Below are positions 1 to 64,000 of a stretch of DNA of 64,000 nucleotides, piece by piece. The position numbers and the translations under genes were made by a program. Source of the DNA: a virus. The DNA is taken from positions 32,001 through 96,000 of the IMG/VR virus record IMGVR_UViG_3300025789_000024. The stretch is one strand, 5' to 3'. The notes beneath the pieces are model-generated. The model did no database searches and had not been told where the DNA came from. It worked only from the letters and a program-made list of their open reading frames with translations. Position 1 is the first letter of the stretch. Every line of letters starts with the position of its first letter.

Positions 1-8209: not shown

Positions 8210-10921
8210 ATGGCTGACGTATTAAATGAAGATGACAGCATTAACTCAACTGCCAATACTCCTGCTGATGAAGACAGTGGGCAAGCATCATCTAACCCTA
8301 GCGATGGTACAGCACCTAGTAGTAATAACACCGCAGATGTAAATAATAATCCTACAAACAATAGTGCCAACAATTCTGCAGGACCTACTAATATAAATGG
8401 TTCTGCTGATGCAAAGCCGGGCAAAAGATTAAAAAATCCTTTAGGACAATTTGCAAGCTACACATATCAAATTAGCTTGTATATGATTACTCCTGATGCA
8501 TATGATGCATTCGTGTTAAGCGGTAGAAAAAATATTAATGCATTCAGAGACAGTAACGCAACTTTCATTAATGAAAACGGTGATCCTGAAGCTGCACAAG
8601 GTGGCGCATTTTTAATTGCACAAAGCGGTGGCATCAACAACACAACTGATGATAGAGCCCCTGGATTCAACTTTGATTATGGAATTGATAATTTAACATT
8701 TGCTACCAGTGTAGGTGCCGAAGAAAACGGAACATCAACCAATACTACTGACATTAAGTTTAATATTACAGAGCCATATGGGTTTTCATTTATTACTAAA
8801 TTAAAAGCTGCCAATCAATCACTTGCCGCGTATGCACAATCAAACGGCAATAACACACCCCAAAATCCATTAAGGAATTTCTACATATTGGGTGTAAGAT
8901 TTTACGGATACGATCAAAATGGTACTCTATTAACAGGAAACGAAAATTTTGCAGGAGGATTGTTAGATCCAAATGCACAAGGTACACAAGGTGGACTATT
9001 CACTAAGTACTGGGATATACAAATCAACAAAATGAATTTCAAAATTGATGGTAAAGCCGTAATTTACAGTGCTGAAGCATCAATACTAACTACACAAACT
9101 GCATGTACATTAAAAAGAGGCATGATTAATCACGATACTAGTATTACTGCAAATACAGTAGACGAAGCATTGGGTAAATTATTTAAAACATTAAATGACC
9201 AAGAGCAAGCACTGGTTCAAAACGGTAGTAAAGGTATCGCTAACACTTATAATTGGGCGTACAATGATGTTGCAGAAACTGATATCGGTGCCTCAAGCAT
9301 AGTTTCTCCTGCAGACTTAGACAAGTACAAATGGCCTGGTAGTGGTGCACAAACACCAACACAATCTAATCCTGCGACTGAAACTAAACAAGTACCAAAG
9401 AATGATAAAAGAACATTGTCATGGAATCAAGACACCCCGTTATTGCAGGCAATTGAAGACATTATTAAAATTAGTTCATATTTAGAAGATGCGCTTATTG
9501 CAGTATATAGTACTGCATTAGAAACAAACCCTCAAAAAGATGCACCACCTGAAGTAACCAATTCTGGCAAAAAACCCATCAGATGGTATAATTGTAGCCC
9601 ATCAATTGCTAATCCCAGATGGGATAATGTAGTGAATGACTGGGCGTTTGACATGACATTTATTATTTCTACATATGAAACACCTGTGATTAATGCAGCG
9701 TATGCACATGCAGGATCAGCATATTACGGTCCGCATAAAAGATATGAGTATTGGTATACAGGTCAAAACACTGAAATACTACACTATGAACAAAACATGG
9801 ATACAACATATAGTGTTATTGTTTTAGGTGCAGCAACTGATAGCCAAACCAATGCGGCAACTAATAGTTCAAGTAATACCGGCGGTAATAATCCAAGTGC
9901 AAGCGCACCCCAAGGTCCAGGAAATTCATTACATGGACCAAGCGAAGTGCCTATTATTGTTGACAGAAGAACCAGTCAACCTCGTTTAGGTAAATTGGGT
10001 GTGGGTATGGAAGCACAAAATAACTTTGTCACAGCAATGAATGATAAATCTGCATTAGCAACAGCTACAGTTCAGATTTTAGGGGACCCTGATTTTTTAA
10101 TGACTCCAACAAATGACAGTTTAAAAGGTGTGTACAGTAGATTTTATGGTACTGACGGGTATACTATAAACCCTAACGGAGGGCAAGTCTTTATTGAAAT
10201 TAATTTCAAAGAAGCAATAGATTACAATTGGACTGATACCAACATACAAGATAACACTGGGGTATCGCATACCGCGCAAGGTGGCATATTAGATATCAAC
10301 GATTCTATTTTATTTTGGAAGTACCCAGACGTTATACAAAAAGACATTGACAGCAGAGGTGGTGGCATAAGTTACAAACTTATCACAGTTGATAGTGTTT
10401 TTTCTAATGGTAAATTTACTCAAACTTTGCATTGCCAAGTAAATGACTTTGCCGATAGTGCTGCACTAACAGATGGTTCAGGTAGAGAAAATGAAAATAC
10501 TCCCACTACGCCAGCTCAAACAAACGGTGGTCCTAATCCCGGCGGAGGTAATACTTCTACAAGTAATACTGGTTTGGTATCAGATAACCCATCTAATCAA
10601 ACACAGCCTGCAATTCAAACACATAATCCAGTTACTGGAGTAGAACAACCAACAGCACCCGTATCAACTACAGGCAGCAACTCACCTAATCCAAACGTGA
10701 TAACAGATAGCCAATCATCTACTAGAACAGTAACAGTAACTAATGCAGACGGTACAACTACTACAACAACCACTGTAACTAACACTTCATCTAGTGTTAC
10801 TGGTGGAGGTGCAACACTTATAACAGCATCCGGTGCACAAATTATTTCGCCAACCAATAATGTAGTAGCAGATGATGATGGCGGTGTGATACCACCTAGA
10901 TTAGGTCCAGGAGGCCCATAA
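8210..10921 (+). CDS. Baseplate hub protein (gp27/GpD-like) with low-complexity termini
   Basis: Lies between the LysM-like and gp5-like genes, with ATVQILGDP and YKLITVDSVFSNGKFTQTL motifs typical of hub C-termini. Confidence 0.6.
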   Translation: MADVLNEDDSINSTANTPADEDSGQASSNPSDGTAPSSNNTADVNNNPTNNSANNSAGPTNINGSADAKPGKRLKNPLGQFASYTYQISLYMITPDAYDAFVLSGRKNINAFRDSNATFINENGDPEAAQGGAFLIAQSGGINNTTDDRAPGFNFDYGIDNLTFATSVGAEENGTSTNTTDIKFNITEPYGFSFITKLKAANQSLAAYAQSNGNNTPQNPLRNFYILGVRFYGYDQNGTLLTGNENFAGGLLDPNAQGTQGGLFTKYWDIQINKMNFKIDGKAVIYSAEASILTTQTACTLKRGMINHDTSITANTVDEALGKLFKTLNDQEQALVQNGSKGIANTYNWAYNDVAETDIGASSIVSPADLDKYKWPGSGAQTPTQSNPATETKQVPKNDKRTLSWNQDTPLLQAIEDIIKISSYLEDALIAVYSTALETNPQKDAPPEVTNSGKKPIRWYNCSPSIANPRWDNVVNDWAFDMTFIISTYETPVINAAYAHAGSAYYGPHKRYEYWYTGQNTEILHYEQNMDTTYSVIVLGAATDSQTNAATNSSSNTGGNNPSASAPQGPGNSLHGPSEVPIIVDRRTSQPRLGKLGVGMEAQNNFVTAMNDKSALATATVQILGDPDFLMTPTNDSLKGVYSRFYGTDGYTINPNGGQVFIEINFKEAIDYNWTDTNIQDNTGVSHTAQGGILDINDSILFWKYPDVIQKDIDSRGGGISYKLITVDSVFSNGKFTQTLHCQVNDFADSAALTDGSGRENENTPTTPAQTNGGPNPGGGNTSTSNTGLVSDNPSNQTQPAIQTHNPVTGVEQPTAPVSTTGSNSPNPNVITDSQSSTRTVTVTNADGTTTTTTTVTNTSSSVTGGGATLITASGAQIISPTNNVVADDDGGVIPPRLGPGGP

Positions 10922-13900
10922 TGGCAGAAGACGTATTTAAACCCAGAGGCCCGACCAAAGCAAGCAGACCTGATGCGGGTGGCGGGAATACTCGCACAGT
11001 TCCAGTACTGGCTATAGTAAAAGATAACATTGATCCTACTAGATCAGGTAAACTCAGAGTTTATATTGGAGATAAAGGCGGCGCCAAATCAGATAATGCT
11101 GATTCTTGGGTAACAGTAAATTACATGAGCACCTTCTTTGGTCAAGTTATACCGCAGGCAGGTGATAGTGGTTACGGAGATTATAAAAATAATCCAAGTT
11201 CATACGGTGAATGGCATGCACCACCTGACATAGGTACAACTGTAGTTTGTATTTTTATTAACGGTGATCCTAACTATGGGTTCTACATAGGATGTGTGCC
11301 TGATGCAAGCGCATTACAAATGGTTCCTGCAATCGGAGCAACTGATAATGTTATTCCCAATGAAGGTGAAGCACAAAGTTACGGTGGCGCAACTAGACTA
11401 CCAGTAACAAATATCAACACAAACAATCAAAGTGTTTCAGATAGTCCTGATTTCATATCTGCACCAAAACCTATACATAGTTATGTTGCAAGTATCATGA
11501 ATCAACAGGGTATTATTCGTGATCCAATTCGAGGCCCAATATCAAGTAGTGCACAACGTGAACCTGCAAGTAGAGTAGGTTGGGGAGTAAGCACACCCGG
11601 TAGACCTATCTATTCAGGTGGTTACACCGATGAAAGCATAGCAAGTAATTTAACAGAACAGCAAGCACAACAATTAAAAGTAGTCGCACGAAGAGGTGGG
11701 CACTCAATTGTTATGGACGATGGAGATATTATTGGTCGTGACCAATTAATTAGAATTAGAACATCACTTGGACATCAAATATTAATGAGTGACGACGGTC
11801 AAACATTAATGATTCTACATTCAAATGGACAAAGTTATATTGAATTGGGTAAAGAAGGTACAATTGATATGTACTCAACTAACTCAGTCAATATTAGAAC
11901 TCAAGGAGATTTGAATTTACACGCAGACAACAATATTAATTTACATGCTGCTAAAGACATGAACTTTAAAGCAACTAACTTTAATGTTAATACCGATCAA
12001 GCAATTGCTCTTGGGGCAACAACTGACATTCAAATGTCAGCAATTAATAATGTTACTGCTTTAGCAGGCGCCGCACTTGCACTAAGTGCCGGCGGAGATG
12101 GATCATTAGCAGCCGGCGGAGATGCATATATTAATGGTAGCAAAGTAAATTTAAATTCAGGCTCAGCAAGCACACAACCGCAACAAGTTGCTGCAATTCC
12201 TATTCTTGCACAAACTGATACGTTGTATGACAAAACAACAGGGTTTTCTGCTGCACCGGGTAAACTATTGTCAATAACTTCACGTGCCCCGGCACATGCA
12301 CCATGGGCTAACGCAGGTCAAGGGGTAAATGTATCTTCTAACTTAGATTCTGATGCTAATTTACCATCACAACCTAACTCTGCTGTTGCGGCTGCAAACA
12401 ATGCAGGTGCAGAAACAAACCCAACCCCAGTTGCATTAGCAACTGCTGCCAGTGCACCTAGTGTTCCTGCAATTTCAGGGGCACTAGATTCTTCAACAAC
12501 CAATGCCCTATTAGGTGCACAAGCACAAGCCGCTGCCACAGGCCCATTAGCAGCCGCTACACAACAAGGTGCTGCTATCGTATCAACAGCGGCGGGTAAT
12601 GTAGCCGCAGTTGGTGCATTTGCACAAACACCCAATCAATTAGCGAATGCAGGTATATTGAAACCGGGTTCGGGTACTCTTATTAACGGTCTTATCCAAT
12701 CAGGGTCTAGTATTACGCAAGCAATGCCAAATGCACTGTTTACAGGGTCACCCGGTGCACAAAACTTAACGCAGTTAACGTCAAGTGTGTCCGCCCAGTC
12801 ACTTGGTGTTGTAAATAATTTACAACAAGCACAAACAGGCTTGGCATTAACAGGTGTGTTAACCGGAAAAGAAGCGCCTACTCAAGTTGCAGGTTTAGTA
12901 AATGCAGCATCAATTGCAGGGCTAGGCCCAACTGTAGGGGCAGTACAAAGTTTATCAGGAGGCGCATCTGGTTTAGTAACAAGCGCAGTAGGCTTTAGTG
13001 GAGGCAGTGTATCACAATCTGCATTAAGTGCAATCGGATCAGGAAGTGCAGCCGCCGGCGTAGCAAGCGCAACGGGCGGATTTGGTGGAATTTCAAGTGC
13101 CTTAGGAGCAATGGCAGCAGTGCCTTCGCTAACTGGATTATTAAATTTAAGTCAAGGTGTATCTGGCTCGGCATTCAATGCAATTAAAAATCAGTTTAAA
13201 CCTATGAGAGCGGGAATACCACAAAACTTAACACAAATTGCATCACAATCAGCAGTATCAAGCGCAGTGGTGTCTGGTCAAGGGCTTGGTGGTAGTTTAC
13301 TATCAGGCATTGCTGGTGGTGCAGTGGGAGGATTGGTAGGAACAGCATTAAGTGGATCAGTTAGCGGAGCCACTGCAGTGGGAATTAGTAGCACTGTCGG
13401 TGGTGCAGTTGGTAGTTTAGTAAGCAAAGCACTTAACTCTTTGACAGGACTATCGTCAGCCTCTTCAATAGCTAATGGATCATTAGGATCATCTACCAAT
13501 ATATCAGGGGCAATCAACAATAGTATACCTGGTGTTACTGGATTGTCAACATCAGTTACAAATGCATTAGGTTCTGTACCAAATCCATTAAATTCAACAT
13601 CTGCATCATTGGGTTCTATCGGCGGGGTAACTGGACTTATAAGCCAAACAACAGGAGTAAATCCTATAGGTACTAACAATATATTGGCTGCAGCAACTCA
13701 AAATGTTAATACTGTAACTGCATTAAATGGTGCAGGGACATCGTTGGCTTCCGGTGGTTTAGCACAACTTGCATCTTCTGCAACAATATTACAATCAGGA
13801 GCGGCTGGCAGCGCGGCTTCATCTTTGGCTAGTGGCATGAGTAATTTACCAGGTGGTGTAAATGTTGCCGGAGCAGTAGTTGATAACGCTACTAATGCAG

Positions 13901-14811
13901 TAAACTCATTGCCCGGCGCCGGCTCTCTAACAGGTTTAATTGGGTCAGCACAAAGTGCAGCCATGAACGGACTACCAATGCCAAGTTTACCAAGTGGGTT
14001 GGGGTCATTGTCAAGTTTAGCAAGTACCGGGCTAAGTGTAGGTGATGCGGCATCATTACAATCATCTATTTCATCATTAAGTTCAGGAACAGCAGGGGCA
14101 ATTCAGTTACCAACATTTGGTATTAATACAACTGATAGAACCGCAATAACTGATCAAATCGGCTCTGTTTTAGGTGATCCTAGCATTCCTCCCCCAAATC
14201 TAGTTGGATCTATATCTACTGCTTCCGTAAACGAAATCGATGCACTAAATCAAGCACAACAGCAAGCAACAGCACAGGCAGACGAAATTGACCAGTATCA
14301 ACAAAGAATAGCAGAGGCTTTACAAGCATATTATAATGCACAAGGTACATTACCTCAAGGTGATCCTGGTATTGATAAAGCATTGCAAGAGTTTTTAGCG
14401 GTGAAAAATGATCCTAATTATATAGCATTAGTAGCCCAACTAGAAGCTGACACTAGTGTTGATATTCCTTCGGTCGCAGGTGCCGCAGAAACAACTGCGT
14501 CTATTAATTCAAGCGCCAATGAAACTTCTATTAATGGATTGATTGCGTCTGGTGAAGGAGCATTTGGATCAAGTTTATCTAATTTAGGATCATTAAGTGG
14601 CATTGCAAGTTCAGTTTCTACCGGTAGTGAATCATTGACTTCATTGATTAATAACCCGTCTGCATTGACTAATCTGAGTTCTACCGCAGGAACTGCATTG
14701 GGATCGGTGGCAGGTCAAAGTGCAACTTCATTGCAAGCATTACAGGCTTCAGCATCATCAAATGTGCAAGCCATCAATAATTCTATTTCAGGTATCATAG
14801 GTCCTGCGTAA
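10921..14811 (+). CDS. gp5: Baseplate central spike (gp5/VgrG-like OB-fold plus beta-helix) with a long Gly/Ser/Ala-rich C-terminal extension
   Basis: VKDNIDPTRSGKLRVYI...PPDIGTTVVCIF OB-fold, then GHSIVMDD / GHQILMSD / SYIELGKEG beta-helix repeats; lies upstream of gp25. Confidence 0.8.
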   Translation: MAEDVFKPRGPTKASRPDAGGGNTRTVPVLAIVKDNIDPTRSGKLRVYIGDKGGAKSDNADSWVTVNYMSTFFGQVIPQAGDSGYGDYKNNPSSYGEWHAPPDIGTTVVCIFINGDPNYGFYIGCVPDASALQMVPAIGATDNVIPNEGEAQSYGGATRLPVTNINTNNQSVSDSPDFISAPKPIHSYVASIMNQQGIIRDPIRGPISSSAQREPASRVGWGVSTPGRPIYSGGYTDESIASNLTEQQAQQLKVVARRGGHSIVMDDGDIIGRDQLIRIRTSLGHQILMSDDGQTLMILHSNGQSYIELGKEGTIDMYSTNSVNIRTQGDLNLHADNNINLHAAKDMNFKATNFNVNTDQAIALGATTDIQMSAINNVTALAGAALALSAGGDGSLAAGGDAYINGSKVNLNSGSASTQPQQVAAIPILAQTDTLYDKTTGFSAAPGKLLSITSRAPAHAPWANAGQGVNVSSNLDSDANLPSQPNSAVAAANNAGAETNPTPVALATAASAPSVPAISGALDSSTTNALLGAQAQAAATGPLAAATQQGAAIVSTAAGNVAAVGAFAQTPNQLANAGILKPGSGTLINGLIQSGSSITQAMPNALFTGSPGAQNLTQLTSSVSAQSLGVVNNLQQAQTGLALTGVLTGKEAPTQVAGLVNAASIAGLGPTVGAVQSLSGGASGLVTSAVGFSGGSVSQSALSAIGSGSAAAGVASATGGFGGISSALGAMAAVPSLTGLLNLSQGVSGSAFNAIKNQFKPMRAGIPQNLTQIASQSAVSSAVVSGQGLGGSLLSGIAGGAVGGLVGTALSGSVSGATAVGISSTVGGAVGSLVSKALNSLTGLSSASSIANGSLGSSTNISGAINNSIPGVTGLSTSVTNALGSVPNPLNSTSASLGSIGGVTGLISQTTGVNPIGTNNILAAATQNVNTVTALNGAGTSLASGGLAQLASSATILQSGAAGSAASSLASGMSNLPGGVNVAGAVVDNATNAVNSLPGAGSLTGLIGSAQSAAMNGLPMPSLPSGLGSLSSLASTGLSVGDAASLQSSISSLSSGTAGAIQLPTFGINTTDRTAITDQIGSVLGDPSIPPPNLVGSISTASVNEIDALNQAQQQATAQADEIDQYQQRIAEALQAYYNAQGTLPQGDPGIDKALQEFLAVKNDPNYIALVAQLEADTSVDIPSVAGAAETTASINSSANETSINGLIASGEGAFGSSLSNLGSLSGIASSVSTGSESLTSLINNPSALTNLSSTAGTALGSVAGQSATSLQALQASASSNVQAINNSISGIIGPA

Positions 14812-14818
14812 AAAATAG

Positions 14819-14826
14819 AATAAATA
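14819..14826 (+). promoter_or_regulatory. Late promoter box AATAAATA
   Basis: 4 nt upstream of the gp25 ATG, no SD. Confidence 0.6.
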
Positions 14827-14830
14827 CTGT

Positions 14831-15292
14831 ATGGCACAATATATTGGATTCAGTACAATCAATGCATGTCTACCCCAGACAACAAATAATGTTTCTGGGT
14901 TAGCTGCCCGCTCCCTAGACGGTGGCTTGGGATTACAACAACCGTTAAATCCTGGAAAAAAGTTTCGCTTACTTAACAGTCAATTAGTAGTGCAAGATTT
15001 AATAAATGCATTAAACATCAGACAGGGTGAAAAAGTAGGACAACCTAACTACGGTAGTGCTGTTTGGAATTTTCTATTTGACCCGAATACAGTTGATGTT
15101 CAAAATCAATTAAAAAACGAAATTAAACGTGTAGCATCACAAGACCCACGAATCATTTTAAATAATGTAAATGCTTTTCCTAAAGAAAATGGCATACTAG
15201 TTGAAATAGAAATGGCGGTCGCTCCCTTTAATAATGCGTCATTATTAAGTATATTTTTTAATCAATCAACTAATACTGCTGCCGTAGTTTAA
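14831..15292 (+). CDS. gp25: Baseplate wedge subunit (gp25/GpW-like)
   Basis: LINALNIRQGEKVGQPNYGS.VWNFLFDP...DPRI motif. Confidence 0.88.
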   Translation: MAQYIGFSTINACLPQTTNNVSGLAARSLDGGLGLQQPLNPGKKFRLLNSQLVVQDLINALNIRQGEKVGQPNYGSAVWNFLFDPNTVDVQNQLKNEIKRVASQDPRIILNNVNAFPKENGILVEIEMAVAPFNNASLLSIFFNQSTNTAAVV

Positions 15293-15315
15293 TCAAAAAC
15301 CAAGTTTTTGAGAAT

Positions 15316-15323
15316 GATAAATA
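15316..15323 (+). promoter_or_regulatory. Late promoter box GATAAATA
   Basis: Intergenic, upstream of the gp6-like gene. Confidence 0.6.
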
Positions 15324-15341
15324 TATTAAAAGAGAGACTCT

Positions 15342-18300
15342 ATGGCAACCAGTTCAAGACAAGCGGCATTATTCGGACTCAATGATTGGCAATCATTCTA
15401 CCAAACCTATTCCGCGGCTAACTTTCAGAGTTATGATTATGAAACATTACGTAAGAGTTTCATTGATTATCTACAACTTTACTACCCAGAAACTTTCAAT
15501 GACTACACAGAATCTAGTGAATTTATTGCATTACTAGACGTTATGGCGTTCATGGGCCAGGGTCTTGCCTTTAGAAATGACTTGAACAGTCGTGAAAACT
15601 TTATTGATACCGCAGAACGTAGAGATAGTGTTATCAAACTAGCAAATCTAGTTAGCTATGTTCCAAAACGCAACATCGCCGGTCAAGGGTTTATCAAAGT
15701 AACTAGTGTTAGCACTACACAAAATATCTCAGATATCAATGGCTTAAATTTAAGCAACTTGCAAGTTTTGTGGAATGATCCTGCTAACCCAAATTGGTTA
15801 GAACAATTCAACACTATTATCAATGCAGCACTAATCACATCACAACGTGTTGGTAAACCGGGCAACTCACAAGATATTTTAGGTGTTACTACCAGTGAAT
15901 ACAGTATTCAAATCCCAAGCACATCATTGCCGGTAGTGCCATTCAATGCAACAGTTGACAATCAAAATATGAACTTTGAATTGGTTAGTGCAAGTAGTGT
16001 TGGCAAAGATTATGTGTATGAAGTTCCACCTAGCCCATCAGGCAAGTTTAACATACTATATCGCAATGACAAATTGGGCTTTGGTAGTCCTAACACAGGA
16101 TTCTTTTTCTACTTTGTCCAGGGTAGTTTATTGAACTATGACTTTACATTGCAGCAACAAATTTCTAATCAAAATGTTCCAATTGGAAACATTCAAGGTA
16201 TTAACAATAGTGATACATGGTTATATAAATTAAATACTGACGGAACTAGAACACCTTGGGTTCAAGTTGACAACGTATATGCAAATGCTCAATTGCAAAC
16301 AGAATTTTCTAACAAAGATATTTTTTCGGTTACATCAGGATTCAATGATAGTGTAACTTATATCTTTGGTGATGGTGTGTTCTCTGCTATTCCTGTAGGA
16401 AACTTCAGAGCATATGTTCGTTCAGGTAACGCATTAACATATGTAATTCAACCTAGTGAAATGAATGGCATTAGTGTGTCATTTAGTTACATCGACCAAA
16501 CTGGTCGTGCACAAACAATTACATTTGGGTTGACATTGACGCAAACAGTAAGTACTGCCCAAGCGAGAGAAACATTAGCAAGCATTAAACAACGTGCGCC
16601 AACTCGCTACTATACACAAAATCGTATGGTTAACGGTCAAGATTACAATGATTTTCCATACTCACTATATAGTTCAATTATCAAGAGTAAGGCTATCAAT
16701 CGTAGTAGCATAGGTACATCAAAGAGTTTAGACTTGCTTGACCCTACAGGTAAATTCTCAAGCATCAATTGTTTTGGTGATGATGGTGCATTGTATCAAG
16801 ATAGTACACCTGGCTTCTATCAATTAGCATATAATAACACCAGTGATATCATTGGATTCTTTACTAGTGCATTGTCATCAGTATTGGCAGCAAATAGAGC
16901 AGTTCAATATTATATTCAAAATTACCCTAGATATGCAATTAACTCATCTACAGTTACTGGTTCTCCTGTTTACTGGAGTACAGCGCAAGTTAACGCAAGC
17001 AATGAATCTGGTTACTTTTATGAAATCAACGGTGCATTAGACATACCTCAACCAATTGGCATTTATGCAACAAGCAATCTGCAATATTTGACTATTGGGG
17101 CATTGATACAATTTACAGCACCATCTGGTTATTACTTTGATAGTAGTAATAGATTGCAAGCCGGCATACCCGGTAATGGTGATAGCACAACATTATGGTC
17201 AACTATTACTAATGTTGTTGGTGATGGTAGCAACAGCGGTACTGGTAATTTTAGTAACGGTACAGGACCTGTAACACTAAGTGGCTATGTTCCAGACGGA
17301 GTTATTTTAACTCAAGTAATCCCCACATTTAGTAATGCAGTTCCTACTACAGTAATTCAAGAATGTGTTACCTTGATGGAATTACAACAGAACTTTAGTC
17401 TAAGATTTGATAATTCAATTCCTATCAATCAACAACGTTGGTTTATTGAAGATATTAATTATCCAAATAGCTTTGTTCAATTCCAAAGCGTTGGTAATAA
17501 CATTTATTCTATCACATATCAAGCATTAACATATTATTTTGGTAGTGTAGCAAGCACACGCTTTGCATTCAATCCTAATCAAGTTGTATTTGATCCTTAT
17601 TCAGGTAAGATACTACAAGACTTTGTTAATATCTTACAAGTAAATTCCGCTCCAGGATCAAGTCAGCCATTGGGAGAAGATGTGGTAGTTAACATTCTTG
17701 GCCAAACTGTTCAAAGTGATGGTTATGTAGATGACTTCCAAGTTGAGGTTTCAACAACTAGTGTTAACAATAATCAATTGATATTAAGTCCTGACTTCTT
17801 TAATCAAGTCACTGGATATGTAAACGGTGGAACAAACATTGGTGTGTATGTGTTCTTCCAAATTGTTACTGACCCACTAAACTTACAACAAAACTATATT
17901 ATTCCTACAAGTAATGTATGTTATACGTACCCCACGCTTACACAAATTGAAGTAAACAAATATCAATATCCTGTTGGACAGTTATTTTTTGCATATAGTG
18001 AAACTAATGCACAAGGTACTACTGGTAATTTCTATGTATCTGTACAAGATCCAACTGTAATTACCCCGTCATATTCAATGGTACTACAAACAAATTACAC
18101 TTGGAAAGCAGGTCGTCAAGGTCTTGCATTCCAATATCGTCACAACAGTAATAACACAACTAGAATTGATCCGGTAACAACAAACATTATTGATTTATAT
18201 GTTGTAACTCAGTCATACTATACTGCTTACACGCAATGGGTTACTGACATTACCAATACAGTTCCTTATCCAAACATGCCTACTATCAATGAACTAACAC

Positions 18301-18743
18301 AAGAGTACGGTGAATTGGATAACTATAAAATGTTGAGTGATGCACTAATATTAAATAGTGTAGTGTTCAAACCTTTGTTTGGACCTAAAGCAAATAGTGC
18401 GTTGCAAGCAACAATCAAAGTTGTTGCGAACCCAACAACTAATGCAAGTGATAGTGAAATTAGAAGTGCTGTATTGACTGCAATGAATAATTATTTTAAC
18501 ATTAACAATTGGAATTTTGGAGACACGTTCTACTTTAGTGAATTGGCTTCATATTTGCACAACGAATGCGGAGACTTAATTAGTTCTGCGGTGTTAGTGC
18601 CAAATGATCCAAGTCAACCTTTTGGAACACTATACGAAATCAAATGTTTACCGTATGAAATTTTTGTTAATGCTGCGGTACCAAACTCGGTGGTAGTAAT
18701 ACCAGCAAACACCCCTGCGCAACTACAGGTAGGATATTTATAA
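15342..18743 (+). CDS. gp6: Baseplate wedge subunit (gp6-like)
   Basis: YDYETLR..FIDYL...FNDYTESSEF...ENFIDTAERRDSV..LA..VSY.PKR, FGDGVFS.IP and ETLASIKQRAP..YYTQNRMV..QDY motifs. Confidence 0.88.
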   Translation: MATSSRQAALFGLNDWQSFYQTYSAANFQSYDYETLRKSFIDYLQLYYPETFNDYTESSEFIALLDVMAFMGQGLAFRNDLNSRENFIDTAERRDSVIKLANLVSYVPKRNIAGQGFIKVTSVSTTQNISDINGLNLSNLQVLWNDPANPNWLEQFNTIINAALITSQRVGKPGNSQDILGVTTSEYSIQIPSTSLPVVPFNATVDNQNMNFELVSASSVGKDYVYEVPPSPSGKFNILYRNDKLGFGSPNTGFFFYFVQGSLLNYDFTLQQQISNQNVPIGNIQGINNSDTWLYKLNTDGTRTPWVQVDNVYANAQLQTEFSNKDIFSVTSGFNDSVTYIFGDGVFSAIPVGNFRAYVRSGNALTYVIQPSEMNGISVSFSYIDQTGRAQTITFGLTLTQTVSTAQARETLASIKQRAPTRYYTQNRMVNGQDYNDFPYSLYSSIIKSKAINRSSIGTSKSLDLLDPTGKFSSINCFGDDGALYQDSTPGFYQLAYNNTSDIIGFFTSALSSVLAANRAVQYYIQNYPRYAINSSTVTGSPVYWSTAQVNASNESGYFYEINGALDIPQPIGIYATSNLQYLTIGALIQFTAPSGYYFDSSNRLQAGIPGNGDSTTLWSTITNVVGDGSNSGTGNFSNGTGPVTLSGYVPDGVILTQVIPTFSNAVPTTVIQECVTLMELQQNFSLRFDNSIPINQQRWFIEDINYPNSFVQFQSVGNNIYSITYQALTYYFGSVASTRFAFNPNQVVFDPYSGKILQDFVNILQVNSAPGSSQPLGEDVVVNILGQTVQSDGYVDDFQVEVSTTSVNNNQLILSPDFFNQVTGYVNGGTNIGVYVFFQIVTDPLNLQQNYIIPTSNVCYTYPTLTQIEVNKYQYPVGQLFFAYSETNAQGTTGNFYVSVQDPTVITPSYSMVLQTNYTWKAGRQGLAFQYRHNSNNTTRIDPVTTNIIDLYVVTQSYYTAYTQWVTDITNTVPYPNMPTINELTQEYGELDNYKMLSDALILNSVVFKPLFGPKANSALQATIKVVANPTTNASDSEIRSAVLTAMNNYFNINNWNFGDTFYFSELASYLHNECGDLISSAVLVPNDPSQPFGTLYEIKCLPYEIFVNAAVPNSVVVIPANTPAQLQVGYL

Positions 18744-18744
18744 T

Positions 18745-21700
18745 ATGGCAAATACAAATAGAATTAGAACATTAAATTTCTTACCAGAAATTTTTCAGAC
18801 AACTAGCAACCAACAATTCTTATCTGCCACATTAGATCAACTAGTAAATCCTCCTAATCTGCAAAGAATTCAAGGCTATGTTGGTAGTAAGTTTGGTTAC
18901 GGGGTTAATCCAAACGACTACTACGTTACTGAACCTACAAAGACTAGAACTGATTATCAATTAGAGCCTGGTGTTGTCATCACAAAAACAAATGAATCAG
19001 TTGCTCAAGACTTCATCACATATCCTGGTATACTAGATGCATTGTCATTACAAAATGGCGTAACCAATAACAACAATCGTTTGTTTAATAGCGAGTTCTA
19101 TTCATGGGATAGTTTTACTAACTTAGACAAAGTAATTAACTTTAATCAATACTATTGGTTGCCATTTGGTCCGCCTTCAGTCACTGTTGCGGCACAAACA
19201 ATTTATTCTACCGAGCAATATGTTGTAACCTCATTAGACAATGGTTATAATATTCGTATAGCATCATCGGCAAGTGGTGAAATTAATCCAACACTAACAT
19301 TATTGCGCGGGGGCACATATACATTTCAAGTCAATCAAAGTACACAGTTTTGGATTCAAGGTCAACCTGGAGTAACTGGTTACAGCCCAACACAAACTAA
19401 TCTTTACACACGTAATGTTTATGGTGTAGAAAACAATGGTGCCGAACAAGGGTTTGTAACATTTACCGTGCCTGCTGCTGATGCACAAAATCAATATGTT
19501 TTCCCTAACAGCGGTGTAAGTCTAGATTTGGTTTGTACAACTCCTTTTGCAGACGTTAACGGTAAATTGTTATCAAGTCTTGGTTCGATTGATGGCGTGA
19601 CCTCATTGCAAGGGTTGCAAATCATGTTTTATAATACCGGTGTCACAAATGAAACTGGTTATGTACAAACATATTTTGACGAAAATTCATATGACACTAA
19701 TAACAATTCATTAGTTCAACCATTAACAGTTACCGTTAATCAAGTTGCTAGTAATGTGCTTACTCTTGCTTCTGGCTTAAATGCGCAGTTACAAGTAAAC
19801 AGCACAATTACTTTTGATAATCCTACATTTGGTGGTGTAACAGCAGGCACTGTATACTTTGTTAACAGCTTAGTTGGCACTACAGGATTTACTATTTCTG
19901 CTACATTGGGCGGCACAACTTTGTCATTGACCAATGGTACTGGATTAATGACTGCAAATATAAATCAAGGTTTGTTAGAAGAAGGATTCTACACACCGGT
20001 AGCAAATAATTTTTACACGATTGAGTATATTGGCGATCCTGCTAACCCAGTTATCAGATTAGTACCAAGTGGAGTTATCCCTACTAATCAAACTATTACG
20101 CCAAAGTTTGGCACACAGTATAACAACTTGCCTTTCTATCGTAACACCGTAGGTACTATTAGTGAAATACCTTATATTAGTGCACCATTAGACACATTGT
20201 ACTACCAAGATGGTACAAACTCTGATAGCGTAGGTGTTATTAAATTAATTGAAAGCAACCTATCAAATACACTAGATGTAGATACACAGATTTTAGGACA
20301 AAAGTCATTCACATCAACAAATGGTGTTGTGTTTACTAATGGATTAAAAGTATCTTTTAACGGTGACGTTATTCCAACAGGTTATTTGAATGGCGAATAT
20401 TATGTAGAGGGTGTTGGTACTGCAATTGAATTGGTATCGATAGACTCGTTAATTTGCCCTGAAAGTTTTACAGAAGCAATTTACAATCCATATGATTTTA
20501 CTAACTATGATGAAGGCAACTGGGATTTAACAGACTTTGTTCCTGTTCTTCCTGACTACATCACAATCGCTAGAAACAGTATTAGTAAAAATGCATGGTC
20601 ACGCAGTAATCGTTGGTTCCACATCGATGTAATTAATGCAACAGCATCTTACAACAATAACCCGGAAATCCCTTCAATATATGCAACTGCTAGTGCAAAA
20701 GCACAACGTCCTATTATTGAATTTTATCCAAACTTGCAATTGTTTAACTCAGGTACGATTGGTAAACAAGCGATTGACTTTTATGACACACGAACAACTG
20801 ATGCATTGACACAAGTTGTTGACCAACAAAATTACTACCCAGACATTGAAGTGTATAGTGCATATACTGCAACCATTGCGGGTGTAACAAATGCAACAAC
20901 TACTACGATTACAGTTCAAGCCAGTGATGTTACTGGCACATTACAACAATATCAATATATTACCGATTCTACTAACTTGTTACCACGTAACACGCAAATT
21001 TTAAGTATTACCGGTACAACTACACTAACACTTACTGTAGCATGGACAAACGCAACTTCATTTAATACAACCGCTGTAGCAAGTATTGTTGCAAGTGAAA
21101 CCACAGTAAACAATTATGCATTGTTTTCCGGGGCTAGAGTTATTTTCTCAGCGGATCCTGCAGTAAGTAATGTTGTTTTTGTTGCTAACTTGTCTACATT
21201 AACTACAGGTTCAACACCGGTTATTACATTGACTCCGGCAGAAGACAGTCCTTGTTTAACAAATGAACAAGTTGCAGTATTACGTGGATATTATAATCAC
21301 GGCACTACATATTATTATACTGGTGCAGGTTGGTTAGAAGCACAAGAAAAAACAAATGTAAACATGTCACCGTACTTTGATATCTTTGATAGCAATGGTA
21401 TTAGTTTAGGTGATACATCAGTATATCAGAGTACTACATTTAAGGGCACTACATTGTTCCAATATGGTATTGGAGCAGGCGCAATCGACTCAATATTGGG
21501 ATTCCCATTAGCATATAGTTCTATTGAAAATCAAGGTGATATTCAATTCGATGTTACATTTAACTCAGATACATTTAATTATGTGACTGGTGCTACTCCT
21601 ATAACTGAAAATGTTAATACTGGTTATGTGTATAATTACAACATCGACCAAACATATGTTCGTCAAATTGGTTGGCAAACAGCAGTAAGTCCTAGTGTAC

Positions 21701-24700
21701 AATATCAAGTATTTGATTTTTCTGTACCTGCATTAAGTGGTACAACAGCATTTAATTGTGACATTGCACCAATGAGTTCTAGTGAAACAAATTGGCCAAC
21801 CGTTCAAGTATATGTGAATAACACTTATATTAATTCTGCAAATTATACAGTAACAACCACTGCCACAACAACTACAATCACTATAAACTCTGCTTATATT
21901 CCTGTTACTGATTGTGTAGTTCAAATCTTAATATTAAGTGACCAAGTAAGCAGTACGGCTTATTATCAGACTCCTATTAATTTGAATAATAACCCATTGA
22001 ATACTGATATTACTGTTGCTAACGTCGGTGATATTCGTAATCAATATCAAAGTATTTTCTATAACAATCCATACACAACTGGTGATGTATTTGGTCCTAA
22101 TAATTACAGAGACTTAGGTGATGTAGTTCCATATGGCAATGCTATTATTCAAAATAGTGCTAGTTTAGTTATACCCGGCGCATTATTGCGTGTACCGAAT
22201 CATAATTTATTCAATGCATTGCTATATAATAGTAGAGAGTATGTCAACTATAAGCAATTAATTGTAAGTACAGTTTCAAACACTAGTTTTACTCAAACAT
22301 ATAATCCAGCGCAAATCTTAGATATTGCATTGGCACAAATTACACAGGCTAAAAGTTCAGACCAATCATTCTTTTGGTCAGATATGATTCCGTCTAATGC
22401 ACCATATAGAACTAATACATATACATTTAATAATGCATTAGACACATCAATTTATCCATTATCACAAGTTTATAATTTTGAAACTTCAAACTATAATGGT
22501 GTGTTAGTGTATCGCACTACCGCATTAAATGGTTATCAAACTGTAACAGAACAATTAGTTAAGGGCCAAGATTATGTTGTTAGTACAACTGCCCCTTCAC
22601 TAGAAGTTACTATTGCATTAAATGCAGGTGATACTATTACTATTAATGAGTATAATAAAACTTATGGTAGTTATGCTCCGAATACTCCAACTAAGTTGGG
22701 ACTATATCCTTCATTCATCCCTAGTGTTGTATTAGATAGTGATTATATCGTCCCTACATATTTCATCATGGGTCATGATGGTTCATATACTAAGTTATAC
22801 GGGGCATATACAGACGGAGTGTTGCAAGATTATCGTGACCAAGCATTATTGGAATTTGAAACACGTGTTTACAATAACTTGAAGTTAAGTAACACTATTC
22901 CAATTCAAGCATATGATTTGATTCCTGGTTATTTCAGACAGAGTTCACAACAATATTCTAATAGTGAATGGTTAGAAATGTATACTCCTAGTTTCCTTAA
23001 CTGGATTGGTCAAAATCGTTTGAATTATAAAACACAATATTATAATGCCAATGATGAGTTTACATACAACTATAAAAATAGTGCTAACAAATTAAATGGT
23101 ACTGTTATTGAACAAGGTTACTGGAGAGGTGTGTATCAATATTTCTATGATACAACAACGCCAAATGAAACACCTTGGGAAATGTTGTACTATCCAGATC
23201 AACCTAGCTGGTGGACGGAGCGTTATGGCCCTGCACCATACACAAGTGATAACTTAGTGTTGTGGGATGACATAGCAAATGGTGTTCGTTGGGACAACGG
23301 AGTTCCTGTAACAGTTCCTGAATTAGCACGTCCTAGTTTGCTAAACATATTACCTGTTGATAGTGCAGGTAATTTAGTGTCACCTTTTGTATCAATTGTT
23401 GGTAATTATAGTCCTGGTACATTCCAGAAAGATTGGGTTGTTGGTGATGACGGGCCAACAGAATTAAGTTATAGAAGAAGTAGCACATGGCCCTTTGACT
23501 TGATGAGACTTCAAGCATTGATGAAGCCTGCCGAGTTCTTTAACTTAGGTGTATGGGTAGACAATTACAAATACAATGCAGAGTTTAATCAATACTTAGT
23601 TAACAACAGAAGTCACTTAGTGCCTAACGAGATTCCTATATATGGTTCAGGAACACCTGTAACTAGTTACTTAAACTGGATTGTTGATTTTGAGAAACAA
23701 CAGGGCATTGATGCTACAACAAATCTAACAACATTGTTCAACAACTTAGATGTAAGATTAATTTATAGATTAGCCGGATTCAGCGATCAAAATCAACTAG
23801 CGTTCTATGTTGAAAAAGCAAGTCCAAACACAACAAGTTCTTCATTATTGATTCCAAATGAAAGTTATGGTATTTTGTTATACGATAATCAACCATTTGA
23901 TAGAATTCCATATAGTTCAGTAATCATTCAACAAAATGATGGTTACTATACAGTGTTTGGTAATGCACAACAGTTTGCATATTTCACAGTCTTGAATCCT
24001 GTGTACGATAATCAATACGAAATTGTTGACATCAATTCAATACAAGTTAAAATCGCAAAAAATTATAGTACTAAAGAAACTATTGTACCATATGGAACAG
24101 CTTTCTACAGCCAACAAGAATTAGCACAATTTTTGGTTAGCTATGGTAAATGGCTACAAAGTAAAGGCATGGTATTTGAAGACATTCAAAACGGTCTTGC
24201 AGTTACCTGGAACCAAATGGTTGCAGAGTTCTTGTATTGGGCACAAACAGGATGGGGTGCAGGCTCTGTTATTACATTGAACCCTGCTGCAACACTATTG
24301 ACTATCGATAAAGTTGATTGTGTTGTTCAACCATTAACTATCCAAGATCAAAACTTTGTATTGAATCAAAACTTATATCCAATTCAATTGAAGGATATGT
24401 GTATTGAACGTAACGATACACAGTTTACATTACATGCACTAAATCAAGGTGACACATTTAGTTATGCACAATTTGATTTAGGTAACTTTGAACATGGCAT
24501 TGTGTTTGATAACACTACCTTGTTTAATGATACAATCTATAATCTAGTAACCGGCTTACGTCAAAACAGAATTAATGTACGTGGTACAAAAACTGCTGAT
24601 TGGAATGGTACTGTAAATGCTTGGGGCTTTATCTTGAATCAAGATAACGTTCGTGAATGGAATAATACACTCAAGTATACCAAAGGTCAGATTGTTCTTT

Positions 24701-27700
24701 ACAAGAACAAGTATTGGGTTGCGCAACGTGTTATTGAACCAACTGCAACATTCAATCAACAAGATTGGAAAGAAACAAACTATAGTGCAGTTCAAACAGG
24801 ATTACTTCCTAACCCATCTACACGTTCATTTGAAAGCGCATTATACTACGACACTAATACTAGAAACCTATCACAAGATGCTAACTTATTAAGTTATAGT
24901 TTGATTGGTTACAGACCAAGAGACTATTTGGCAACAGCAGATTTAACAGACGTTACACAAATCAATGTTTATAAAAACATGATTAAGAGTAAAGGTACAA
25001 ATCTTGCTATCAATGCATTCAAGGGTGTAACACTACCTCAAGGTGGCATTGACTATACTGTTTATGAAAACTGGGCTATCAAACAAGGTGAGTTTGGTGG
25101 TGTAGCAAATAATAACTTTGTACAGTTCAAAGTGAACCAAGCAAATATGACTGGTGACCCATCAATCTTTAGTTTAACTAATGGTGTGTACACTCAAGGA
25201 TCAATGCAAGAAATTCCTATCTATAGTCTTTACAACTATGGACATAACATTACTGATCCAAATATCTTGTTAACAACGAATAGTGCAGAGCCTAACAGTA
25301 CAAACATCTATCCAGATGCAGGTTATGTAAACTTCAATGACGTTAAGATGTCAAGTTATTTCTACTCTGGTTTACCTAGAGCAACTAACATCGGTGGTCA
25401 AATTGTTCCTATTCAAAATTTCTATGTAAGAGATTATGTTTGGATGGCTAACTTCTTGAACACATGGAATGTTTACTCATTCAAACCAATTGGTCAAGTC
25501 GTACAAGTTAGAAACAACTTAAACAACACAGCAACAGTTGTTTTTGCAGCGCCCCATGGATTGAAAAAATTACAACCATTGGCAATTGTAAACTTTGCAA
25601 GTAATGTTGACGGCTATTACATTGTCACACAAGTTGTAGACTTGACTACAGTTATCATTAACTTGAATGTACAGGCTACAAATCAAAATACATTAACTGG
25701 TCAAGGTATTGGTTTAATCTTTGAAACACAACGTGCAGCCAAACCATCTGAAATTGGATTGTTAGACTTAACTGAAGCAGACTTTATTACAAATACAGTT
25801 TGGGTTGACGAAAATACAGACGGTAACTGGGCAGTATATCAAAAGACAATTAACTATGATTATCAACAGCAAGTAACTAAAGAAGGTGCAACTAACTTTG
25901 GTAGTGCAGTCGCATACTCACCACAAATGGGTTACTTAGTAAGTGATGCTAGTCAAGGTAATGTTTACAGATATGTATATGATGCTGTTGCCTCAACAGC
26001 AACAGGTTCACCTGTATACGACTTAAGTCAAACATTGTCAGGTGGTACAAGTTTTGGTACAACAATCATTCACAAAAACAACATTTTTGTTATTAGTGAA
26101 CCAACAAGTGGCACACCAAAAGTATACATTTATGCATTGAATAGTAGCACAGTCTCAACTGCAATACTAACATACCAAACAGCAATTAGTGCACCCGGTG
26201 GTGTAACTAACTGGGGTAGTTCATTAGCAATGTCAGGAGATAACAATTGGTTGTATATCTCTGACATTGCAAATAACAATGTGTATGTCTATCGTAGAGA
26301 ACAGATTCTATTGAATGCCGGTTACTTTGTAACTGGTCAAACATATACAATTGAAACTGTTGGTACAACAGACTTTACAGCAATTGGCGCAATTGCAAAT
26401 GCAGTTGGAATCACATTTGTTGCAACTGGCGCTGGTACTGGCACCGGCACTGCAATGCAAGTAACATATGCACAATCAACTGTTATCAGTGGCGCATCAA
26501 CTGCAGGATCAGTGTCAGGTGATAACTTTGGTAGTTCATTGGCAACTGATTATTATGGTCAAACATTGTTTGTCGGCGCCCCTGACGTAAATTACAGTTC
26601 AACAATTGAGAACTGGGGTAGTGTATATGCATATCAAAGAACAGTTCAAAATGTTGAAGCACAACAAACTAGTACAGTTGGACAAGTTCAATCATTTACA
26701 TTGGGTTGGACTCCAGCAGCAGGCGCAACAAGAACAGCAAGTGCAACTAATGGTAGCACAAACTACATTACATGTAATGCAGCCATGACTGGTTTTGCAG
26801 TAAATCAACCAGTTGTGTTTGGGGATATTTTGACTGCTACAGCGGCTGGTAGTTTTGTAATAGGCAAATCATATAAAATTACTACAGTCGGCACTACAGA
26901 CTTCACAGCGATTGGTGCAAGTTCTAACTCAGTGGGGGTTATTTTTACAGCAACTGGTGTAGGATCAGGAACCGGTACTGCAACTCAAACAACTAATCTT
27001 GCAAATAGCGGTATTAAACCAAATGTTGTTTACTATATTGCAAGTATCTCTGGCTCAACAATTTCTATTAAGACTTCACGATCATCAACAACACCTGTAC
27101 AACTAACTACTGCAAGTGGATTGTCATTTGGTGTGTATGTACAAGTTGACCCATTATATGTTACGGTCAATGGTACATTAGTACAAGACAACAACTATGG
27201 TGTAATTGGTAGTCAATTTGTTTACAGTGGTGCATTGCAAGCAGGTGACATTATTAACATCAGCGATAATCAATACACACTGGTACAAAACTTTAATTCG
27301 CAATTCAATGACAGAACCGGAACACATTACGGTTATGCAATGGACATGAACACGTTTGGTACAGAAACAATTATTGGTTCACCTTTTGAAATAAATGACA
27401 CCACTGGCGAAGAAGGTGCTGCATATAGATATACTAATGCAGGTGCTAAGTATGGTGTTGTAATTGGTACTAATGATTGTACATTGAATTCAGCAGGTGT
27501 GATATTTATTAATGGTTACTTAGTATTCTTAAGTGCAGGTAATGCAACAGGTATCGCTAACCAAATTAATGCAAGCAATGTTCCTAATGTGCAAGCAAGT
27601 GCGACAGCAAATAATACATTAATCATTCAATTGATTGATACTGCACTTGCACCAGTAAGTCAACAATTATTAATTTCAGTAGTTGACGAAACTGTGTTAA

Positions 27701-30700
27701 CACAATTGGGTATTGATGTATTTGTAAACACGCAAGTATTAGTATCTCCTTATGTTAACGGTCCTACTGAGTTTGGTACAGCAATTAAGTTCAACGAATC
27801 AGATAGCGTTGTAATTTCTGCCCCAGTTGGTACACGTTATGAGTTCACATCATTTGACTTTACAGACAATGGTACACCTGACTTAGATACTATTTTCGAT
27901 AACAATGCAACACGTTTTGTTGAAAGTTATCCAAACGCAGGTGCAGTATACATGTATGACTATCTTGGAAATTACAACGAAAACGTTGGTAATTCAGGAC
28001 AGTTTGTATTTGCACAATCAACAAACTCACAAAACACAAGTTATGGATTCAATCCATTATATGGTGCAAGTCTAGACTTTAACAACAATACAGTTATTGT
28101 TGGTTCACCTGACTTCTTGCCAGGAGTAGCAGACGGTCAAGTTGTTATCTATACAAATGCAACCGGTATGCAAGATTGGGGTATCTATAGACAAAGTGCA
28201 CCTGTTGTGGATATCAACAGTATCAGCAATACGCAATTGTTTAGTGCTACAACAAACAACACACTAGTTAACTTAGATTACATCGATCCATTACAAGGTA
28301 AGATTCTTGGTGCAGTTAGAGAAAATCTAGACTTTGTAACAAACACAGATCCTGCAAGATACAATAGCAATCTAGCAAGTCAAACAGGTTATGTTTGGGG
28401 TGCAAATGAAGTTGGTAAAACATGGTTCAACACTAACAACGTTCGTTTTGTTAACTATCACCAAAATGACGTGGTGTACAATAGCAAATACTGGGGCTCC
28501 GTATTCCCAGGAAGCGATGTTGCAGTTTACACATGGGTAGCAAGTAACGTGCCACCTAACAACTATCAAGGTCCTGGAACTCCATTAGATGTTACACTAT
28601 ATGCTATTAGTAGCACAATCAATGCAAGTAGTGTTGTTGTACCTATCTATTATTTCTGGGTACGCAATAGTAATTTGATTTTCAGCGAAACAGGTAAAAC
28701 ATTAAGTGATACTATTCTTGCTCAATATATTGCGAATCCACGTGGGTCAGGTATCAGTTTCATGGCACCTTTGCTACCTAATACATTTGCAATTTACAAT
28801 GGTTTGAGTTATTTTAACGGTACTGACACCGTGTTTAATATCGCATACAGCACAAATTCAGATTCTGGAAGTGATATCTATCACCAGCAGTTTGCTATTA
28901 TCAAAGAAAACTCTGCTAGTGACTTCTTGCCTGGCTTCCCACAATATGCTTATGTAAGTAGTACATTAAGTGATCCTAGTGGATTGTATCTACGTTTTGT
29001 AAACAGTTTGGCTGGTTGTGATGATGCAGGTGGTGTAGTTCCTGATCCATATTTACCATTACGAGTTCAATCAGGTGTTCAAGTAAGACCAAGACAAAGT
29101 TTCTTCCTTGACAGATTCTTAGCACTTAAAAACTATTTGACATTTGCTAATGAAGTGTTAGTACAATATCCAATCGTTGAACTAAGAGAAAATTTAGACT
29201 TCTTGTACACAGTAGGAGATATTAATCCTGGTACAGGCTTACCATACTACGACACAACTAACTATTGGACGTTTGTCAACTGGTGGGCTCCTGGATACAG
29301 CGACAATACACGTTCAGTATTGCAAGTCCCTTTGTATGCAGATTTGGCAGCATTGAATGTAAGTTCAGGCACAATTGTAACTGTTGAACAAAACGGTGTA
29401 GGCAAATTTGAAGTATACACAACTGATGGATTGGGTACTTGGACACGTATTGGTTTGCAACAAGGTACTATTCAATTTAGCAGCGCATTGTGGGATTACT
29501 CAAGTGCAGGTTTAGGTTTTGGTGGCAACTTCTTTGACACTAATGTATTTGATTTATACCCAAGTGAAGAAACACGTTACATTATTCGTGCACTAAATGA
29601 ACAAATTTATATCAATGATTTGTTAATTTATAGAAACAAGAGTTTGATATTGATGTTTGAATACATTCAAAGCGAAACAACATCATCACAAAATTTCTTG
29701 CCTTGGTTAAACAAAACATCATTGGTCGATGTGTCACATAAGATTCGTGAATTGTTACCACTTGAAGTATATCAAGGTGATAACGAAGTATTTTTAGAAG
29801 GATACTTGAATGAAGTAAAACCATATCACGTAACTATCAAACAGTTTAGTTTCAACTATACAGGAACTGATGTATTCCAAGGTGATATCACAGACTTTGA
29901 TGTTCCTTCACAATGGAACAACATATACCAAGAATTCATTAGTCCAGAATTAGTATATACATTGCCTAACAATGAATATGAATATCTGCCTACTGATCCT
30001 ATCTGGCAAACTGCACCTTACAGTCAATGGTATCAAAACTATGGTGTGTCATTGACAGGTCAAGATAACTACAACATTACAACTTTAGTATCATATCTAA
30101 CTCCAAGTTCTAGAAGTATTATTGTTGATAATGCAAATGGCTTCCCAATCAATGGTACTATTACTATTGACGGAGAACAAATTGGTTACTCTTATGTAGA
30201 CCGTGCTAAAAATCAACTAAGTGGATTGGTGCGTGGATACAACAGTACTACAATCACTAATCACATACCTGGCGCTAAGATTTACATCGATTTGCCTGCT
30301 GTGTTATTATTAAGCGGTGGTGCTGGATATACTAACCCACCTAGAGTAACTGCATACATTGATGAAACTCAATACCCTGCTCCAAGAACACCTGCTGTGT
30401 TAGAAGCAGTAATGAATTTGGATTCTGTATTGTCAATTAATGTTATCAATCCTGGTTCAGGTTACGCTGTGTTACCTACTATCGTGATTGACCCATCTGC
30501 AACTATTTACTTTGCAGATACACAAGTCAATTCAGTATTGCACACAATTACTGTATATGCCCCTGAATTGGTAACAGGTCTTGAAGTGCAATATTTTGAT
30601 GACACCGCAACAGGTAATGGAATTGGTGAGTTGTCAAATGGACAATGGTACTATATCAATGTATTAGAAGACAATCCTACTGCGGTTGTAGCATTATACA

Positions 30701-33700
30701 CTACGTATAGTAATGCTGTAAACGACAAGAACAGAGTTCCACTATTCACAAATGGTTCTGGTAATAGTTTCTCTATTAATCTTGGCGCAAGAGCATCAGC
30801 AATTTCTACTGCTTATCCAGTGCGTGAAAACGCTATCAGAATTAAATTTGATAGAACCACTTATACTTCTCAAGTATTAGATTGGGAAAGTGGTGCATAC
30901 TATGGTGCATTCTTTGCTGGTAGCTATCGTAATAACGAAGATTATTCAAGTTCAGATATATTGTTGCCTTTCAGTCAAGCAACTGCAACTCCTCCTGTAA
31001 GTTTTATGACAGCAGCTTCAGGCGGCGGTGTAGTATTTGAAATTAGCGAAGTTGACAATCAACAACAAGTTGAGTGGTCATCATTTGTTAGATATGTGGG
31101 TTCTACTGTTGCAGCTAATAACTCTATCAAATTGATTCCGCAAGATGGAAACAATGATCCTAACAACCCGCAACCAAATGCTTCTGGTACAACAGTTGGT
31201 TTCTATGTTGGTATGCCTGTACAGTTTGCAGGCCCTGGCATTGGTGGTTTAGTTGGCACAACTACAAGTGATCCTATAATTTATTACGTACACAGTATTA
31301 TTGATGAATTGTACTTTACCGTATCAACTACAGTCGGTGGTGATGTAGTAACATTAACAAATGCAACAGTTGGTGCAGCGGGCTTACAATGTTTAACTGC
31401 AAGCGTAGTGAATACTGCGGTGTTGACTGTTAATTACCCGGGTATATTAACTGTAACCAACACTAGTGCAGGTACTAACGTATTGACAGTTCCAACATCG
31501 GCAATTGGTACAGGTGGCACAAATGGATTCTATGTTGGTATTCCTTTAGTCTTCACTGGCGAAACATTTGGTGGCATTGTAGCAAATCAAGTTTACTATG
31601 TGTCAACTATTATTGATGAAGAGAACTTTACAGTTTCTTCAAATGATAAACCTTTGCAAGCTACCGTATACAGTGTTTCAAGTTCAAACAATCATGTAAC
31701 GGTGTCATCTACTACAGGTATGGATGTCAATGATCCAGTCATCTTTAACAATATGATAATCAGTGGCGTGAGTGGAATATTATTTGGTAATATACATTCA
31801 GGTGTAACTTATTATATTAGCCAAATTGTTGATGGCACTACAATTACAATTAGCCAATATGTTAATGGATTAGTATTCAATCCAGGAACAGTTGCTGCTA
31901 GTGGTACTACAAGTGCATTAGTAACTGATCAGGCATCAAGTAGCCAATTGTCTACTGCTACTGGTAATATGACAATGAACGTTAATTTGCCAATTAGTCC
32001 CGGACAAGTTAACGGGCAAGCATTCAACTTGTATGAAACATCACAGCAATATCCAAATATTGCTACAGGTGTTATCAGCGAATTAATTGGAAATACAGTT
32101 AACGCTACAGTTGCGACAACAAATCTTGTTGCATTTAGTAATCAACAACCAACACAGTTTATGTATGTAAACATGCCTGTTAGATTTAACACAGCTATCG
32201 GTGGCTTGAGTACTAATACAACATATTGGATTAAATCTTTGGGTGTAATTTCTGTAAATTGTACAACTACAAGTTCTTCAACTAACCAAATTACATGCAG
32301 TAGTACTACATCATTGTACACAGGTATGCCTATTGTATTTACGGGCGTGTCATTGGGTGGAATTACTATTGGACAAACATATTTTGTTAAAACAATTGTA
32401 GACAGTACCCATTTTACAATTAGCGCAACTTCAGGTGGTTCAGCATTAGTATTATATACCTCTAACGGTGAAATGGTTGGTACTGGTGACCCATATATGA
32501 CAGTTTCTACATCATTAGGAGGCAGTGTAGTATCATTATCAGCAAGTACAGCAGGATCAAGTTTTGTTCAATACCCAACTGCTACACCAACGTTTGACAT
32601 TTCTTATGCTGTGGGCGGTTACTTGGCAATCGTCAATAGTGCTGCAACCGGATTTGCAATTAATAACGTGATTACAATTGATGGTCAGTTTGTCGGTGGT
32701 ACAACACCAGCTAACAATGTTACTTTAACTGTAAACACTATTGGAACCAATGGAGAAATTACTAGCGTAATTGCTAGTGGTACTGTACCTTCAGTATCAA
32801 ATACATATTACTTAGAAGTAACTTCACCAAATACATTGGCTGTATACAGTAATCCTTTATTGACAGTTCCTGTAAGTGGTTTAGACTTTCCTTATGTTGG
32901 ATTTACTGAAACTACTGTAGTTCAAACACAAAGTACAGGTAACATTGTGGTAGCAGATGCGTCAGGGTTTAATTTATATGATCCTATTGTATTCACTGGA
33001 AATGTACAAGGCAATCTAAATGTAGGTACAGCATATTACATCAGTAATATTGTTGGAACAACAATCACATTGAGTGCAACACCAGGCGGTAGTGCCATAA
33101 CAAGCGTAACAACCAATACTTCAACAAACTTTACAATGGCTAAAACAGGAAGTTTTGCAGTATTACCTCAGCCATTCTACTTCAATCAAAGTATTGTCAA
33201 GTACAACAATCAAGTATACCAATGTATCATTTCTAACAACGACAGCGAATTCATCTTTGGTAAATGGCAGTTGTTAGATAGCAATAGCAGTTTGTTAAAT
33301 GCTATGGACAGAGTAATGGGTTACTATCAGCCTACTGCTGATATGCCTGGCGTAGATTTAACACAATTGTTTGAGGGTGTAACTTATCCTAACTCAACTT
33401 ATTATGGTAATCAATTTGCTCCTGCAAATCAGTACCCTGTTGATACAATTCTGCAAGATCAACCATTCTATCCAACTGACGTAAACATAACAGGTATCAT
33501 TTGGAACGGTGTAAATTATTTTGCAACAAGTAATCTACCAACATACTCTGCTGTATTGATTAGTCATGACGGAGTAACATGGAGTATTGACACACTAGCA
33601 AATATTGATGTAGACGCAACAAGCATTCTTTATGCTGGTGGTATGTATGTATTGACTACAACTAACAGTGCTACTCCTATCTATAGAAGTAATGACGGCT

Positions 33701-36700
33701 TTAGTTGGACAACAAATGGATATTATACTCCTTATAGTGATCAACCATACGACACTACGCAATATGATTCAACTGCAATCAATGTTGCACAACTTGCATT
33801 GCAAGATATAACATATTCAAATGGCTATTACATTGCAGTAGGGGATAACATCGTTAGAAGCGCAGACACCTATAATTGGGTTGAAGTACCTTTATTCCCC
33901 AGCTCATTAAATAGTTATGAATTCTATGCAATAACTAAGGCTGTATTGCCATCATTCAATGGCTTAGTTGCTGTTGGCGGAGGCACACGCCCAGATGTGA
34001 TTTCTGGCGTAACTGAATCAGTTAGTACAAATGTTATCTTCTATAGTACTAACGACGGACTATCATGGACACAAATAAATTCAATTACTCCAAATACATT
34101 CTATGGTGTAGCAAGTAATAGTTCATTGATTATTGCTGTTGGTAGTGCAGGTGTAATTTATTACAGTAATAACGGTGGTAGCTGGTTAGGCTTGAATGAA
34201 GTGCAAGTACTTTCAACAAACACAAACACAAATGTTATTAACGTAACCAATAGTGCAGGATTCGTATTGAACCAAGCTGTTAGATTTAGTCAAGCATTTG
34301 GTGGATTGAATACAACAACTACTTACTATCTTGTAAGTATCAATGGTACACAAGTTAAAGTTTCAACAACGCCTAGTGGTTCAGCAGTTACATTGACAAA
34401 CGTAAATCCAAGTGCAGACCAAACTATGATGTTTGCATATAGTGCTTCTAACCCAAATCCAGCTGCATTACGCAACATCATTTATGCAAATGGTATTTGG
34501 ATTACTGTTGGTGATACTGGTACTATCAAAACATCTAGCAACGGATTGACTTGGATTACTCAAACGTCAGGTACAACACAAAACTTGCATTCAGTAGTTT
34601 GGAACAACACATTATCAACATTTACAGTAGTGGGTGATAACAACACAATTATTCAATCTACAAATAATGGTGTAACCTGGTCAAGTATATCTGTATTCAC
34701 CGTTCCCCCTACAGTATATGATGTTCAAGGTGCTGCATTCCCATATGGTTATGGTCCAGAAGAATTAGTTCCTGGGGTAGTAACTGACACACTAGCAATG
34801 ACTGTTATTTCACGTCCTGGTACATTGTGGCCAGTAGTTGAGTATTCAAATGCAGGATATGCAACTTACTCATTGCAATTAACACCAACATCGGCAAGTC
34901 AAAAATTGTATAGTTTTGCAAGTGCATCACATTATCCAGCGCAGATTCGTGTGCAAGTACTTGATGCAAACACACAATTGGGAACCACATTAGATGCAAG
35001 CCAATATACGGTTGATTGGATAAACAAAACATTAACATTGAACAACGCATTGGTGTTTATTCCTACTCCACAACAACTAAGAATTGATGTGTATGAAGTT
35101 GGTAATGGTAACCAACTAGTTAAATCTAATACAGATAGCGATCCTATTAGAATTAATACTAATACAGGCTTTAACGAAATTTATCTAGATTGCAACTATA
35201 GTCAAAATATCTATAACGGTAGCGGGGTAATTCAACCGGGCACATACCCGATCAACACATTAGCGACACAAACCTTTAGTGGAACTAATTATATTGTTTG
35301 TACAAGTATTAACAACATCGTACTAAATTCACCAATCTCATTCTTGGGTGATGTGTTTGGTGGTGTTACTGAAGGTACGCAATACTATGTAAAATCTATT
35401 AGTACTGCTACAAATGAAATCACAATTTCAGCAACTTATAATAGTGTAACTGGTCAAGCAGGTCCTACACTTGCATTGACTGATGCTACAGGCAGCATGG
35501 ATGTTGCAATTGAAATTGGTAATGGTTTAGTTTGGACTCCCCCAATTGTTTATTTAAACGGTACACAATTGGTAATGGGTGTTACAAATAATGTTATTGC
35601 TACTAAATCAGGAACAAATGTCATCACTACTAACTCTACTAGTGGTTTGATTGTTGGTACTCCAATTATGTTCAGTAGTTCAATCTTTGGTGGAGTGATT
35701 CAACCATTGACAACTTACTATATCAAGAGTATCGTTGATGGGTTTGATTTAACAATTAGTGCAACATTGAACGGTCCGACATTAGTATTAACTAATGCAA
35801 ACGGCGGCGCAAGTTTTGTAACTAACGACTATGCATTTGATATTCAACCTAACGGTATACAAGCAAAAATGGTCTTTAGTAATGCAAATTACAATGACGA
35901 ATCTGATTACATTGTTTATTCTGTATTTGGACAAACAGAACCAACACAAGTTGGATATACACTGCCAACTGTGCAAGAAATTGTTGCTAACGGTCAAACA
36001 TCTTCATTCAACTTGATTAATTATTTAGGTGGTACCAACCCATACAATGCAATTGTTGAAATTAACGGGGTAAGACAAACTATTTCTCAATACACGATTA
36101 GTCCATCTGCAAAAACAATTAACTTTGTTTCAGTTCCTGCAAATGGCGCTGTGATAACAGTTACGACATTTAATGATACACAACAACAGTATCTAACTAC
36201 TCAGTACGGTATTACTGGTACGCCTGGATCACAATTCATTGATTTGACAGTTGGAGCCACAACTAATACAATAGTTACATATGATCAAGGCGGCACCGCA
36301 GGCTGGGATAGTAATGGTTCTGTAAACGCCGGATCATTTGTGATTGGTACAGAATATGAAATCACCACAGTTGGTACAACTAACTGGGTAGCAATTGGTG
36401 CAAGTTCCAACAATGTTGGCATTGTATTCGTTGCTACTGGAGCAGGTTCGGGCACTGGTGTTGCATTGGCAGTTGGTCTGTTCCAAGAAAATTACAACTA
36501 CTTAACATTATCATCAGGTACAACTGCATCATTGCAAGTTAATAACAGTTTGGTGTTTAGTAATGGCATCGGTGGTATTGTTGCAGGTGTAACTTATTAT
36601 GTAACTCAAATTATTAACAGTACTCAATTTGTAATTTCTACACAAGTAGGTGGACAACCATTAACATTAACAAATGCAACAGGGTCAATGCTTGCAACTG

Positions 36701-38493
36701 CTAATGGATTAACAGTGGCACCTATTATTAATGTGTCAAACCAAATTACTCCTCCTCTAGCAGTTACATTTGCAAGTAATACTACATCAGGCACAAATAG
36801 AATCACAGTTACAAGTACTGCAGGATTTGCAGTTGGTGCAACGGCTATGTTCCAAGGCACAAGTTTTGGTAATGTAGCAACAGACGGCACAGTATACTTT
36901 GTTAGTACAATAGTAGATGGTACACATTTTACTATCATGGATCAACAAGGAAACACAATTACATTGACAACTGCTTCAGGAAATATGCAAGTTACAATTG
37001 GTGGACAACCGGCAATTCGTGTGACTACAAGTATTCCTAATTATTTCAACTTGAATCAATTGGTAAACATTAGCGGTACTACTGGTTCAGTGCAGTTAAA
37101 TGATCAAGCATACTACGCTAGAGTTATTAATAACACTACTTTTGATTTATATTATCAACCATATAATTCAGGTATTGGTTATGTAAATTATCCTGTAACA
37201 ACATGCGCGGCGTACACAGGTGGTGGCTATACTTGGAGATCAGGTGTGTTTGTATTATCAACTGCAACTGCAACTGCAACAACAGCTACTAATGGTATTA
37301 TTACGGTAGCTAACACTTCTAATTTAGTACAAGGTACTCCTGTGCTATTCAACCAAGTAGGTTCATTGCCCGGAGATGTTATTTTAGGCGGATTGATTCA
37401 AGGAACAACATATTATATTGGTACTATCTTTAATGGTACACAATTCAATGTAACAAGTTCATTATATGGAAGTACAGTTCCGTTGAGTACCGCTAGTGGT
37501 AGCATGAATATGGTACAGTGGGTACAAGGTAATGTTGATCGCTTGTGGGTAACTGTGAACGGATTGCGTGTACCTTCAAGCGATCTGCGTGTAAATGAAT
37601 ACAATGAAGTAAGTATCTTGACACAGATCGTTCCGGGCGATGAAGTAATTATCAGTAACATGATCCCTCAAGCAACTCCTAACGAAATGGTCTACTTAAA
37701 TCTAGTTGACGCTGTAGGTGATCAACAAGTATTCAGAGCAAATTCAAATACTAGAACATGGTTAACTCAACCAATCTATGATTTGAGTACTACAATCTAT
37801 GTTGATGACGTTACTAGAATTACCAACAACGTTGTGCAAAACACGATTGTTCCTGCTGAAACTAACGGTTACTATTATGTTGGATTGAATGCTAATAAGA
37901 ACAGTATTTCTAGCATTACGGTATTTGACGCAACTACAAATACGACAGTAAATTCTAGTGCATATGAACTTGTTATCATAGATGCTGCGCCGCAAATTAA
38001 GATTGCTGGTACCGCAGTCTCAGCAGGAAACCAATTGATCATTACAATCCTTGAAGGTAATGTAATCATGGTTAACGGTGAGCAAATTACCTTCAGTACA
38101 ATTAATCCAACAATTACTGCTCAAAGCATTGTTTCAGGACAACAATATAAGATTGTATCAGTTGGAAGCACCAATTTTATTAGCGTCGGGGCAAGTGCCA
38201 ACACTGTCGGAATCACCTTTACTGCAACTAATGACGGAACAATGTTAACAGGCACCGGTACGGTCATCGCAGTCAACGGCATATCTGGGTTGCAACGTGG
38301 TGCAAATGGTACTGCAAGACAACCAGTAATATCAACTTATACTGAAGTATATGGTATGTTGCCAAGCGACATGCTGTCAGACATATACTACAATGAAACT
38401 TGGAATTCATATGTTTATAATGCTACTTTGGGTGATCCATTACAAATTAGTAACACGGTTCCAGCAGAATTCTTAAATACGGATGTTTCCTAA
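18745..38493 (+). CDS. Giant (6582 aa) baseplate wedge/adhesin-like virion protein, gp7-like scaffold carrying many inserted beta domains
   Basis: Follows gp6. N-terminal RTLNFLPEIFQT, internal EVKPYHV (gp7/gpI-like motif), FG-GAP-like and Asp-box repeats, ~14 copies of a ~70-aa beta module, very rich in Thr/Ser/Asn/Gly. Confidence 0.75.
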   Translation: MANTNRIRTLNFLPEIFQTTSNQQFLSATLDQLVNPPNLQRIQGYVGSKFGYGVNPNDYYVTEPTKTRTDYQLEPGVVITKTNESVAQDFITYPGILDALSLQNGVTNNNNRLFNSEFYSWDSFTNLDKVINFNQYYWLPFGPPSVTVAAQTIYSTEQYVVTSLDNGYNIRIASSASGEINPTLTLLRGGTYTFQVNQSTQFWIQGQPGVTGYSPTQTNLYTRNVYGVENNGAEQGFVTFTVPAADAQNQYVFPNSGVSLDLVCTTPFADVNGKLLSSLGSIDGVTSLQGLQIMFYNTGVTNETGYVQTYFDENSYDTNNNSLVQPLTVTVNQVASNVLTLASGLNAQLQVNSTITFDNPTFGGVTAGTVYFVNSLVGTTGFTISATLGGTTLSLTNGTGLMTANINQGLLEEGFYTPVANNFYTIEYIGDPANPVIRLVPSGVIPTNQTITPKFGTQYNNLPFYRNTVGTISEIPYISAPLDTLYYQDGTNSDSVGVIKLIESNLSNTLDVDTQILGQKSFTSTNGVVFTNGLKVSFNGDVIPTGYLNGEYYVEGVGTAIELVSIDSLICPESFTEAIYNPYDFTNYDEGNWDLTDFVPVLPDYITIARNSISKNAWSRSNRWFHIDVINATASYNNNPEIPSIYATASAKAQRPIIEFYPNLQLFNSGTIGKQAIDFYDTRTTDALTQVVDQQNYYPDIEVYSAYTATIAGVTNATTTTITVQASDVTGTLQQYQYITDSTNLLPRNTQILSITGTTTLTLTVAWTNATSFNTTAVASIVASETTVNNYALFSGARVIFSADPAVSNVVFVANLSTLTTGSTPVITLTPAEDSPCLTNEQVAVLRGYYNHGTTYYYTGAGWLEAQEKTNVNMSPYFDIFDSNGISLGDTSVYQSTTFKGTTLFQYGIGAGAIDSILGFPLAYSSIENQGDIQFDVTFNSDTFNYVTGATPITENVNTGYVYNYNIDQTYVRQIGWQTAVSPSVQYQVFDFSVPALSGTTAFNCDIAPMSSSETNWPTVQVYVNNTYINSANYTVTTTATTTTITINSAYIPVTDCVVQILILSDQVSSTAYYQTPINLNNNPLNTDITVANVGDIRNQYQSIFYNNPYTTGDVFGPNNYRDLGDVVPYGNAIIQNSASLVIPGALLRVPNHNLFNALLYNSREYVNYKQLIVSTVSNTSFTQTYNPAQILDIALAQITQAKSSDQSFFWSDMIPSNAPYRTNTYTFNNALDTSIYPLSQVYNFETSNYNGVLVYRTTALNGYQTVTEQLVKGQDYVVSTTAPSLEVTIALNAGDTITINEYNKTYGSYAPNTPTKLGLYPSFIPSVVLDSDYIVPTYFIMGHDGSYTKLYGAYTDGVLQDYRDQALLEFETRVYNNLKLSNTIPIQAYDLIPGYFRQSSQQYSNSEWLEMYTPSFLNWIGQNRLNYKTQYYNANDEFTYNYKNSANKLNGTVIEQGYWRGVYQYFYDTTTPNETPWEMLYYPDQPSWWTERYGPAPYTSDNLVLWDDIANGVRWDNGVPVTVPELARPSLLNILPVDSAGNLVSPFVSIVGNYSPGTFQKDWVVGDDGPTELSYRRSSTWPFDLMRLQALMKPAEFFNLGVWVDNYKYNAEFNQYLVNNRSHLVPNEIPIYGSGTPVTSYLNWIVDFEKQQGIDATTNLTTLFNNLDVRLIYRLAGFSDQNQLAFYVEKASPNTTSSSLLIPNESYGILLYDNQPFDRIPYSSVIIQQNDGYYTVFGNAQQFAYFTVLNPVYDNQYEIVDINSIQVKIAKNYSTKETIVPYGTAFYSQQELAQFLVSYGKWLQSKGMVFEDIQNGLAVTWNQMVAEFLYWAQTGWGAGSVITLNPAATLLTIDKVDCVVQPLTIQDQNFVLNQNLYPIQLKDMCIERNDTQFTLHALNQGDTFSYAQFDLGNFEHGIVFDNTTLFNDTIYNLVTGLRQNRINVRGTKTADWNGTVNAWGFILNQDNVREWNNTLKYTKGQIVLYKNKYWVAQRVIEPTATFNQQDWKETNYSAVQTGLLPNPSTRSFESALYYDTNTRNLSQDANLLSYSLIGYRPRDYLATADLTDVTQINVYKNMIKSKGTNLAINAFKGVTLPQGGIDYTVYENWAIKQGEFGGVANNNFVQFKVNQANMTGDPSIFSLTNGVYTQGSMQEIPIYSLYNYGHNITDPNILLTTNSAEPNSTNIYPDAGYVNFNDVKMSSYFYSGLPRATNIGGQIVPIQNFYVRDYVWMANFLNTWNVYSFKPIGQVVQVRNNLNNTATVVFAAPHGLKKLQPLAIVNFASNVDGYYIVTQVVDLTTVIINLNVQATNQNTLTGQGIGLIFETQRAAKPSEIGLLDLTEADFITNTVWVDENTDGNWAVYQKTINYDYQQQVTKEGATNFGSAVAYSPQMGYLVSDASQGNVYRYVYDAVASTATGSPVYDLSQTLSGGTSFGTTIIHKNNIFVISEPTSGTPKVYIYALNSSTVSTAILTYQTAISAPGGVTNWGSSLAMSGDNNWLYISDIANNNVYVYRREQILLNAGYFVTGQTYTIETVGTTDFTAIGAIANAVGITFVATGAGTGTGTAMQVTYAQSTVISGASTAGSVSGDNFGSSLATDYYGQTLFVGAPDVNYSSTIENWGSVYAYQRTVQNVEAQQTSTVGQVQSFTLGWTPAAGATRTASATNGSTNYITCNAAMTGFAVNQPVVFGDILTATAAGSFVIGKSYKITTVGTTDFTAIGASSNSVGVIFTATGVGSGTGTATQTTNLANSGIKPNVVYYIASISGSTISIKTSRSSTTPVQLTTASGLSFGVYVQVDPLYVTVNGTLVQDNNYGVIGSQFVYSGALQAGDIINISDNQYTLVQNFNSQFNDRTGTHYGYAMDMNTFGTETIIGSPFEINDTTGEEGAAYRYTNAGAKYGVVIGTNDCTLNSAGVIFINGYLVFLSAGNATGIANQINASNVPNVQASATANNTLIIQLIDTALAPVSQQLLISVVDETVLTQLGIDVFVNTQVLVSPYVNGPTEFGTAIKFNESDSVVISAPVGTRYEFTSFDFTDNGTPDLDTIFDNNATRFVESYPNAGAVYMYDYLGNYNENVGNSGQFVFAQSTNSQNTSYGFNPLYGASLDFNNNTVIVGSPDFLPGVADGQVVIYTNATGMQDWGIYRQSAPVVDINSISNTQLFSATTNNTLVNLDYIDPLQGKILGAVRENLDFVTNTDPARYNSNLASQTGYVWGANEVGKTWFNTNNVRFVNYHQNDVVYNSKYWGSVFPGSDVAVYTWVASNVPPNNYQGPGTPLDVTLYAISSTINASSVVVPIYYFWVRNSNLIFSETGKTLSDTILAQYIANPRGSGISFMAPLLPNTFAIYNGLSYFNGTDTVFNIAYSTNSDSGSDIYHQQFAIIKENSASDFLPGFPQYAYVSSTLSDPSGLYLRFVNSLAGCDDAGGVVPDPYLPLRVQSGVQVRPRQSFFLDRFLALKNYLTFANEVLVQYPIVELRENLDFLYTVGDINPGTGLPYYDTTNYWTFVNWWAPGYSDNTRSVLQVPLYADLAALNVSSGTIVTVEQNGVGKFEVYTTDGLGTWTRIGLQQGTIQFSSALWDYSSAGLGFGGNFFDTNVFDLYPSEETRYIIRALNEQIYINDLLIYRNKSLILMFEYIQSETTSSQNFLPWLNKTSLVDVSHKIRELLPLEVYQGDNEVFLEGYLNEVKPYHVTIKQFSFNYTGTDVFQGDITDFDVPSQWNNIYQEFISPELVYTLPNNEYEYLPTDPIWQTAPYSQWYQNYGVSLTGQDNYNITTLVSYLTPSSRSIIVDNANGFPINGTITIDGEQIGYSYVDRAKNQLSGLVRGYNSTTITNHIPGAKIYIDLPAVLLLSGGAGYTNPPRVTAYIDETQYPAPRTPAVLEAVMNLDSVLSINVINPGSGYAVLPTIVIDPSATIYFADTQVNSVLHTITVYAPELVTGLEVQYFDDTATGNGIGELSNGQWYYINVLEDNPTAVVALYTTYSNAVNDKNRVPLFTNGSGNSFSINLGARASAISTAYPVRENAIRIKFDRTTYTSQVLDWESGAYYGAFFAGSYRNNEDYSSSDILLPFSQATATPPVSFMTAASGGGVVFEISEVDNQQQVEWSSFVRYVGSTVAANNSIKLIPQDGNNDPNNPQPNASGTTVGFYVGMPVQFAGPGIGGLVGTTTSDPIIYYVHSIIDELYFTVSTTVGGDVVTLTNATVGAAGLQCLTASVVNTAVLTVNYPGILTVTNTSAGTNVLTVPTSAIGTGGTNGFYVGIPLVFTGETFGGIVANQVYYVSTIIDEENFTVSSNDKPLQATVYSVSSSNNHVTVSSTTGMDVNDPVIFNNMIISGVSGILFGNIHSGVTYYISQIVDGTTITISQYVNGLVFNPGTVAASGTTSALVTDQASSSQLSTATGNMTMNVNLPISPGQVNGQAFNLYETSQQYPNIATGVISELIGNTVNATVATTNLVAFSNQQPTQFMYVNMPVRFNTAIGGLSTNTTYWIKSLGVISVNCTTTSSSTNQITCSSTTSLYTGMPIVFTGVSLGGITIGQTYFVKTIVDSTHFTISATSGGSALVLYTSNGEMVGTGDPYMTVSTSLGGSVVSLSASTAGSSFVQYPTATPTFDISYAVGGYLAIVNSAATGFAINNVITIDGQFVGGTTPANNVTLTVNTIGTNGEITSVIASGTVPSVSNTYYLEVTSPNTLAVYSNPLLTVPVSGLDFPYVGFTETTVVQTQSTGNIVVADASGFNLYDPIVFTGNVQGNLNVGTAYYISNIVGTTITLSATPGGSAITSVTTNTSTNFTMAKTGSFAVLPQPFYFNQSIVKYNNQVYQCIISNNDSEFIFGKWQLLDSNSSLLNAMDRVMGYYQPTADMPGVDLTQLFEGVTYPNSTYYGNQFAPANQYPVDTILQDQPFYPTDVNITGIIWNGVNYFATSNLPTYSAVLISHDGVTWSIDTLANIDVDATSILYAGGMYVLTTTNSATPIYRSNDGFSWTTNGYYTPYSDQPYDTTQYDSTAINVAQLALQDITYSNGYYIAVGDNIVRSADTYNWVEVPLFPSSLNSYEFYAITKAVLPSFNGLVAVGGGTRPDVISGVTESVSTNVIFYSTNDGLSWTQINSITPNTFYGVASNSSLIIAVGSAGVIYYSNNGGSWLGLNEVQVLSTNTNTNVINVTNSAGFVLNQAVRFSQAFGGLNTTTTYYLVSINGTQVKVSTTPSGSAVTLTNVNPSADQTMMFAYSASNPNPAALRNIIYANGIWITVGDTGTIKTSSNGLTWITQTSGTTQNLHSVVWNNTLSTFTVVGDNNTIIQSTNNGVTWSSISVFTVPPTVYDVQGAAFPYGYGPEELVPGVVTDTLAMTVISRPGTLWPVVEYSNAGYATYSLQLTPTSASQKLYSFASASHYPAQIRVQVLDANTQLGTTLDASQYTVDWINKTLTLNNALVFIPTPQQLRIDVYEVGNGNQLVKSNTDSDPIRINTNTGFNEIYLDCNYSQNIYNGSGVIQPGTYPINTLATQTFSGTNYIVCTSINNIVLNSPISFLGDVFGGVTEGTQYYVKSISTATNEITISATYNSVTGQAGPTLALTDATGSMDVAIEIGNGLVWTPPIVYLNGTQLVMGVTNNVIATKSGTNVITTNSTSGLIVGTPIMFSSSIFGGVIQPLTTYYIKSIVDGFDLTISATLNGPTLVLTNANGGASFVTNDYAFDIQPNGIQAKMVFSNANYNDESDYIVYSVFGQTEPTQVGYTLPTVQEIVANGQTSSFNLINYLGGTNPYNAIVEINGVRQTISQYTISPSAKTINFVSVPANGAVITVTTFNDTQQQYLTTQYGITGTPGSQFIDLTVGATTNTIVTYDQGGTAGWDSNGSVNAGSFVIGTEYEITTVGTTNWVAIGASSNNVGIVFVATGAGSGTGVALAVGLFQENYNYLTLSSGTTASLQVNNSLVFSNGIGGIVAGVTYYVTQIINSTQFVISTQVGGQPLTLTNATGSMLATANGLTVAPIINVSNQITPPLAVTFASNTTSGTNRITVTSTAGFAVGATAMFQGTSFGNVATDGTVYFVSTIVDGTHFTIMDQQGNTITLTTASGNMQVTIGGQPAIRVTTSIPNYFNLNQLVNISGTTGSVQLNDQAYYARVINNTTFDLYYQPYNSGIGYVNYPVTTCAAYTGGGYTWRSGVFVLSTATATATTATNGIITVANTSNLVQGTPVLFNQVGSLPGDVILGGLIQGTTYYIGTIFNGTQFNVTSSLYGSTVPLSTASGSMNMVQWVQGNVDRLWVTVNGLRVPSSDLRVNEYNEVSILTQIVPGDEVIISNMIPQATPNEMVYLNLVDAVGDQQVFRANSNTRTWLTQPIYDLSTTIYVDDVTRITNNVVQNTIVPAETNGYYYVGLNANKNSISSITVFDATTNTTVNSSAYELVIIDAAPQIKIAGTAVSAGNQLIITILEGNVIMVNGEQITFSTINPTITAQSIVSGQQYKIVSVGSTNFISVGASANTVGITFTATNDGTMLTGTGTVIAVNGISGLQRGANGTARQPVISTYTEVYGMLPSDMLSDIYYNETWNSYVYNATLGDPLQISNTVPAEFLNTDVS
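25891..28150 (+). repeat. FG-GAP (integrin-alpha-like) beta-propeller blades inside the giant protein
   Basis: About 7 blades: NFGSAVA, SFGTTI, NWGSSLAMSGD, NFGSSLATD..LFVGAP, HYGYAMD..IIGSP, EFGTAIK..VVISAP, LYGASLD..VIVGSP. Confidence 0.65.
26317..38265 (+). repeat. Four dispersed copies of a ~46-aa module (AGxFVxGxxYxIxTVGTTDFxAIGAxxNxVGxxFxATGxGxGTG)
   Basis: Copies start at about 26317, 26845, 36328 and 38119. Confidence 0.85.
33559..34683 (+). repeat. Asp-box/BNR beta-propeller repeats
   Basis: SHDGVTW, SNDGFSW, SADTYNW, STNDGLSW, SNNGGSW, SSNGLTW, STNNGVTW. Confidence 0.75.
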
Positions 38494-38495
38494 AT

Positions 38496-38503
38496 GATAA
38501 ATA
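38496..38503 (+). promoter_or_regulatory. Late promoter box GATAAATA
   Basis: 5 nt upstream of the ATG at 38509. Confidence 0.6.
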
Positions 38504-38508
38504 AAGAG

Positions 38509-38664
38509 ATGAATCATATTAAATCAAAAAGTCAAGGAAATCAAGGTAAAAAACAGCTTCCTACCAAGCCAAACGAGCATGGTGGGTTCTACTTTTCCTC
38601 TAGTATAAAGATTTTTGATCCAAATAGTAAACAAGTTTTGGTACAGAAAAGAGGGGACGTTTAA
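38509..38664 (+). CDS. Small 51-aa protein missing from the ORF track, resembling the N-terminus of the next gene product
   Basis: MNHIKSKSQGNQGKKQLPTKPNEHGGFYFSSSIKIFDPNSKQVLVQKRGDV*. It fills the gap, has its own promoter box, and its stop overlaps the next ATG (TAATG). Confidence 0.7.
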   Translation: MNHIKSKSQGNQGKKQLPTKPNEHGGFYFSSSIKIFDPNSKQVLVQKRGDV

Positions 38665-39284
38665 TGTCTGTTATTAATTTATCCTTAAAAGTTGAGGGAT
38701 TCTTGAAAATCTACGACCCCAATTCAATGGAAGTGTTTGTAGATAAGAAGAATGCCATCAACTATGAGAACATGTCGGAAGCAATTGCCGACACCTTAAG
38801 TGATCGTGGCTACGGAGAAATCTTTCAAATGGCGTTTGGTAACGGTGCTGCATCAGTATCTGATACGGGCGTTATTACATATTTGCCCCCTAATGTAACT
38901 GGTCAAAATGCTGCATTATACAATCAAACCTATGCAAAAGTAGTGGATGACACCAACGTTCTTAATTTGGATCCTACAAGAAACAATATGACTGTATATC
39001 ATACTTCAGGCAATGTTTATACTGATATTTTGGTTCAATGTTTATTAGATTATGGCGAACCTGCAGGGCAGGCTGCATTTGATAATAGCACCCAAACTGA
39101 CTCTAGCTATGTTTTTGACGAATTGGGGCTATTGGCCAACTATGGCACAGACGCAAACGGTAACGTAATTACCAGACTGCTAACACACGTAATCTTTCAC
39201 CCGGTTCAAAAATCATTGAATAGACAGATTCAGATTGATTACACAGTTAGAATTCAGGCACTTACCAACTTGGTAACGATTTAA
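38664..39284 (+). CDS. Virion structural protein (baseplate/tail-fibre attachment-like)
   Basis: Structural operon context; FDELGL...LLTHVIFHPVQKSLNR.IQIDYTVRI resembles fibre-attachment domains. Confidence 0.55.
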   Translation: MSVINLSLKVEGFLKIYDPNSMEVFVDKKNAINYENMSEAIADTLSDRGYGEIFQMAFGNGAASVSDTGVITYLPPNVTGQNAALYNQTYAKVVDDTNVLNLDPTRNNMTVYHTSGNVYTDILVQCLLDYGEPAGQAAFDNSTQTDSSYVFDELGLLANYGTDANGNVITRLLTHVIFHPVQKSLNRQIQIDYTVRIQALTNLVTI

Positions 39285-39292
39285 GATAAATA
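39285..39292 (+). promoter_or_regulatory. Late promoter box GATAAATA
   Basis: Intergenic, followed by a GGAG RBS. Confidence 0.6.
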
Positions 39293-39313
39293 AAGATAAC
39301 GGAGTTATAGATT

Positions 39314-40543
39314 ATGGCATATACAATTGTTAAAAGCAATGGGACAGTACTTACAACCATTGCCGACGGTACTATCAATACGACTAGTACCTCTCTTGGT
39401 TTACCGGGTAGAAATTATCCCGGATACGGTCAACCTGTAGATGAAAACTTTGTATGGTTAACTGAAAATTTTGCCAGTGCTACTCCCCCTCAAAACCCAT
39501 TGACTGGACAGCTTTGGTATAACACAAATAATCAGACAATGTATATTTGTCCATCAGATGGGCAATCAAATGCAAATGCTTGGTTATCATTGTCAGCTAC
39601 ACAATCAGGTGGTACTACAACATTTGGTGCTGTTAGCGTAACAGGTAATGTGTCTGCCGGCAATTTATCGGCAGTTGGTAATCTATCAGCAAACTCTACA
39701 ACAACCGCATTTTTAACTGTATCAGCAAATGCTACGATTGCTAATGCTAACATCACAACTGCTAATATTGGTACATTGTATACTACAAATATTAGCACAG
39801 GTTCTGCAACAACAGGTGGTAATTTAACTGGTGTATGGAGCGTAACTGGCAGTGCTGGTGGTAATAATGCTGTGGCATTTAACTTCTTGCAAGGTGGTAT
39901 TGCTATTAGCAATTCAGCAGGCGCAAATCTATATGGTATTGCTACTGACAAGTATATGTATGCTAATGGTACTCCTGTAAGTTTTGCTGGTACTTATAGC
40001 AACAGTAACGTTGCAGCTTATTTGCCAACATATAACGGTAATATCTTAGCAAGTAATGTACAGATGACTACATTAACAACAGGTGCAAATACAACAGCAG
40101 GAACTATTACAGGTAATTGGACATTAACTACCGGTTCAAGACTACAAGCAACATACGCTGACTTGGCAGAACGTTTTGAAGCAGACGATATCTATGATCC
40201 AGGTACAGTTGTTGAATTGGGCGGCGCCGCAGAAATCACAGCAGTACAATATGATTTAAGTGAAGATGTATTTGGTGTTATTAGTGACACAGCGGCTTAT
40301 CTAATGAATGCAGGTGCAGGTAGTGATAATACTCACCCTCCAGTAGCAGTTTCAGGTCGTGTGAAGGTTAAAGTAACAGGACAAGTTAAAAAAGGTCAAC
40401 GTTTAGTAAGTGCTGGTAACGGTATAGCACGTGCGGCTCAACCTACTGAAGCTACAGCATTTAACGTAATTGGCCGTGCATTAGAAAACAAAACAGACAA
40501 TGGATTAGGCACAGTTGAAGCTATCGTGTCTATTACAAAATAA
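39314..40543 (+). CDS. Tail fibre/spike protein with a C-terminal intramolecular-chaperone (peptidase G2/S74-like) domain
   Basis: N-terminal MAYTI...GRNYPGYGQ...ENFVWLTENFA...GQLWYN, beta-rich stalk, C-terminal ATYADLAERFEAD..Y.PGTVV...VAVSGRVKVKV.G...GQRLVS. Confidence 0.7.
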   Translation: MAYTIVKSNGTVLTTIADGTINTTSTSLGLPGRNYPGYGQPVDENFVWLTENFASATPPQNPLTGQLWYNTNNQTMYICPSDGQSNANAWLSLSATQSGGTTTFGAVSVTGNVSAGNLSAVGNLSANSTTTAFLTVSANATIANANITTANIGTLYTTNISTGSATTGGNLTGVWSVTGSAGGNNAVAFNFLQGGIAISNSAGANLYGIATDKYMYANGTPVSFAGTYSNSNVAAYLPTYNGNILASNVQMTTLTTGANTTAGTITGNWTLTTGSRLQATYADLAERFEADDIYDPGTVVELGGAAEITAVQYDLSEDVFGVISDTAAYLMNAGAGSDNTHPPVAVSGRVKVKVTGQVKKGQRLVSAGNGIARAAQPTEATAFNVIGRALENKTDNGLGTVEAIVSITK

Positions 40544-40552
40544 GGATAAGAA

Positions 40553-41506
40553 ATGAGTTACGCACAATTTGGATTAATACAAGCAACTGACTTTAACACG
40601 TTCGTAGGTGGTAATCCAACTACGACTTCTAACACATTAAATGCTGTTTGGGCAACAGGTGGTAGTAGTGCAGGTTACGGACAAACAGCCGTAGCAAACG
40701 TTGCAGTAGGTAACACAGTTGTTGCAACTGGTCAATGGAATGCATTGGTATCAAATACTGCTAATGCGGCTTCACATCAAGGTTCATCAATTACTGCTGT
40801 TACAGCACCTACATCAGGTACTACAATTACATATGTTTCAGCTATTCCAACTAACTTAGCAACTATCTATACTAACAAGTTAAATGCCGCAAGTCAGGGT
40901 TCAACATCTACAAACACAGCAACATATGGTAGCACTTGGTCAAGTGGTTTAACATTTACGTTTACTGCTACATTCTCAAGTGGTGATGCCGCACGTTATT
41001 TCTTTAACGCAGGTGGTCAATTAAAATTAACTTGCTCACATCCAAGTGGCACAGGTATCAATTTATTGTTAAACAACTTAGCAAGTAACGTTGGTACAAT
41101 CGTTATGAGTGCACCAAGCTCAGGTTCTGTGACTATTGCAAGTACATCATACAATGGTATCACTAAAGTAGGTGGCGGTGGTAACACTCCTACTATCGTA
41201 GCAACTAACGGATACTATGCATTGACTACATCAAATGCAACAGTATTCACACAAACTGCTAGTACAGGCCCTTCAGGTTACTTAGCAACAAACATCAAAG
41301 CAATTGTTAAATCAAATGGTACGCAAGGTACTAACGGTGATGCTGGATCAGTAGTTACAATTTATTGTACTTGGACAGAAATTCCAACTGGTTTAGTAGC
41401 AAGTTCTGGATCATCATGTACAATTACTGCTGTACCTCCAGAAACAACATATCTTCCAACAGCAATCTCAGCACCCACACTAGCTGGTTCAGTAACGGGC
41501 GCATAA
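40553..41506 (+). CDS. Virion structural/fibre-associated protein
   Basis: Thr/Ser/Gly-rich, FSSGDAARYFFNAGG motif, last gene of the tail block. Confidence 0.55.
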   Translation: MSYAQFGLIQATDFNTFVGGNPTTTSNTLNAVWATGGSSAGYGQTAVANVAVGNTVVATGQWNALVSNTANAASHQGSSITAVTAPTSGTTITYVSAIPTNLATIYTNKLNAASQGSTSTNTATYGSTWSSGLTFTFTATFSSGDAARYFFNAGGQLKLTCSHPSGTGINLLLNNLASNVGTIVMSAPSSGSVTIASTSYNGITKVGGGGNTPTIVATNGYYALTTSNATVFTQTASTGPSGYLATNIKAIVKSNGTQGTNGDAGSVVTIYCTWTEIPTGLVASSGSSCTITAVPPETTYLPTAISAPTLAGSVTGA

Positions 41507-41532
41507 CATTTTTAGGCAACACCCTGTATCCA

Positions 41533-41540
41533 TCTAAATA
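41533..41540 (+). promoter_or_regulatory. Late promoter box TCTAAATA heading the glycosyltransferase block
   Basis: Intergenic, followed by an AGGAG RBS. Confidence 0.55.
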
Positions 41541-41556
41541 CTCATAGGAGTGTACG

Positions 41557-41862
41557 ATGGATACAAAACAATTAATTGCCGACGCCAAAGCCCGTTTTAG
41601 TCATAATTCTGCTAAAGCATATCTTGCAGAAAAATACAATAACAAACTACTTGTCGCAGAACAGGGCGGCTTGTGGAAAGCCGATGGTCAAACAATCACC
41701 TTACTAACTTCAATCACATCCAAACGAGCAGTATTAGTAGATACTTTTGATAATCCGGTTGAAGTAGATCGTAACGCATTATTAACTAAGTTGAAAGAAG
41801 TCTATAATGAAGTTATGGATCAATGGTTACGTGAATGGAAAGAACTAGAGGCTAAACGATGA
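41557..41862 (+). CDS. Hypothetical protein
   Basis: Good RBS; ATGA-coupled to the next gene. Confidence 0.7.
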   Translation: MDTKQLIADAKARFSHNSAKAYLAEKYNNKLLVAEQGGLWKADGQTITLLTSITSKRAVLVDTFDNPVEVDRNALLTKLKEVYNEVMDQWLREWKELEAKR

Positions 41863-42665
41863 GTAGAGGGGCAATACTATTTGCTTTCAACTCACCTAAA
41901 TATGATTACTATGCAATGGCTAAATACACAGCCAAACGCATCAATCATTTTTTAGACTTGCCGGTTACAATTGTAACTGACGAACAGTCATTGCCCGAAA
42001 CGGAAGACTATGTTTGGGACAATGTTGTTACTACGATTCCTGACAAAAACAATATCAGAGACTATGGTGTTTGGATTAATAAAGGCAGATTTCAAGCATA
42101 TGAATTTAGTCCCTATGATGAAACACTATTATTAGATGCCGACTATGTTGTTAATTCTGACAAATTGTTAAAGACTTTTGATTTTTATGAGGACTTTAGT
42201 TGCCATAATAAAACTAGTTTTTTGATGCATCCGGGCGTACCACAAGAAGTGTTAAGCGTGTACAGTTATGAAACTCTTTGGGCAACTGCTGTTGCTTTTA
42301 AGAAAAGTAAACGCACTGAGCAAATCTTTAACTGTTTAGAAATGGTTCAAAATAACTATGATCACTATGCCAACATTCATAATTTTATTGCTGGGGTTTA
42401 TCGTAATGATTACGCACTTACTTTGGCTTTGCGCATTGTTAATGGGCATAGTGTTAATCCTACAGACTATATACCTTGGGATTTGTTGCACGTGGGTAAG
42501 AATACCTCTGTTTACGCTAATACTAGTGATGAGTACAATACAGAATACACAGTGATGTTTGATAATTGGCAACGTGGTAAGATTCGTAAAGAATATATTA
42601 CAATTAAAGACATGGACTTTCATGTGATGAATAAAGATAACTTTGTGGAGTTGATTAATGAATAA
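41859..42665 (+). CDS. GT-A fold glycosyltransferase (GT8-like)
   Basis: SPYDETLLLDADY (DxD), YRND and C-terminal HVMNK. Confidence 0.7.
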   Translation: MSRGAILFAFNSPKYDYYAMAKYTAKRINHFLDLPVTIVTDEQSLPETEDYVWDNVVTTIPDKNNIRDYGVWINKGRFQAYEFSPYDETLLLDADYVVNSDKLLKTFDFYEDFSCHNKTSFLMHPGVPQEVLSVYSYETLWATAVAFKKSKRTEQIFNCLEMVQNNYDHYANIHNFIAGVYRNDYALTLALRIVNGHSVNPTDYIPWDLLHVGKNTSVYANTSDEYNTEYTVMFDNWQRGKIRKEYITIKDMDFHVMNKDNFVELINE

Positions 42666-43404
42666 AGGTTTCGTAATCATGGCACAAGGTGACGATTATG
42701 TTAAATGTGCTGAAGTATTAAAGAAAAGCATTAAGCGTACTATGCCTAAAGCCAAAGTAACTATCATTACAACTGATATGTTACCATATGGTGATCAAGC
42801 ACCTGATACTAATTGGAAATTACAAAACGATTGGCAAGTATATGAAGCCAGCCCATATGAATATACAATCAAACTAGAAGCAGATATGTATTTGCCAAAG
42901 TCAATAGATTATTGGTGGGATGTTTTAGAGCATAGAGATATTGTTGTAAGCACTACAATTAGAAACTTCAAACAAGAAATTAGTGATATCAAAGCATATC
43001 GCAGATTTATTTACGATAACAAATTACCTGATACCTATAACAGTATTACTTACTTTAAGAAATCAGATACAGCACAGAAATTTTTTGAAATTGTTCGTGA
43101 TGTTTTTGAAAATTGGTCTTTCTATCGTAACTCACTACAATGTAACAAAGACGAACTTGCCACAACAGATTGGGCATATGCAATTGCCAGTCATATTATT
43201 GGCATAGAAAAAACCACAATGCCACAGTTCAAAGACATGAGTATGATTCACATGAAACAATTTGTTAATGGAACTCCTACGCAAAATTGGACTGATGTAT
43301 TGATTCATGAGGTGTCCAAAGATTATTTAAGGGTAAATACTATTCCCCAAATGTATCCTTTCCACTATCATATCAAAGACTTCTGTGATAAACTCAAGGT
43401 GTAA
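42658..43404 (+). CDS. GT-A fold glycosyltransferase paralogue (GT8-like)
   Basis: SPYEYTIKLEADM (ExD variant), clearly paralogous to the previous gene. Confidence 0.65.
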   Translation: MNKGFVIMAQGDDYVKCAEVLKKSIKRTMPKAKVTIITTDMLPYGDQAPDTNWKLQNDWQVYEASPYEYTIKLEADMYLPKSIDYWWDVLEHRDIVVSTTIRNFKQEISDIKAYRRFIYDNKLPDTYNSITYFKKSDTAQKFFEIVRDVFENWSFYRNSLQCNKDELATTDWAYAIASHIIGIEKTTMPQFKDMSMIHMKQFVNGTPTQNWTDVLIHEVSKDYLRVNTIPQMYPFHYHIKDFCDKLKV

Positions 43405-43406
43405 TA

Positions 43407-43760
43407 ATGACAGAACCAACACAAGAAGATTATATTTTATTTTGGGAAGCCCCCAAGATTGAAAAGCCTGAATTCAGACTCTACTATGATGCAAAGGGCA
43501 ATGTCATTTGCTATACTTGCGAAAAGTTAGAAGGTGATTACATTATAATTGATGCAATGACATTTGCAGAAGGTAGACCTGATGTTCGTGTGGCCAATGG
43601 TAAACTTGTAAAAGTCAATACAAATGCGGTTGTTTCTAAATTAGTACAGCATGATAGTGAAGGTCAACTTTGTCATAAAGATGATGTTAGTGTTGTGTTA
43701 ACAAAAAAAGACAATGTAAAAAAACAATTATGGAAATTAACAACATATGAGCTTGGATAA
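43407..43760 (+). CDS. Hypothetical protein
   Basis: In-operon ORF overlapping the next gene. Confidence 0.65.
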   Translation: MTEPTQEDYILFWEAPKIEKPEFRLYYDAKGNVICYTCEKLEGDYIIIDAMTFAEGRPDVRVANGKLVKVNTNAVVSKLVQHDSEGQLCHKDDVSVVLTKKDNVKKQLWKLTTYELG

Positions 43761-44703
43761 TATCATTGATGTAGCAGACTTAGATTGCATTTATCTAAGT
43801 TATGATGAGCCTCAAAAAGAAGAATTTTGGTTAAAGATTAAGAACATGGTGCCTTGGGCAAAACGTGTTGATGGTGTCAAGGGTAGTGATGCCGCACACA
43901 AAGCCGCAGGTGAAGCAAGTGATACAGAACGTTTTATTCTTATTGATGGCGATAACATGCCTGATGAAGAATTCTTTAACATTCAGTTAGACTTTACCGA
44001 CAAAGACCCGTCATTCAAGAAAGCACAGTTTCGCTGGAAAGCAGTTAATAGTATCAATGGGCTACGTTATGGTAATGGTGGCATGAGTAGTTGGACAAAA
44101 ACTTATGTGCGTGAAATGAAAACACATGAGCATCAAACTGAAGGTGATGTGTCACGTATTGCTGACTTTTGTTTAGACAGCAAAGACAACTTATACTGGG
44201 CAATGTATGATTGCTACTCAACTACATATCCTAACTATACACCATTTCAAGCATGGCGTGCTGGATTTCGTGAAGGTGTTAAAATGTGTTTGAATCGCGG
44301 TGCTGTTCCTAGCATTGAAGAATTCAAAGAAACAGTTGCAAGTCGTAATCTAAATAACTTAACTATCTGGCATAATGTTGGTAGTGATGTTGAAAATGGC
44401 ATTTGGGCAATCTATGGTGCAAGACTTGGTACTTATAAAACATTGCTTACTGATTGGAATGCACAGAATGTTCAGTGGTTTGACAACTATGTTGATATGT
44501 GGGAATCAGAATACAAAGATAAAGATCCTTTAGTTGAGTCGGGAGAAATTGGTAAAGCACTTAGTAGTAAACTAGGTTTACCTATGTGTATGCTTAATGC
44601 AGAACAAAGTAAATTCTTCAAACGTCATTATTCTGCAAACTTTCATAACAAAGGTCCATTGATTACAGAAATGGAAGTAATTCGTCAGATCGAAGGCTGG
44701 TAA
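43747..44703 (+). CDS. GT-A fold glycosyltransferase-like protein
   Basis: IYLSYDEP...RVDGVKGSDAAHKAA...FILIDGDN (DxD), AWRAGFREGVK. Confidence 0.6.
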   Translation: MSLDNIIDVADLDCIYLSYDEPQKEEFWLKIKNMVPWAKRVDGVKGSDAAHKAAGEASDTERFILIDGDNMPDEEFFNIQLDFTDKDPSFKKAQFRWKAVNSINGLRYGNGGMSSWTKTYVREMKTHEHQTEGDVSRIADFCLDSKDNLYWAMYDCYSTTYPNYTPFQAWRAGFREGVKMCLNRGAVPSIEEFKETVASRNLNNLTIWHNVGSDVENGIWAIYGARLGTYKTLLTDWNAQNVQWFDNYVDMWESEYKDKDPLVESGEIGKALSSKLGLPMCMLNAEQSKFFKRHYSANFHNKGPLITEMEVIRQIEGW

Positions 44704-46106
44704 TGTCAAACGAAACAGATAGAATTAAAACAATCAAAATTCGAGTAGAGAACGAATCTACTCCTACATTCTGTTTGGCTAAGTGGCATCATGTTACTAT
44801 GTACTTACAAAGTGGTGAGACACATAGTTGTTATCACCCACAACCACATAAGATTCCTTTAGAAGAACTGCGTGATAATCCCAGCGCATTGCATAATACG
44901 CAAGAGAAAAAGATGGAACGCAAGTTGATGCTTGAAGGTGGTAAGCCTACAGGTTGTCAATATTGCTGGAACATTGAAGCAATGGGACCTGACTATATCA
45001 GCGACCGTCATATTCGCAACAGTAGTATCTTTACAGAAGAACGTTTTGAGCAAACAGCAAAAGGTCCTTGGGACCAAAACATCAATCCAGAATACTTAGA
45101 AATTAACTTTGGTAACGAATGTAATTTCAAGTGCGGTTACTGTCATCCAAAGTATAGCACAAGTTTTTATAAAGAGATTGAAAAGTTTGGTCCCGTTACT
45201 AATGTAAAGAATCATCGTTGCGACATTGACTGGATGAAACTATATCAACGTGAAGAAGAAAATCCCTACGTTGATGCGTTTTGGAAATGGTGGCCTGAAC
45301 TACGCAAGACATTAAACATCATGCGTGTAACAGGTGGCGAACCCACACTTCACAAATCTACATGGCAACTGTTAGATAAGATTGAAGAAGAACCCATGCC
45401 TTGGCTTGAACTAAACATTAACAGCAATCTTGGAACAAAGCCAGTTCTCATAGAACGTTTAGCAGACAAGGTCAAAAAGTTAGTAGACGAAAATAAAATT
45501 CAAAGTTTTAAATTGTTTACTAGCATGGATACATGGGGAGAACGTGCTGAGTATATTCGTACTGGGTTAGACTTAAAGTTGTGGGAACAAAACTTTCACA
45601 CTTATGTACAACGCAGTAACAGCCCAATTACATTCATGATTACATTCAATATCTTTAGTGTGACTTCATTTAAGTCATTGCTTGAGAAGTTTTTAGAATG
45701 GCGTGAACAATATGGTTGGTTTGAAGAAAAGTCACACGACAAACATAGAATTCGTTTTGATACTCCATACCTTCGTGACCCTATTCAATATGACATGAAC
45801 ATTCTTCCCAAAGAAGAGTTTATGCCCTATATGTATGAATCACTACAGTTTATGAAGGACAATGTAGACGATACTGCTAGTAACAAGTTTACAACAATAG
45901 AATATGAAAAGTTCAAACGTGTAGTTGACTACATGGCTGAAACTAATTATGAAGAAAAGAAGTTGATTGAAGGTCGTAGAGACTTTTACAACTGGTTCAA
46001 TGAGTTAGATGATCGCAGAGAAAATGACTTATTAACCGTGTACCCAGAAATGTTGGAGTTTTATAGATTATGCCAGGAAACCAGCCTAACGAATCCTCTT
46101 TCGTAA
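44703..46106 (+). CDS. Radical SAM protein with an N-terminal twitch (auxiliary Fe-S) domain
   Basis: FCLAKW...SCYH...GCQYCW at the N-terminus, CNFKCGYC (CX3CX2C), TGGEP. Confidence 0.9.
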   Translation: MSNETDRIKTIKIRVENESTPTFCLAKWHHVTMYLQSGETHSCYHPQPHKIPLEELRDNPSALHNTQEKKMERKLMLEGGKPTGCQYCWNIEAMGPDYISDRHIRNSSIFTEERFEQTAKGPWDQNINPEYLEINFGNECNFKCGYCHPKYSTSFYKEIEKFGPVTNVKNHRCDIDWMKLYQREEENPYVDAFWKWWPELRKTLNIMRVTGGEPTLHKSTWQLLDKIEEEPMPWLELNINSNLGTKPVLIERLADKVKKLVDENKIQSFKLFTSMDTWGERAEYIRTGLDLKLWEQNFHTYVQRSNSPITFMITFNIFSVTSFKSLLEKFLEWREQYGWFEEKSHDKHRIRFDTPYLRDPIQYDMNILPKEEFMPYMYESLQFMKDNVDDTASNKFTTIEYEKFKRVVDYMAETNYEEKKLIEGRRDFYNWFNELDDRRENDLLTVYPEMLEFYRLCQETSLTNPLS

Positions 46107-47371
46107 AAAAGTTATTGCTTGGTAAGAGCAAGACTTTTTGTATGATACCTTGGGTTCACCTACATACCACCCCTGAGGGAGTGGCAGCACCTTGTTGTAT
46201 TGCAGAATCTTGTGCAACAAAAGAAGGTGTGGGTGATTCTAAAACACAAGGACTAATGGAACTAGTCAACAGCGAAAAGATGAACCAACTACGACTAGAT
46301 ATGTTGACTGGTAAAGAAAACATTGAATGCAGCAAGTGTTATAACCATGATGCACAGGGTATTGATAGTTTTAGAACCACATCTAATAAACAATGGAAAA
46401 ATTCATTTGACGATGTATTAGAAAACACAAATCTTGAAGACGGATCATTAAAAGAATTCAAAATGCGATATTTTGATATTCGCTTTAGCAATATCTGTAA
46501 TTTCAAATGTCGCACATGCGGATCAGCGTTTAGTACTCAGTGGGAACAAGAAGATTTAAAGAACGGAGTATTCTATGCAAAGATTATTCCAAAAAATAAT
46601 AATAAAAAGTTTTTGCAAGACGTATTAGATCAAATTCCAAATATGGAAATTGCATACTTTGCAGGTGGCGAACCATTAATCACTGAAGAACATTATATCC
46701 TACTTGAAGAAATGATTCGTAGCAGTCACACAGATATCTTATTAAGATACAATACTAACCTAAGTAACTTAAAGTTTAAAGATAAAGATTTACTTGGTTT
46801 ATGGAAACACTTTAGTCAAAAAATTCAAGTATATGCAAGTATTGATCATTGCAAAGAACGTGCAGAATATATTAGACATGGAACTGATTGGGGACAAGTT
46901 GAAACAAACTTTATGCTTGCCAAACAAACTCCCTATGTTAACATTCAAATTAACACAGTACTAAGTGTGTTCAACTATTTGACTATTGATGAGTTTTACC
47001 AATATTTAATTGATAAGGGTATGTATACTAATAAGGATGCAGTGTTTACATTATATAACATGACGACCCCTGATCATTTGACATGTCATATTCTACCACC
47101 TGAGTACAAAGTAAAAGGTGAAGAAAGTATCAACAGAGCAATACAGTATATGAGAAACAATGATTTTCTTGATCTACATACACAACAACTTGAAGTTGCT
47201 CCGGGTTGGGTAAATCACAAAGATAATTGGGACGAACAAAAAGTTAAATTTAAAGAAGAAGTAAAACGTCTTGATGCTATAAGAGGAGAATCATTCATGG
47301 AAACATTCCCTGAAATTGCAAATCTTTATAAACCAGAGCAAAGAGTAAGAGCAAGAATGGCACCAGTATGA
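46070..47371 (+). CDS. Radical SAM protein with an N-terminal twitch domain
   Basis: FCMIPW...PCC...ECSKCY, CNFKCRTC, AGGEP. Confidence 0.9.
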   Translation: MPGNQPNESSFVKKLLLGKSKTFCMIPWVHLHTTPEGVAAPCCIAESCATKEGVGDSKTQGLMELVNSEKMNQLRLDMLTGKENIECSKCYNHDAQGIDSFRTTSNKQWKNSFDDVLENTNLEDGSLKEFKMRYFDIRFSNICNFKCRTCGSAFSTQWEQEDLKNGVFYAKIIPKNNNKKFLQDVLDQIPNMEIAYFAGGEPLITEEHYILLEEMIRSSHTDILLRYNTNLSNLKFKDKDLLGLWKHFSQKIQVYASIDHCKERAEYIRHGTDWGQVETNFMLAKQTPYVNIQINTVLSVFNYLTIDEFYQYLIDKGMYTNKDAVFTLYNMTTPDHLTCHILPPEYKVKGEESINRAIQYMRNNDFLDLHTQQLEVAPGWVNHKDNWDEQKVKFKEEVKRLDAIRGESFMETFPEIANLYKPEQRVRARMAPV

Positions 47372-47762
47372 ACATAGACAAAGAATTTTTATTAAACGAA
47401 AGCAAAACATTTTGCATGTTCCCTTGGGTCCATCTTAATGTAACACCCAAGGGTGATATCTATCCTTGCTGTAGTAACGACTACACTAAGCCCTATGGTA
47501 ACACTAAGAAGTCTTCACTTAAAGAAGCATTCAACAGTGAACCAATGAAAAAGTTGCGATTAGATATGCTAAATGAAAAACAGAACGAACTATGTACGTT
47601 TTGTTACAAGCATGAAGAAGCCGGTCCGCACAGTTTTAGAAACTACAGCAAAGAACAATTTGGTAAACGCTTTGACGAAATTGTTCCAACTACACAGGAA
47701 GATGGAACAGTAGAAGAATTCAAAATGCGATATTTTGATATTCGCTTTAGCAATATCTGTAA
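46452..47762 (+). repeat. 49-bp exact direct repeat shared by two radical SAM paralogues (46452-46500 and 47714-47762)
   Basis: AAGAATTCAAAATGCGATATTTTGATATTCGCTTTAGCAATATCTGTAA is identical in both genes. Confidence 0.9.
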
Positions 47763-48603
47763 CTTCAAGTGTAGAACTTGCGGTAGTGAATTCAGCAGCC
47801 AATGGGGTGCAGAAATGCAAAAGCACTTTGATGACAAACATCCAATTGTTATTCATGCTGACGATGGTAAGGGTAATGTGTTGGCAGAAGTACTTGAACA
47901 TATTGAACATATTGATTTGGCATACTTTGCAGGTGGTGAACCACTGATCACAGACGAGCATTATGTGATGTTGGAAGAAATGATTCGTTTGGGTAAAACT
48001 GATATCACATTACGATACAACACAAATGCAAGTAATATCAAGTATAAGAAACATGATATCCTAGACTTATGGAAACATTTTAAAAAGATTGAATTAAGTT
48101 GTAGCGTAGATCATTATGGTGAACGAGCAGAATGGTTACGCAAGGGAACTGATTGGGGCAAAGTTGAAACCAATCTATTAACATTCCGTGACTTAGATTA
48201 CATTAGTTTCCAAATGAACACTGTGTTTAGTATTTTTAACTATAGCACCATTGGTGAGTTCTATCAGTATTTAAAAGACAAAAACATTGTTAGACGAGAT
48301 GATTGGTATCATAGTTTATATTTGGCTGTGCATCCAGATTACTATTGTGCTAAGAGTTTACCCAAAGAATTAAAAGTTGATGCAGCTAGTAAAGCACTTG
48401 CATGGGCAGATGCTAATAAAGATGACAACACCTCATTATCAAGATTAGTTACAGACGCAGTTAATTTTGCTAGTGATAAAGATCAATGGAGCGAAGTTAA
48501 AGGTAAGTTTTTGCAACATACCCGAAGTATTGATAGAATCAGAGAAGAAAACTTCTGGGAAGTATTCCCCGAATTAAATAAATTACAGGACTTAGAGGAA
48601 TAA
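47368..48603 (+). CDS. Radical SAM protein with an N-terminal twitch domain
   Basis: FCMFPW...PCC...LCTFCY, CNFKCRTC, AGGEP. Confidence 0.9.
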   Translation: MNIDKEFLLNESKTFCMFPWVHLNVTPKGDIYPCCSNDYTKPYGNTKKSSLKEAFNSEPMKKLRLDMLNEKQNELCTFCYKHEEAGPHSFRNYSKEQFGKRFDEIVPTTQEDGTVEEFKMRYFDIRFSNICNFKCRTCGSEFSSQWGAEMQKHFDDKHPIVIHADDGKGNVLAEVLEHIEHIDLAYFAGGEPLITDEHYVMLEEMIRLGKTDITLRYNTNASNIKYKKHDILDLWKHFKKIELSCSVDHYGERAEWLRKGTDWGKVETNLLTFRDLDYISFQMNTVFSIFNYSTIGEFYQYLKDKNIVRRDDWYHSLYLAVHPDYYCAKSLPKELKVDAASKALAWADANKDDNTSLSRLVTDAVNFASDKDQWSEVKGKFLQHTRSIDRIREENFWEVFPELNKLQDLEE

Positions 48604-48605
48604 AC

Positions 48606-48866
48606 ATGGCAACATTTGAAGCTGGAAACCGAGACGTAAAACTTGAAGGTATGGTAAAAGACATTATGGCAAAGTATGTCGATAAGACACCTTTTACTGA
48701 AGAAATTTGTGATCAAATCATGACAGATGTACTAGAGACATTTGGTAAAGAAGCCGATGCAAAGGTTATGATTGACACAGATACCAATGAAATTGAAATC
48801 ACAGTTCGTGATTTGATTAAGCAACCAATGACATTCTCATCACTTAAATTATTCAAGGCAAAATAA
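48606..48866 (+). CDS. Small acidic hypothetical protein inside the radical SAM array
   Basis: GAGG RBS, TAATG coupling to the next gene. Confidence 0.7.
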   Translation: MATFEAGNRDVKLEGMVKDIMAKYVDKTPFTEEICDQIMTDVLETFGKEADAKVMIDTDTNEIEITVRDLIKQPMTFSSLKLFKAK

Positions 48867-50137
48867 TGGACAACGCAGTAGTCAAAAATCTAGTAGAAAA
48901 CGGTAAACACTTTTGTGTACTACCTTGGGTACATTTTCATGCATGGCCTGATAGTCGTGTAATGCCTTGCTGTATTGCAGATAGCAACATGCCCGTGGCA
49001 AAAATTGAAAGTGACGTATCCATCATTGAAATGATGAATAGTGAAGACTACAAGAAAATGCGTACAGCAATGATGAATGATGAGCCTGTTGAGGCTTGCA
49101 AACGTTGCTATGACTTGGAACTAATGGGCACATGGACTATGCGTCAAAGTCATAATAAACGCAGAGGTCTAGATTATGTTGACTATATTGTTGATGTTAC
49201 AAATGATGATGGTTCATTAAAAGAATTTGAAATGAAGTACATGGATATTCGTTTTAGTAATTTATGTAATATGAAATGTCGTAGTTGCGGGCCTGCATGT
49301 TCAAGTCAATGGGCACAAGAGTTCATGGATCAACGCGGGGAAGAAATGTTTAAAAAGTATTTCCCTAACCAAAAAATTGTTGTTAACAACAATGAAGACC
49401 AAACACTTATGCTTAAACTAAAGCCATATCTTGCTGATGTGACTGAAGTATACTTTGCTGGTGGCGAAATTATTATTACTCCTGAACACTATGAGTGCTT
49501 AGACTATTGGATTGAAAATGGATTAACCGATCAAGTTGAATTAAACTACACAACAAACTTCTCATCATTGAAGTATAAAAAGAATGTAGACTTGATTGAT
49601 TATTGGAGTAAGTTCCCTAACTTGCAAGTATGGGCATCACTTGATGCACATGGTGAATTAGGTGAGTGTATTCGTAAGGGTACTGATTGGGAAAAGATTG
49701 AAGCAAACATTCGTGAGATTAAAGAAAAAGTTCCGCATGTTAAGTTTCAGATTACTCCCACAATCAGTATTTGGAATGTGTTTGACTTCCCAGACTTCTT
49801 TGACTATATGATTGAAAAAGGCTTTATTGATACAATGTCAAGCCCACGCTTTAACTTAGCGACTAATCCATGGTACGCAAACATTATGATTCTACCTAAG
49901 CACGTTAAACGTAGGCTAACAGAATTGTATAGAGTATATCAAGAAAAGTACAAAGATAACATTGATATCTATAATGGATTTAAAATGATTATCTATAACT
50001 TAAATGTCGGTGATGAAAACAAAGGTGGTATCTTAGAGTTTAAGCAGTTCAATGATGAACTTGACACATTCCGTGACGAAAAACTTGAAGATATCGTACC
50101 AGAATTAAAAGAGGTCTATGAGTGGGCCGCAAGTTAA
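48866..50137 (+). CDS. Radical SAM protein with an N-terminal twitch domain
   Basis: FCVLPW...PCC...ACKRCY, CNMKCRSC, AGGE. Confidence 0.9.
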   Translation: MDNAVVKNLVENGKHFCVLPWVHFHAWPDSRVMPCCIADSNMPVAKIESDVSIIEMMNSEDYKKMRTAMMNDEPVEACKRCYDLELMGTWTMRQSHNKRRGLDYVDYIVDVTNDDGSLKEFEMKYMDIRFSNLCNMKCRSCGPACSSQWAQEFMDQRGEEMFKKYFPNQKIVVNNNEDQTLMLKLKPYLADVTEVYFAGGEIIITPEHYECLDYWIENGLTDQVELNYTTNFSSLKYKKNVDLIDYWSKFPNLQVWASLDAHGELGECIRKGTDWEKIEANIREIKEKVPHVKFQITPTISIWNVFDFPDFFDYMIEKGFIDTMSSPRFNLATNPWYANIMILPKHVKRRLTELYRVYQEKYKDNIDIYNGFKMIIYNLNVGDENKGGILEFKQFNDELDTFRDEKLEDIVPELKEVYEWAAS

Positions 50138-51093
50138 TCGCAATTGAAGCACCTCAACCATATGTTGCAGTAACATGGCAAGTTAACAATTTCTGTAACT
50201 TTCGCTGTAGTTACTGTAACCCCGGCAACTGGGCGGGCGCAAATCCCAACAATGGCAATTTAGATATTTACCTAGCTAACTTAAAAGTTATCGCACAGCG
50301 TTATAAACAATCAGGTTACAAGAACTTCAAGTTCTTTTTCAGTGGCGGCGAACCAACGGCATGGCGCAATTTTATTCCTATCTGTGAATGGATTCGTGAA
50401 GAACTACCTAATTCAACTATTGCAGTTAACACTAACTTAAGTCGTCCATTGGCATGGTGGGAAAAACATCATCATTTATTTGATGACATCGTTGCTAGTT
50501 TCCATGTAGAGTTTAGTGACAAGAAACGTTACGAAGAAAACAGCATTTATCTATGTGATAAAGTCAATTATCTTTCTAGTAAGATGTTGATGCATGAGGA
50601 AAGATTCTGGGAAGTTGTTGAGTTTGCTGAATATCTTAAAACAGTAATGCCAAACTATTTCATTGAATGGACTCCTTTATATGATGAACTAAGTCATGTT
50701 ACGGGTCCTTGGAATTATAAAGATCCTGCAAAAACAGAATTCTTTAAAACTCATAACATTGAAATGCAACAAACTAAAGATAAGCCTGCTAAAAGCACAG
50801 AGTTTGCAGTAAGTTACAATCGGTATGATGACAACACTACACAAGTATGTAATGCCAATGATGTGATTGTTAATGGGCAAAACTTCTTTAGTGGTTGGAA
50901 CTGCAATGTGGGTGATTGTATCTTTATCAATCCTGTGGGTGATGTTAGTCTAGCAAGTTGCGGACAAACTGAAAAAATAGGACATATATTAGAAGATATC
51001 AGTAAAGTGGGTCCAAAACAAATTACATGTTATAAAGAAATGTGTATGTGCGGTACAGATATTATCATACCGAAAATTCTAGTCGATAAATAA
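50122..51093 (+). CDS. Radical SAM protein with a C-terminal twitch/SPASM-like domain
   Basis: CNFRCSYC and SGGEP; C-terminal WNCNVG..IFINPVGDV..ASC...C...CMC. GTG start. Confidence 0.88.
   Translation: MGRKLIAIEAPQPYVAVTWQVNNFCNFRCSYCNPGNWAGANPNNGNLDIYLANLKVIAQRYKQSGYKNFKFFFSGGEPTAWRNFIPICEWIREELPNSTIAVNTNLSRPLAWWEKHHHLFDDIVASFHVEFSDKKRYEENSIYLCDKVNYLSSKMLMHEERFWEVVEFAEYLKTVMPNYFIEWTPLYDELSHVTGPWNYKDPAKTEFFKTHNIEMQQTKDKPAKSTEFAVSYNRYDDNTTQVCNANDVIVNGQNFFSGWNCNVGDCIFINPVGDVSLASCGQTEKIGHILEDISKVGPKQITCYKEMCMCGTDIIIPKILVDK
51085..51092 (+). promoter_or_regulatory. Late promoter box GATAAATA
   Basis: 5 nt upstream of the ATG at 51098. Confidence 0.6.
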
Positions 51094-51097
51094 CAAT

Positions 51098-52441
51098 ATG
51101 GAAAAAATTAAAGTTTGTTATAGTTGGATTGGCCCCAAAGGTCCGATTTGGAATACAGAAATTCCTAATGTGTTAAGTTTTGCAAGTGTGGCCGAAGGTA
51201 GTGGCACCACCTCTCATAACTTTTGGGCTGATGATCTCTGGAATCGAGTGTTTAGTCAACGCAAAGATATATTTGAAATGTATCCTGCAATTAGTGTTGA
51301 TGTAGATTCTAATGATCCTTTTATATTCCCCTACTCATTAACATGGCGAGTTAGTTTTGAGAACTACTTTTGCGGTAGAACAGGAATACTTGAATTCTCG
51401 CATATCCCATGGCATTTAATCAGACTGATTAGAATGAATAGGGGCTATATATTAATTGATCATAGCGTAGAAGCATTTATGAATTCAGGTCATATGAATT
51501 CACTACATGGATATTTTAGGGGTATTCATGGATTACCTCTTAACAAAATCATATATCTAACTGGTTGCATGAATGCTAAAGAAATGTATGACGAGTATTG
51601 TAACACACATAATATTCCAAACACTCCTGACGAAAGATTAACAATTGTTTCATATCCTTCATCACATAATATTTTTTCAATTCAACTAACACGACCTGAT
51701 ATTGTAGAAAAGAACGGGGTTCCAGAATATGATACTGAAACAGTACCTGAAAAATTGTTTTTAATGTGGAATCGTAGATACAGAAGACACCGTATTGAAC
51801 TAGCATTGGGTCTAGAAAAGAATAATCTAGTAGACAGAAGTCATATTAGTTTTAGCAAGTTTGATTTGGAACACCCAACTACTACATTAGAAAAATGGAT
51901 AGATAGTTATTTGCTTAATAATAATTATTTAGAAATTACACCTGAAGTTACCAATAGATTCAAGAACAAGCTACCATTGGTGTTAGACGCTGAAACTGAT
52001 GTAAACAAAATGTGTGCTGATGAAGAAAACTCCACAAAAGATTATTATAAAACAAGTTTAGTAAGTATAGTAACAGAAACAAATTTTGATTTACCAGAAT
52101 TAACGCTGACCGAGAAATCATTTAAACCAATGAAGCACAAACAACCTTTCATTGTTGTAGGTGTACCCGGCGCGCTAAAAGCAATGCGTGACATGGGCTT
52201 CAAAACGTTTAGTGATTTTTGGGATGAATCGTATGATACTATTCAAGATCCAAATATGCGTATGAGGAAACTTGTGCAATTAACTGCAACAATAGGTAGT
52301 TGGACACCTGATCAAATACTTGATTTTAAACGTAGAGTCAAACCTATAGTAGATCACAACTATGAACAATTAAAAGTTCCTAGTTCAACAATAGTAGTTA
52401 ACAAACTTATTTCAACAGTTATGGGAAGTAATCCAGTATGA
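51098..52441 (+). CDS. Putative glycosyltransferase with a GT10-like C-terminal motif
   Basis: SIVTET...LTEKSFKP...QPFIVVG...GFKTF..FWDESYD echoes the GT10 ENS...TEK donor-binding motif. Paralogues at 53409 and 62184. Confidence 0.5.
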   Translation: MEKIKVCYSWIGPKGPIWNTEIPNVLSFASVAEGSGTTSHNFWADDLWNRVFSQRKDIFEMYPAISVDVDSNDPFIFPYSLTWRVSFENYFCGRTGILEFSHIPWHLIRLIRMNRGYILIDHSVEAFMNSGHMNSLHGYFRGIHGLPLNKIIYLTGCMNAKEMYDEYCNTHNIPNTPDERLTIVSYPSSHNIFSIQLTRPDIVEKNGVPEYDTETVPEKLFLMWNRRYRRHRIELALGLEKNNLVDRSHISFSKFDLEHPTTTLEKWIDSYLLNNNYLEITPEVTNRFKNKLPLVLDAETDVNKMCADEENSTKDYYKTSLVSIVTETNFDLPELTLTEKSFKPMKHKQPFIVVGVPGALKAMRDMGFKTFSDFWDESYDTIQDPNMRMRKLVQLTATIGSWTPDQILDFKRRVKPIVDHNYEQLKVPSSTIVVNKLISTVMGSNPV

Positions 52442-53412
52442 AGAAAATTTTAGTTTGCGGTGCAGGTGGATTTATCGGCACATACCTAGTTGAAAAGCTA
52501 AAAGAACAAGGTAACTATGTTGTAGGGGCTGACTTGCATTATCCATTATACAGCGAAACACTAGCAGATGCATTTTATATCATGGACTTGCGTGAACAAG
52601 AAAATGTTCGTAAGTTGGTTACTAGTGATATTGATGAGATTTATCAATTGGCTGCTGACATGGGCGGCGCCGGATATATCTTTACAGGTGAACATGATGC
52701 TGATATTATGCATAACAGTTGCCAAATCAACTTGAACATCTTAGACGAGATGGTTAAGAAAAATGTAAAGAACGTATTCTATAGTAGTAGCGCATGTATG
52801 TATCCAAGTCACAATCAGGAAGATCCTGATAACCCCTTGTTAGCAGAAGATAGTGCATATCCTGCTAACCCAGACAGTGAGTATGGTTGGGAGAAACTAT
52901 TCAGCGAACGCTTGTATCTTACATATGCAAAGAACTATGGATTGAAAGTTCGTATTGCACGTTTTCATAACATCTTTGGCCCACGTGGTAGTTGGAACAA
53001 TGGCAAAGAAAAAGCTCCTGCTGCACTATGCCGTAAAGTAGCAATGTGCGAAGACAATGGCATTGTTGACGTATGGGGCCCAGGCAATCAAACACGTAGT
53101 TTCTTATTCATTGATGAGTGTGTTGAGGGTATCCAACGCATTATGGAAAGTAATTATACTGAGCCATTGAACTTGGGTAGCACACGTATGATATCTATCA
53201 ATGATTTGGTATTTTTGATTGCTAAAGTAAATAACAAAACAGTAAGCATTCGTAACATTGATGGCCCTAGGGGTGTTATGGGTCGTACTAGTGATAACAA
53301 CTTAATCAAAGAAAAAATTAATTGGCAACCTGACGAAGATTTAGAATCAGGGTTAATTAAAACATATCAATGGATTAGTGAACAAATTCAAAATGGTAAA
53401 GGTGATGTATGA
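52438..53412 (+). CDS. GDP-mannose 3,5-epimerase-like extended SDR
   Basis: GAGGFIG, QLAADMGG.GYI, SSACMYP (catalytic Cys), YGWEK (YxxxK), EKAPAA.CRK (catalytic Lys). Confidence 0.85.
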   Translation: MKKILVCGAGGFIGTYLVEKLKEQGNYVVGADLHYPLYSETLADAFYIMDLREQENVRKLVTSDIDEIYQLAADMGGAGYIFTGEHDADIMHNSCQINLNILDEMVKKNVKNVFYSSSACMYPSHNQEDPDNPLLAEDSAYPANPDSEYGWEKLFSERLYLTYAKNYGLKVRIARFHNIFGPRGSWNNGKEKAPAALCRKVAMCEDNGIVDVWGPGNQTRSFLFIDECVEGIQRIMESNYTEPLNLGSTRMISINDLVFLIAKVNNKTVSIRNIDGPRGVMGRTSDNNLIKEKINWQPDEDLESGLIKTYQWISEQIQNGKGDV

Positions 53413-54485
53413 TCACTGCCTACTTTGTAACATGTGCTAATATACCAATGCCGGCTCATCTATATGATTGGCAAAAAGAAATAAACGAAATTAAAGAATT
53501 AAATCCAGACTATTTGTTTGTAAATTGCACAACTGAGTATGAGCCTGCATATATTTTTAGAACATATATTAGTGGGTTGAATGACTGGTTAGTTGAAAAT
53601 AATAAAAAATTAATTATATTTTGTTCAGGACCTGATGGCTTAGAAATAACACCCAATGTTATACTCGAAAAGACATATGGGTATTATATAATCAATTATC
53701 AAAGTTGTAAAAAAGAACTTTTTGAATACGAAAATAGTCAAGCTGTGAGAATTGAACCTTATCAAGAAACACGTGCAGTTAAATGGTTTACTTGCTATAA
53801 CAACAATCCTAAGTACGAGCGTGGATTATTAGTAGATCAACTTGCAAAAAACAATTTATTACAACATGGTATAGTTACATTTCAATTCCCTGAAAGAGTT
53901 CAGGCACCGCATAATGTCACATTTTCTTGGAATCATCATGACGGGTCTAGGTTAATAGACGAAGAAGATTTTGTACTTAATAAAACTCCTGAATTCATCC
54001 CTAATAATTTTGCTAAAAGTTATTTTAATGGATTTATAGACGTAGTAAGCGAAAGTTCATTTAATACTGGTAATTTTTTTGTCACAGAAAAAACTTGTAA
54101 ACCGATTGTTGGATTAAAACCTTTTATGGTACTAGCAAGTGAAAACTATCACAAAAATCTAGTTGAAGATTACGGCATTGAATTGTATGATGAACTTTTT
54201 GATTACAGTTTTGATAGTATGCCAAACATTAATGATAGAATACAAGGAATCATTGATAATTTAAATAGGATTGTTCAATGGGACTTAAGCAAGATACAAG
54301 AAATACATAATATTTTATTACCTAAAATGTTATATAATCGACAAAAATTTTTAGATTATGGTAGTAATAAAGAAAAAATGGTACCTAAATCACTACAATT
54401 TTTAACAGAGACGGCTGATTATAAATTATATGGTAGGGGGTACGAGGTTATGTTAACATTGATGGAGCCTTGGTTAGTAAAATGA
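53409..54485 (+). CDS. Putative glycosyltransferase with a GT10-like C-terminal motif
   Basis: DVVSES...FVTEKTCKP...KPF...FDYSFD. Confidence 0.45.
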   Translation: MITAYFVTCANIPMPAHLYDWQKEINEIKELNPDYLFVNCTTEYEPAYIFRTYISGLNDWLVENNKKLIIFCSGPDGLEITPNVILEKTYGYYIINYQSCKKELFEYENSQAVRIEPYQETRAVKWFTCYNNNPKYERGLLVDQLAKNNLLQHGIVTFQFPERVQAPHNVTFSWNHHDGSRLIDEEDFVLNKTPEFIPNNFAKSYFNGFIDVVSESSFNTGNFFVTEKTCKPIVGLKPFMVLASENYHKNLVEDYGIELYDELFDYSFDSMPNINDRIQGIIDNLNRIVQWDLSKIQEIHNILLPKMLYNRQKFLDYGSNKEKMVPKSLQFLTETADYKLYGRGYEVMLTLMEPWLVK

Positions 54486-55378
54486 AAAAATATATTATTG
54501 GACTGGGATGTAGCTGGACACAAGGTGAAGGCGGATACCCTGATGAAATCGTTAAAGAATATAATGGTAGAGTGCAAATTAGCAATAGGGGTAAAAACGA
54601 TTATCACTTACGCAAATATGAACTTGAGAACAGCTGGGTAAATCAATTAGTACGTGATCACTTTCCTGATCACACTCCATTGAATTTAGGTATCAAAGGT
54701 ATTGGTAACAGAGCCGCAGTACACCAATTGCACTTTGTAGACAACGTTGACTGGGATAATAGCACAGGCATTATTGTGTTTATGATGTCAGGTATTGAAC
54801 GTTTTGATTTCTTTAGAGAACATCCAAAGAACATTAGTGACCATCAAACTACGCAACCAGATGGCTATAGTGATGGCACTTTTGCACACAACAAGTGGAG
54901 AACAATGTGGCCAGCACCCGGTGTCACTGGAGGTGAAGCACCATTGTGGGAATGTTATGCTAAAATGTTATGGAGTGAACAATTTGCGGCATGTGAACAG
55001 ATGATGGCATTACTTGATTTGCAAACATTTGCAAAAGCATATGGATTCAAAGTCGTAATAGCAAATGCGTTTAATAGTTATAACCCGCAAGGTATTAAAC
55101 AGTATCTAACCGAGAATGCATATTCATTAGTAAACAAGTTTGATTGGGATGGATACGTACATGACCAAACCCCTTACATTGCATTTATGCAAAAATTAGT
55201 ATGGGAAGATGGTTTAATGGATCCTCCTAGTTGGGGAGGATTTCATGCATTCTATAAACAAAGAGAATGGCCCGCTAAATATTTGACTAACTGTGATGGT
55301 GCACACCCCACTATTGAAGGCTATAAAGTAATAGCAGACGAGTTAGCAAATTTTATAAAGTTAAAAAGTTATGCCTAA
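54482..55378 (+). CDS. SGNH-like hydrolase or acyltransferase
   Basis: GLGCSWTQGEG, GIGN, DGAHPT..GY. Start at ATG 54482 (ATGA overlap with the previous gene). Confidence 0.6.
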   Translation: MKKYIIGLGCSWTQGEGGYPDEIVKEYNGRVQISNRGKNDYHLRKYELENSWVNQLVRDHFPDHTPLNLGIKGIGNRAAVHQLHFVDNVDWDNSTGIIVFMMSGIERFDFFREHPKNISDHQTTQPDGYSDGTFAHNKWRTMWPAPGVTGGEAPLWECYAKMLWSEQFAACEQMMALLDLQTFAKAYGFKVVIANAFNSYNPQGIKQYLTENAYSLVNKFDWDGYVHDQTPYIAFMQKLVWEDGLMDPPSWGGFHAFYKQREWPAKYLTNCDGAHPTIEGYKVIADELANFIKLKSYA

Positions 55379-57296
55379 AAAAGTAATAAGTTTTGTAAGT
55401 CCGAATTTTCAACAAGGTCCAAAAGAATACAATGCTTTTTACTTGCCTTATAGCCCTGCGGTTTTGTGGAGCTATGTTAGTTATTTTCCGCATATAAACG
55501 AGAACTATGAGTTAGGTGATTTTATATGGCGCAGGGATTATATTGAAGACGCTGTAGAATTATTACGTCATAGTGATATCGTTGGTTTCAGTACATACAT
55601 ATGGAATCGTAGTTATAGTGCAGTTCTTGGCAGAGAGTTAAAGAAGGCTAATCCCGATATCTTTATCATTGCCGGCGGACCCGAGTATCCTATTGAAAAA
55701 GAAGGCTTCTTTGAGAAATACCCATTCATTGATGTATGTGTTAAACTTGAAGGTGAAATAGCATTTAGACGCATACTAGAAAACTTGCATGAAGGTAAGC
55801 CTTTTACCGAGATTCCAGGCTTGCTTATCAATGACAATGGCAAAACTATTGACACAGGTAGTAGTCCACGTATTGATGAACTAGATACAATTCCTAGTCC
55901 TTATCTTTCAGGCATCTTTGACAAATTAATGGCAAAGCATCCTGAGATTCGTTGGAACGCAACACTAGAAACAAATCGTGGATGCCCCTATGCATGTACG
56001 TTCTGTGACTGGGGAAGTCTTACCTACAACAAAGTTAAGAAGTTTAACTTGGAACGTGTATATGCAGAATTAGAATGGATTGGTCAAAAGGGATTAGACT
56101 TTGTTAGTTTTACTGATGCTAACTTTGGTATCTTTCCTGAGCGTGATGGTCTTATTGCTGACAAACTAATTGAAGTTCAACAGAAATACGGCAACCCAAA
56201 AGCATATACAATTGCTTGGGCTAAAAATCAAAAGCAAGAAGTTGTTGACATTGTGCGTAAGTTAATCTATGAAGGTGGCGCAAAGATTGGATTGAACTTA
56301 AGTGTGCAAACAATGGATGACAATGTGTTAGACATTATTAAACGCAAAAATCTTGAAATGAACAAGATTGAAGAAGTGTTTAAGATGTGCGAAGAACATA
56401 ACATTCCTTTATACACAGAATTGATTTTGGGACTGCCCGGGGAAACGTTAGACAGTTGGAAAGAAAACTTTTATAAACTATATAAGAGTGGTAACCACAC
56501 TGGAATTACAATCTATCAAGCACAACTTTTAGAAAACGCTGAGATGAATTTAACACAGCGCAAACTATACAAATTAGAAGGTCGTGTAGTGTATGATTAT
56601 CTAGTTGGTACATATAACGAACATGAGCTACAAGAGGGTGTTGAAGTTGTTATTTCTACACGTGACTTGCCTATAGAAAAAATGACTAAAGCACAAGTGC
56701 ATAGTTGGTTTCAAAACACATTCCATATCAATGGTATTACAAACTACATTAGTAGAGTTTTGTATAAACTTAATGGGATAGAGTATCGTGAGTTTTACGA
56801 AAAGTTATATGCACATATCGAAAAAGATCCATGGTTAGCAAGTGAAATTCATCGTATTGCTGACCACTATCAAAATTGGGGTAAGCATGGTCGTATTGAC
56901 CACACGCCTATTCAAGGTATGGAGATTCACGGTTGGAACTTAGTACACAGCACAACAATTAATATTCACAGTGAAGGAATGCACAAACACGTATTTGATG
57001 TTGTTGAAGATTTTTTACGTACTGAATTTGACATCGAAGAAAGTTTGTTACAAGAACTAATGATTTTCCAAAGAAATTATTTGGTTGATCACAAAGACAT
57101 TGCAAACTATCCCAAACTATTGTCTTTCAAACATGACATTCCTAGCTATGTTCAAAACGCAAGTGAATTAGTCAGTCCATGTGAGTATGAATTTGATTTC
57201 CCAGAAGATAAAACTCAATCGTTACAAAGATTCTGTGAACAAATTTTCTTTGCAAGACGCAGAAACTTTGGTAAATCATGGATCACTAAAAAATGA
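55371..57296 (+). CDS. Cobalamin-binding (class B) radical SAM protein, probable methyltransferase
   Basis: B12-binding-type N-terminus (VGFSTYIWN, IIAGGP, EGE), ETNRGCPYACTFCDWG, DANFG, ELILGLPGET. Confidence 0.85.
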   Translation: MPKKVISFVSPNFQQGPKEYNAFYLPYSPAVLWSYVSYFPHINENYELGDFIWRRDYIEDAVELLRHSDIVGFSTYIWNRSYSAVLGRELKKANPDIFIIAGGPEYPIEKEGFFEKYPFIDVCVKLEGEIAFRRILENLHEGKPFTEIPGLLINDNGKTIDTGSSPRIDELDTIPSPYLSGIFDKLMAKHPEIRWNATLETNRGCPYACTFCDWGSLTYNKVKKFNLERVYAELEWIGQKGLDFVSFTDANFGIFPERDGLIADKLIEVQQKYGNPKAYTIAWAKNQKQEVVDIVRKLIYEGGAKIGLNLSVQTMDDNVLDIIKRKNLEMNKIEEVFKMCEEHNIPLYTELILGLPGETLDSWKENFYKLYKSGNHTGITIYQAQLLENAEMNLTQRKLYKLEGRVVYDYLVGTYNEHELQEGVEVVISTRDLPIEKMTKAQVHSWFQNTFHINGITNYISRVLYKLNGIEYREFYEKLYAHIEKDPWLASEIHRIADHYQNWGKHGRIDHTPIQGMEIHGWNLVHSTTINIHSEGMHKHVFDVVEDFLRTEFDIEESLLQELMIFQRNYLVDHKDIANYPKLLSFKHDIPSYVQNASELVSPCEYEFDFPEDKTQSLQRFCEQIFFARRRNFGKSWITKK

Positions 57297-58003
57297 AAAC
57301 ATTGTTTACAAATGGTTGTAGCTGGACATATGGCGGTGGCTTAGATAATACATATGACGAAGAGACACTACGTAATCAAATCGCATGGCCAGCACAATTA
57401 AAAACACTAATGAACTTTGATACGCATGTTAACCTTGCAGAAGGGTGCGGTAGTAACCAGCGTATAGTTAGAACTACATTAGAATGGATATGGCAACAGA
57501 CACCCGAAACATTAGAGAACACTACAGCAGTAATACAATGGACTGAACCATCACGTTATGAATATTACTATCCTAAAGATATAAATGATAGTTATGAAAG
57601 TTTGCCTGATCGTTGGGCAAGAGTTAAAATTGGCACAGTAATTGGTAAAACAGAATTAAAAGACAGAAGTTCATATGAAGATATGTTAAAGGATTCTCAA
57701 AAACGATATGAAAATTACACAGACATTGAAGGATTGTATCAGCACATTACTCATTGCGAAACACTAGCCAGCATTTTTAAATCTTATGGAATAAAATATT
57801 ACTATTGGAGTTATTGTGCAATATATGGAAACATGGAACAACCTTATAAAAAATTTATTATGGATAGATATAATTGGTTAGAACCATCTGGTAGGCACCT
57901 TTGGGATTATGATAGGCTTTATAATGACCCCCACCCTAGTGTTTTGGGACAACAACAACTAGCACAGCATATAAAAAATTCCATAGAAAATATTAACCTA
58001 TAA
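57293..58003 (+). CDS. SGNH-like hydrolase or acyltransferase
   Basis: NGCSWTYGG, NLAEGCGSNQRI.R, IQWT, DPHPS..G. Confidence 0.6.
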   Translation: MKTLFTNGCSWTYGGGLDNTYDEETLRNQIAWPAQLKTLMNFDTHVNLAEGCGSNQRIVRTTLEWIWQQTPETLENTTAVIQWTEPSRYEYYYPKDINDSYESLPDRWARVKIGTVIGKTELKDRSSYEDMLKDSQKRYENYTDIEGLYQHITHCETLASIFKSYGIKYYYWSYCAIYGNMEQPYKKFIMDRYNWLEPSGRHLWDYDRLYNDPHPSVLGQQQLAQHIKNSIENINL

Positions 58004-58006
58004 ATA
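57999..58006 (+). promoter_or_regulatory. Perfect T4 late promoter TATAAATA
   Basis: 5 nt upstream of the ATG at 58012. Confidence 0.7.
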
Positions 58007-58011
58007 TCTAC

Positions 58012-59196
58012 ATGAAAAAAGTAGCAATGATTGGTCTTGGTAAACTAGGTTTACCATGTGCAGAAGTAATGGCATCATGTTATGATGTGTGTGGGTATGA
58101 CATAACCATTGTAGACCCTACAATGACAGTTGCAATTAAAGGTTCTATACAAGAAGCTGTAACAGATAGGGACATTATCTTTATTGCAGTACCCACACCA
58201 CATGATCCTAAATATGGTGGCGAGACACCAACTAGTCATTTGTCTAATACTGACTTTGATTACACAATTGTTATTAACACATTAAAAGAAGTCAATAGAT
58301 ATGTTAATAAAAATCAATTGGTTGTACTAATCAGTACCGTATTGCCAGGAACAGTGCGTAATCAATTAATCAATCATATTTCAAATGCACGTTTTGTTTA
58401 TAATCCCTACTTGATTGCTATGGGCACAGTAGCCGAAGACTTTGCTAACCCTGAAATGATCATCATTGGTACAAAAAATGGTTCAATTACAGGTGATGCT
58501 AGTGAGTTGATTGATTTTTACGCACCATTAATGAAAAATAACCCACGCATCGAAGTTGGTACTTGGGACGAAGCAGAATCAATTAAGATTTTTTACAATA
58601 CTTTTATTAGTGCAAAGATTGCATTAGTAAACATGATACAAGACGTAGCAGAAACTAATGGTAATATCAACGTTGATGTTGTTACCAATGCATTAGCAAA
58701 GTCATCGTATCGTATCATGGGACCTGCATATATGAAAGCAGGTATGGGTGATGGTGGGGCTTGTCATCCACGTGATAACATCGCATTACGTTATCTAGCA
58801 GACAGATTAGATTTAGGTTATGATTTGTTTGATAGTATCATGACTGCTAGAGAAGTACAAGCCAAAAGATTAGCGCAAACATGTTTGAAATATGGTAACA
58901 ACGTTACTATCATTGGTAAAGCATATAAGCCCGGAGTTCATTATACTAATGGCAGTAGTAGTTTGTTAGTTGGATATTATATCACTGAATTGGGTGGCAA
59001 TGTAAATTACTACGATGTACATACAGGTGATACTGACCTTAAAACAGAAACAACTGAAGTATACATGATTGGTTATTGGGACAAATATGTAGAAGAATTA
59101 GATTTGCCTAATACAGCAGTAGTTATTGACCCCTGGCGCAGATATAACAAAACATCTAAACAAACTATCCATTACGGAAACACTAGAATGGGTTAA
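58012..59196 (+). CDS. UDP-glucose/GDP-mannose 6-dehydrogenase family protein
   Basis: GLGKLG, FIAVPTP, STVLPGT, AESIKIFYN, GDGGACHPRD (catalytic Cys), AYKP. Confidence 0.9.
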   Translation: MKKVAMIGLGKLGLPCAEVMASCYDVCGYDITIVDPTMTVAIKGSIQEAVTDRDIIFIAVPTPHDPKYGGETPTSHLSNTDFDYTIVINTLKEVNRYVNKNQLVVLISTVLPGTVRNQLINHISNARFVYNPYLIAMGTVAEDFANPEMIIIGTKNGSITGDASELIDFYAPLMKNNPRIEVGTWDEAESIKIFYNTFISAKIALVNMIQDVAETNGNINVDVVTNALAKSSYRIMGPAYMKAGMGDGGACHPRDNIALRYLADRLDLGYDLFDSIMTAREVQAKRLAQTCLKYGNNVTIIGKAYKPGVHYTNGSSSLLVGYYITELGGNVNYYDVHTGDTDLKTETTEVYMIGYWDKYVEELDLPNTAVVIDPWRRYNKTSKQTIHYGNTRMG

Positions 59197-59236
59197 TGCG
59201 CCAATTCATGTGCATGAGTTAATTTATACGTAATAG

Positions 59237-59252
59237 TATAATGCTCTAAATA
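59237..59252 (+). promoter_or_regulatory. TATAAT and TCTAAATA boxes upstream of the second B12 radical SAM gene
   Basis: Intergenic, followed by an AGGAG RBS and a TTG start. Confidence 0.45.
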
Positions 59253-59272
59253 GATTATACTAGGAGCAATCA

Positions 59273-61585
59273 TTGGATTTCAATTTACGTAGTTTGGCTG
59301 TAGACGAATTAAAGCCAAAAGAAAAACCAACCGAAGACATAGCAGACGCACGCCATCGTAGCATGATGGAAGCTATTGCTCCCTATGCCAAAACTGTAGT
59401 AGTAAATCAAAAGAATCTTACTCCTGTTTATGTAGATTACAAAACACGTAATACAAAACTAGTATTAGTATTGTGTCCCGAATGGAGTCCTTATATGCCT
59501 CCGTTTAGTCTTGCTAGATTGTCAGGAGTCGCTAAGTCATCAGGTTATGAAACACATATCATGGACTTGAATGTCAAAGCATATAATACATATCGTGATG
59601 ATTGGCAACCTAACAAGAAGTTACCATTTAGACTTTGGGATCCTGCAAGTTCATGGCACTGGTTAGGTGACACATACATGAATGACATTCATCCTGTACT
59701 AGAACCTATTCTTAGTGAAGCAGTAGATAAGATTATTGAAATGAACCCAAGTGTTGTTGGATTCAGTATCTATTACATTAGTGAAGAGCCTAGCAAATGG
59801 ATGTGCCAAGAAATTAAACGTAGAGCACCTCATATTAAGATTGCAGTTGGTGGGCCTAATGTACACAAGAGTTGGTTCAAGATTGAAGACTATTATGACT
59901 ATGTTATTGTTGGCGAAGGAGAACAAAATCTATTAGTCATGCTAGATGAAATTGAAGCAGGTGAAGATCATAGTGGTGCGGCACGTATATTAACACAGCC
60001 AGAAGATCAACGTATCAATATCAATGGCTTGCCTATGCCAGACTATGAGAGTATTGACTTTAGTTTGTATGAAGTGCCTAACGGCGTCAACAGCGAAATC
60101 AGTCGTGGCTGTACTGCTAAGTGCACATTCTGTGAGGAAACACATTTTTGGAAGTATCGTCAACGCCAAAGTGTTGACTTGATTGATGAAGTAGAATGGT
60201 TATACTACAACAAGGGCACTGATATCATTTGGTTTATTGATAGTCTTATCAATGGTAATATTAAAGAACTACGTGCGTTTGCATTGGGACTTAAAGCCAA
60301 AGACTTGAAAGTACGTTGGACTGGTTATGCACGTTGTGATGGTCGCATGACATTAGAATACTTGCAAGACTTAGCAGACGGTGGTTGCATTATGTTTAAC
60401 TTTGGTTGTGAATCAGGATCACAAAAGGTGTTAGACGATATGCACAAGGGTGTGACCATTCAAGAAATGGAACAAAACTTTATTGACTGCAAGAAAGTAG
60501 GCATTTGGGCTGCAACTAATTGGATCGTTGGATTCCCCACTGAAGAGTACCAAGACTATAGCGATACAATGACATTCATGTGGCGTATGCGTAACAACAA
60601 TATCAATAACATGGGTCTTGGTGTAGGATATGGCTTAGGTCCCGAAACTATTGTAGGACAGAATCCACATGCATACAATGTGTCTTGGCACAAATATCAA
60701 GGTCATTGGATCAGTAATGATTTGCGTATGGGTGGCACACATGTTATGACACGTGTTAAGTGTATTCACATTTGGCTAGATATGTTTAATGGGGTCACTG
60801 AAGTTCCTGTGACATATCCTGTACGTCATGCACTTGCTCAACGTCATTATACAATCAAATTAAACAATCCTGCAAAACAAAAAGAAATGCACTATGAAGA
60901 ATTTGATTATAACATCATTCCAGAAGTAGATCCTAACAATCCTTTTGCTAATTCACTAGTAAATGAAATGTGGCCTTTCTTTAGAAATCTATGGCGCGCC
61001 CGTGGTGGTTATGAAGCAGAGATATTGTTTCACCCTGAACTAGATATCAAAGAGTTTGGTCAACAGTTTGGTCCCGAAATGTATTATGCAAAATACAAGT
61101 TCAAAATTAGTGATGAAGGAGTTTGGGAAGCAGACTTTGACATTAAGTTTGAACAAATTGATAATCCTTGGGATGATCGTGAACCTCCACCGAAGGGTCG
61201 TAAGGGTCCTTTCTACGCACAAGATTATTCACGCTTGCAAAGTAATACAGTTAAACGAGCAAGAAAGTTAGCGAAAGCAACTTGGAGTGAAGAAGAAGGC
61301 CGCAGTGGACAAGACTTTACTGACTTGTTAAATGAAGAAGAAGTTCTTAACAAAACAATTGATTTTAGTTTTGAATTGAAATGGCAAGGCACAGGTGATT
61401 GGAGTAATTACCTAGACTATGTAGTCACACTAGAAGAAAAAGAAAAGAAACGTGATAACAGCAAAGACTTGTCTATGCCTGAAAAAGAAACTGATGAAGG
61501 ACAAACAATTAAATCAGTTGTTCCGGCTGCTACAAACATTTCTTTAGATAGTATTAAACGAAGACCTAAACACTTGCTGCCATGA
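59273..61585 (+). CDS. Cobalamin-binding (class B) radical SAM protein
   Basis: PPFSLARL, VVGFSIY, IAVGGP, VGEGE, SRGCTAKCTFC, GCESGSQKVL..M.KG, WIVGFPTE. Confidence 0.85.
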   Translation: MDFNLRSLAVDELKPKEKPTEDIADARHRSMMEAIAPYAKTVVVNQKNLTPVYVDYKTRNTKLVLVLCPEWSPYMPPFSLARLSGVAKSSGYETHIMDLNVKAYNTYRDDWQPNKKLPFRLWDPASSWHWLGDTYMNDIHPVLEPILSEAVDKIIEMNPSVVGFSIYYISEEPSKWMCQEIKRRAPHIKIAVGGPNVHKSWFKIEDYYDYVIVGEGEQNLLVMLDEIEAGEDHSGAARILTQPEDQRININGLPMPDYESIDFSLYEVPNGVNSEISRGCTAKCTFCEETHFWKYRQRQSVDLIDEVEWLYYNKGTDIIWFIDSLINGNIKELRAFALGLKAKDLKVRWTGYARCDGRMTLEYLQDLADGGCIMFNFGCESGSQKVLDDMHKGVTIQEMEQNFIDCKKVGIWAATNWIVGFPTEEYQDYSDTMTFMWRMRNNNINNMGLGVGYGLGPETIVGQNPHAYNVSWHKYQGHWISNDLRMGGTHVMTRVKCIHIWLDMFNGVTEVPVTYPVRHALAQRHYTIKLNNPAKQKEMHYEEFDYNIIPEVDPNNPFANSLVNEMWPFFRNLWRARGGYEAEILFHPELDIKEFGQQFGPEMYYAKYKFKISDEGVWEADFDIKFEQIDNPWDDREPPPKGRKGPFYAQDYSRLQSNTVKRARKLAKATWSEEEGRSGQDFTDLLNEEEVLNKTIDFSFELKWQGTGDWSNYLDYVVTLEEKEKKRDNSKDLSMPEKETDEGQTIKSVVPAATNISLDSIKRRPKHLLP

Positions 61586-62160
61586 TAGAACAATTTGAAA
61601 AACAAATTGCTCAATTTTACAATGCACCCTATGCTATAGCAGTTGATTGCTGTACACATGCAATTGAATTGTGTTTGCGTTTAACAAAGCCGTTATCTGT
61701 TACTTGCCCTAATCATACTTATCCTAGTATTCCTATGACTTTTGAAAAGCTAGGGCTTGCATGGACGTTCCTTGACACATATTGGAAAGATTATTATTAT
61801 ATAGGTAACACTAATATCATTGACGCCGCAGTCTATTGGAAACAAGACAGTTATATTCCAAATACAAAGATGTGTTTGAGTTTTCAACATAAAAAGCATT
61901 TGAATGTTGGTCGAGGTGGTATGATATTACTTGATAACCATGAAGACTATCAAATATTAAAGAAAATGCGATATGATGGTAGACTAGACAATGTGCCTTG
62001 GAAAGAACAAAACATAGACATATTTGGATATCATTACTACATGACTATAGAAACAGCAGAATTGGGACTACAACGATTTGAAACTGCTAAAATTACACAA
62101 CCTAAACAATGGTCTTGGAAAGATTATCCAAACTTAGCTAACATGAAAGTTTTCCAATAG
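61582..62160 (+). CDS. Minimal DegT/DnrJ/EryC1/StrS-family PLP-dependent aminotransferase-like protein
   Basis: FEKQIAQF...AIAVDCCTHAIEL, IIDAA, SFQHKKHLNVGRGG (PLP Lys), GYHYYM; only 192 aa. Confidence 0.75.
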   Translation: MIEQFEKQIAQFYNAPYAIAVDCCTHAIELCLRLTKPLSVTCPNHTYPSIPMTFEKLGLAWTFLDTYWKDYYYIGNTNIIDAAVYWKQDSYIPNTKMCLSFQHKKHLNVGRGGMILLDNHEDYQILKKMRYDGRLDNVPWKEQNIDIFGYHYYMTIETAELGLQRFETAKITQPKQWSWKDYPNLANMKVFQ

Positions 62161-62170
62161 TTCCCTTATA

Positions 62171-62178
62171 GTTAAATA
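62171..62178 (+). promoter_or_regulatory. Late promoter box GTTAAATA
   Basis: 5 nt upstream of the ATG at 62184. Confidence 0.55.
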
Positions 62179-62183
62179 ATACT

Positions 62184-63908
62184 ATGAGTAATAGTGACAT
62201 ACAATTTGGTCATTTGGATATCTGTTGGAACGATGATTACAAAAGATTCCCTTATGTTCGCCAAAACCTTGCTGAAGAAGAAGTCAATAAGTGGAAAGCC
62301 AATGGGTATGACCATGTAAAAAGTTTTACTGGGATGCTATATGACAGCACCAATACTATGCCAGATTGGGTCAATCATATACGAGATGCATTTGGCTTGT
62401 ATAAACAAACTCACACTATCTATAAAATGCAAACGTTGGAAATTATGCCAACTCATGTAGATTATTTTAAACGATATGCAGAATTAAAAAAGGTAGATGT
62501 TAAAGATGTTTGGCGTGTGGTTATGATGCTAGAAGATTGGAAGCCAGGTCATTATTTTGAATTGAATGGTGTGGGCTATACTAATTGGAAGGCAGGAGAT
62601 TGGTTTAAATGGCGTTATGATGTTCCTCACGCAGCAGCAAACATTGGTATAGAAGATAGATATACACTACAAGTAACAGGCGTGTCTATGCACGTAGGAC
62701 AATTAAACAAGTTGCTTTGTTTTAATGTACCTGGTGTAGAAGATGCAGACAATTCACATCCTAATGTAAGACATTTAATATTACCAAACATTGACGAGAA
62801 TAAACCGTCAATGGTTTACACTAACAATAGTTTTATACGTGAATTAGATAGTATCAATCATACTAATCAATCTGAGATTGAGTTACTAAACGAAAAAGGA
62901 TTAGACATTTATTTGTACGAACCTATTTGTAGTTATGATTGTACCAATCCAGTACACACTCAAGAATTTTATTCAGAGTTTAGTAACATTGATCCAATGA
63001 GTTTACGAGCAGAAGAGTTAGACAGTATCAATGACTATGCAAAACGTAATGGGATAACTAACATTACTGTACATTCGTGTGACTATAACATTGATAAGTT
63101 TTATCCTGCATATAATTTTAAACTAACATGCAATGATATCTTTTTAAAAAGTCAAACAAACATTCTTAATTTAGACGAGACAATTAACTTTGACTTCACC
63201 AAGAAATTCATTTGTTTGAATTGGAGATTTACTAAGCATCGTCAATTGGTGTCAACCTTCTTAGCAGGCAAAGATGGTTATTTAAGTTGCTATTTCAAAA
63301 CTGATTTTGAAACATTGAAAAAAGGATTGTTCTTTAATTTAGATGATTGGAAAAATTCTGGGTTGTATGATAAAATGCAAATAGGTGCAGAGATACTTAA
63401 TACTCAAGGCCCCTTTTATGTTGATAAGAAGCCTACTGATATAGTAACTATTACTGATACTAGCAAACCTGATCTTACATGGCCTTTAGTTAGTGAAATT
63501 AAACCTAGTGAAACCCCATCACTACATAATTTCTCAAACAATCCATTGCAAGAATTTTACAGAGATATCTTTTTTGACATTGTTAATGAAACAAGATTTG
63601 CACAACCTACAGGAAATTTCAGTGAGAAAGTATTTCAAAACTTTCAATATAAAAAGCCTTTTGTGTTAGTCGCACCACCTAAGACATTAGAATATATTAA
63701 GTCATTTGGTTACAAGTCATTTAATGATTTTTGGGATGAGAGTTATGACGATGAATGGGACCATGGTGTCCGCTTAGAAAAAATATTAAATGTGATAGAC
63801 AGTATACTAATGAAACCAATTGAAGAATTACGTGAGATTTATAAAGACATGCTTCCTATACTAGAACATAACTTTCAAATCTACAACCAACGAGCAGGAA
63901 TAAAATAA
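62184..63908 (+). CDS. Fusion of an N-terminal Fe(II)/2OG oxygenase-like (cupin) domain and a C-terminal GT10-like domain
   Basis: MPTHVD...PHAAANIG...RYTLQVTG (HxD...H...R), then DIVNET...FSEK...KKPF...GYKSF..FWDESYD. Confidence 0.6.
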   Translation: MSNSDIQFGHLDICWNDDYKRFPYVRQNLAEEEVNKWKANGYDHVKSFTGMLYDSTNTMPDWVNHIRDAFGLYKQTHTIYKMQTLEIMPTHVDYFKRYAELKKVDVKDVWRVVMMLEDWKPGHYFELNGVGYTNWKAGDWFKWRYDVPHAAANIGIEDRYTLQVTGVSMHVGQLNKLLCFNVPGVEDADNSHPNVRHLILPNIDENKPSMVYTNNSFIRELDSINHTNQSEIELLNEKGLDIYLYEPICSYDCTNPVHTQEFYSEFSNIDPMSLRAEELDSINDYAKRNGITNITVHSCDYNIDKFYPAYNFKLTCNDIFLKSQTNILNLDETINFDFTKKFICLNWRFTKHRQLVSTFLAGKDGYLSCYFKTDFETLKKGLFFNLDDWKNSGLYDKMQIGAEILNTQGPFYVDKKPTDIVTITDTSKPDLTWPLVSEIKPSETPSLHNFSNNPLQEFYRDIFFDIVNETRFAQPTGNFSEKVFQNFQYKKPFVLVAPPKTLEYIKSFGYKSFNDFWDESYDDEWDHGVRLEKILNVIDSILMKPIEELREIYKDMLPILEHNFQIYNQRAGIK

Positions 63909-64000
63909 TGGAAAAGATAATGTTAATTGCCGGGTGTAGTCATGCTGCCGGATCAGAAATAGACGGACAAGAAGACAGTGTTTACAACCGACAACATAGT
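63908..64000 (+). CDS. SGNH-like protein, 3'-truncated by the window edge
   Basis: MEKIMLIAGCSHAAGSEIDG..., TAATG-coupled to the previous gene. Confidence 0.6.
   Translation, partial: MEKIMLIAGCSHAAGSEIDGQEDSVYNRQHS

Follow-up and report, generated by a model that had tools for sequence, protein, structure and literature searches.

A fibre-linked block of glycan-building and radical SAM genes in a marine jumbo myovirus

The window, the whole 64,000-nucleotide stretch analysed here, comes from an uncultured marine jumbo myovirus of the T4 superfamily, whose contig represents ~32% of a ~360 kb genome. The nearest cultured relatives of its baseplate protein are Rak2/CBB-type jumbo phages. The structural genes of interest are the following:

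15342-18743: baseplate wedge gene (phrog_10646), followed by the giant gene
18745-38493, plus strand: giant virion protein of 6582 aa, rich in Thr, Asn, Ser and Gly, a possible acceptor (ORF call and composition)
38664-39284, plus strand: conserved 206-aa protein of the fibre module (phrog_11259, E 3.3e-66; 83-98% identity in close relatives)
39314-40543, plus strand: tail-fibre-like protein with a C-terminal intramolecular-chaperone domain (Pfam Peptidase_G2 IMC domain, 25.5 bits, cut-off 25; phrog_14394, virion structural protein)
40553-41506, plus strand: fibre-like protein rich in Ser/Thr (30%), last of the structural genes (composition; position conserved in 45 loci)

The last of these has no family match in Pfam and PHROG searches. 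The giant protein weakly matches ORF361 of the cultured Ralstonia jumbo phage RsoM2USA, a virion protein with mass-spectrometry support (PMC8504454).

Behind the last fibre gene, 21 plus-strand ORFs fill the span 41557-63908. The first starts 50 nt past the fibre-like gene at 40553-41506, and 15 of the 20 junctions overlap or leave a gap of at most 4 nt. This bears out a reading made from the sequence alone, which had described more than 22 kb of co-directional, mostly coupled genes at this place. The operon extends ~11 kb beyond the window end. The gene that crosses this end is followed by those for a peptide of 34 aa, a NodU-like carbamoyltransferase, an SGNH-like protein, a repeat protein of 2171 aa, a secreted protein of 104 aa and a GT-B paralogue (351 aa). 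Three small ORFs within the block lack a family match:

41557-41862, plus strand: conserved 101-aa protein, with homologues at the same position in 28 loci
43407-43760, plus strand: 117-aa protein, present in 22 loci
48606-48866, plus strand: poorly conserved 86-aa acidic protein, in only 2 related loci

The glycosyltransferases (GTs) fall into two fold classes, and are named below, like the other genes, by their first coordinate:

41859-42665, plus strand: GT8-like GT-A glycosyltransferase (D93-x-D95 invariant in 31 sequences; RsoM2USA homologue, E 1e-18)
42658-43404, plus strand: paralogous GT8-like GT-A glycosyltransferase (phrog_1903; (E/D)xD, with D76 invariant in 31 sequences; RsoM2USA homologue, E 1e-35)
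43747-44703, plus strand: virus-specific GT-A-fold protein with an invariant DGD, D67/D69 (AF2 pLDDT 86.9; 40% identity to RsoM2USA)
51098-52441, plus strand: GT-B fold glycosyltransferase with a GT10-like motif (AF2 pLDDT 86.1; 207 Foldseek matches at E<=1e-3, all GT-B)
53409-54485, plus strand: GT-B paralogue (BLASTP matches to 51098, 62184 and the 351-aa paralogue past the window; E...EK...PF motif in common)
62184-63908, plus strand: HxD...H domain (~170 aa) fused to a GT-B paralogue (residues 453-565 match 51098, E 4e-19)

All three GT-A transferases that had been called from the letters hold up as GT-A-like, two by their DxD-type motifs (41859, 42658) and 43747 by its fold (Foldseek E 3e-4). 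The only PDB matches of the 41859 profile are 18 glycogenin (GT8) sequences, weak at E 0.15, with the DxD aligned. The 43747 model retrieves RmlT, TarP, HAS, BcsA and PBCV-1 A64R in Foldseek (E ~3e-4), and reaches VIA Z scores of up to 8.7 over ~140 residues. For the three proteins described as GT10-like, the GT-B fold is firm and the family assignment is not: the top VIA match of the 51098 model, H. pylori FucT (2nzx; Z 12.8, rmsd 4.8, 277 aligned), is tied with other GT-B families, and no Pfam GT10 match was found among 51098, 53409 and the C-terminal half of 62184. The ties include Gtf3 and GtfC, glycosyltransferases of serine-rich adhesins, and the T4 alpha- and beta-glucosyltransferases score similarly (Z 10.8-12.0). 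The N-terminal domain of 62184 is a stand-alone ORF in two related loci (L045 and L071) and keeps H91, D93 and H149 invariant. It has no Pfam or PDB match, and its earlier label as an Fe-oxygenase, based on the conserved HxD...H motif, was not confirmed.

Enzymes predicted to make or decorate sugars are interspersed with these transferases:

52438-53412, plus strand: extended-SDR NDP-sugar epimerase/reductase (Pfam Epimerase, E 2.2e-40)
54470-55378, plus strand: SGNH-like protein (GCSWTQG...DGAHPT motifs; weak Lipase_GDSL, E 0.02; in profile A7)
57293-58003, plus strand: DUF6071/SGNH-like protein (PF19547, 44.1 bits, cut-off 27; in profile A7)
58012-59196, plus strand: NDP-sugar dehydrogenase (Pfam UDPG_MGDP_dh N-terminal and central domains; TIGR03026, 161.8 bits, under the cut-off of 189.8)
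61582-62160, plus strand: short (192 aa) DegT/DnrJ/EryC1-like PLP protein (PF01041, 57.8 bits, cut-off 19.8; short form kept in 9 loci)
63908-64000, plus strand: start of a DUF6071/SGNH-like gene that leaves the window (continues as L001:908-1657)

Here the Pfam domains support the dehydrogenase, the DegT assignment is real despite the short chain, and three SGNH-like proteins (54470, 57293, 63908) were rightly recognised; the joint SGNH profile A7 matches the CE2 esterase Axe2C (E 1.8e-4) and TesA. The supposed GME-like epimerase is an extended SDR that is not specifically GME, its best NCBIfam match being GDP-L-fucose synthase at 112 bits, under the cut-off of 500.

Seven radical SAM enzymes complete the block:

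44703-46106, plus strand: N-terminal-twitch radical SAM of a divergent 'core' type, the most conserved between phages (NF033640, 316.5 bits)
46070-47371, plus strand: N-terminal-twitch radical SAM (NF033640, 370.8 bits; Pfam SPASM at residues 24-91, before the Radical_SAM domain)
47368-48603, plus strand: N-terminal-twitch radical SAM (NF033640, 374.4 bits; four invariant N-terminal Cys plus CX3CX2C)
48866-50137, plus strand: N-terminal-twitch radical SAM (NF033640, 357.6 bits)
50122-51093, plus strand: 323-aa radical SAM with a Cys-rich C-terminus (Pfam Radical_SAM, 33.4 bits; CNFRCSYC motif; in 46 loci)
55371-57296, plus strand: class B (B12-binding) radical SAM (Pfam B12-binding and Radical_SAM; KedN5 family, 253.7 bits, under the cut-off of 700)
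59273-61585, plus strand: class B radical SAM of 770 aa, with long extensions at both termini (Pfam B12-binding, 149-218, and Radical_SAM, 275-435)

The sequence-only reading had counted five twitch/SPASM and two B12 enzymes. The total and both B12 enzymes stand, four twitch enzymes exceed the 170-bit cut-off of the NCBIfam model NF033640 (N_Twi_rSAM), and 50122 is a plain radical SAM, with seven Cys counted by eye in its C-terminus. None of 14 control genomes reaches this cut-off. The core enzyme, 44703, shares 54-98% identity across most loci and 36% with RsoM2USA ORF349. NF033640 is a catalogued family for which we found no characterised member. The four tandem genes share its conserved N-terminal Cys quartet before CX3CX2C. 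They differ in their setting, multiplied among glycosyltransferases behind fibres, whereas the Bdellovibrionota arrays stand alone among housekeeping genes with no glycosyltransferase nearby. Single-copy bacterial members adjoin GT2 genes in all three loci examined, and the Vibrio phages K566 and K567 carry N_Twi-like arrays away from structural genes. Since such arrays can lie apart from structural genes and glycosyltransferases, the radical SAMs could have targets other than a glycan made at the same locus, although sugars would be their probable substrates here. That no pathway of this radical SAM density has been characterised still holds, but the density itself was already published: 12 radical SAM genes occur in a T4-like marine genome (PMC5332604), and pelagimyophages have radical SAM cassettes in their fibre-linked 'host recognition cluster', for which the authors favour modification of the host O-chain (PMC7029224).

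Most characterised SPASM/twitch enzymes mature peptides. This poses the question whether the twitch/SPASM-type and B12 enzymes modify a polypeptide directly, in a RiPP-like manner (cross-links, epimerisation, C-methylation). The substrate would be the fibre proteins or the conserved basic 34-aa peptide, with the glycosyltransferases acting on the same polypeptide. Among NCBIfam models, 59273 best matches RiPP C-methyltransferase and P-methyltransferase subfamilies, all under cut-off, and the 34-aa ORF, which ends in KELRKRDPFIYK, is near-invariant in 13 viral and 5 'MAG' loci. However, this peptide is linked in its occurrence to the pair of carbamoyltransferase and DUF6071 genes rather than to the radical SAM core, and it is absent from the RsoM2USA locus, where the core is present. 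No precursor-like ORF lies beside the radical SAM array (48606 occurs in only 2 loci), the N_Twi core has the nucleotide-modifying viperin as its closest relative of solved structure (E 4.4e-5), and its neighbours are sugar enzymes. We consider this explanation improbable.

The twitch dehydrogenase BtrN and the class B methylases GenK and GenD1 tailor aminoglycoside sugars. As in the block, twitch- and B12-type radical SAMs there stand beside DegT aminotransferases and dehydrogenases; unlike in the block, the twitch domain is C-terminal rather than N-terminal, and no significant sequence match to BtrN was found. The product could by this analogy be a soluble, nucleotide-sugar-derived small molecule, and a cyanophage has similar genes that were interpreted as 'antibiotic synthesis' genes (PMC12801897). 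Alternatively, the likenesses to the T4 glucosyltransferases and to viperin could point to glycosylation or hypermodification of DNA bases. But with seven to eight glycosyltransferases, an oligo- or polysaccharide is the more natural product, the block holds no exporter, and the GT-B resemblance is tied across many families. The block also lies in a late structural operon, apart from replication and nucleotide-metabolism genes. A small molecule or modified DNA is a very improbable product.

The signals for late transcription are as follows:

5140-6138, minus strand: gp55-like late sigma factor (phrog_12791 'sigma factor for late transcription', E 2.8e-72; phrog_234, E 2.9e-21; T4 gp55, E 8.9e-7)
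41535-41540, plus strand: TAAATA box, 17 nt ahead of the first cluster gene
51087-51092, plus strand: TAAATA box (ATAAATA), 6 nt upstream of a start codon
57999-58006, plus strand: full TATAAATA, the only one in the block, 5 nt upstream of a start codon
59247-59252, plus strand: TAAATA box in a 76-nt gap
62173-62178, plus strand: TAAATA box, 6 nt upstream of a start codon

The gp55-like sigma factor in the window makes T4-type late promoters plausible. Of 76 genes, 20 have a TAAATA core in the 45 nt before them, where shuffles predict 5.5 (at most 13 in 2000), and this enrichment is common to fibre, baseplate and cluster genes. The boxes had been placed correctly, and their core is common to the structural genes; only the one at 57999 is the full motif, which in exact form is not enriched (3 found, 8.6 expected). 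No excess of sigma-70 promoters or terminators was seen. The block is probably expressed late.

The linkage to tail genes, expected by the sequence-only reading, recurs in relatives. The order of the two fibre genes (39314, 40553), 41557, two GT-A genes, facultatively 43407, the third GT-A gene and the radical SAM persists down to 25-40% identity. In 35 of 37 informative viral loci, the first GT-A gene has a fibre homologue no more than 3.5 kb upstream of it, a statistic biased to one lineage, as loci were chosen by radical SAM homology, best matches first. In 52-54 of 58 loci the three GT-A genes precede the core radical SAM, and both the relatives and RsoM2USA have a homologue of 39314 ahead of their GT genes. 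In RsoM2USA, the core (ORF355-348) follows the tail sheath and virion proteins, and the neighbouring ORF356, ORF359 and ORF361 are listed virion proteins (PMC8504454). ORF348-355 (MG752970) match in fibre-like gene, small ORF, two GT8-like genes, small ORF, GT-A and N_Twi at 29-40% identity. The RsoM2USA locus is minimal in comparison, with one core radical SAM (a second lies elsewhere in the genome) and no B12 radical SAMs, GT-B paralogues or carbamoyltransferase, and its genes are all annotated as hypothetical.

No cluster ORF has a transmembrane segment, and the cluster encodes no flippase, polyprenyl-phosphate transferase, polymerase or exporter. Initiating transferases of the Bac_transf and Glycos_transf_4 families are absent from the contig, from three relatives of 185-200 kb and from the complete RsoM2USA genome, with positive controls. 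This fits transfer onto a soluble acceptor. The host can, however, provide lipid carrier and export for an envelope glycan. The main rival explanation is that the phage uses host nucleotide sugars to alter LPS O-chain, capsule or another surface glycan, with lipid carrier, flippase and ligase supplied by the host; the gain would be a block to superinfection, or progeny that do not stick to debris during a long latency. Such remodelling is the published default for the pelagimyophage host recognition cluster (PMC7029224) and for cyanomyophages (PMC12801897), and dehydrogenase, epimerase, DegT, GT8-like and GT-B proteins and carbamoyl or acyl tailoring are typical of O-antigen loci. Like the block, the host recognition cluster of pelagimyophages and cyanomyophages is a large island in the structural region, where fibres and glycosyltransferases stand together with radical SAM cassettes and LPS-type sugar enzymes (PMC7029224). 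Its phage lineage is a different one and it is hypervariable, whereas the core described here is a conserved fibre neighbour of fixed order rather than a shuffled accessory island. In addition, the core families are absent from deposited and cultured cyanophage and pelagiphage genomes, late co-transcription with structural genes would allow little time to remodel the surface, and the membrane and initiating steps are missing even from the complete RsoM2USA genome. We regard envelope remodelling as unlikely.

A glycan-building and tailoring pathway is well supported by the gene content, and a virion protein is a plausible acceptor. We tentatively propose, at somewhat less than an even chance, that a late-type operon tailors a glycan made by soluble enzymes, most likely on a virion protein. 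Its transcription would carry on from that of the baseplate and fibre genes. The SDR epimerase/reductase, dehydrogenase and DegT-like aminotransferase would make or modify nucleotide sugars, and three GT-A and three to four GT-B transferases would transfer them. The SGNH proteins may O-acylate or deacylate the glycan, the NodU-like enzyme just past the window may carbamoylate it and the two B12 radical SAMs may C-methylate it, with further radical chemistry by the four N-terminal-twitch enzymes and 50122. Candidate acceptors are the adjacent Ser/Thr/Asn-rich fibre proteins or the 6582-aa giant, which would be glycosylated in the cytoplasm at assembly. Virion glycosylation, as suggested from the sequence alone, agrees with the glycan enzymes, the continuity with the fibres, the late-promoter-like box and the gp55-like sigma factor; against it, the fibre proteins show no consistent enrichment of NxS/T sequons (z -2.4 to +2.6).

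Virus-encoded glycans on mycobacteriophage capsids and tail tubes are described by Freeman 2023, as cited in PMC12619734. Like these phages and the chlorovirus PBCV-1, the virus encodes soluble glycosyltransferases beside structural genes; there the virion glycan is demonstrated and radical SAMs are lacking, while here a glycan on the virion is proposed. The 43747 model matches A64R (PDB 2p6w), the PBCV-1 capsid glycosyltransferase, with a Foldseek probability of 1.00 and a VIA Z score of 8.4 (rmsd 3.5, 144 aligned).

The DNA is part of the genome of a marine jumbo phage, so far uncultured, that belongs to the T4 superfamily. The window spans 32001-96000 of a viral contig 115,390 bp long, whose 32% completeness in CheckV corresponds to a genome of ~360 kb. 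The assignment follows from the baseplate protein at 6053-7894, whose closest cultured relatives are jumbo myoviruses of the Rak2/CBB/BF type and not cyanophages, together with homologues of the core radical SAM gene 44703 (genes are named by their window start) on metagenomic contigs as long as 358 kb. A nucleotide-level search of deposited phage records gave one match only, a virus contig from a seawater single cell (72% identity). An initial idea, that the region is an LPS island of the cyanophage or pelagimyophage kind, was rejected on the same baseplate evidence and because the core genes have no homologue in deposited cyanophage or pelagiphage genomes.

The block of glycosyltransferase and radical SAM genes starts at 41557, and structural genes precede it. 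SbcCD-like gp46/gp47 homologues lie upstream, with a gp55-like late sigma factor; a gp55-type factor is also present in two of the three large relatives searched and in RsoM2USA, a cultured Ralstonia jumbo phage. Next upstream of the block stand, in order, the baseplate hub, gp25 and wedge genes, a 6582-aa ORF with weak similarity to the 2541-aa RsoM2USA virion protein ORF361, and three fibre-module genes:

5140-6138, minus strand: gp55-like late sigma factor (phrog_12791, E 2.8e-72; T4 gp55, E 8.9e-7)
18745-38493: 6582-aa protein rich in Thr, Asn, Val, Ser and Gly, encoded by a single ORF directly after the baseplate wedge gene
38664-41506: three fibre-module genes, of which 39314 carries an intramolecular-chaperone domain

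The sequence-only reading had described co-directional, mostly coupled genes after the last fibre gene, and this is borne out. Between 41557 and 63908 there are 21 consecutive plus-strand ORFs, with 15 of the 20 junctions overlapping or ≤4 nt, and no excess of sigma-70 promoters or terminators. The operon extends ~11 kb beyond the window end, where the same contig (locus L001) encodes, in order:

DUF6071 gene
64650-64754 (L001:1650-1754): very basic 34-aa ORF (MFNW...KELRKRDPFIYK), between the DUF6071/SGNH-like gene and the carbamoyltransferase
NodU-type carbamoyltransferase
SGNH-like gene
66936-73451 (L001:3936-10451): 2171-aa protein with Trp/Pro/Asp-rich repeats, about 20 of the form FDFSWHPD...PYIYxFGTQW..GGP
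small secreted protein
fourth GT-B paralogue

The C-terminal 12 residues of the 34-aa ORF (KELRKRDPFIYK) are nearly invariant in 18 other loci (13 viral and five from 'MAG' contigs), across which the flanking enzymes are only 50-63% identical. The ORF was not found at the RsoM2USA locus.

All seven radical SAM enzymes claimed for the block were recovered: four tandem N-terminal-twitch enzymes (N_Twi), one Cys-rich enzyme and two with B12-binding domains. The N_Twi enzymes exceed the 170-bit cut-off of NF033640 by a wide margin (44703, 316.5; 46070, 370.8; 47368, 374.4; 48866, 357.6 bits). Here, the Pfam SPASM match (residues 16-91) precedes the Radical_SAM domain, and invariant cysteines C16, C35, C76 and C79 stand ahead of the CX3CX2C core (C131, C135, C138). 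With 26.7 bits against the same model, 50122 is not a member, and is a further radical SAM enzyme with a Cys-rich C-terminus. 55371 and 59273 match both PF02310 (B12-binding) and PF04055 (radical SAM) above cut-off, and thus have the domain architecture of class B (cobalamin) radical SAM enzymes. Methyl transfer itself is a prediction; against the curated class B methyltransferase subfamilies, 55371 scores 253.7 bits (KedN5 cut-off 700) and 59273 at best 102.6 (cut-off 281.85). Among solved structures, viperin is closest to the N_Twi core (E 4.4e-5); it acts on a nucleotide.

Several glycosyltransferases were assigned from fold and motif. Pfam, PHROGs and NCBIfam yielded no match for 41557, 41859, 43407, 43747, 48606, 51098, 53409 and 62184. 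A (D/E)xD motif is conserved in the paralogues 41859 and 42658, with D93/D95 of the first and D76 of the second invariant in 31 homologues each. This GT8-like pair has no Pfam match, and in the PDB its profile finds only glycogenin (18 sequences), weakly (E 0.15). The AF2 model of 43747 (pLDDT 86.9) has a GT-A fold in its N-terminal half with an invariant D67-G-D69. In Foldseek it matched RmlT, HAS, BcsA, TarP and A64R, with E values from 3e-4 to 3e-3, and VIA gave middling Z scores of 8.0-8.7 over about 140 N-terminal residues; PF00535 was not matched. The C-terminal domain of the 2171-aa protein is homologous to 43747, with FAK in place of DGD and thus no DxD.

On its AF2 model (pLDDT 86.1), 51098 is clearly a GT-B enzyme: all 207 Foldseek matches at E ≤ 1e-3 are GT-B proteins, and 285 chains reach VIA Z ≥ 8. 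53409 is paralogous to it, as is the C-terminal half of 62184. For these three proteins, previously called GT10-like, the fold stands and the family was not confirmed. For 51098, H. pylori GT10 FucT does rank first (2nzx, 2nzy and 2nzw at ranks 1-3, Z 12.3-12.8, rmsd 4.6-4.8, 267-279 residues aligned), with EXT1/2, Gtf3, GtfC and T4 beta-glucosyltransferase tied within 1 Z, and PF00852 (Glyco_transf_10) matched none of the three even at E ≤ 10. Profile searches of PDB sequences returned nothing useful for the GT-B family (profiles A1, A5) or 43747 (A3), and in the ESM Atlas the matches were confined to virus-only 'hypothetical' clusters, with a weak GT2 lead and a weak GT10 lead (0.79).

Among the sugar-nucleotide and tailoring enzymes, 58012 is an NDP-sugar dehydrogenase and 52438 an extended-SDR epimerase/reductase, for which the narrower label of GME-like epimerase was not confirmed. 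The SGNH-like proteins have G8, S10, G14 and H214 invariant in an 11-sequence alignment (block I Gly-x-Ser, block V Asp-x-x-His), and their joint profile matches the CE2 acetyl-xylan esterase Axe2C (E 1.8e-4, both blocks aligned) as well as TesA. 57293 matches DUF6071 above cut-off. The DegT-like gene 61582-62160 scores 57.8 bits against PF01041 (cut-off 19.8) and has the SF-x-x-K-x5-G-x-GG motif. At 192 aa, covering profile positions 167-238, it is half the normal length (the full fold takes about 360-400 aa). Since the short form is kept in nine related loci, we regard it as a compact variant and not a broken gene. The N-terminal domain of 62184, a candidate Fe(II)/2OG oxygenase or cupin, has H91, D93 and H149 (HxD...H) invariant in three homologues, with no match in Pfam or the PDB (profile A6). 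This motif is the sole basis of the earlier Fe-oxygenase label, which we could not confirm.

The sequence-only reading had further pointed to five TAAATA boxes in the block. All five are there, of which only that at 57999 is a full TATAAATA, and the exact octamer shows no enrichment, with 3 occurrences where 8.6 were expected. The TAAATA core lies ≤45 nt upstream of 20 of the 76 contig genes; composition-matched shuffles gave 5.5, and at most 13 in any of 2000. These 20 include fibre, baseplate and cluster genes. As the enrichment is common to both gene sets and the window encodes a gp55-type sigma factor, shared late regulation of structural and cluster genes is a reasonable inference. By their spacing the boxes form two classes. 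Ten stand 4-5 nt ahead of the ATG (window 14821-14826, 51087-51092, 58001-58006 and 62173-62178, plus six elsewhere on the contig), and the others 14-34 nt upstream, mostly with a GGAG-like element between box and start. Late mRNAs from the first class would be leaderless or nearly so.

When IMG/VR was scanned with a degenerate pattern, more than 553 viral stretches encoding N_Twi enzymes emerged, and 79 loci were kept. Among these the order fibre (39314), fibre (40553), 41557, GT-A, GT-A, (43407), GT-A, radical SAM (44703 type), more radical SAMs, GT-B recurs down to 25-40% identity. In 35 of 37 informative loci the first GT-A gene has a fibre homologue ≤3.5 kb upstream, and in 52-54 of 58 the three GT-A genes stand ahead of the core radical SAM, counts that are biased because the loci were chosen by radical SAM homology. 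Linkage of the block to fibre genes holds in relatives, and extends to RsoM2USA. Downstream, the number of radical SAM genes, the B12 enzymes, the GT-B copies and the presence of a dehydrogenase or carbamoyltransferase all vary. Together with the fixed upstream order, this makes the block a conserved core with a tailoring periphery that varies. Of the 50,697 phage genomes in the deposited set, only RsoM2USA has the core; there, ORF355 to ORF348 follow the same order, are all annotated as hypothetical and lie directly beside the tail sheath ORF359, structural protein ORF356 and giant virion protein ORF361 (PMC8504454). N_Twi copies above cut-off number four here, five to seven in three large relatives, two in RsoM2USA and none in 14 control genomes. 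A counter-example is provided by Vibrio phages K566 and K567, in which N_Twi-like arrays lie amid small accessory ORFs, far from structural genes.

The family is not confined to phages. Metagenomic NF033640-type members run into thousands (4420 matches at E ≤ 1e-10 for one paralogue), and homologues with 30-38% identity occur in GTDB genomes, often in tandem arrays of 2-8 copies. Predatory Bdellovibrionota account for 30 of 78 kept loci, the others including Bacteroidota, Elusimicrobia, Paenibacillus and a Synechococcus. A GT2 gene was nearby in all three single-copy bacterial loci examined, in Paenibacillus with ACP, KS, KR and thioesterase genes. The Bdellovibrionota arrays are flanked by unrelated housekeeping genes. 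Six 'MAG' contigs (L092, L106, L110, L111, L112, L120), binned as Legionellales, Haliscomenobacter, Verrucomicrobia TMED56, Rickettsiales MED606 and Betaproteobacteria TMED41, carry the entire phage fibre/glycosyltransferase/radical SAM module and are probably mis-binned jumbo-phage DNA.

What might this pathway make? Judged from its genes, the enzyme set would most probably produce unusual NDP-sugars, which seven or eight glycosyltransferases would transfer, and the glycan would then be tailored by acylation, carbamoylation, C-methylation and further radical chemistry. As to the acceptor, no lipid-carrier polysaccharide pathway (Wzx/Wzy or ABC) is evident: cluster ORFs contain no TM segment, and neither family of polyprenyl-phosphate initiating transferases, PF02397 or PF00953, occurs in this contig, in three relatives of 185-200 kb or in the complete genome of RsoM2USA (positive controls matched in 10 and 12 of 14 genomes). 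Furthermore, the core is locked to fibre genes across a large evolutionary distance, and both gene sets share the promoter-like box. These four observations argue for a soluble, co-made acceptor, most simply the neighbouring fibre or giant proteins, and we hold a virion glycan with a little less than even confidence. Chloroviruses and mycobacteriophages offer precedents for virion proteins that are glycosylated in the cytoplasm by virus-encoded enzymes, and the present block shares their genomic hallmark, soluble glycosyltransferase genes adjoining structural genes. Alternatively, the product may remodel the host envelope glycan, as favoured in published readings of comparable islands as host O-chain remodelling (PMC7029224, PMC12801897). 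The host could provide the lipid-linked steps, but the cluster itself encodes neither a membrane protein nor a lipid-carrier initiating transferase, and we consider this role unlikely. Counting against a virion glycan, NxS/T sequons show no consistent enrichment in the fibre proteins, and N_Twi arrays occur without any glycosyltransferase or fibre context in Bdellovibrionota and in K566 and K567. Direct, RiPP-like modification of a protein or peptide appears improbable to us, and a small-molecule product or DNA modification slightly more so.

We therefore put forward only tentatively, as a rather doubtful proposal, that a large, mostly uncultured clade of jumbo phages carries a conserved pathway in which a glycan is built on fibre or giant virion proteins and then edited by N_Twi and cobalamin radical SAM enzymes. 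If true, this would be a new class of post-translational virion decoration and the first function for NF033640, with a first substrate and reaction for this large family, and the presence of the same family in Bdellovibrionota, which are predatory, would be a hint of 'predator surface' chemistry common to both. Particles bearing radical-SAM-tailored glycans would have a bearing on host recognition, on the resistance of marine virions to grazing and enzymes, and on phage immunogenicity. RsoM2USA, with its minimal core, offers a culturable entry point, which makes a direct test feasible. What would be gained is limited by the fact that fibre-linked glycosyltransferase and radical SAM islands of marine myoviruses have already been described genomically (PMC7029224); high numbers of radical SAM genes in certain T4-like genomes have likewise been published (PMC5332604), and NF033640 itself is a catalogued family. 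As far as could be found, the fixed-order core common to a culturable phage has gone unrecognised in print.

Other contigs of marine origin encode proteins of 850-1200 aa in which two intact 43747-like domains are fused together. Separately, a gene situated amid the upstream fibre genes, at contig 19926-20630 (minus strand; window -12074 to -11370), encodes a 234-aa protein with predicted TM segments, and its homologues (25-30% identity) lie just upstream of N_Twi genes in two bacterial or MAG loci (L093, L101).
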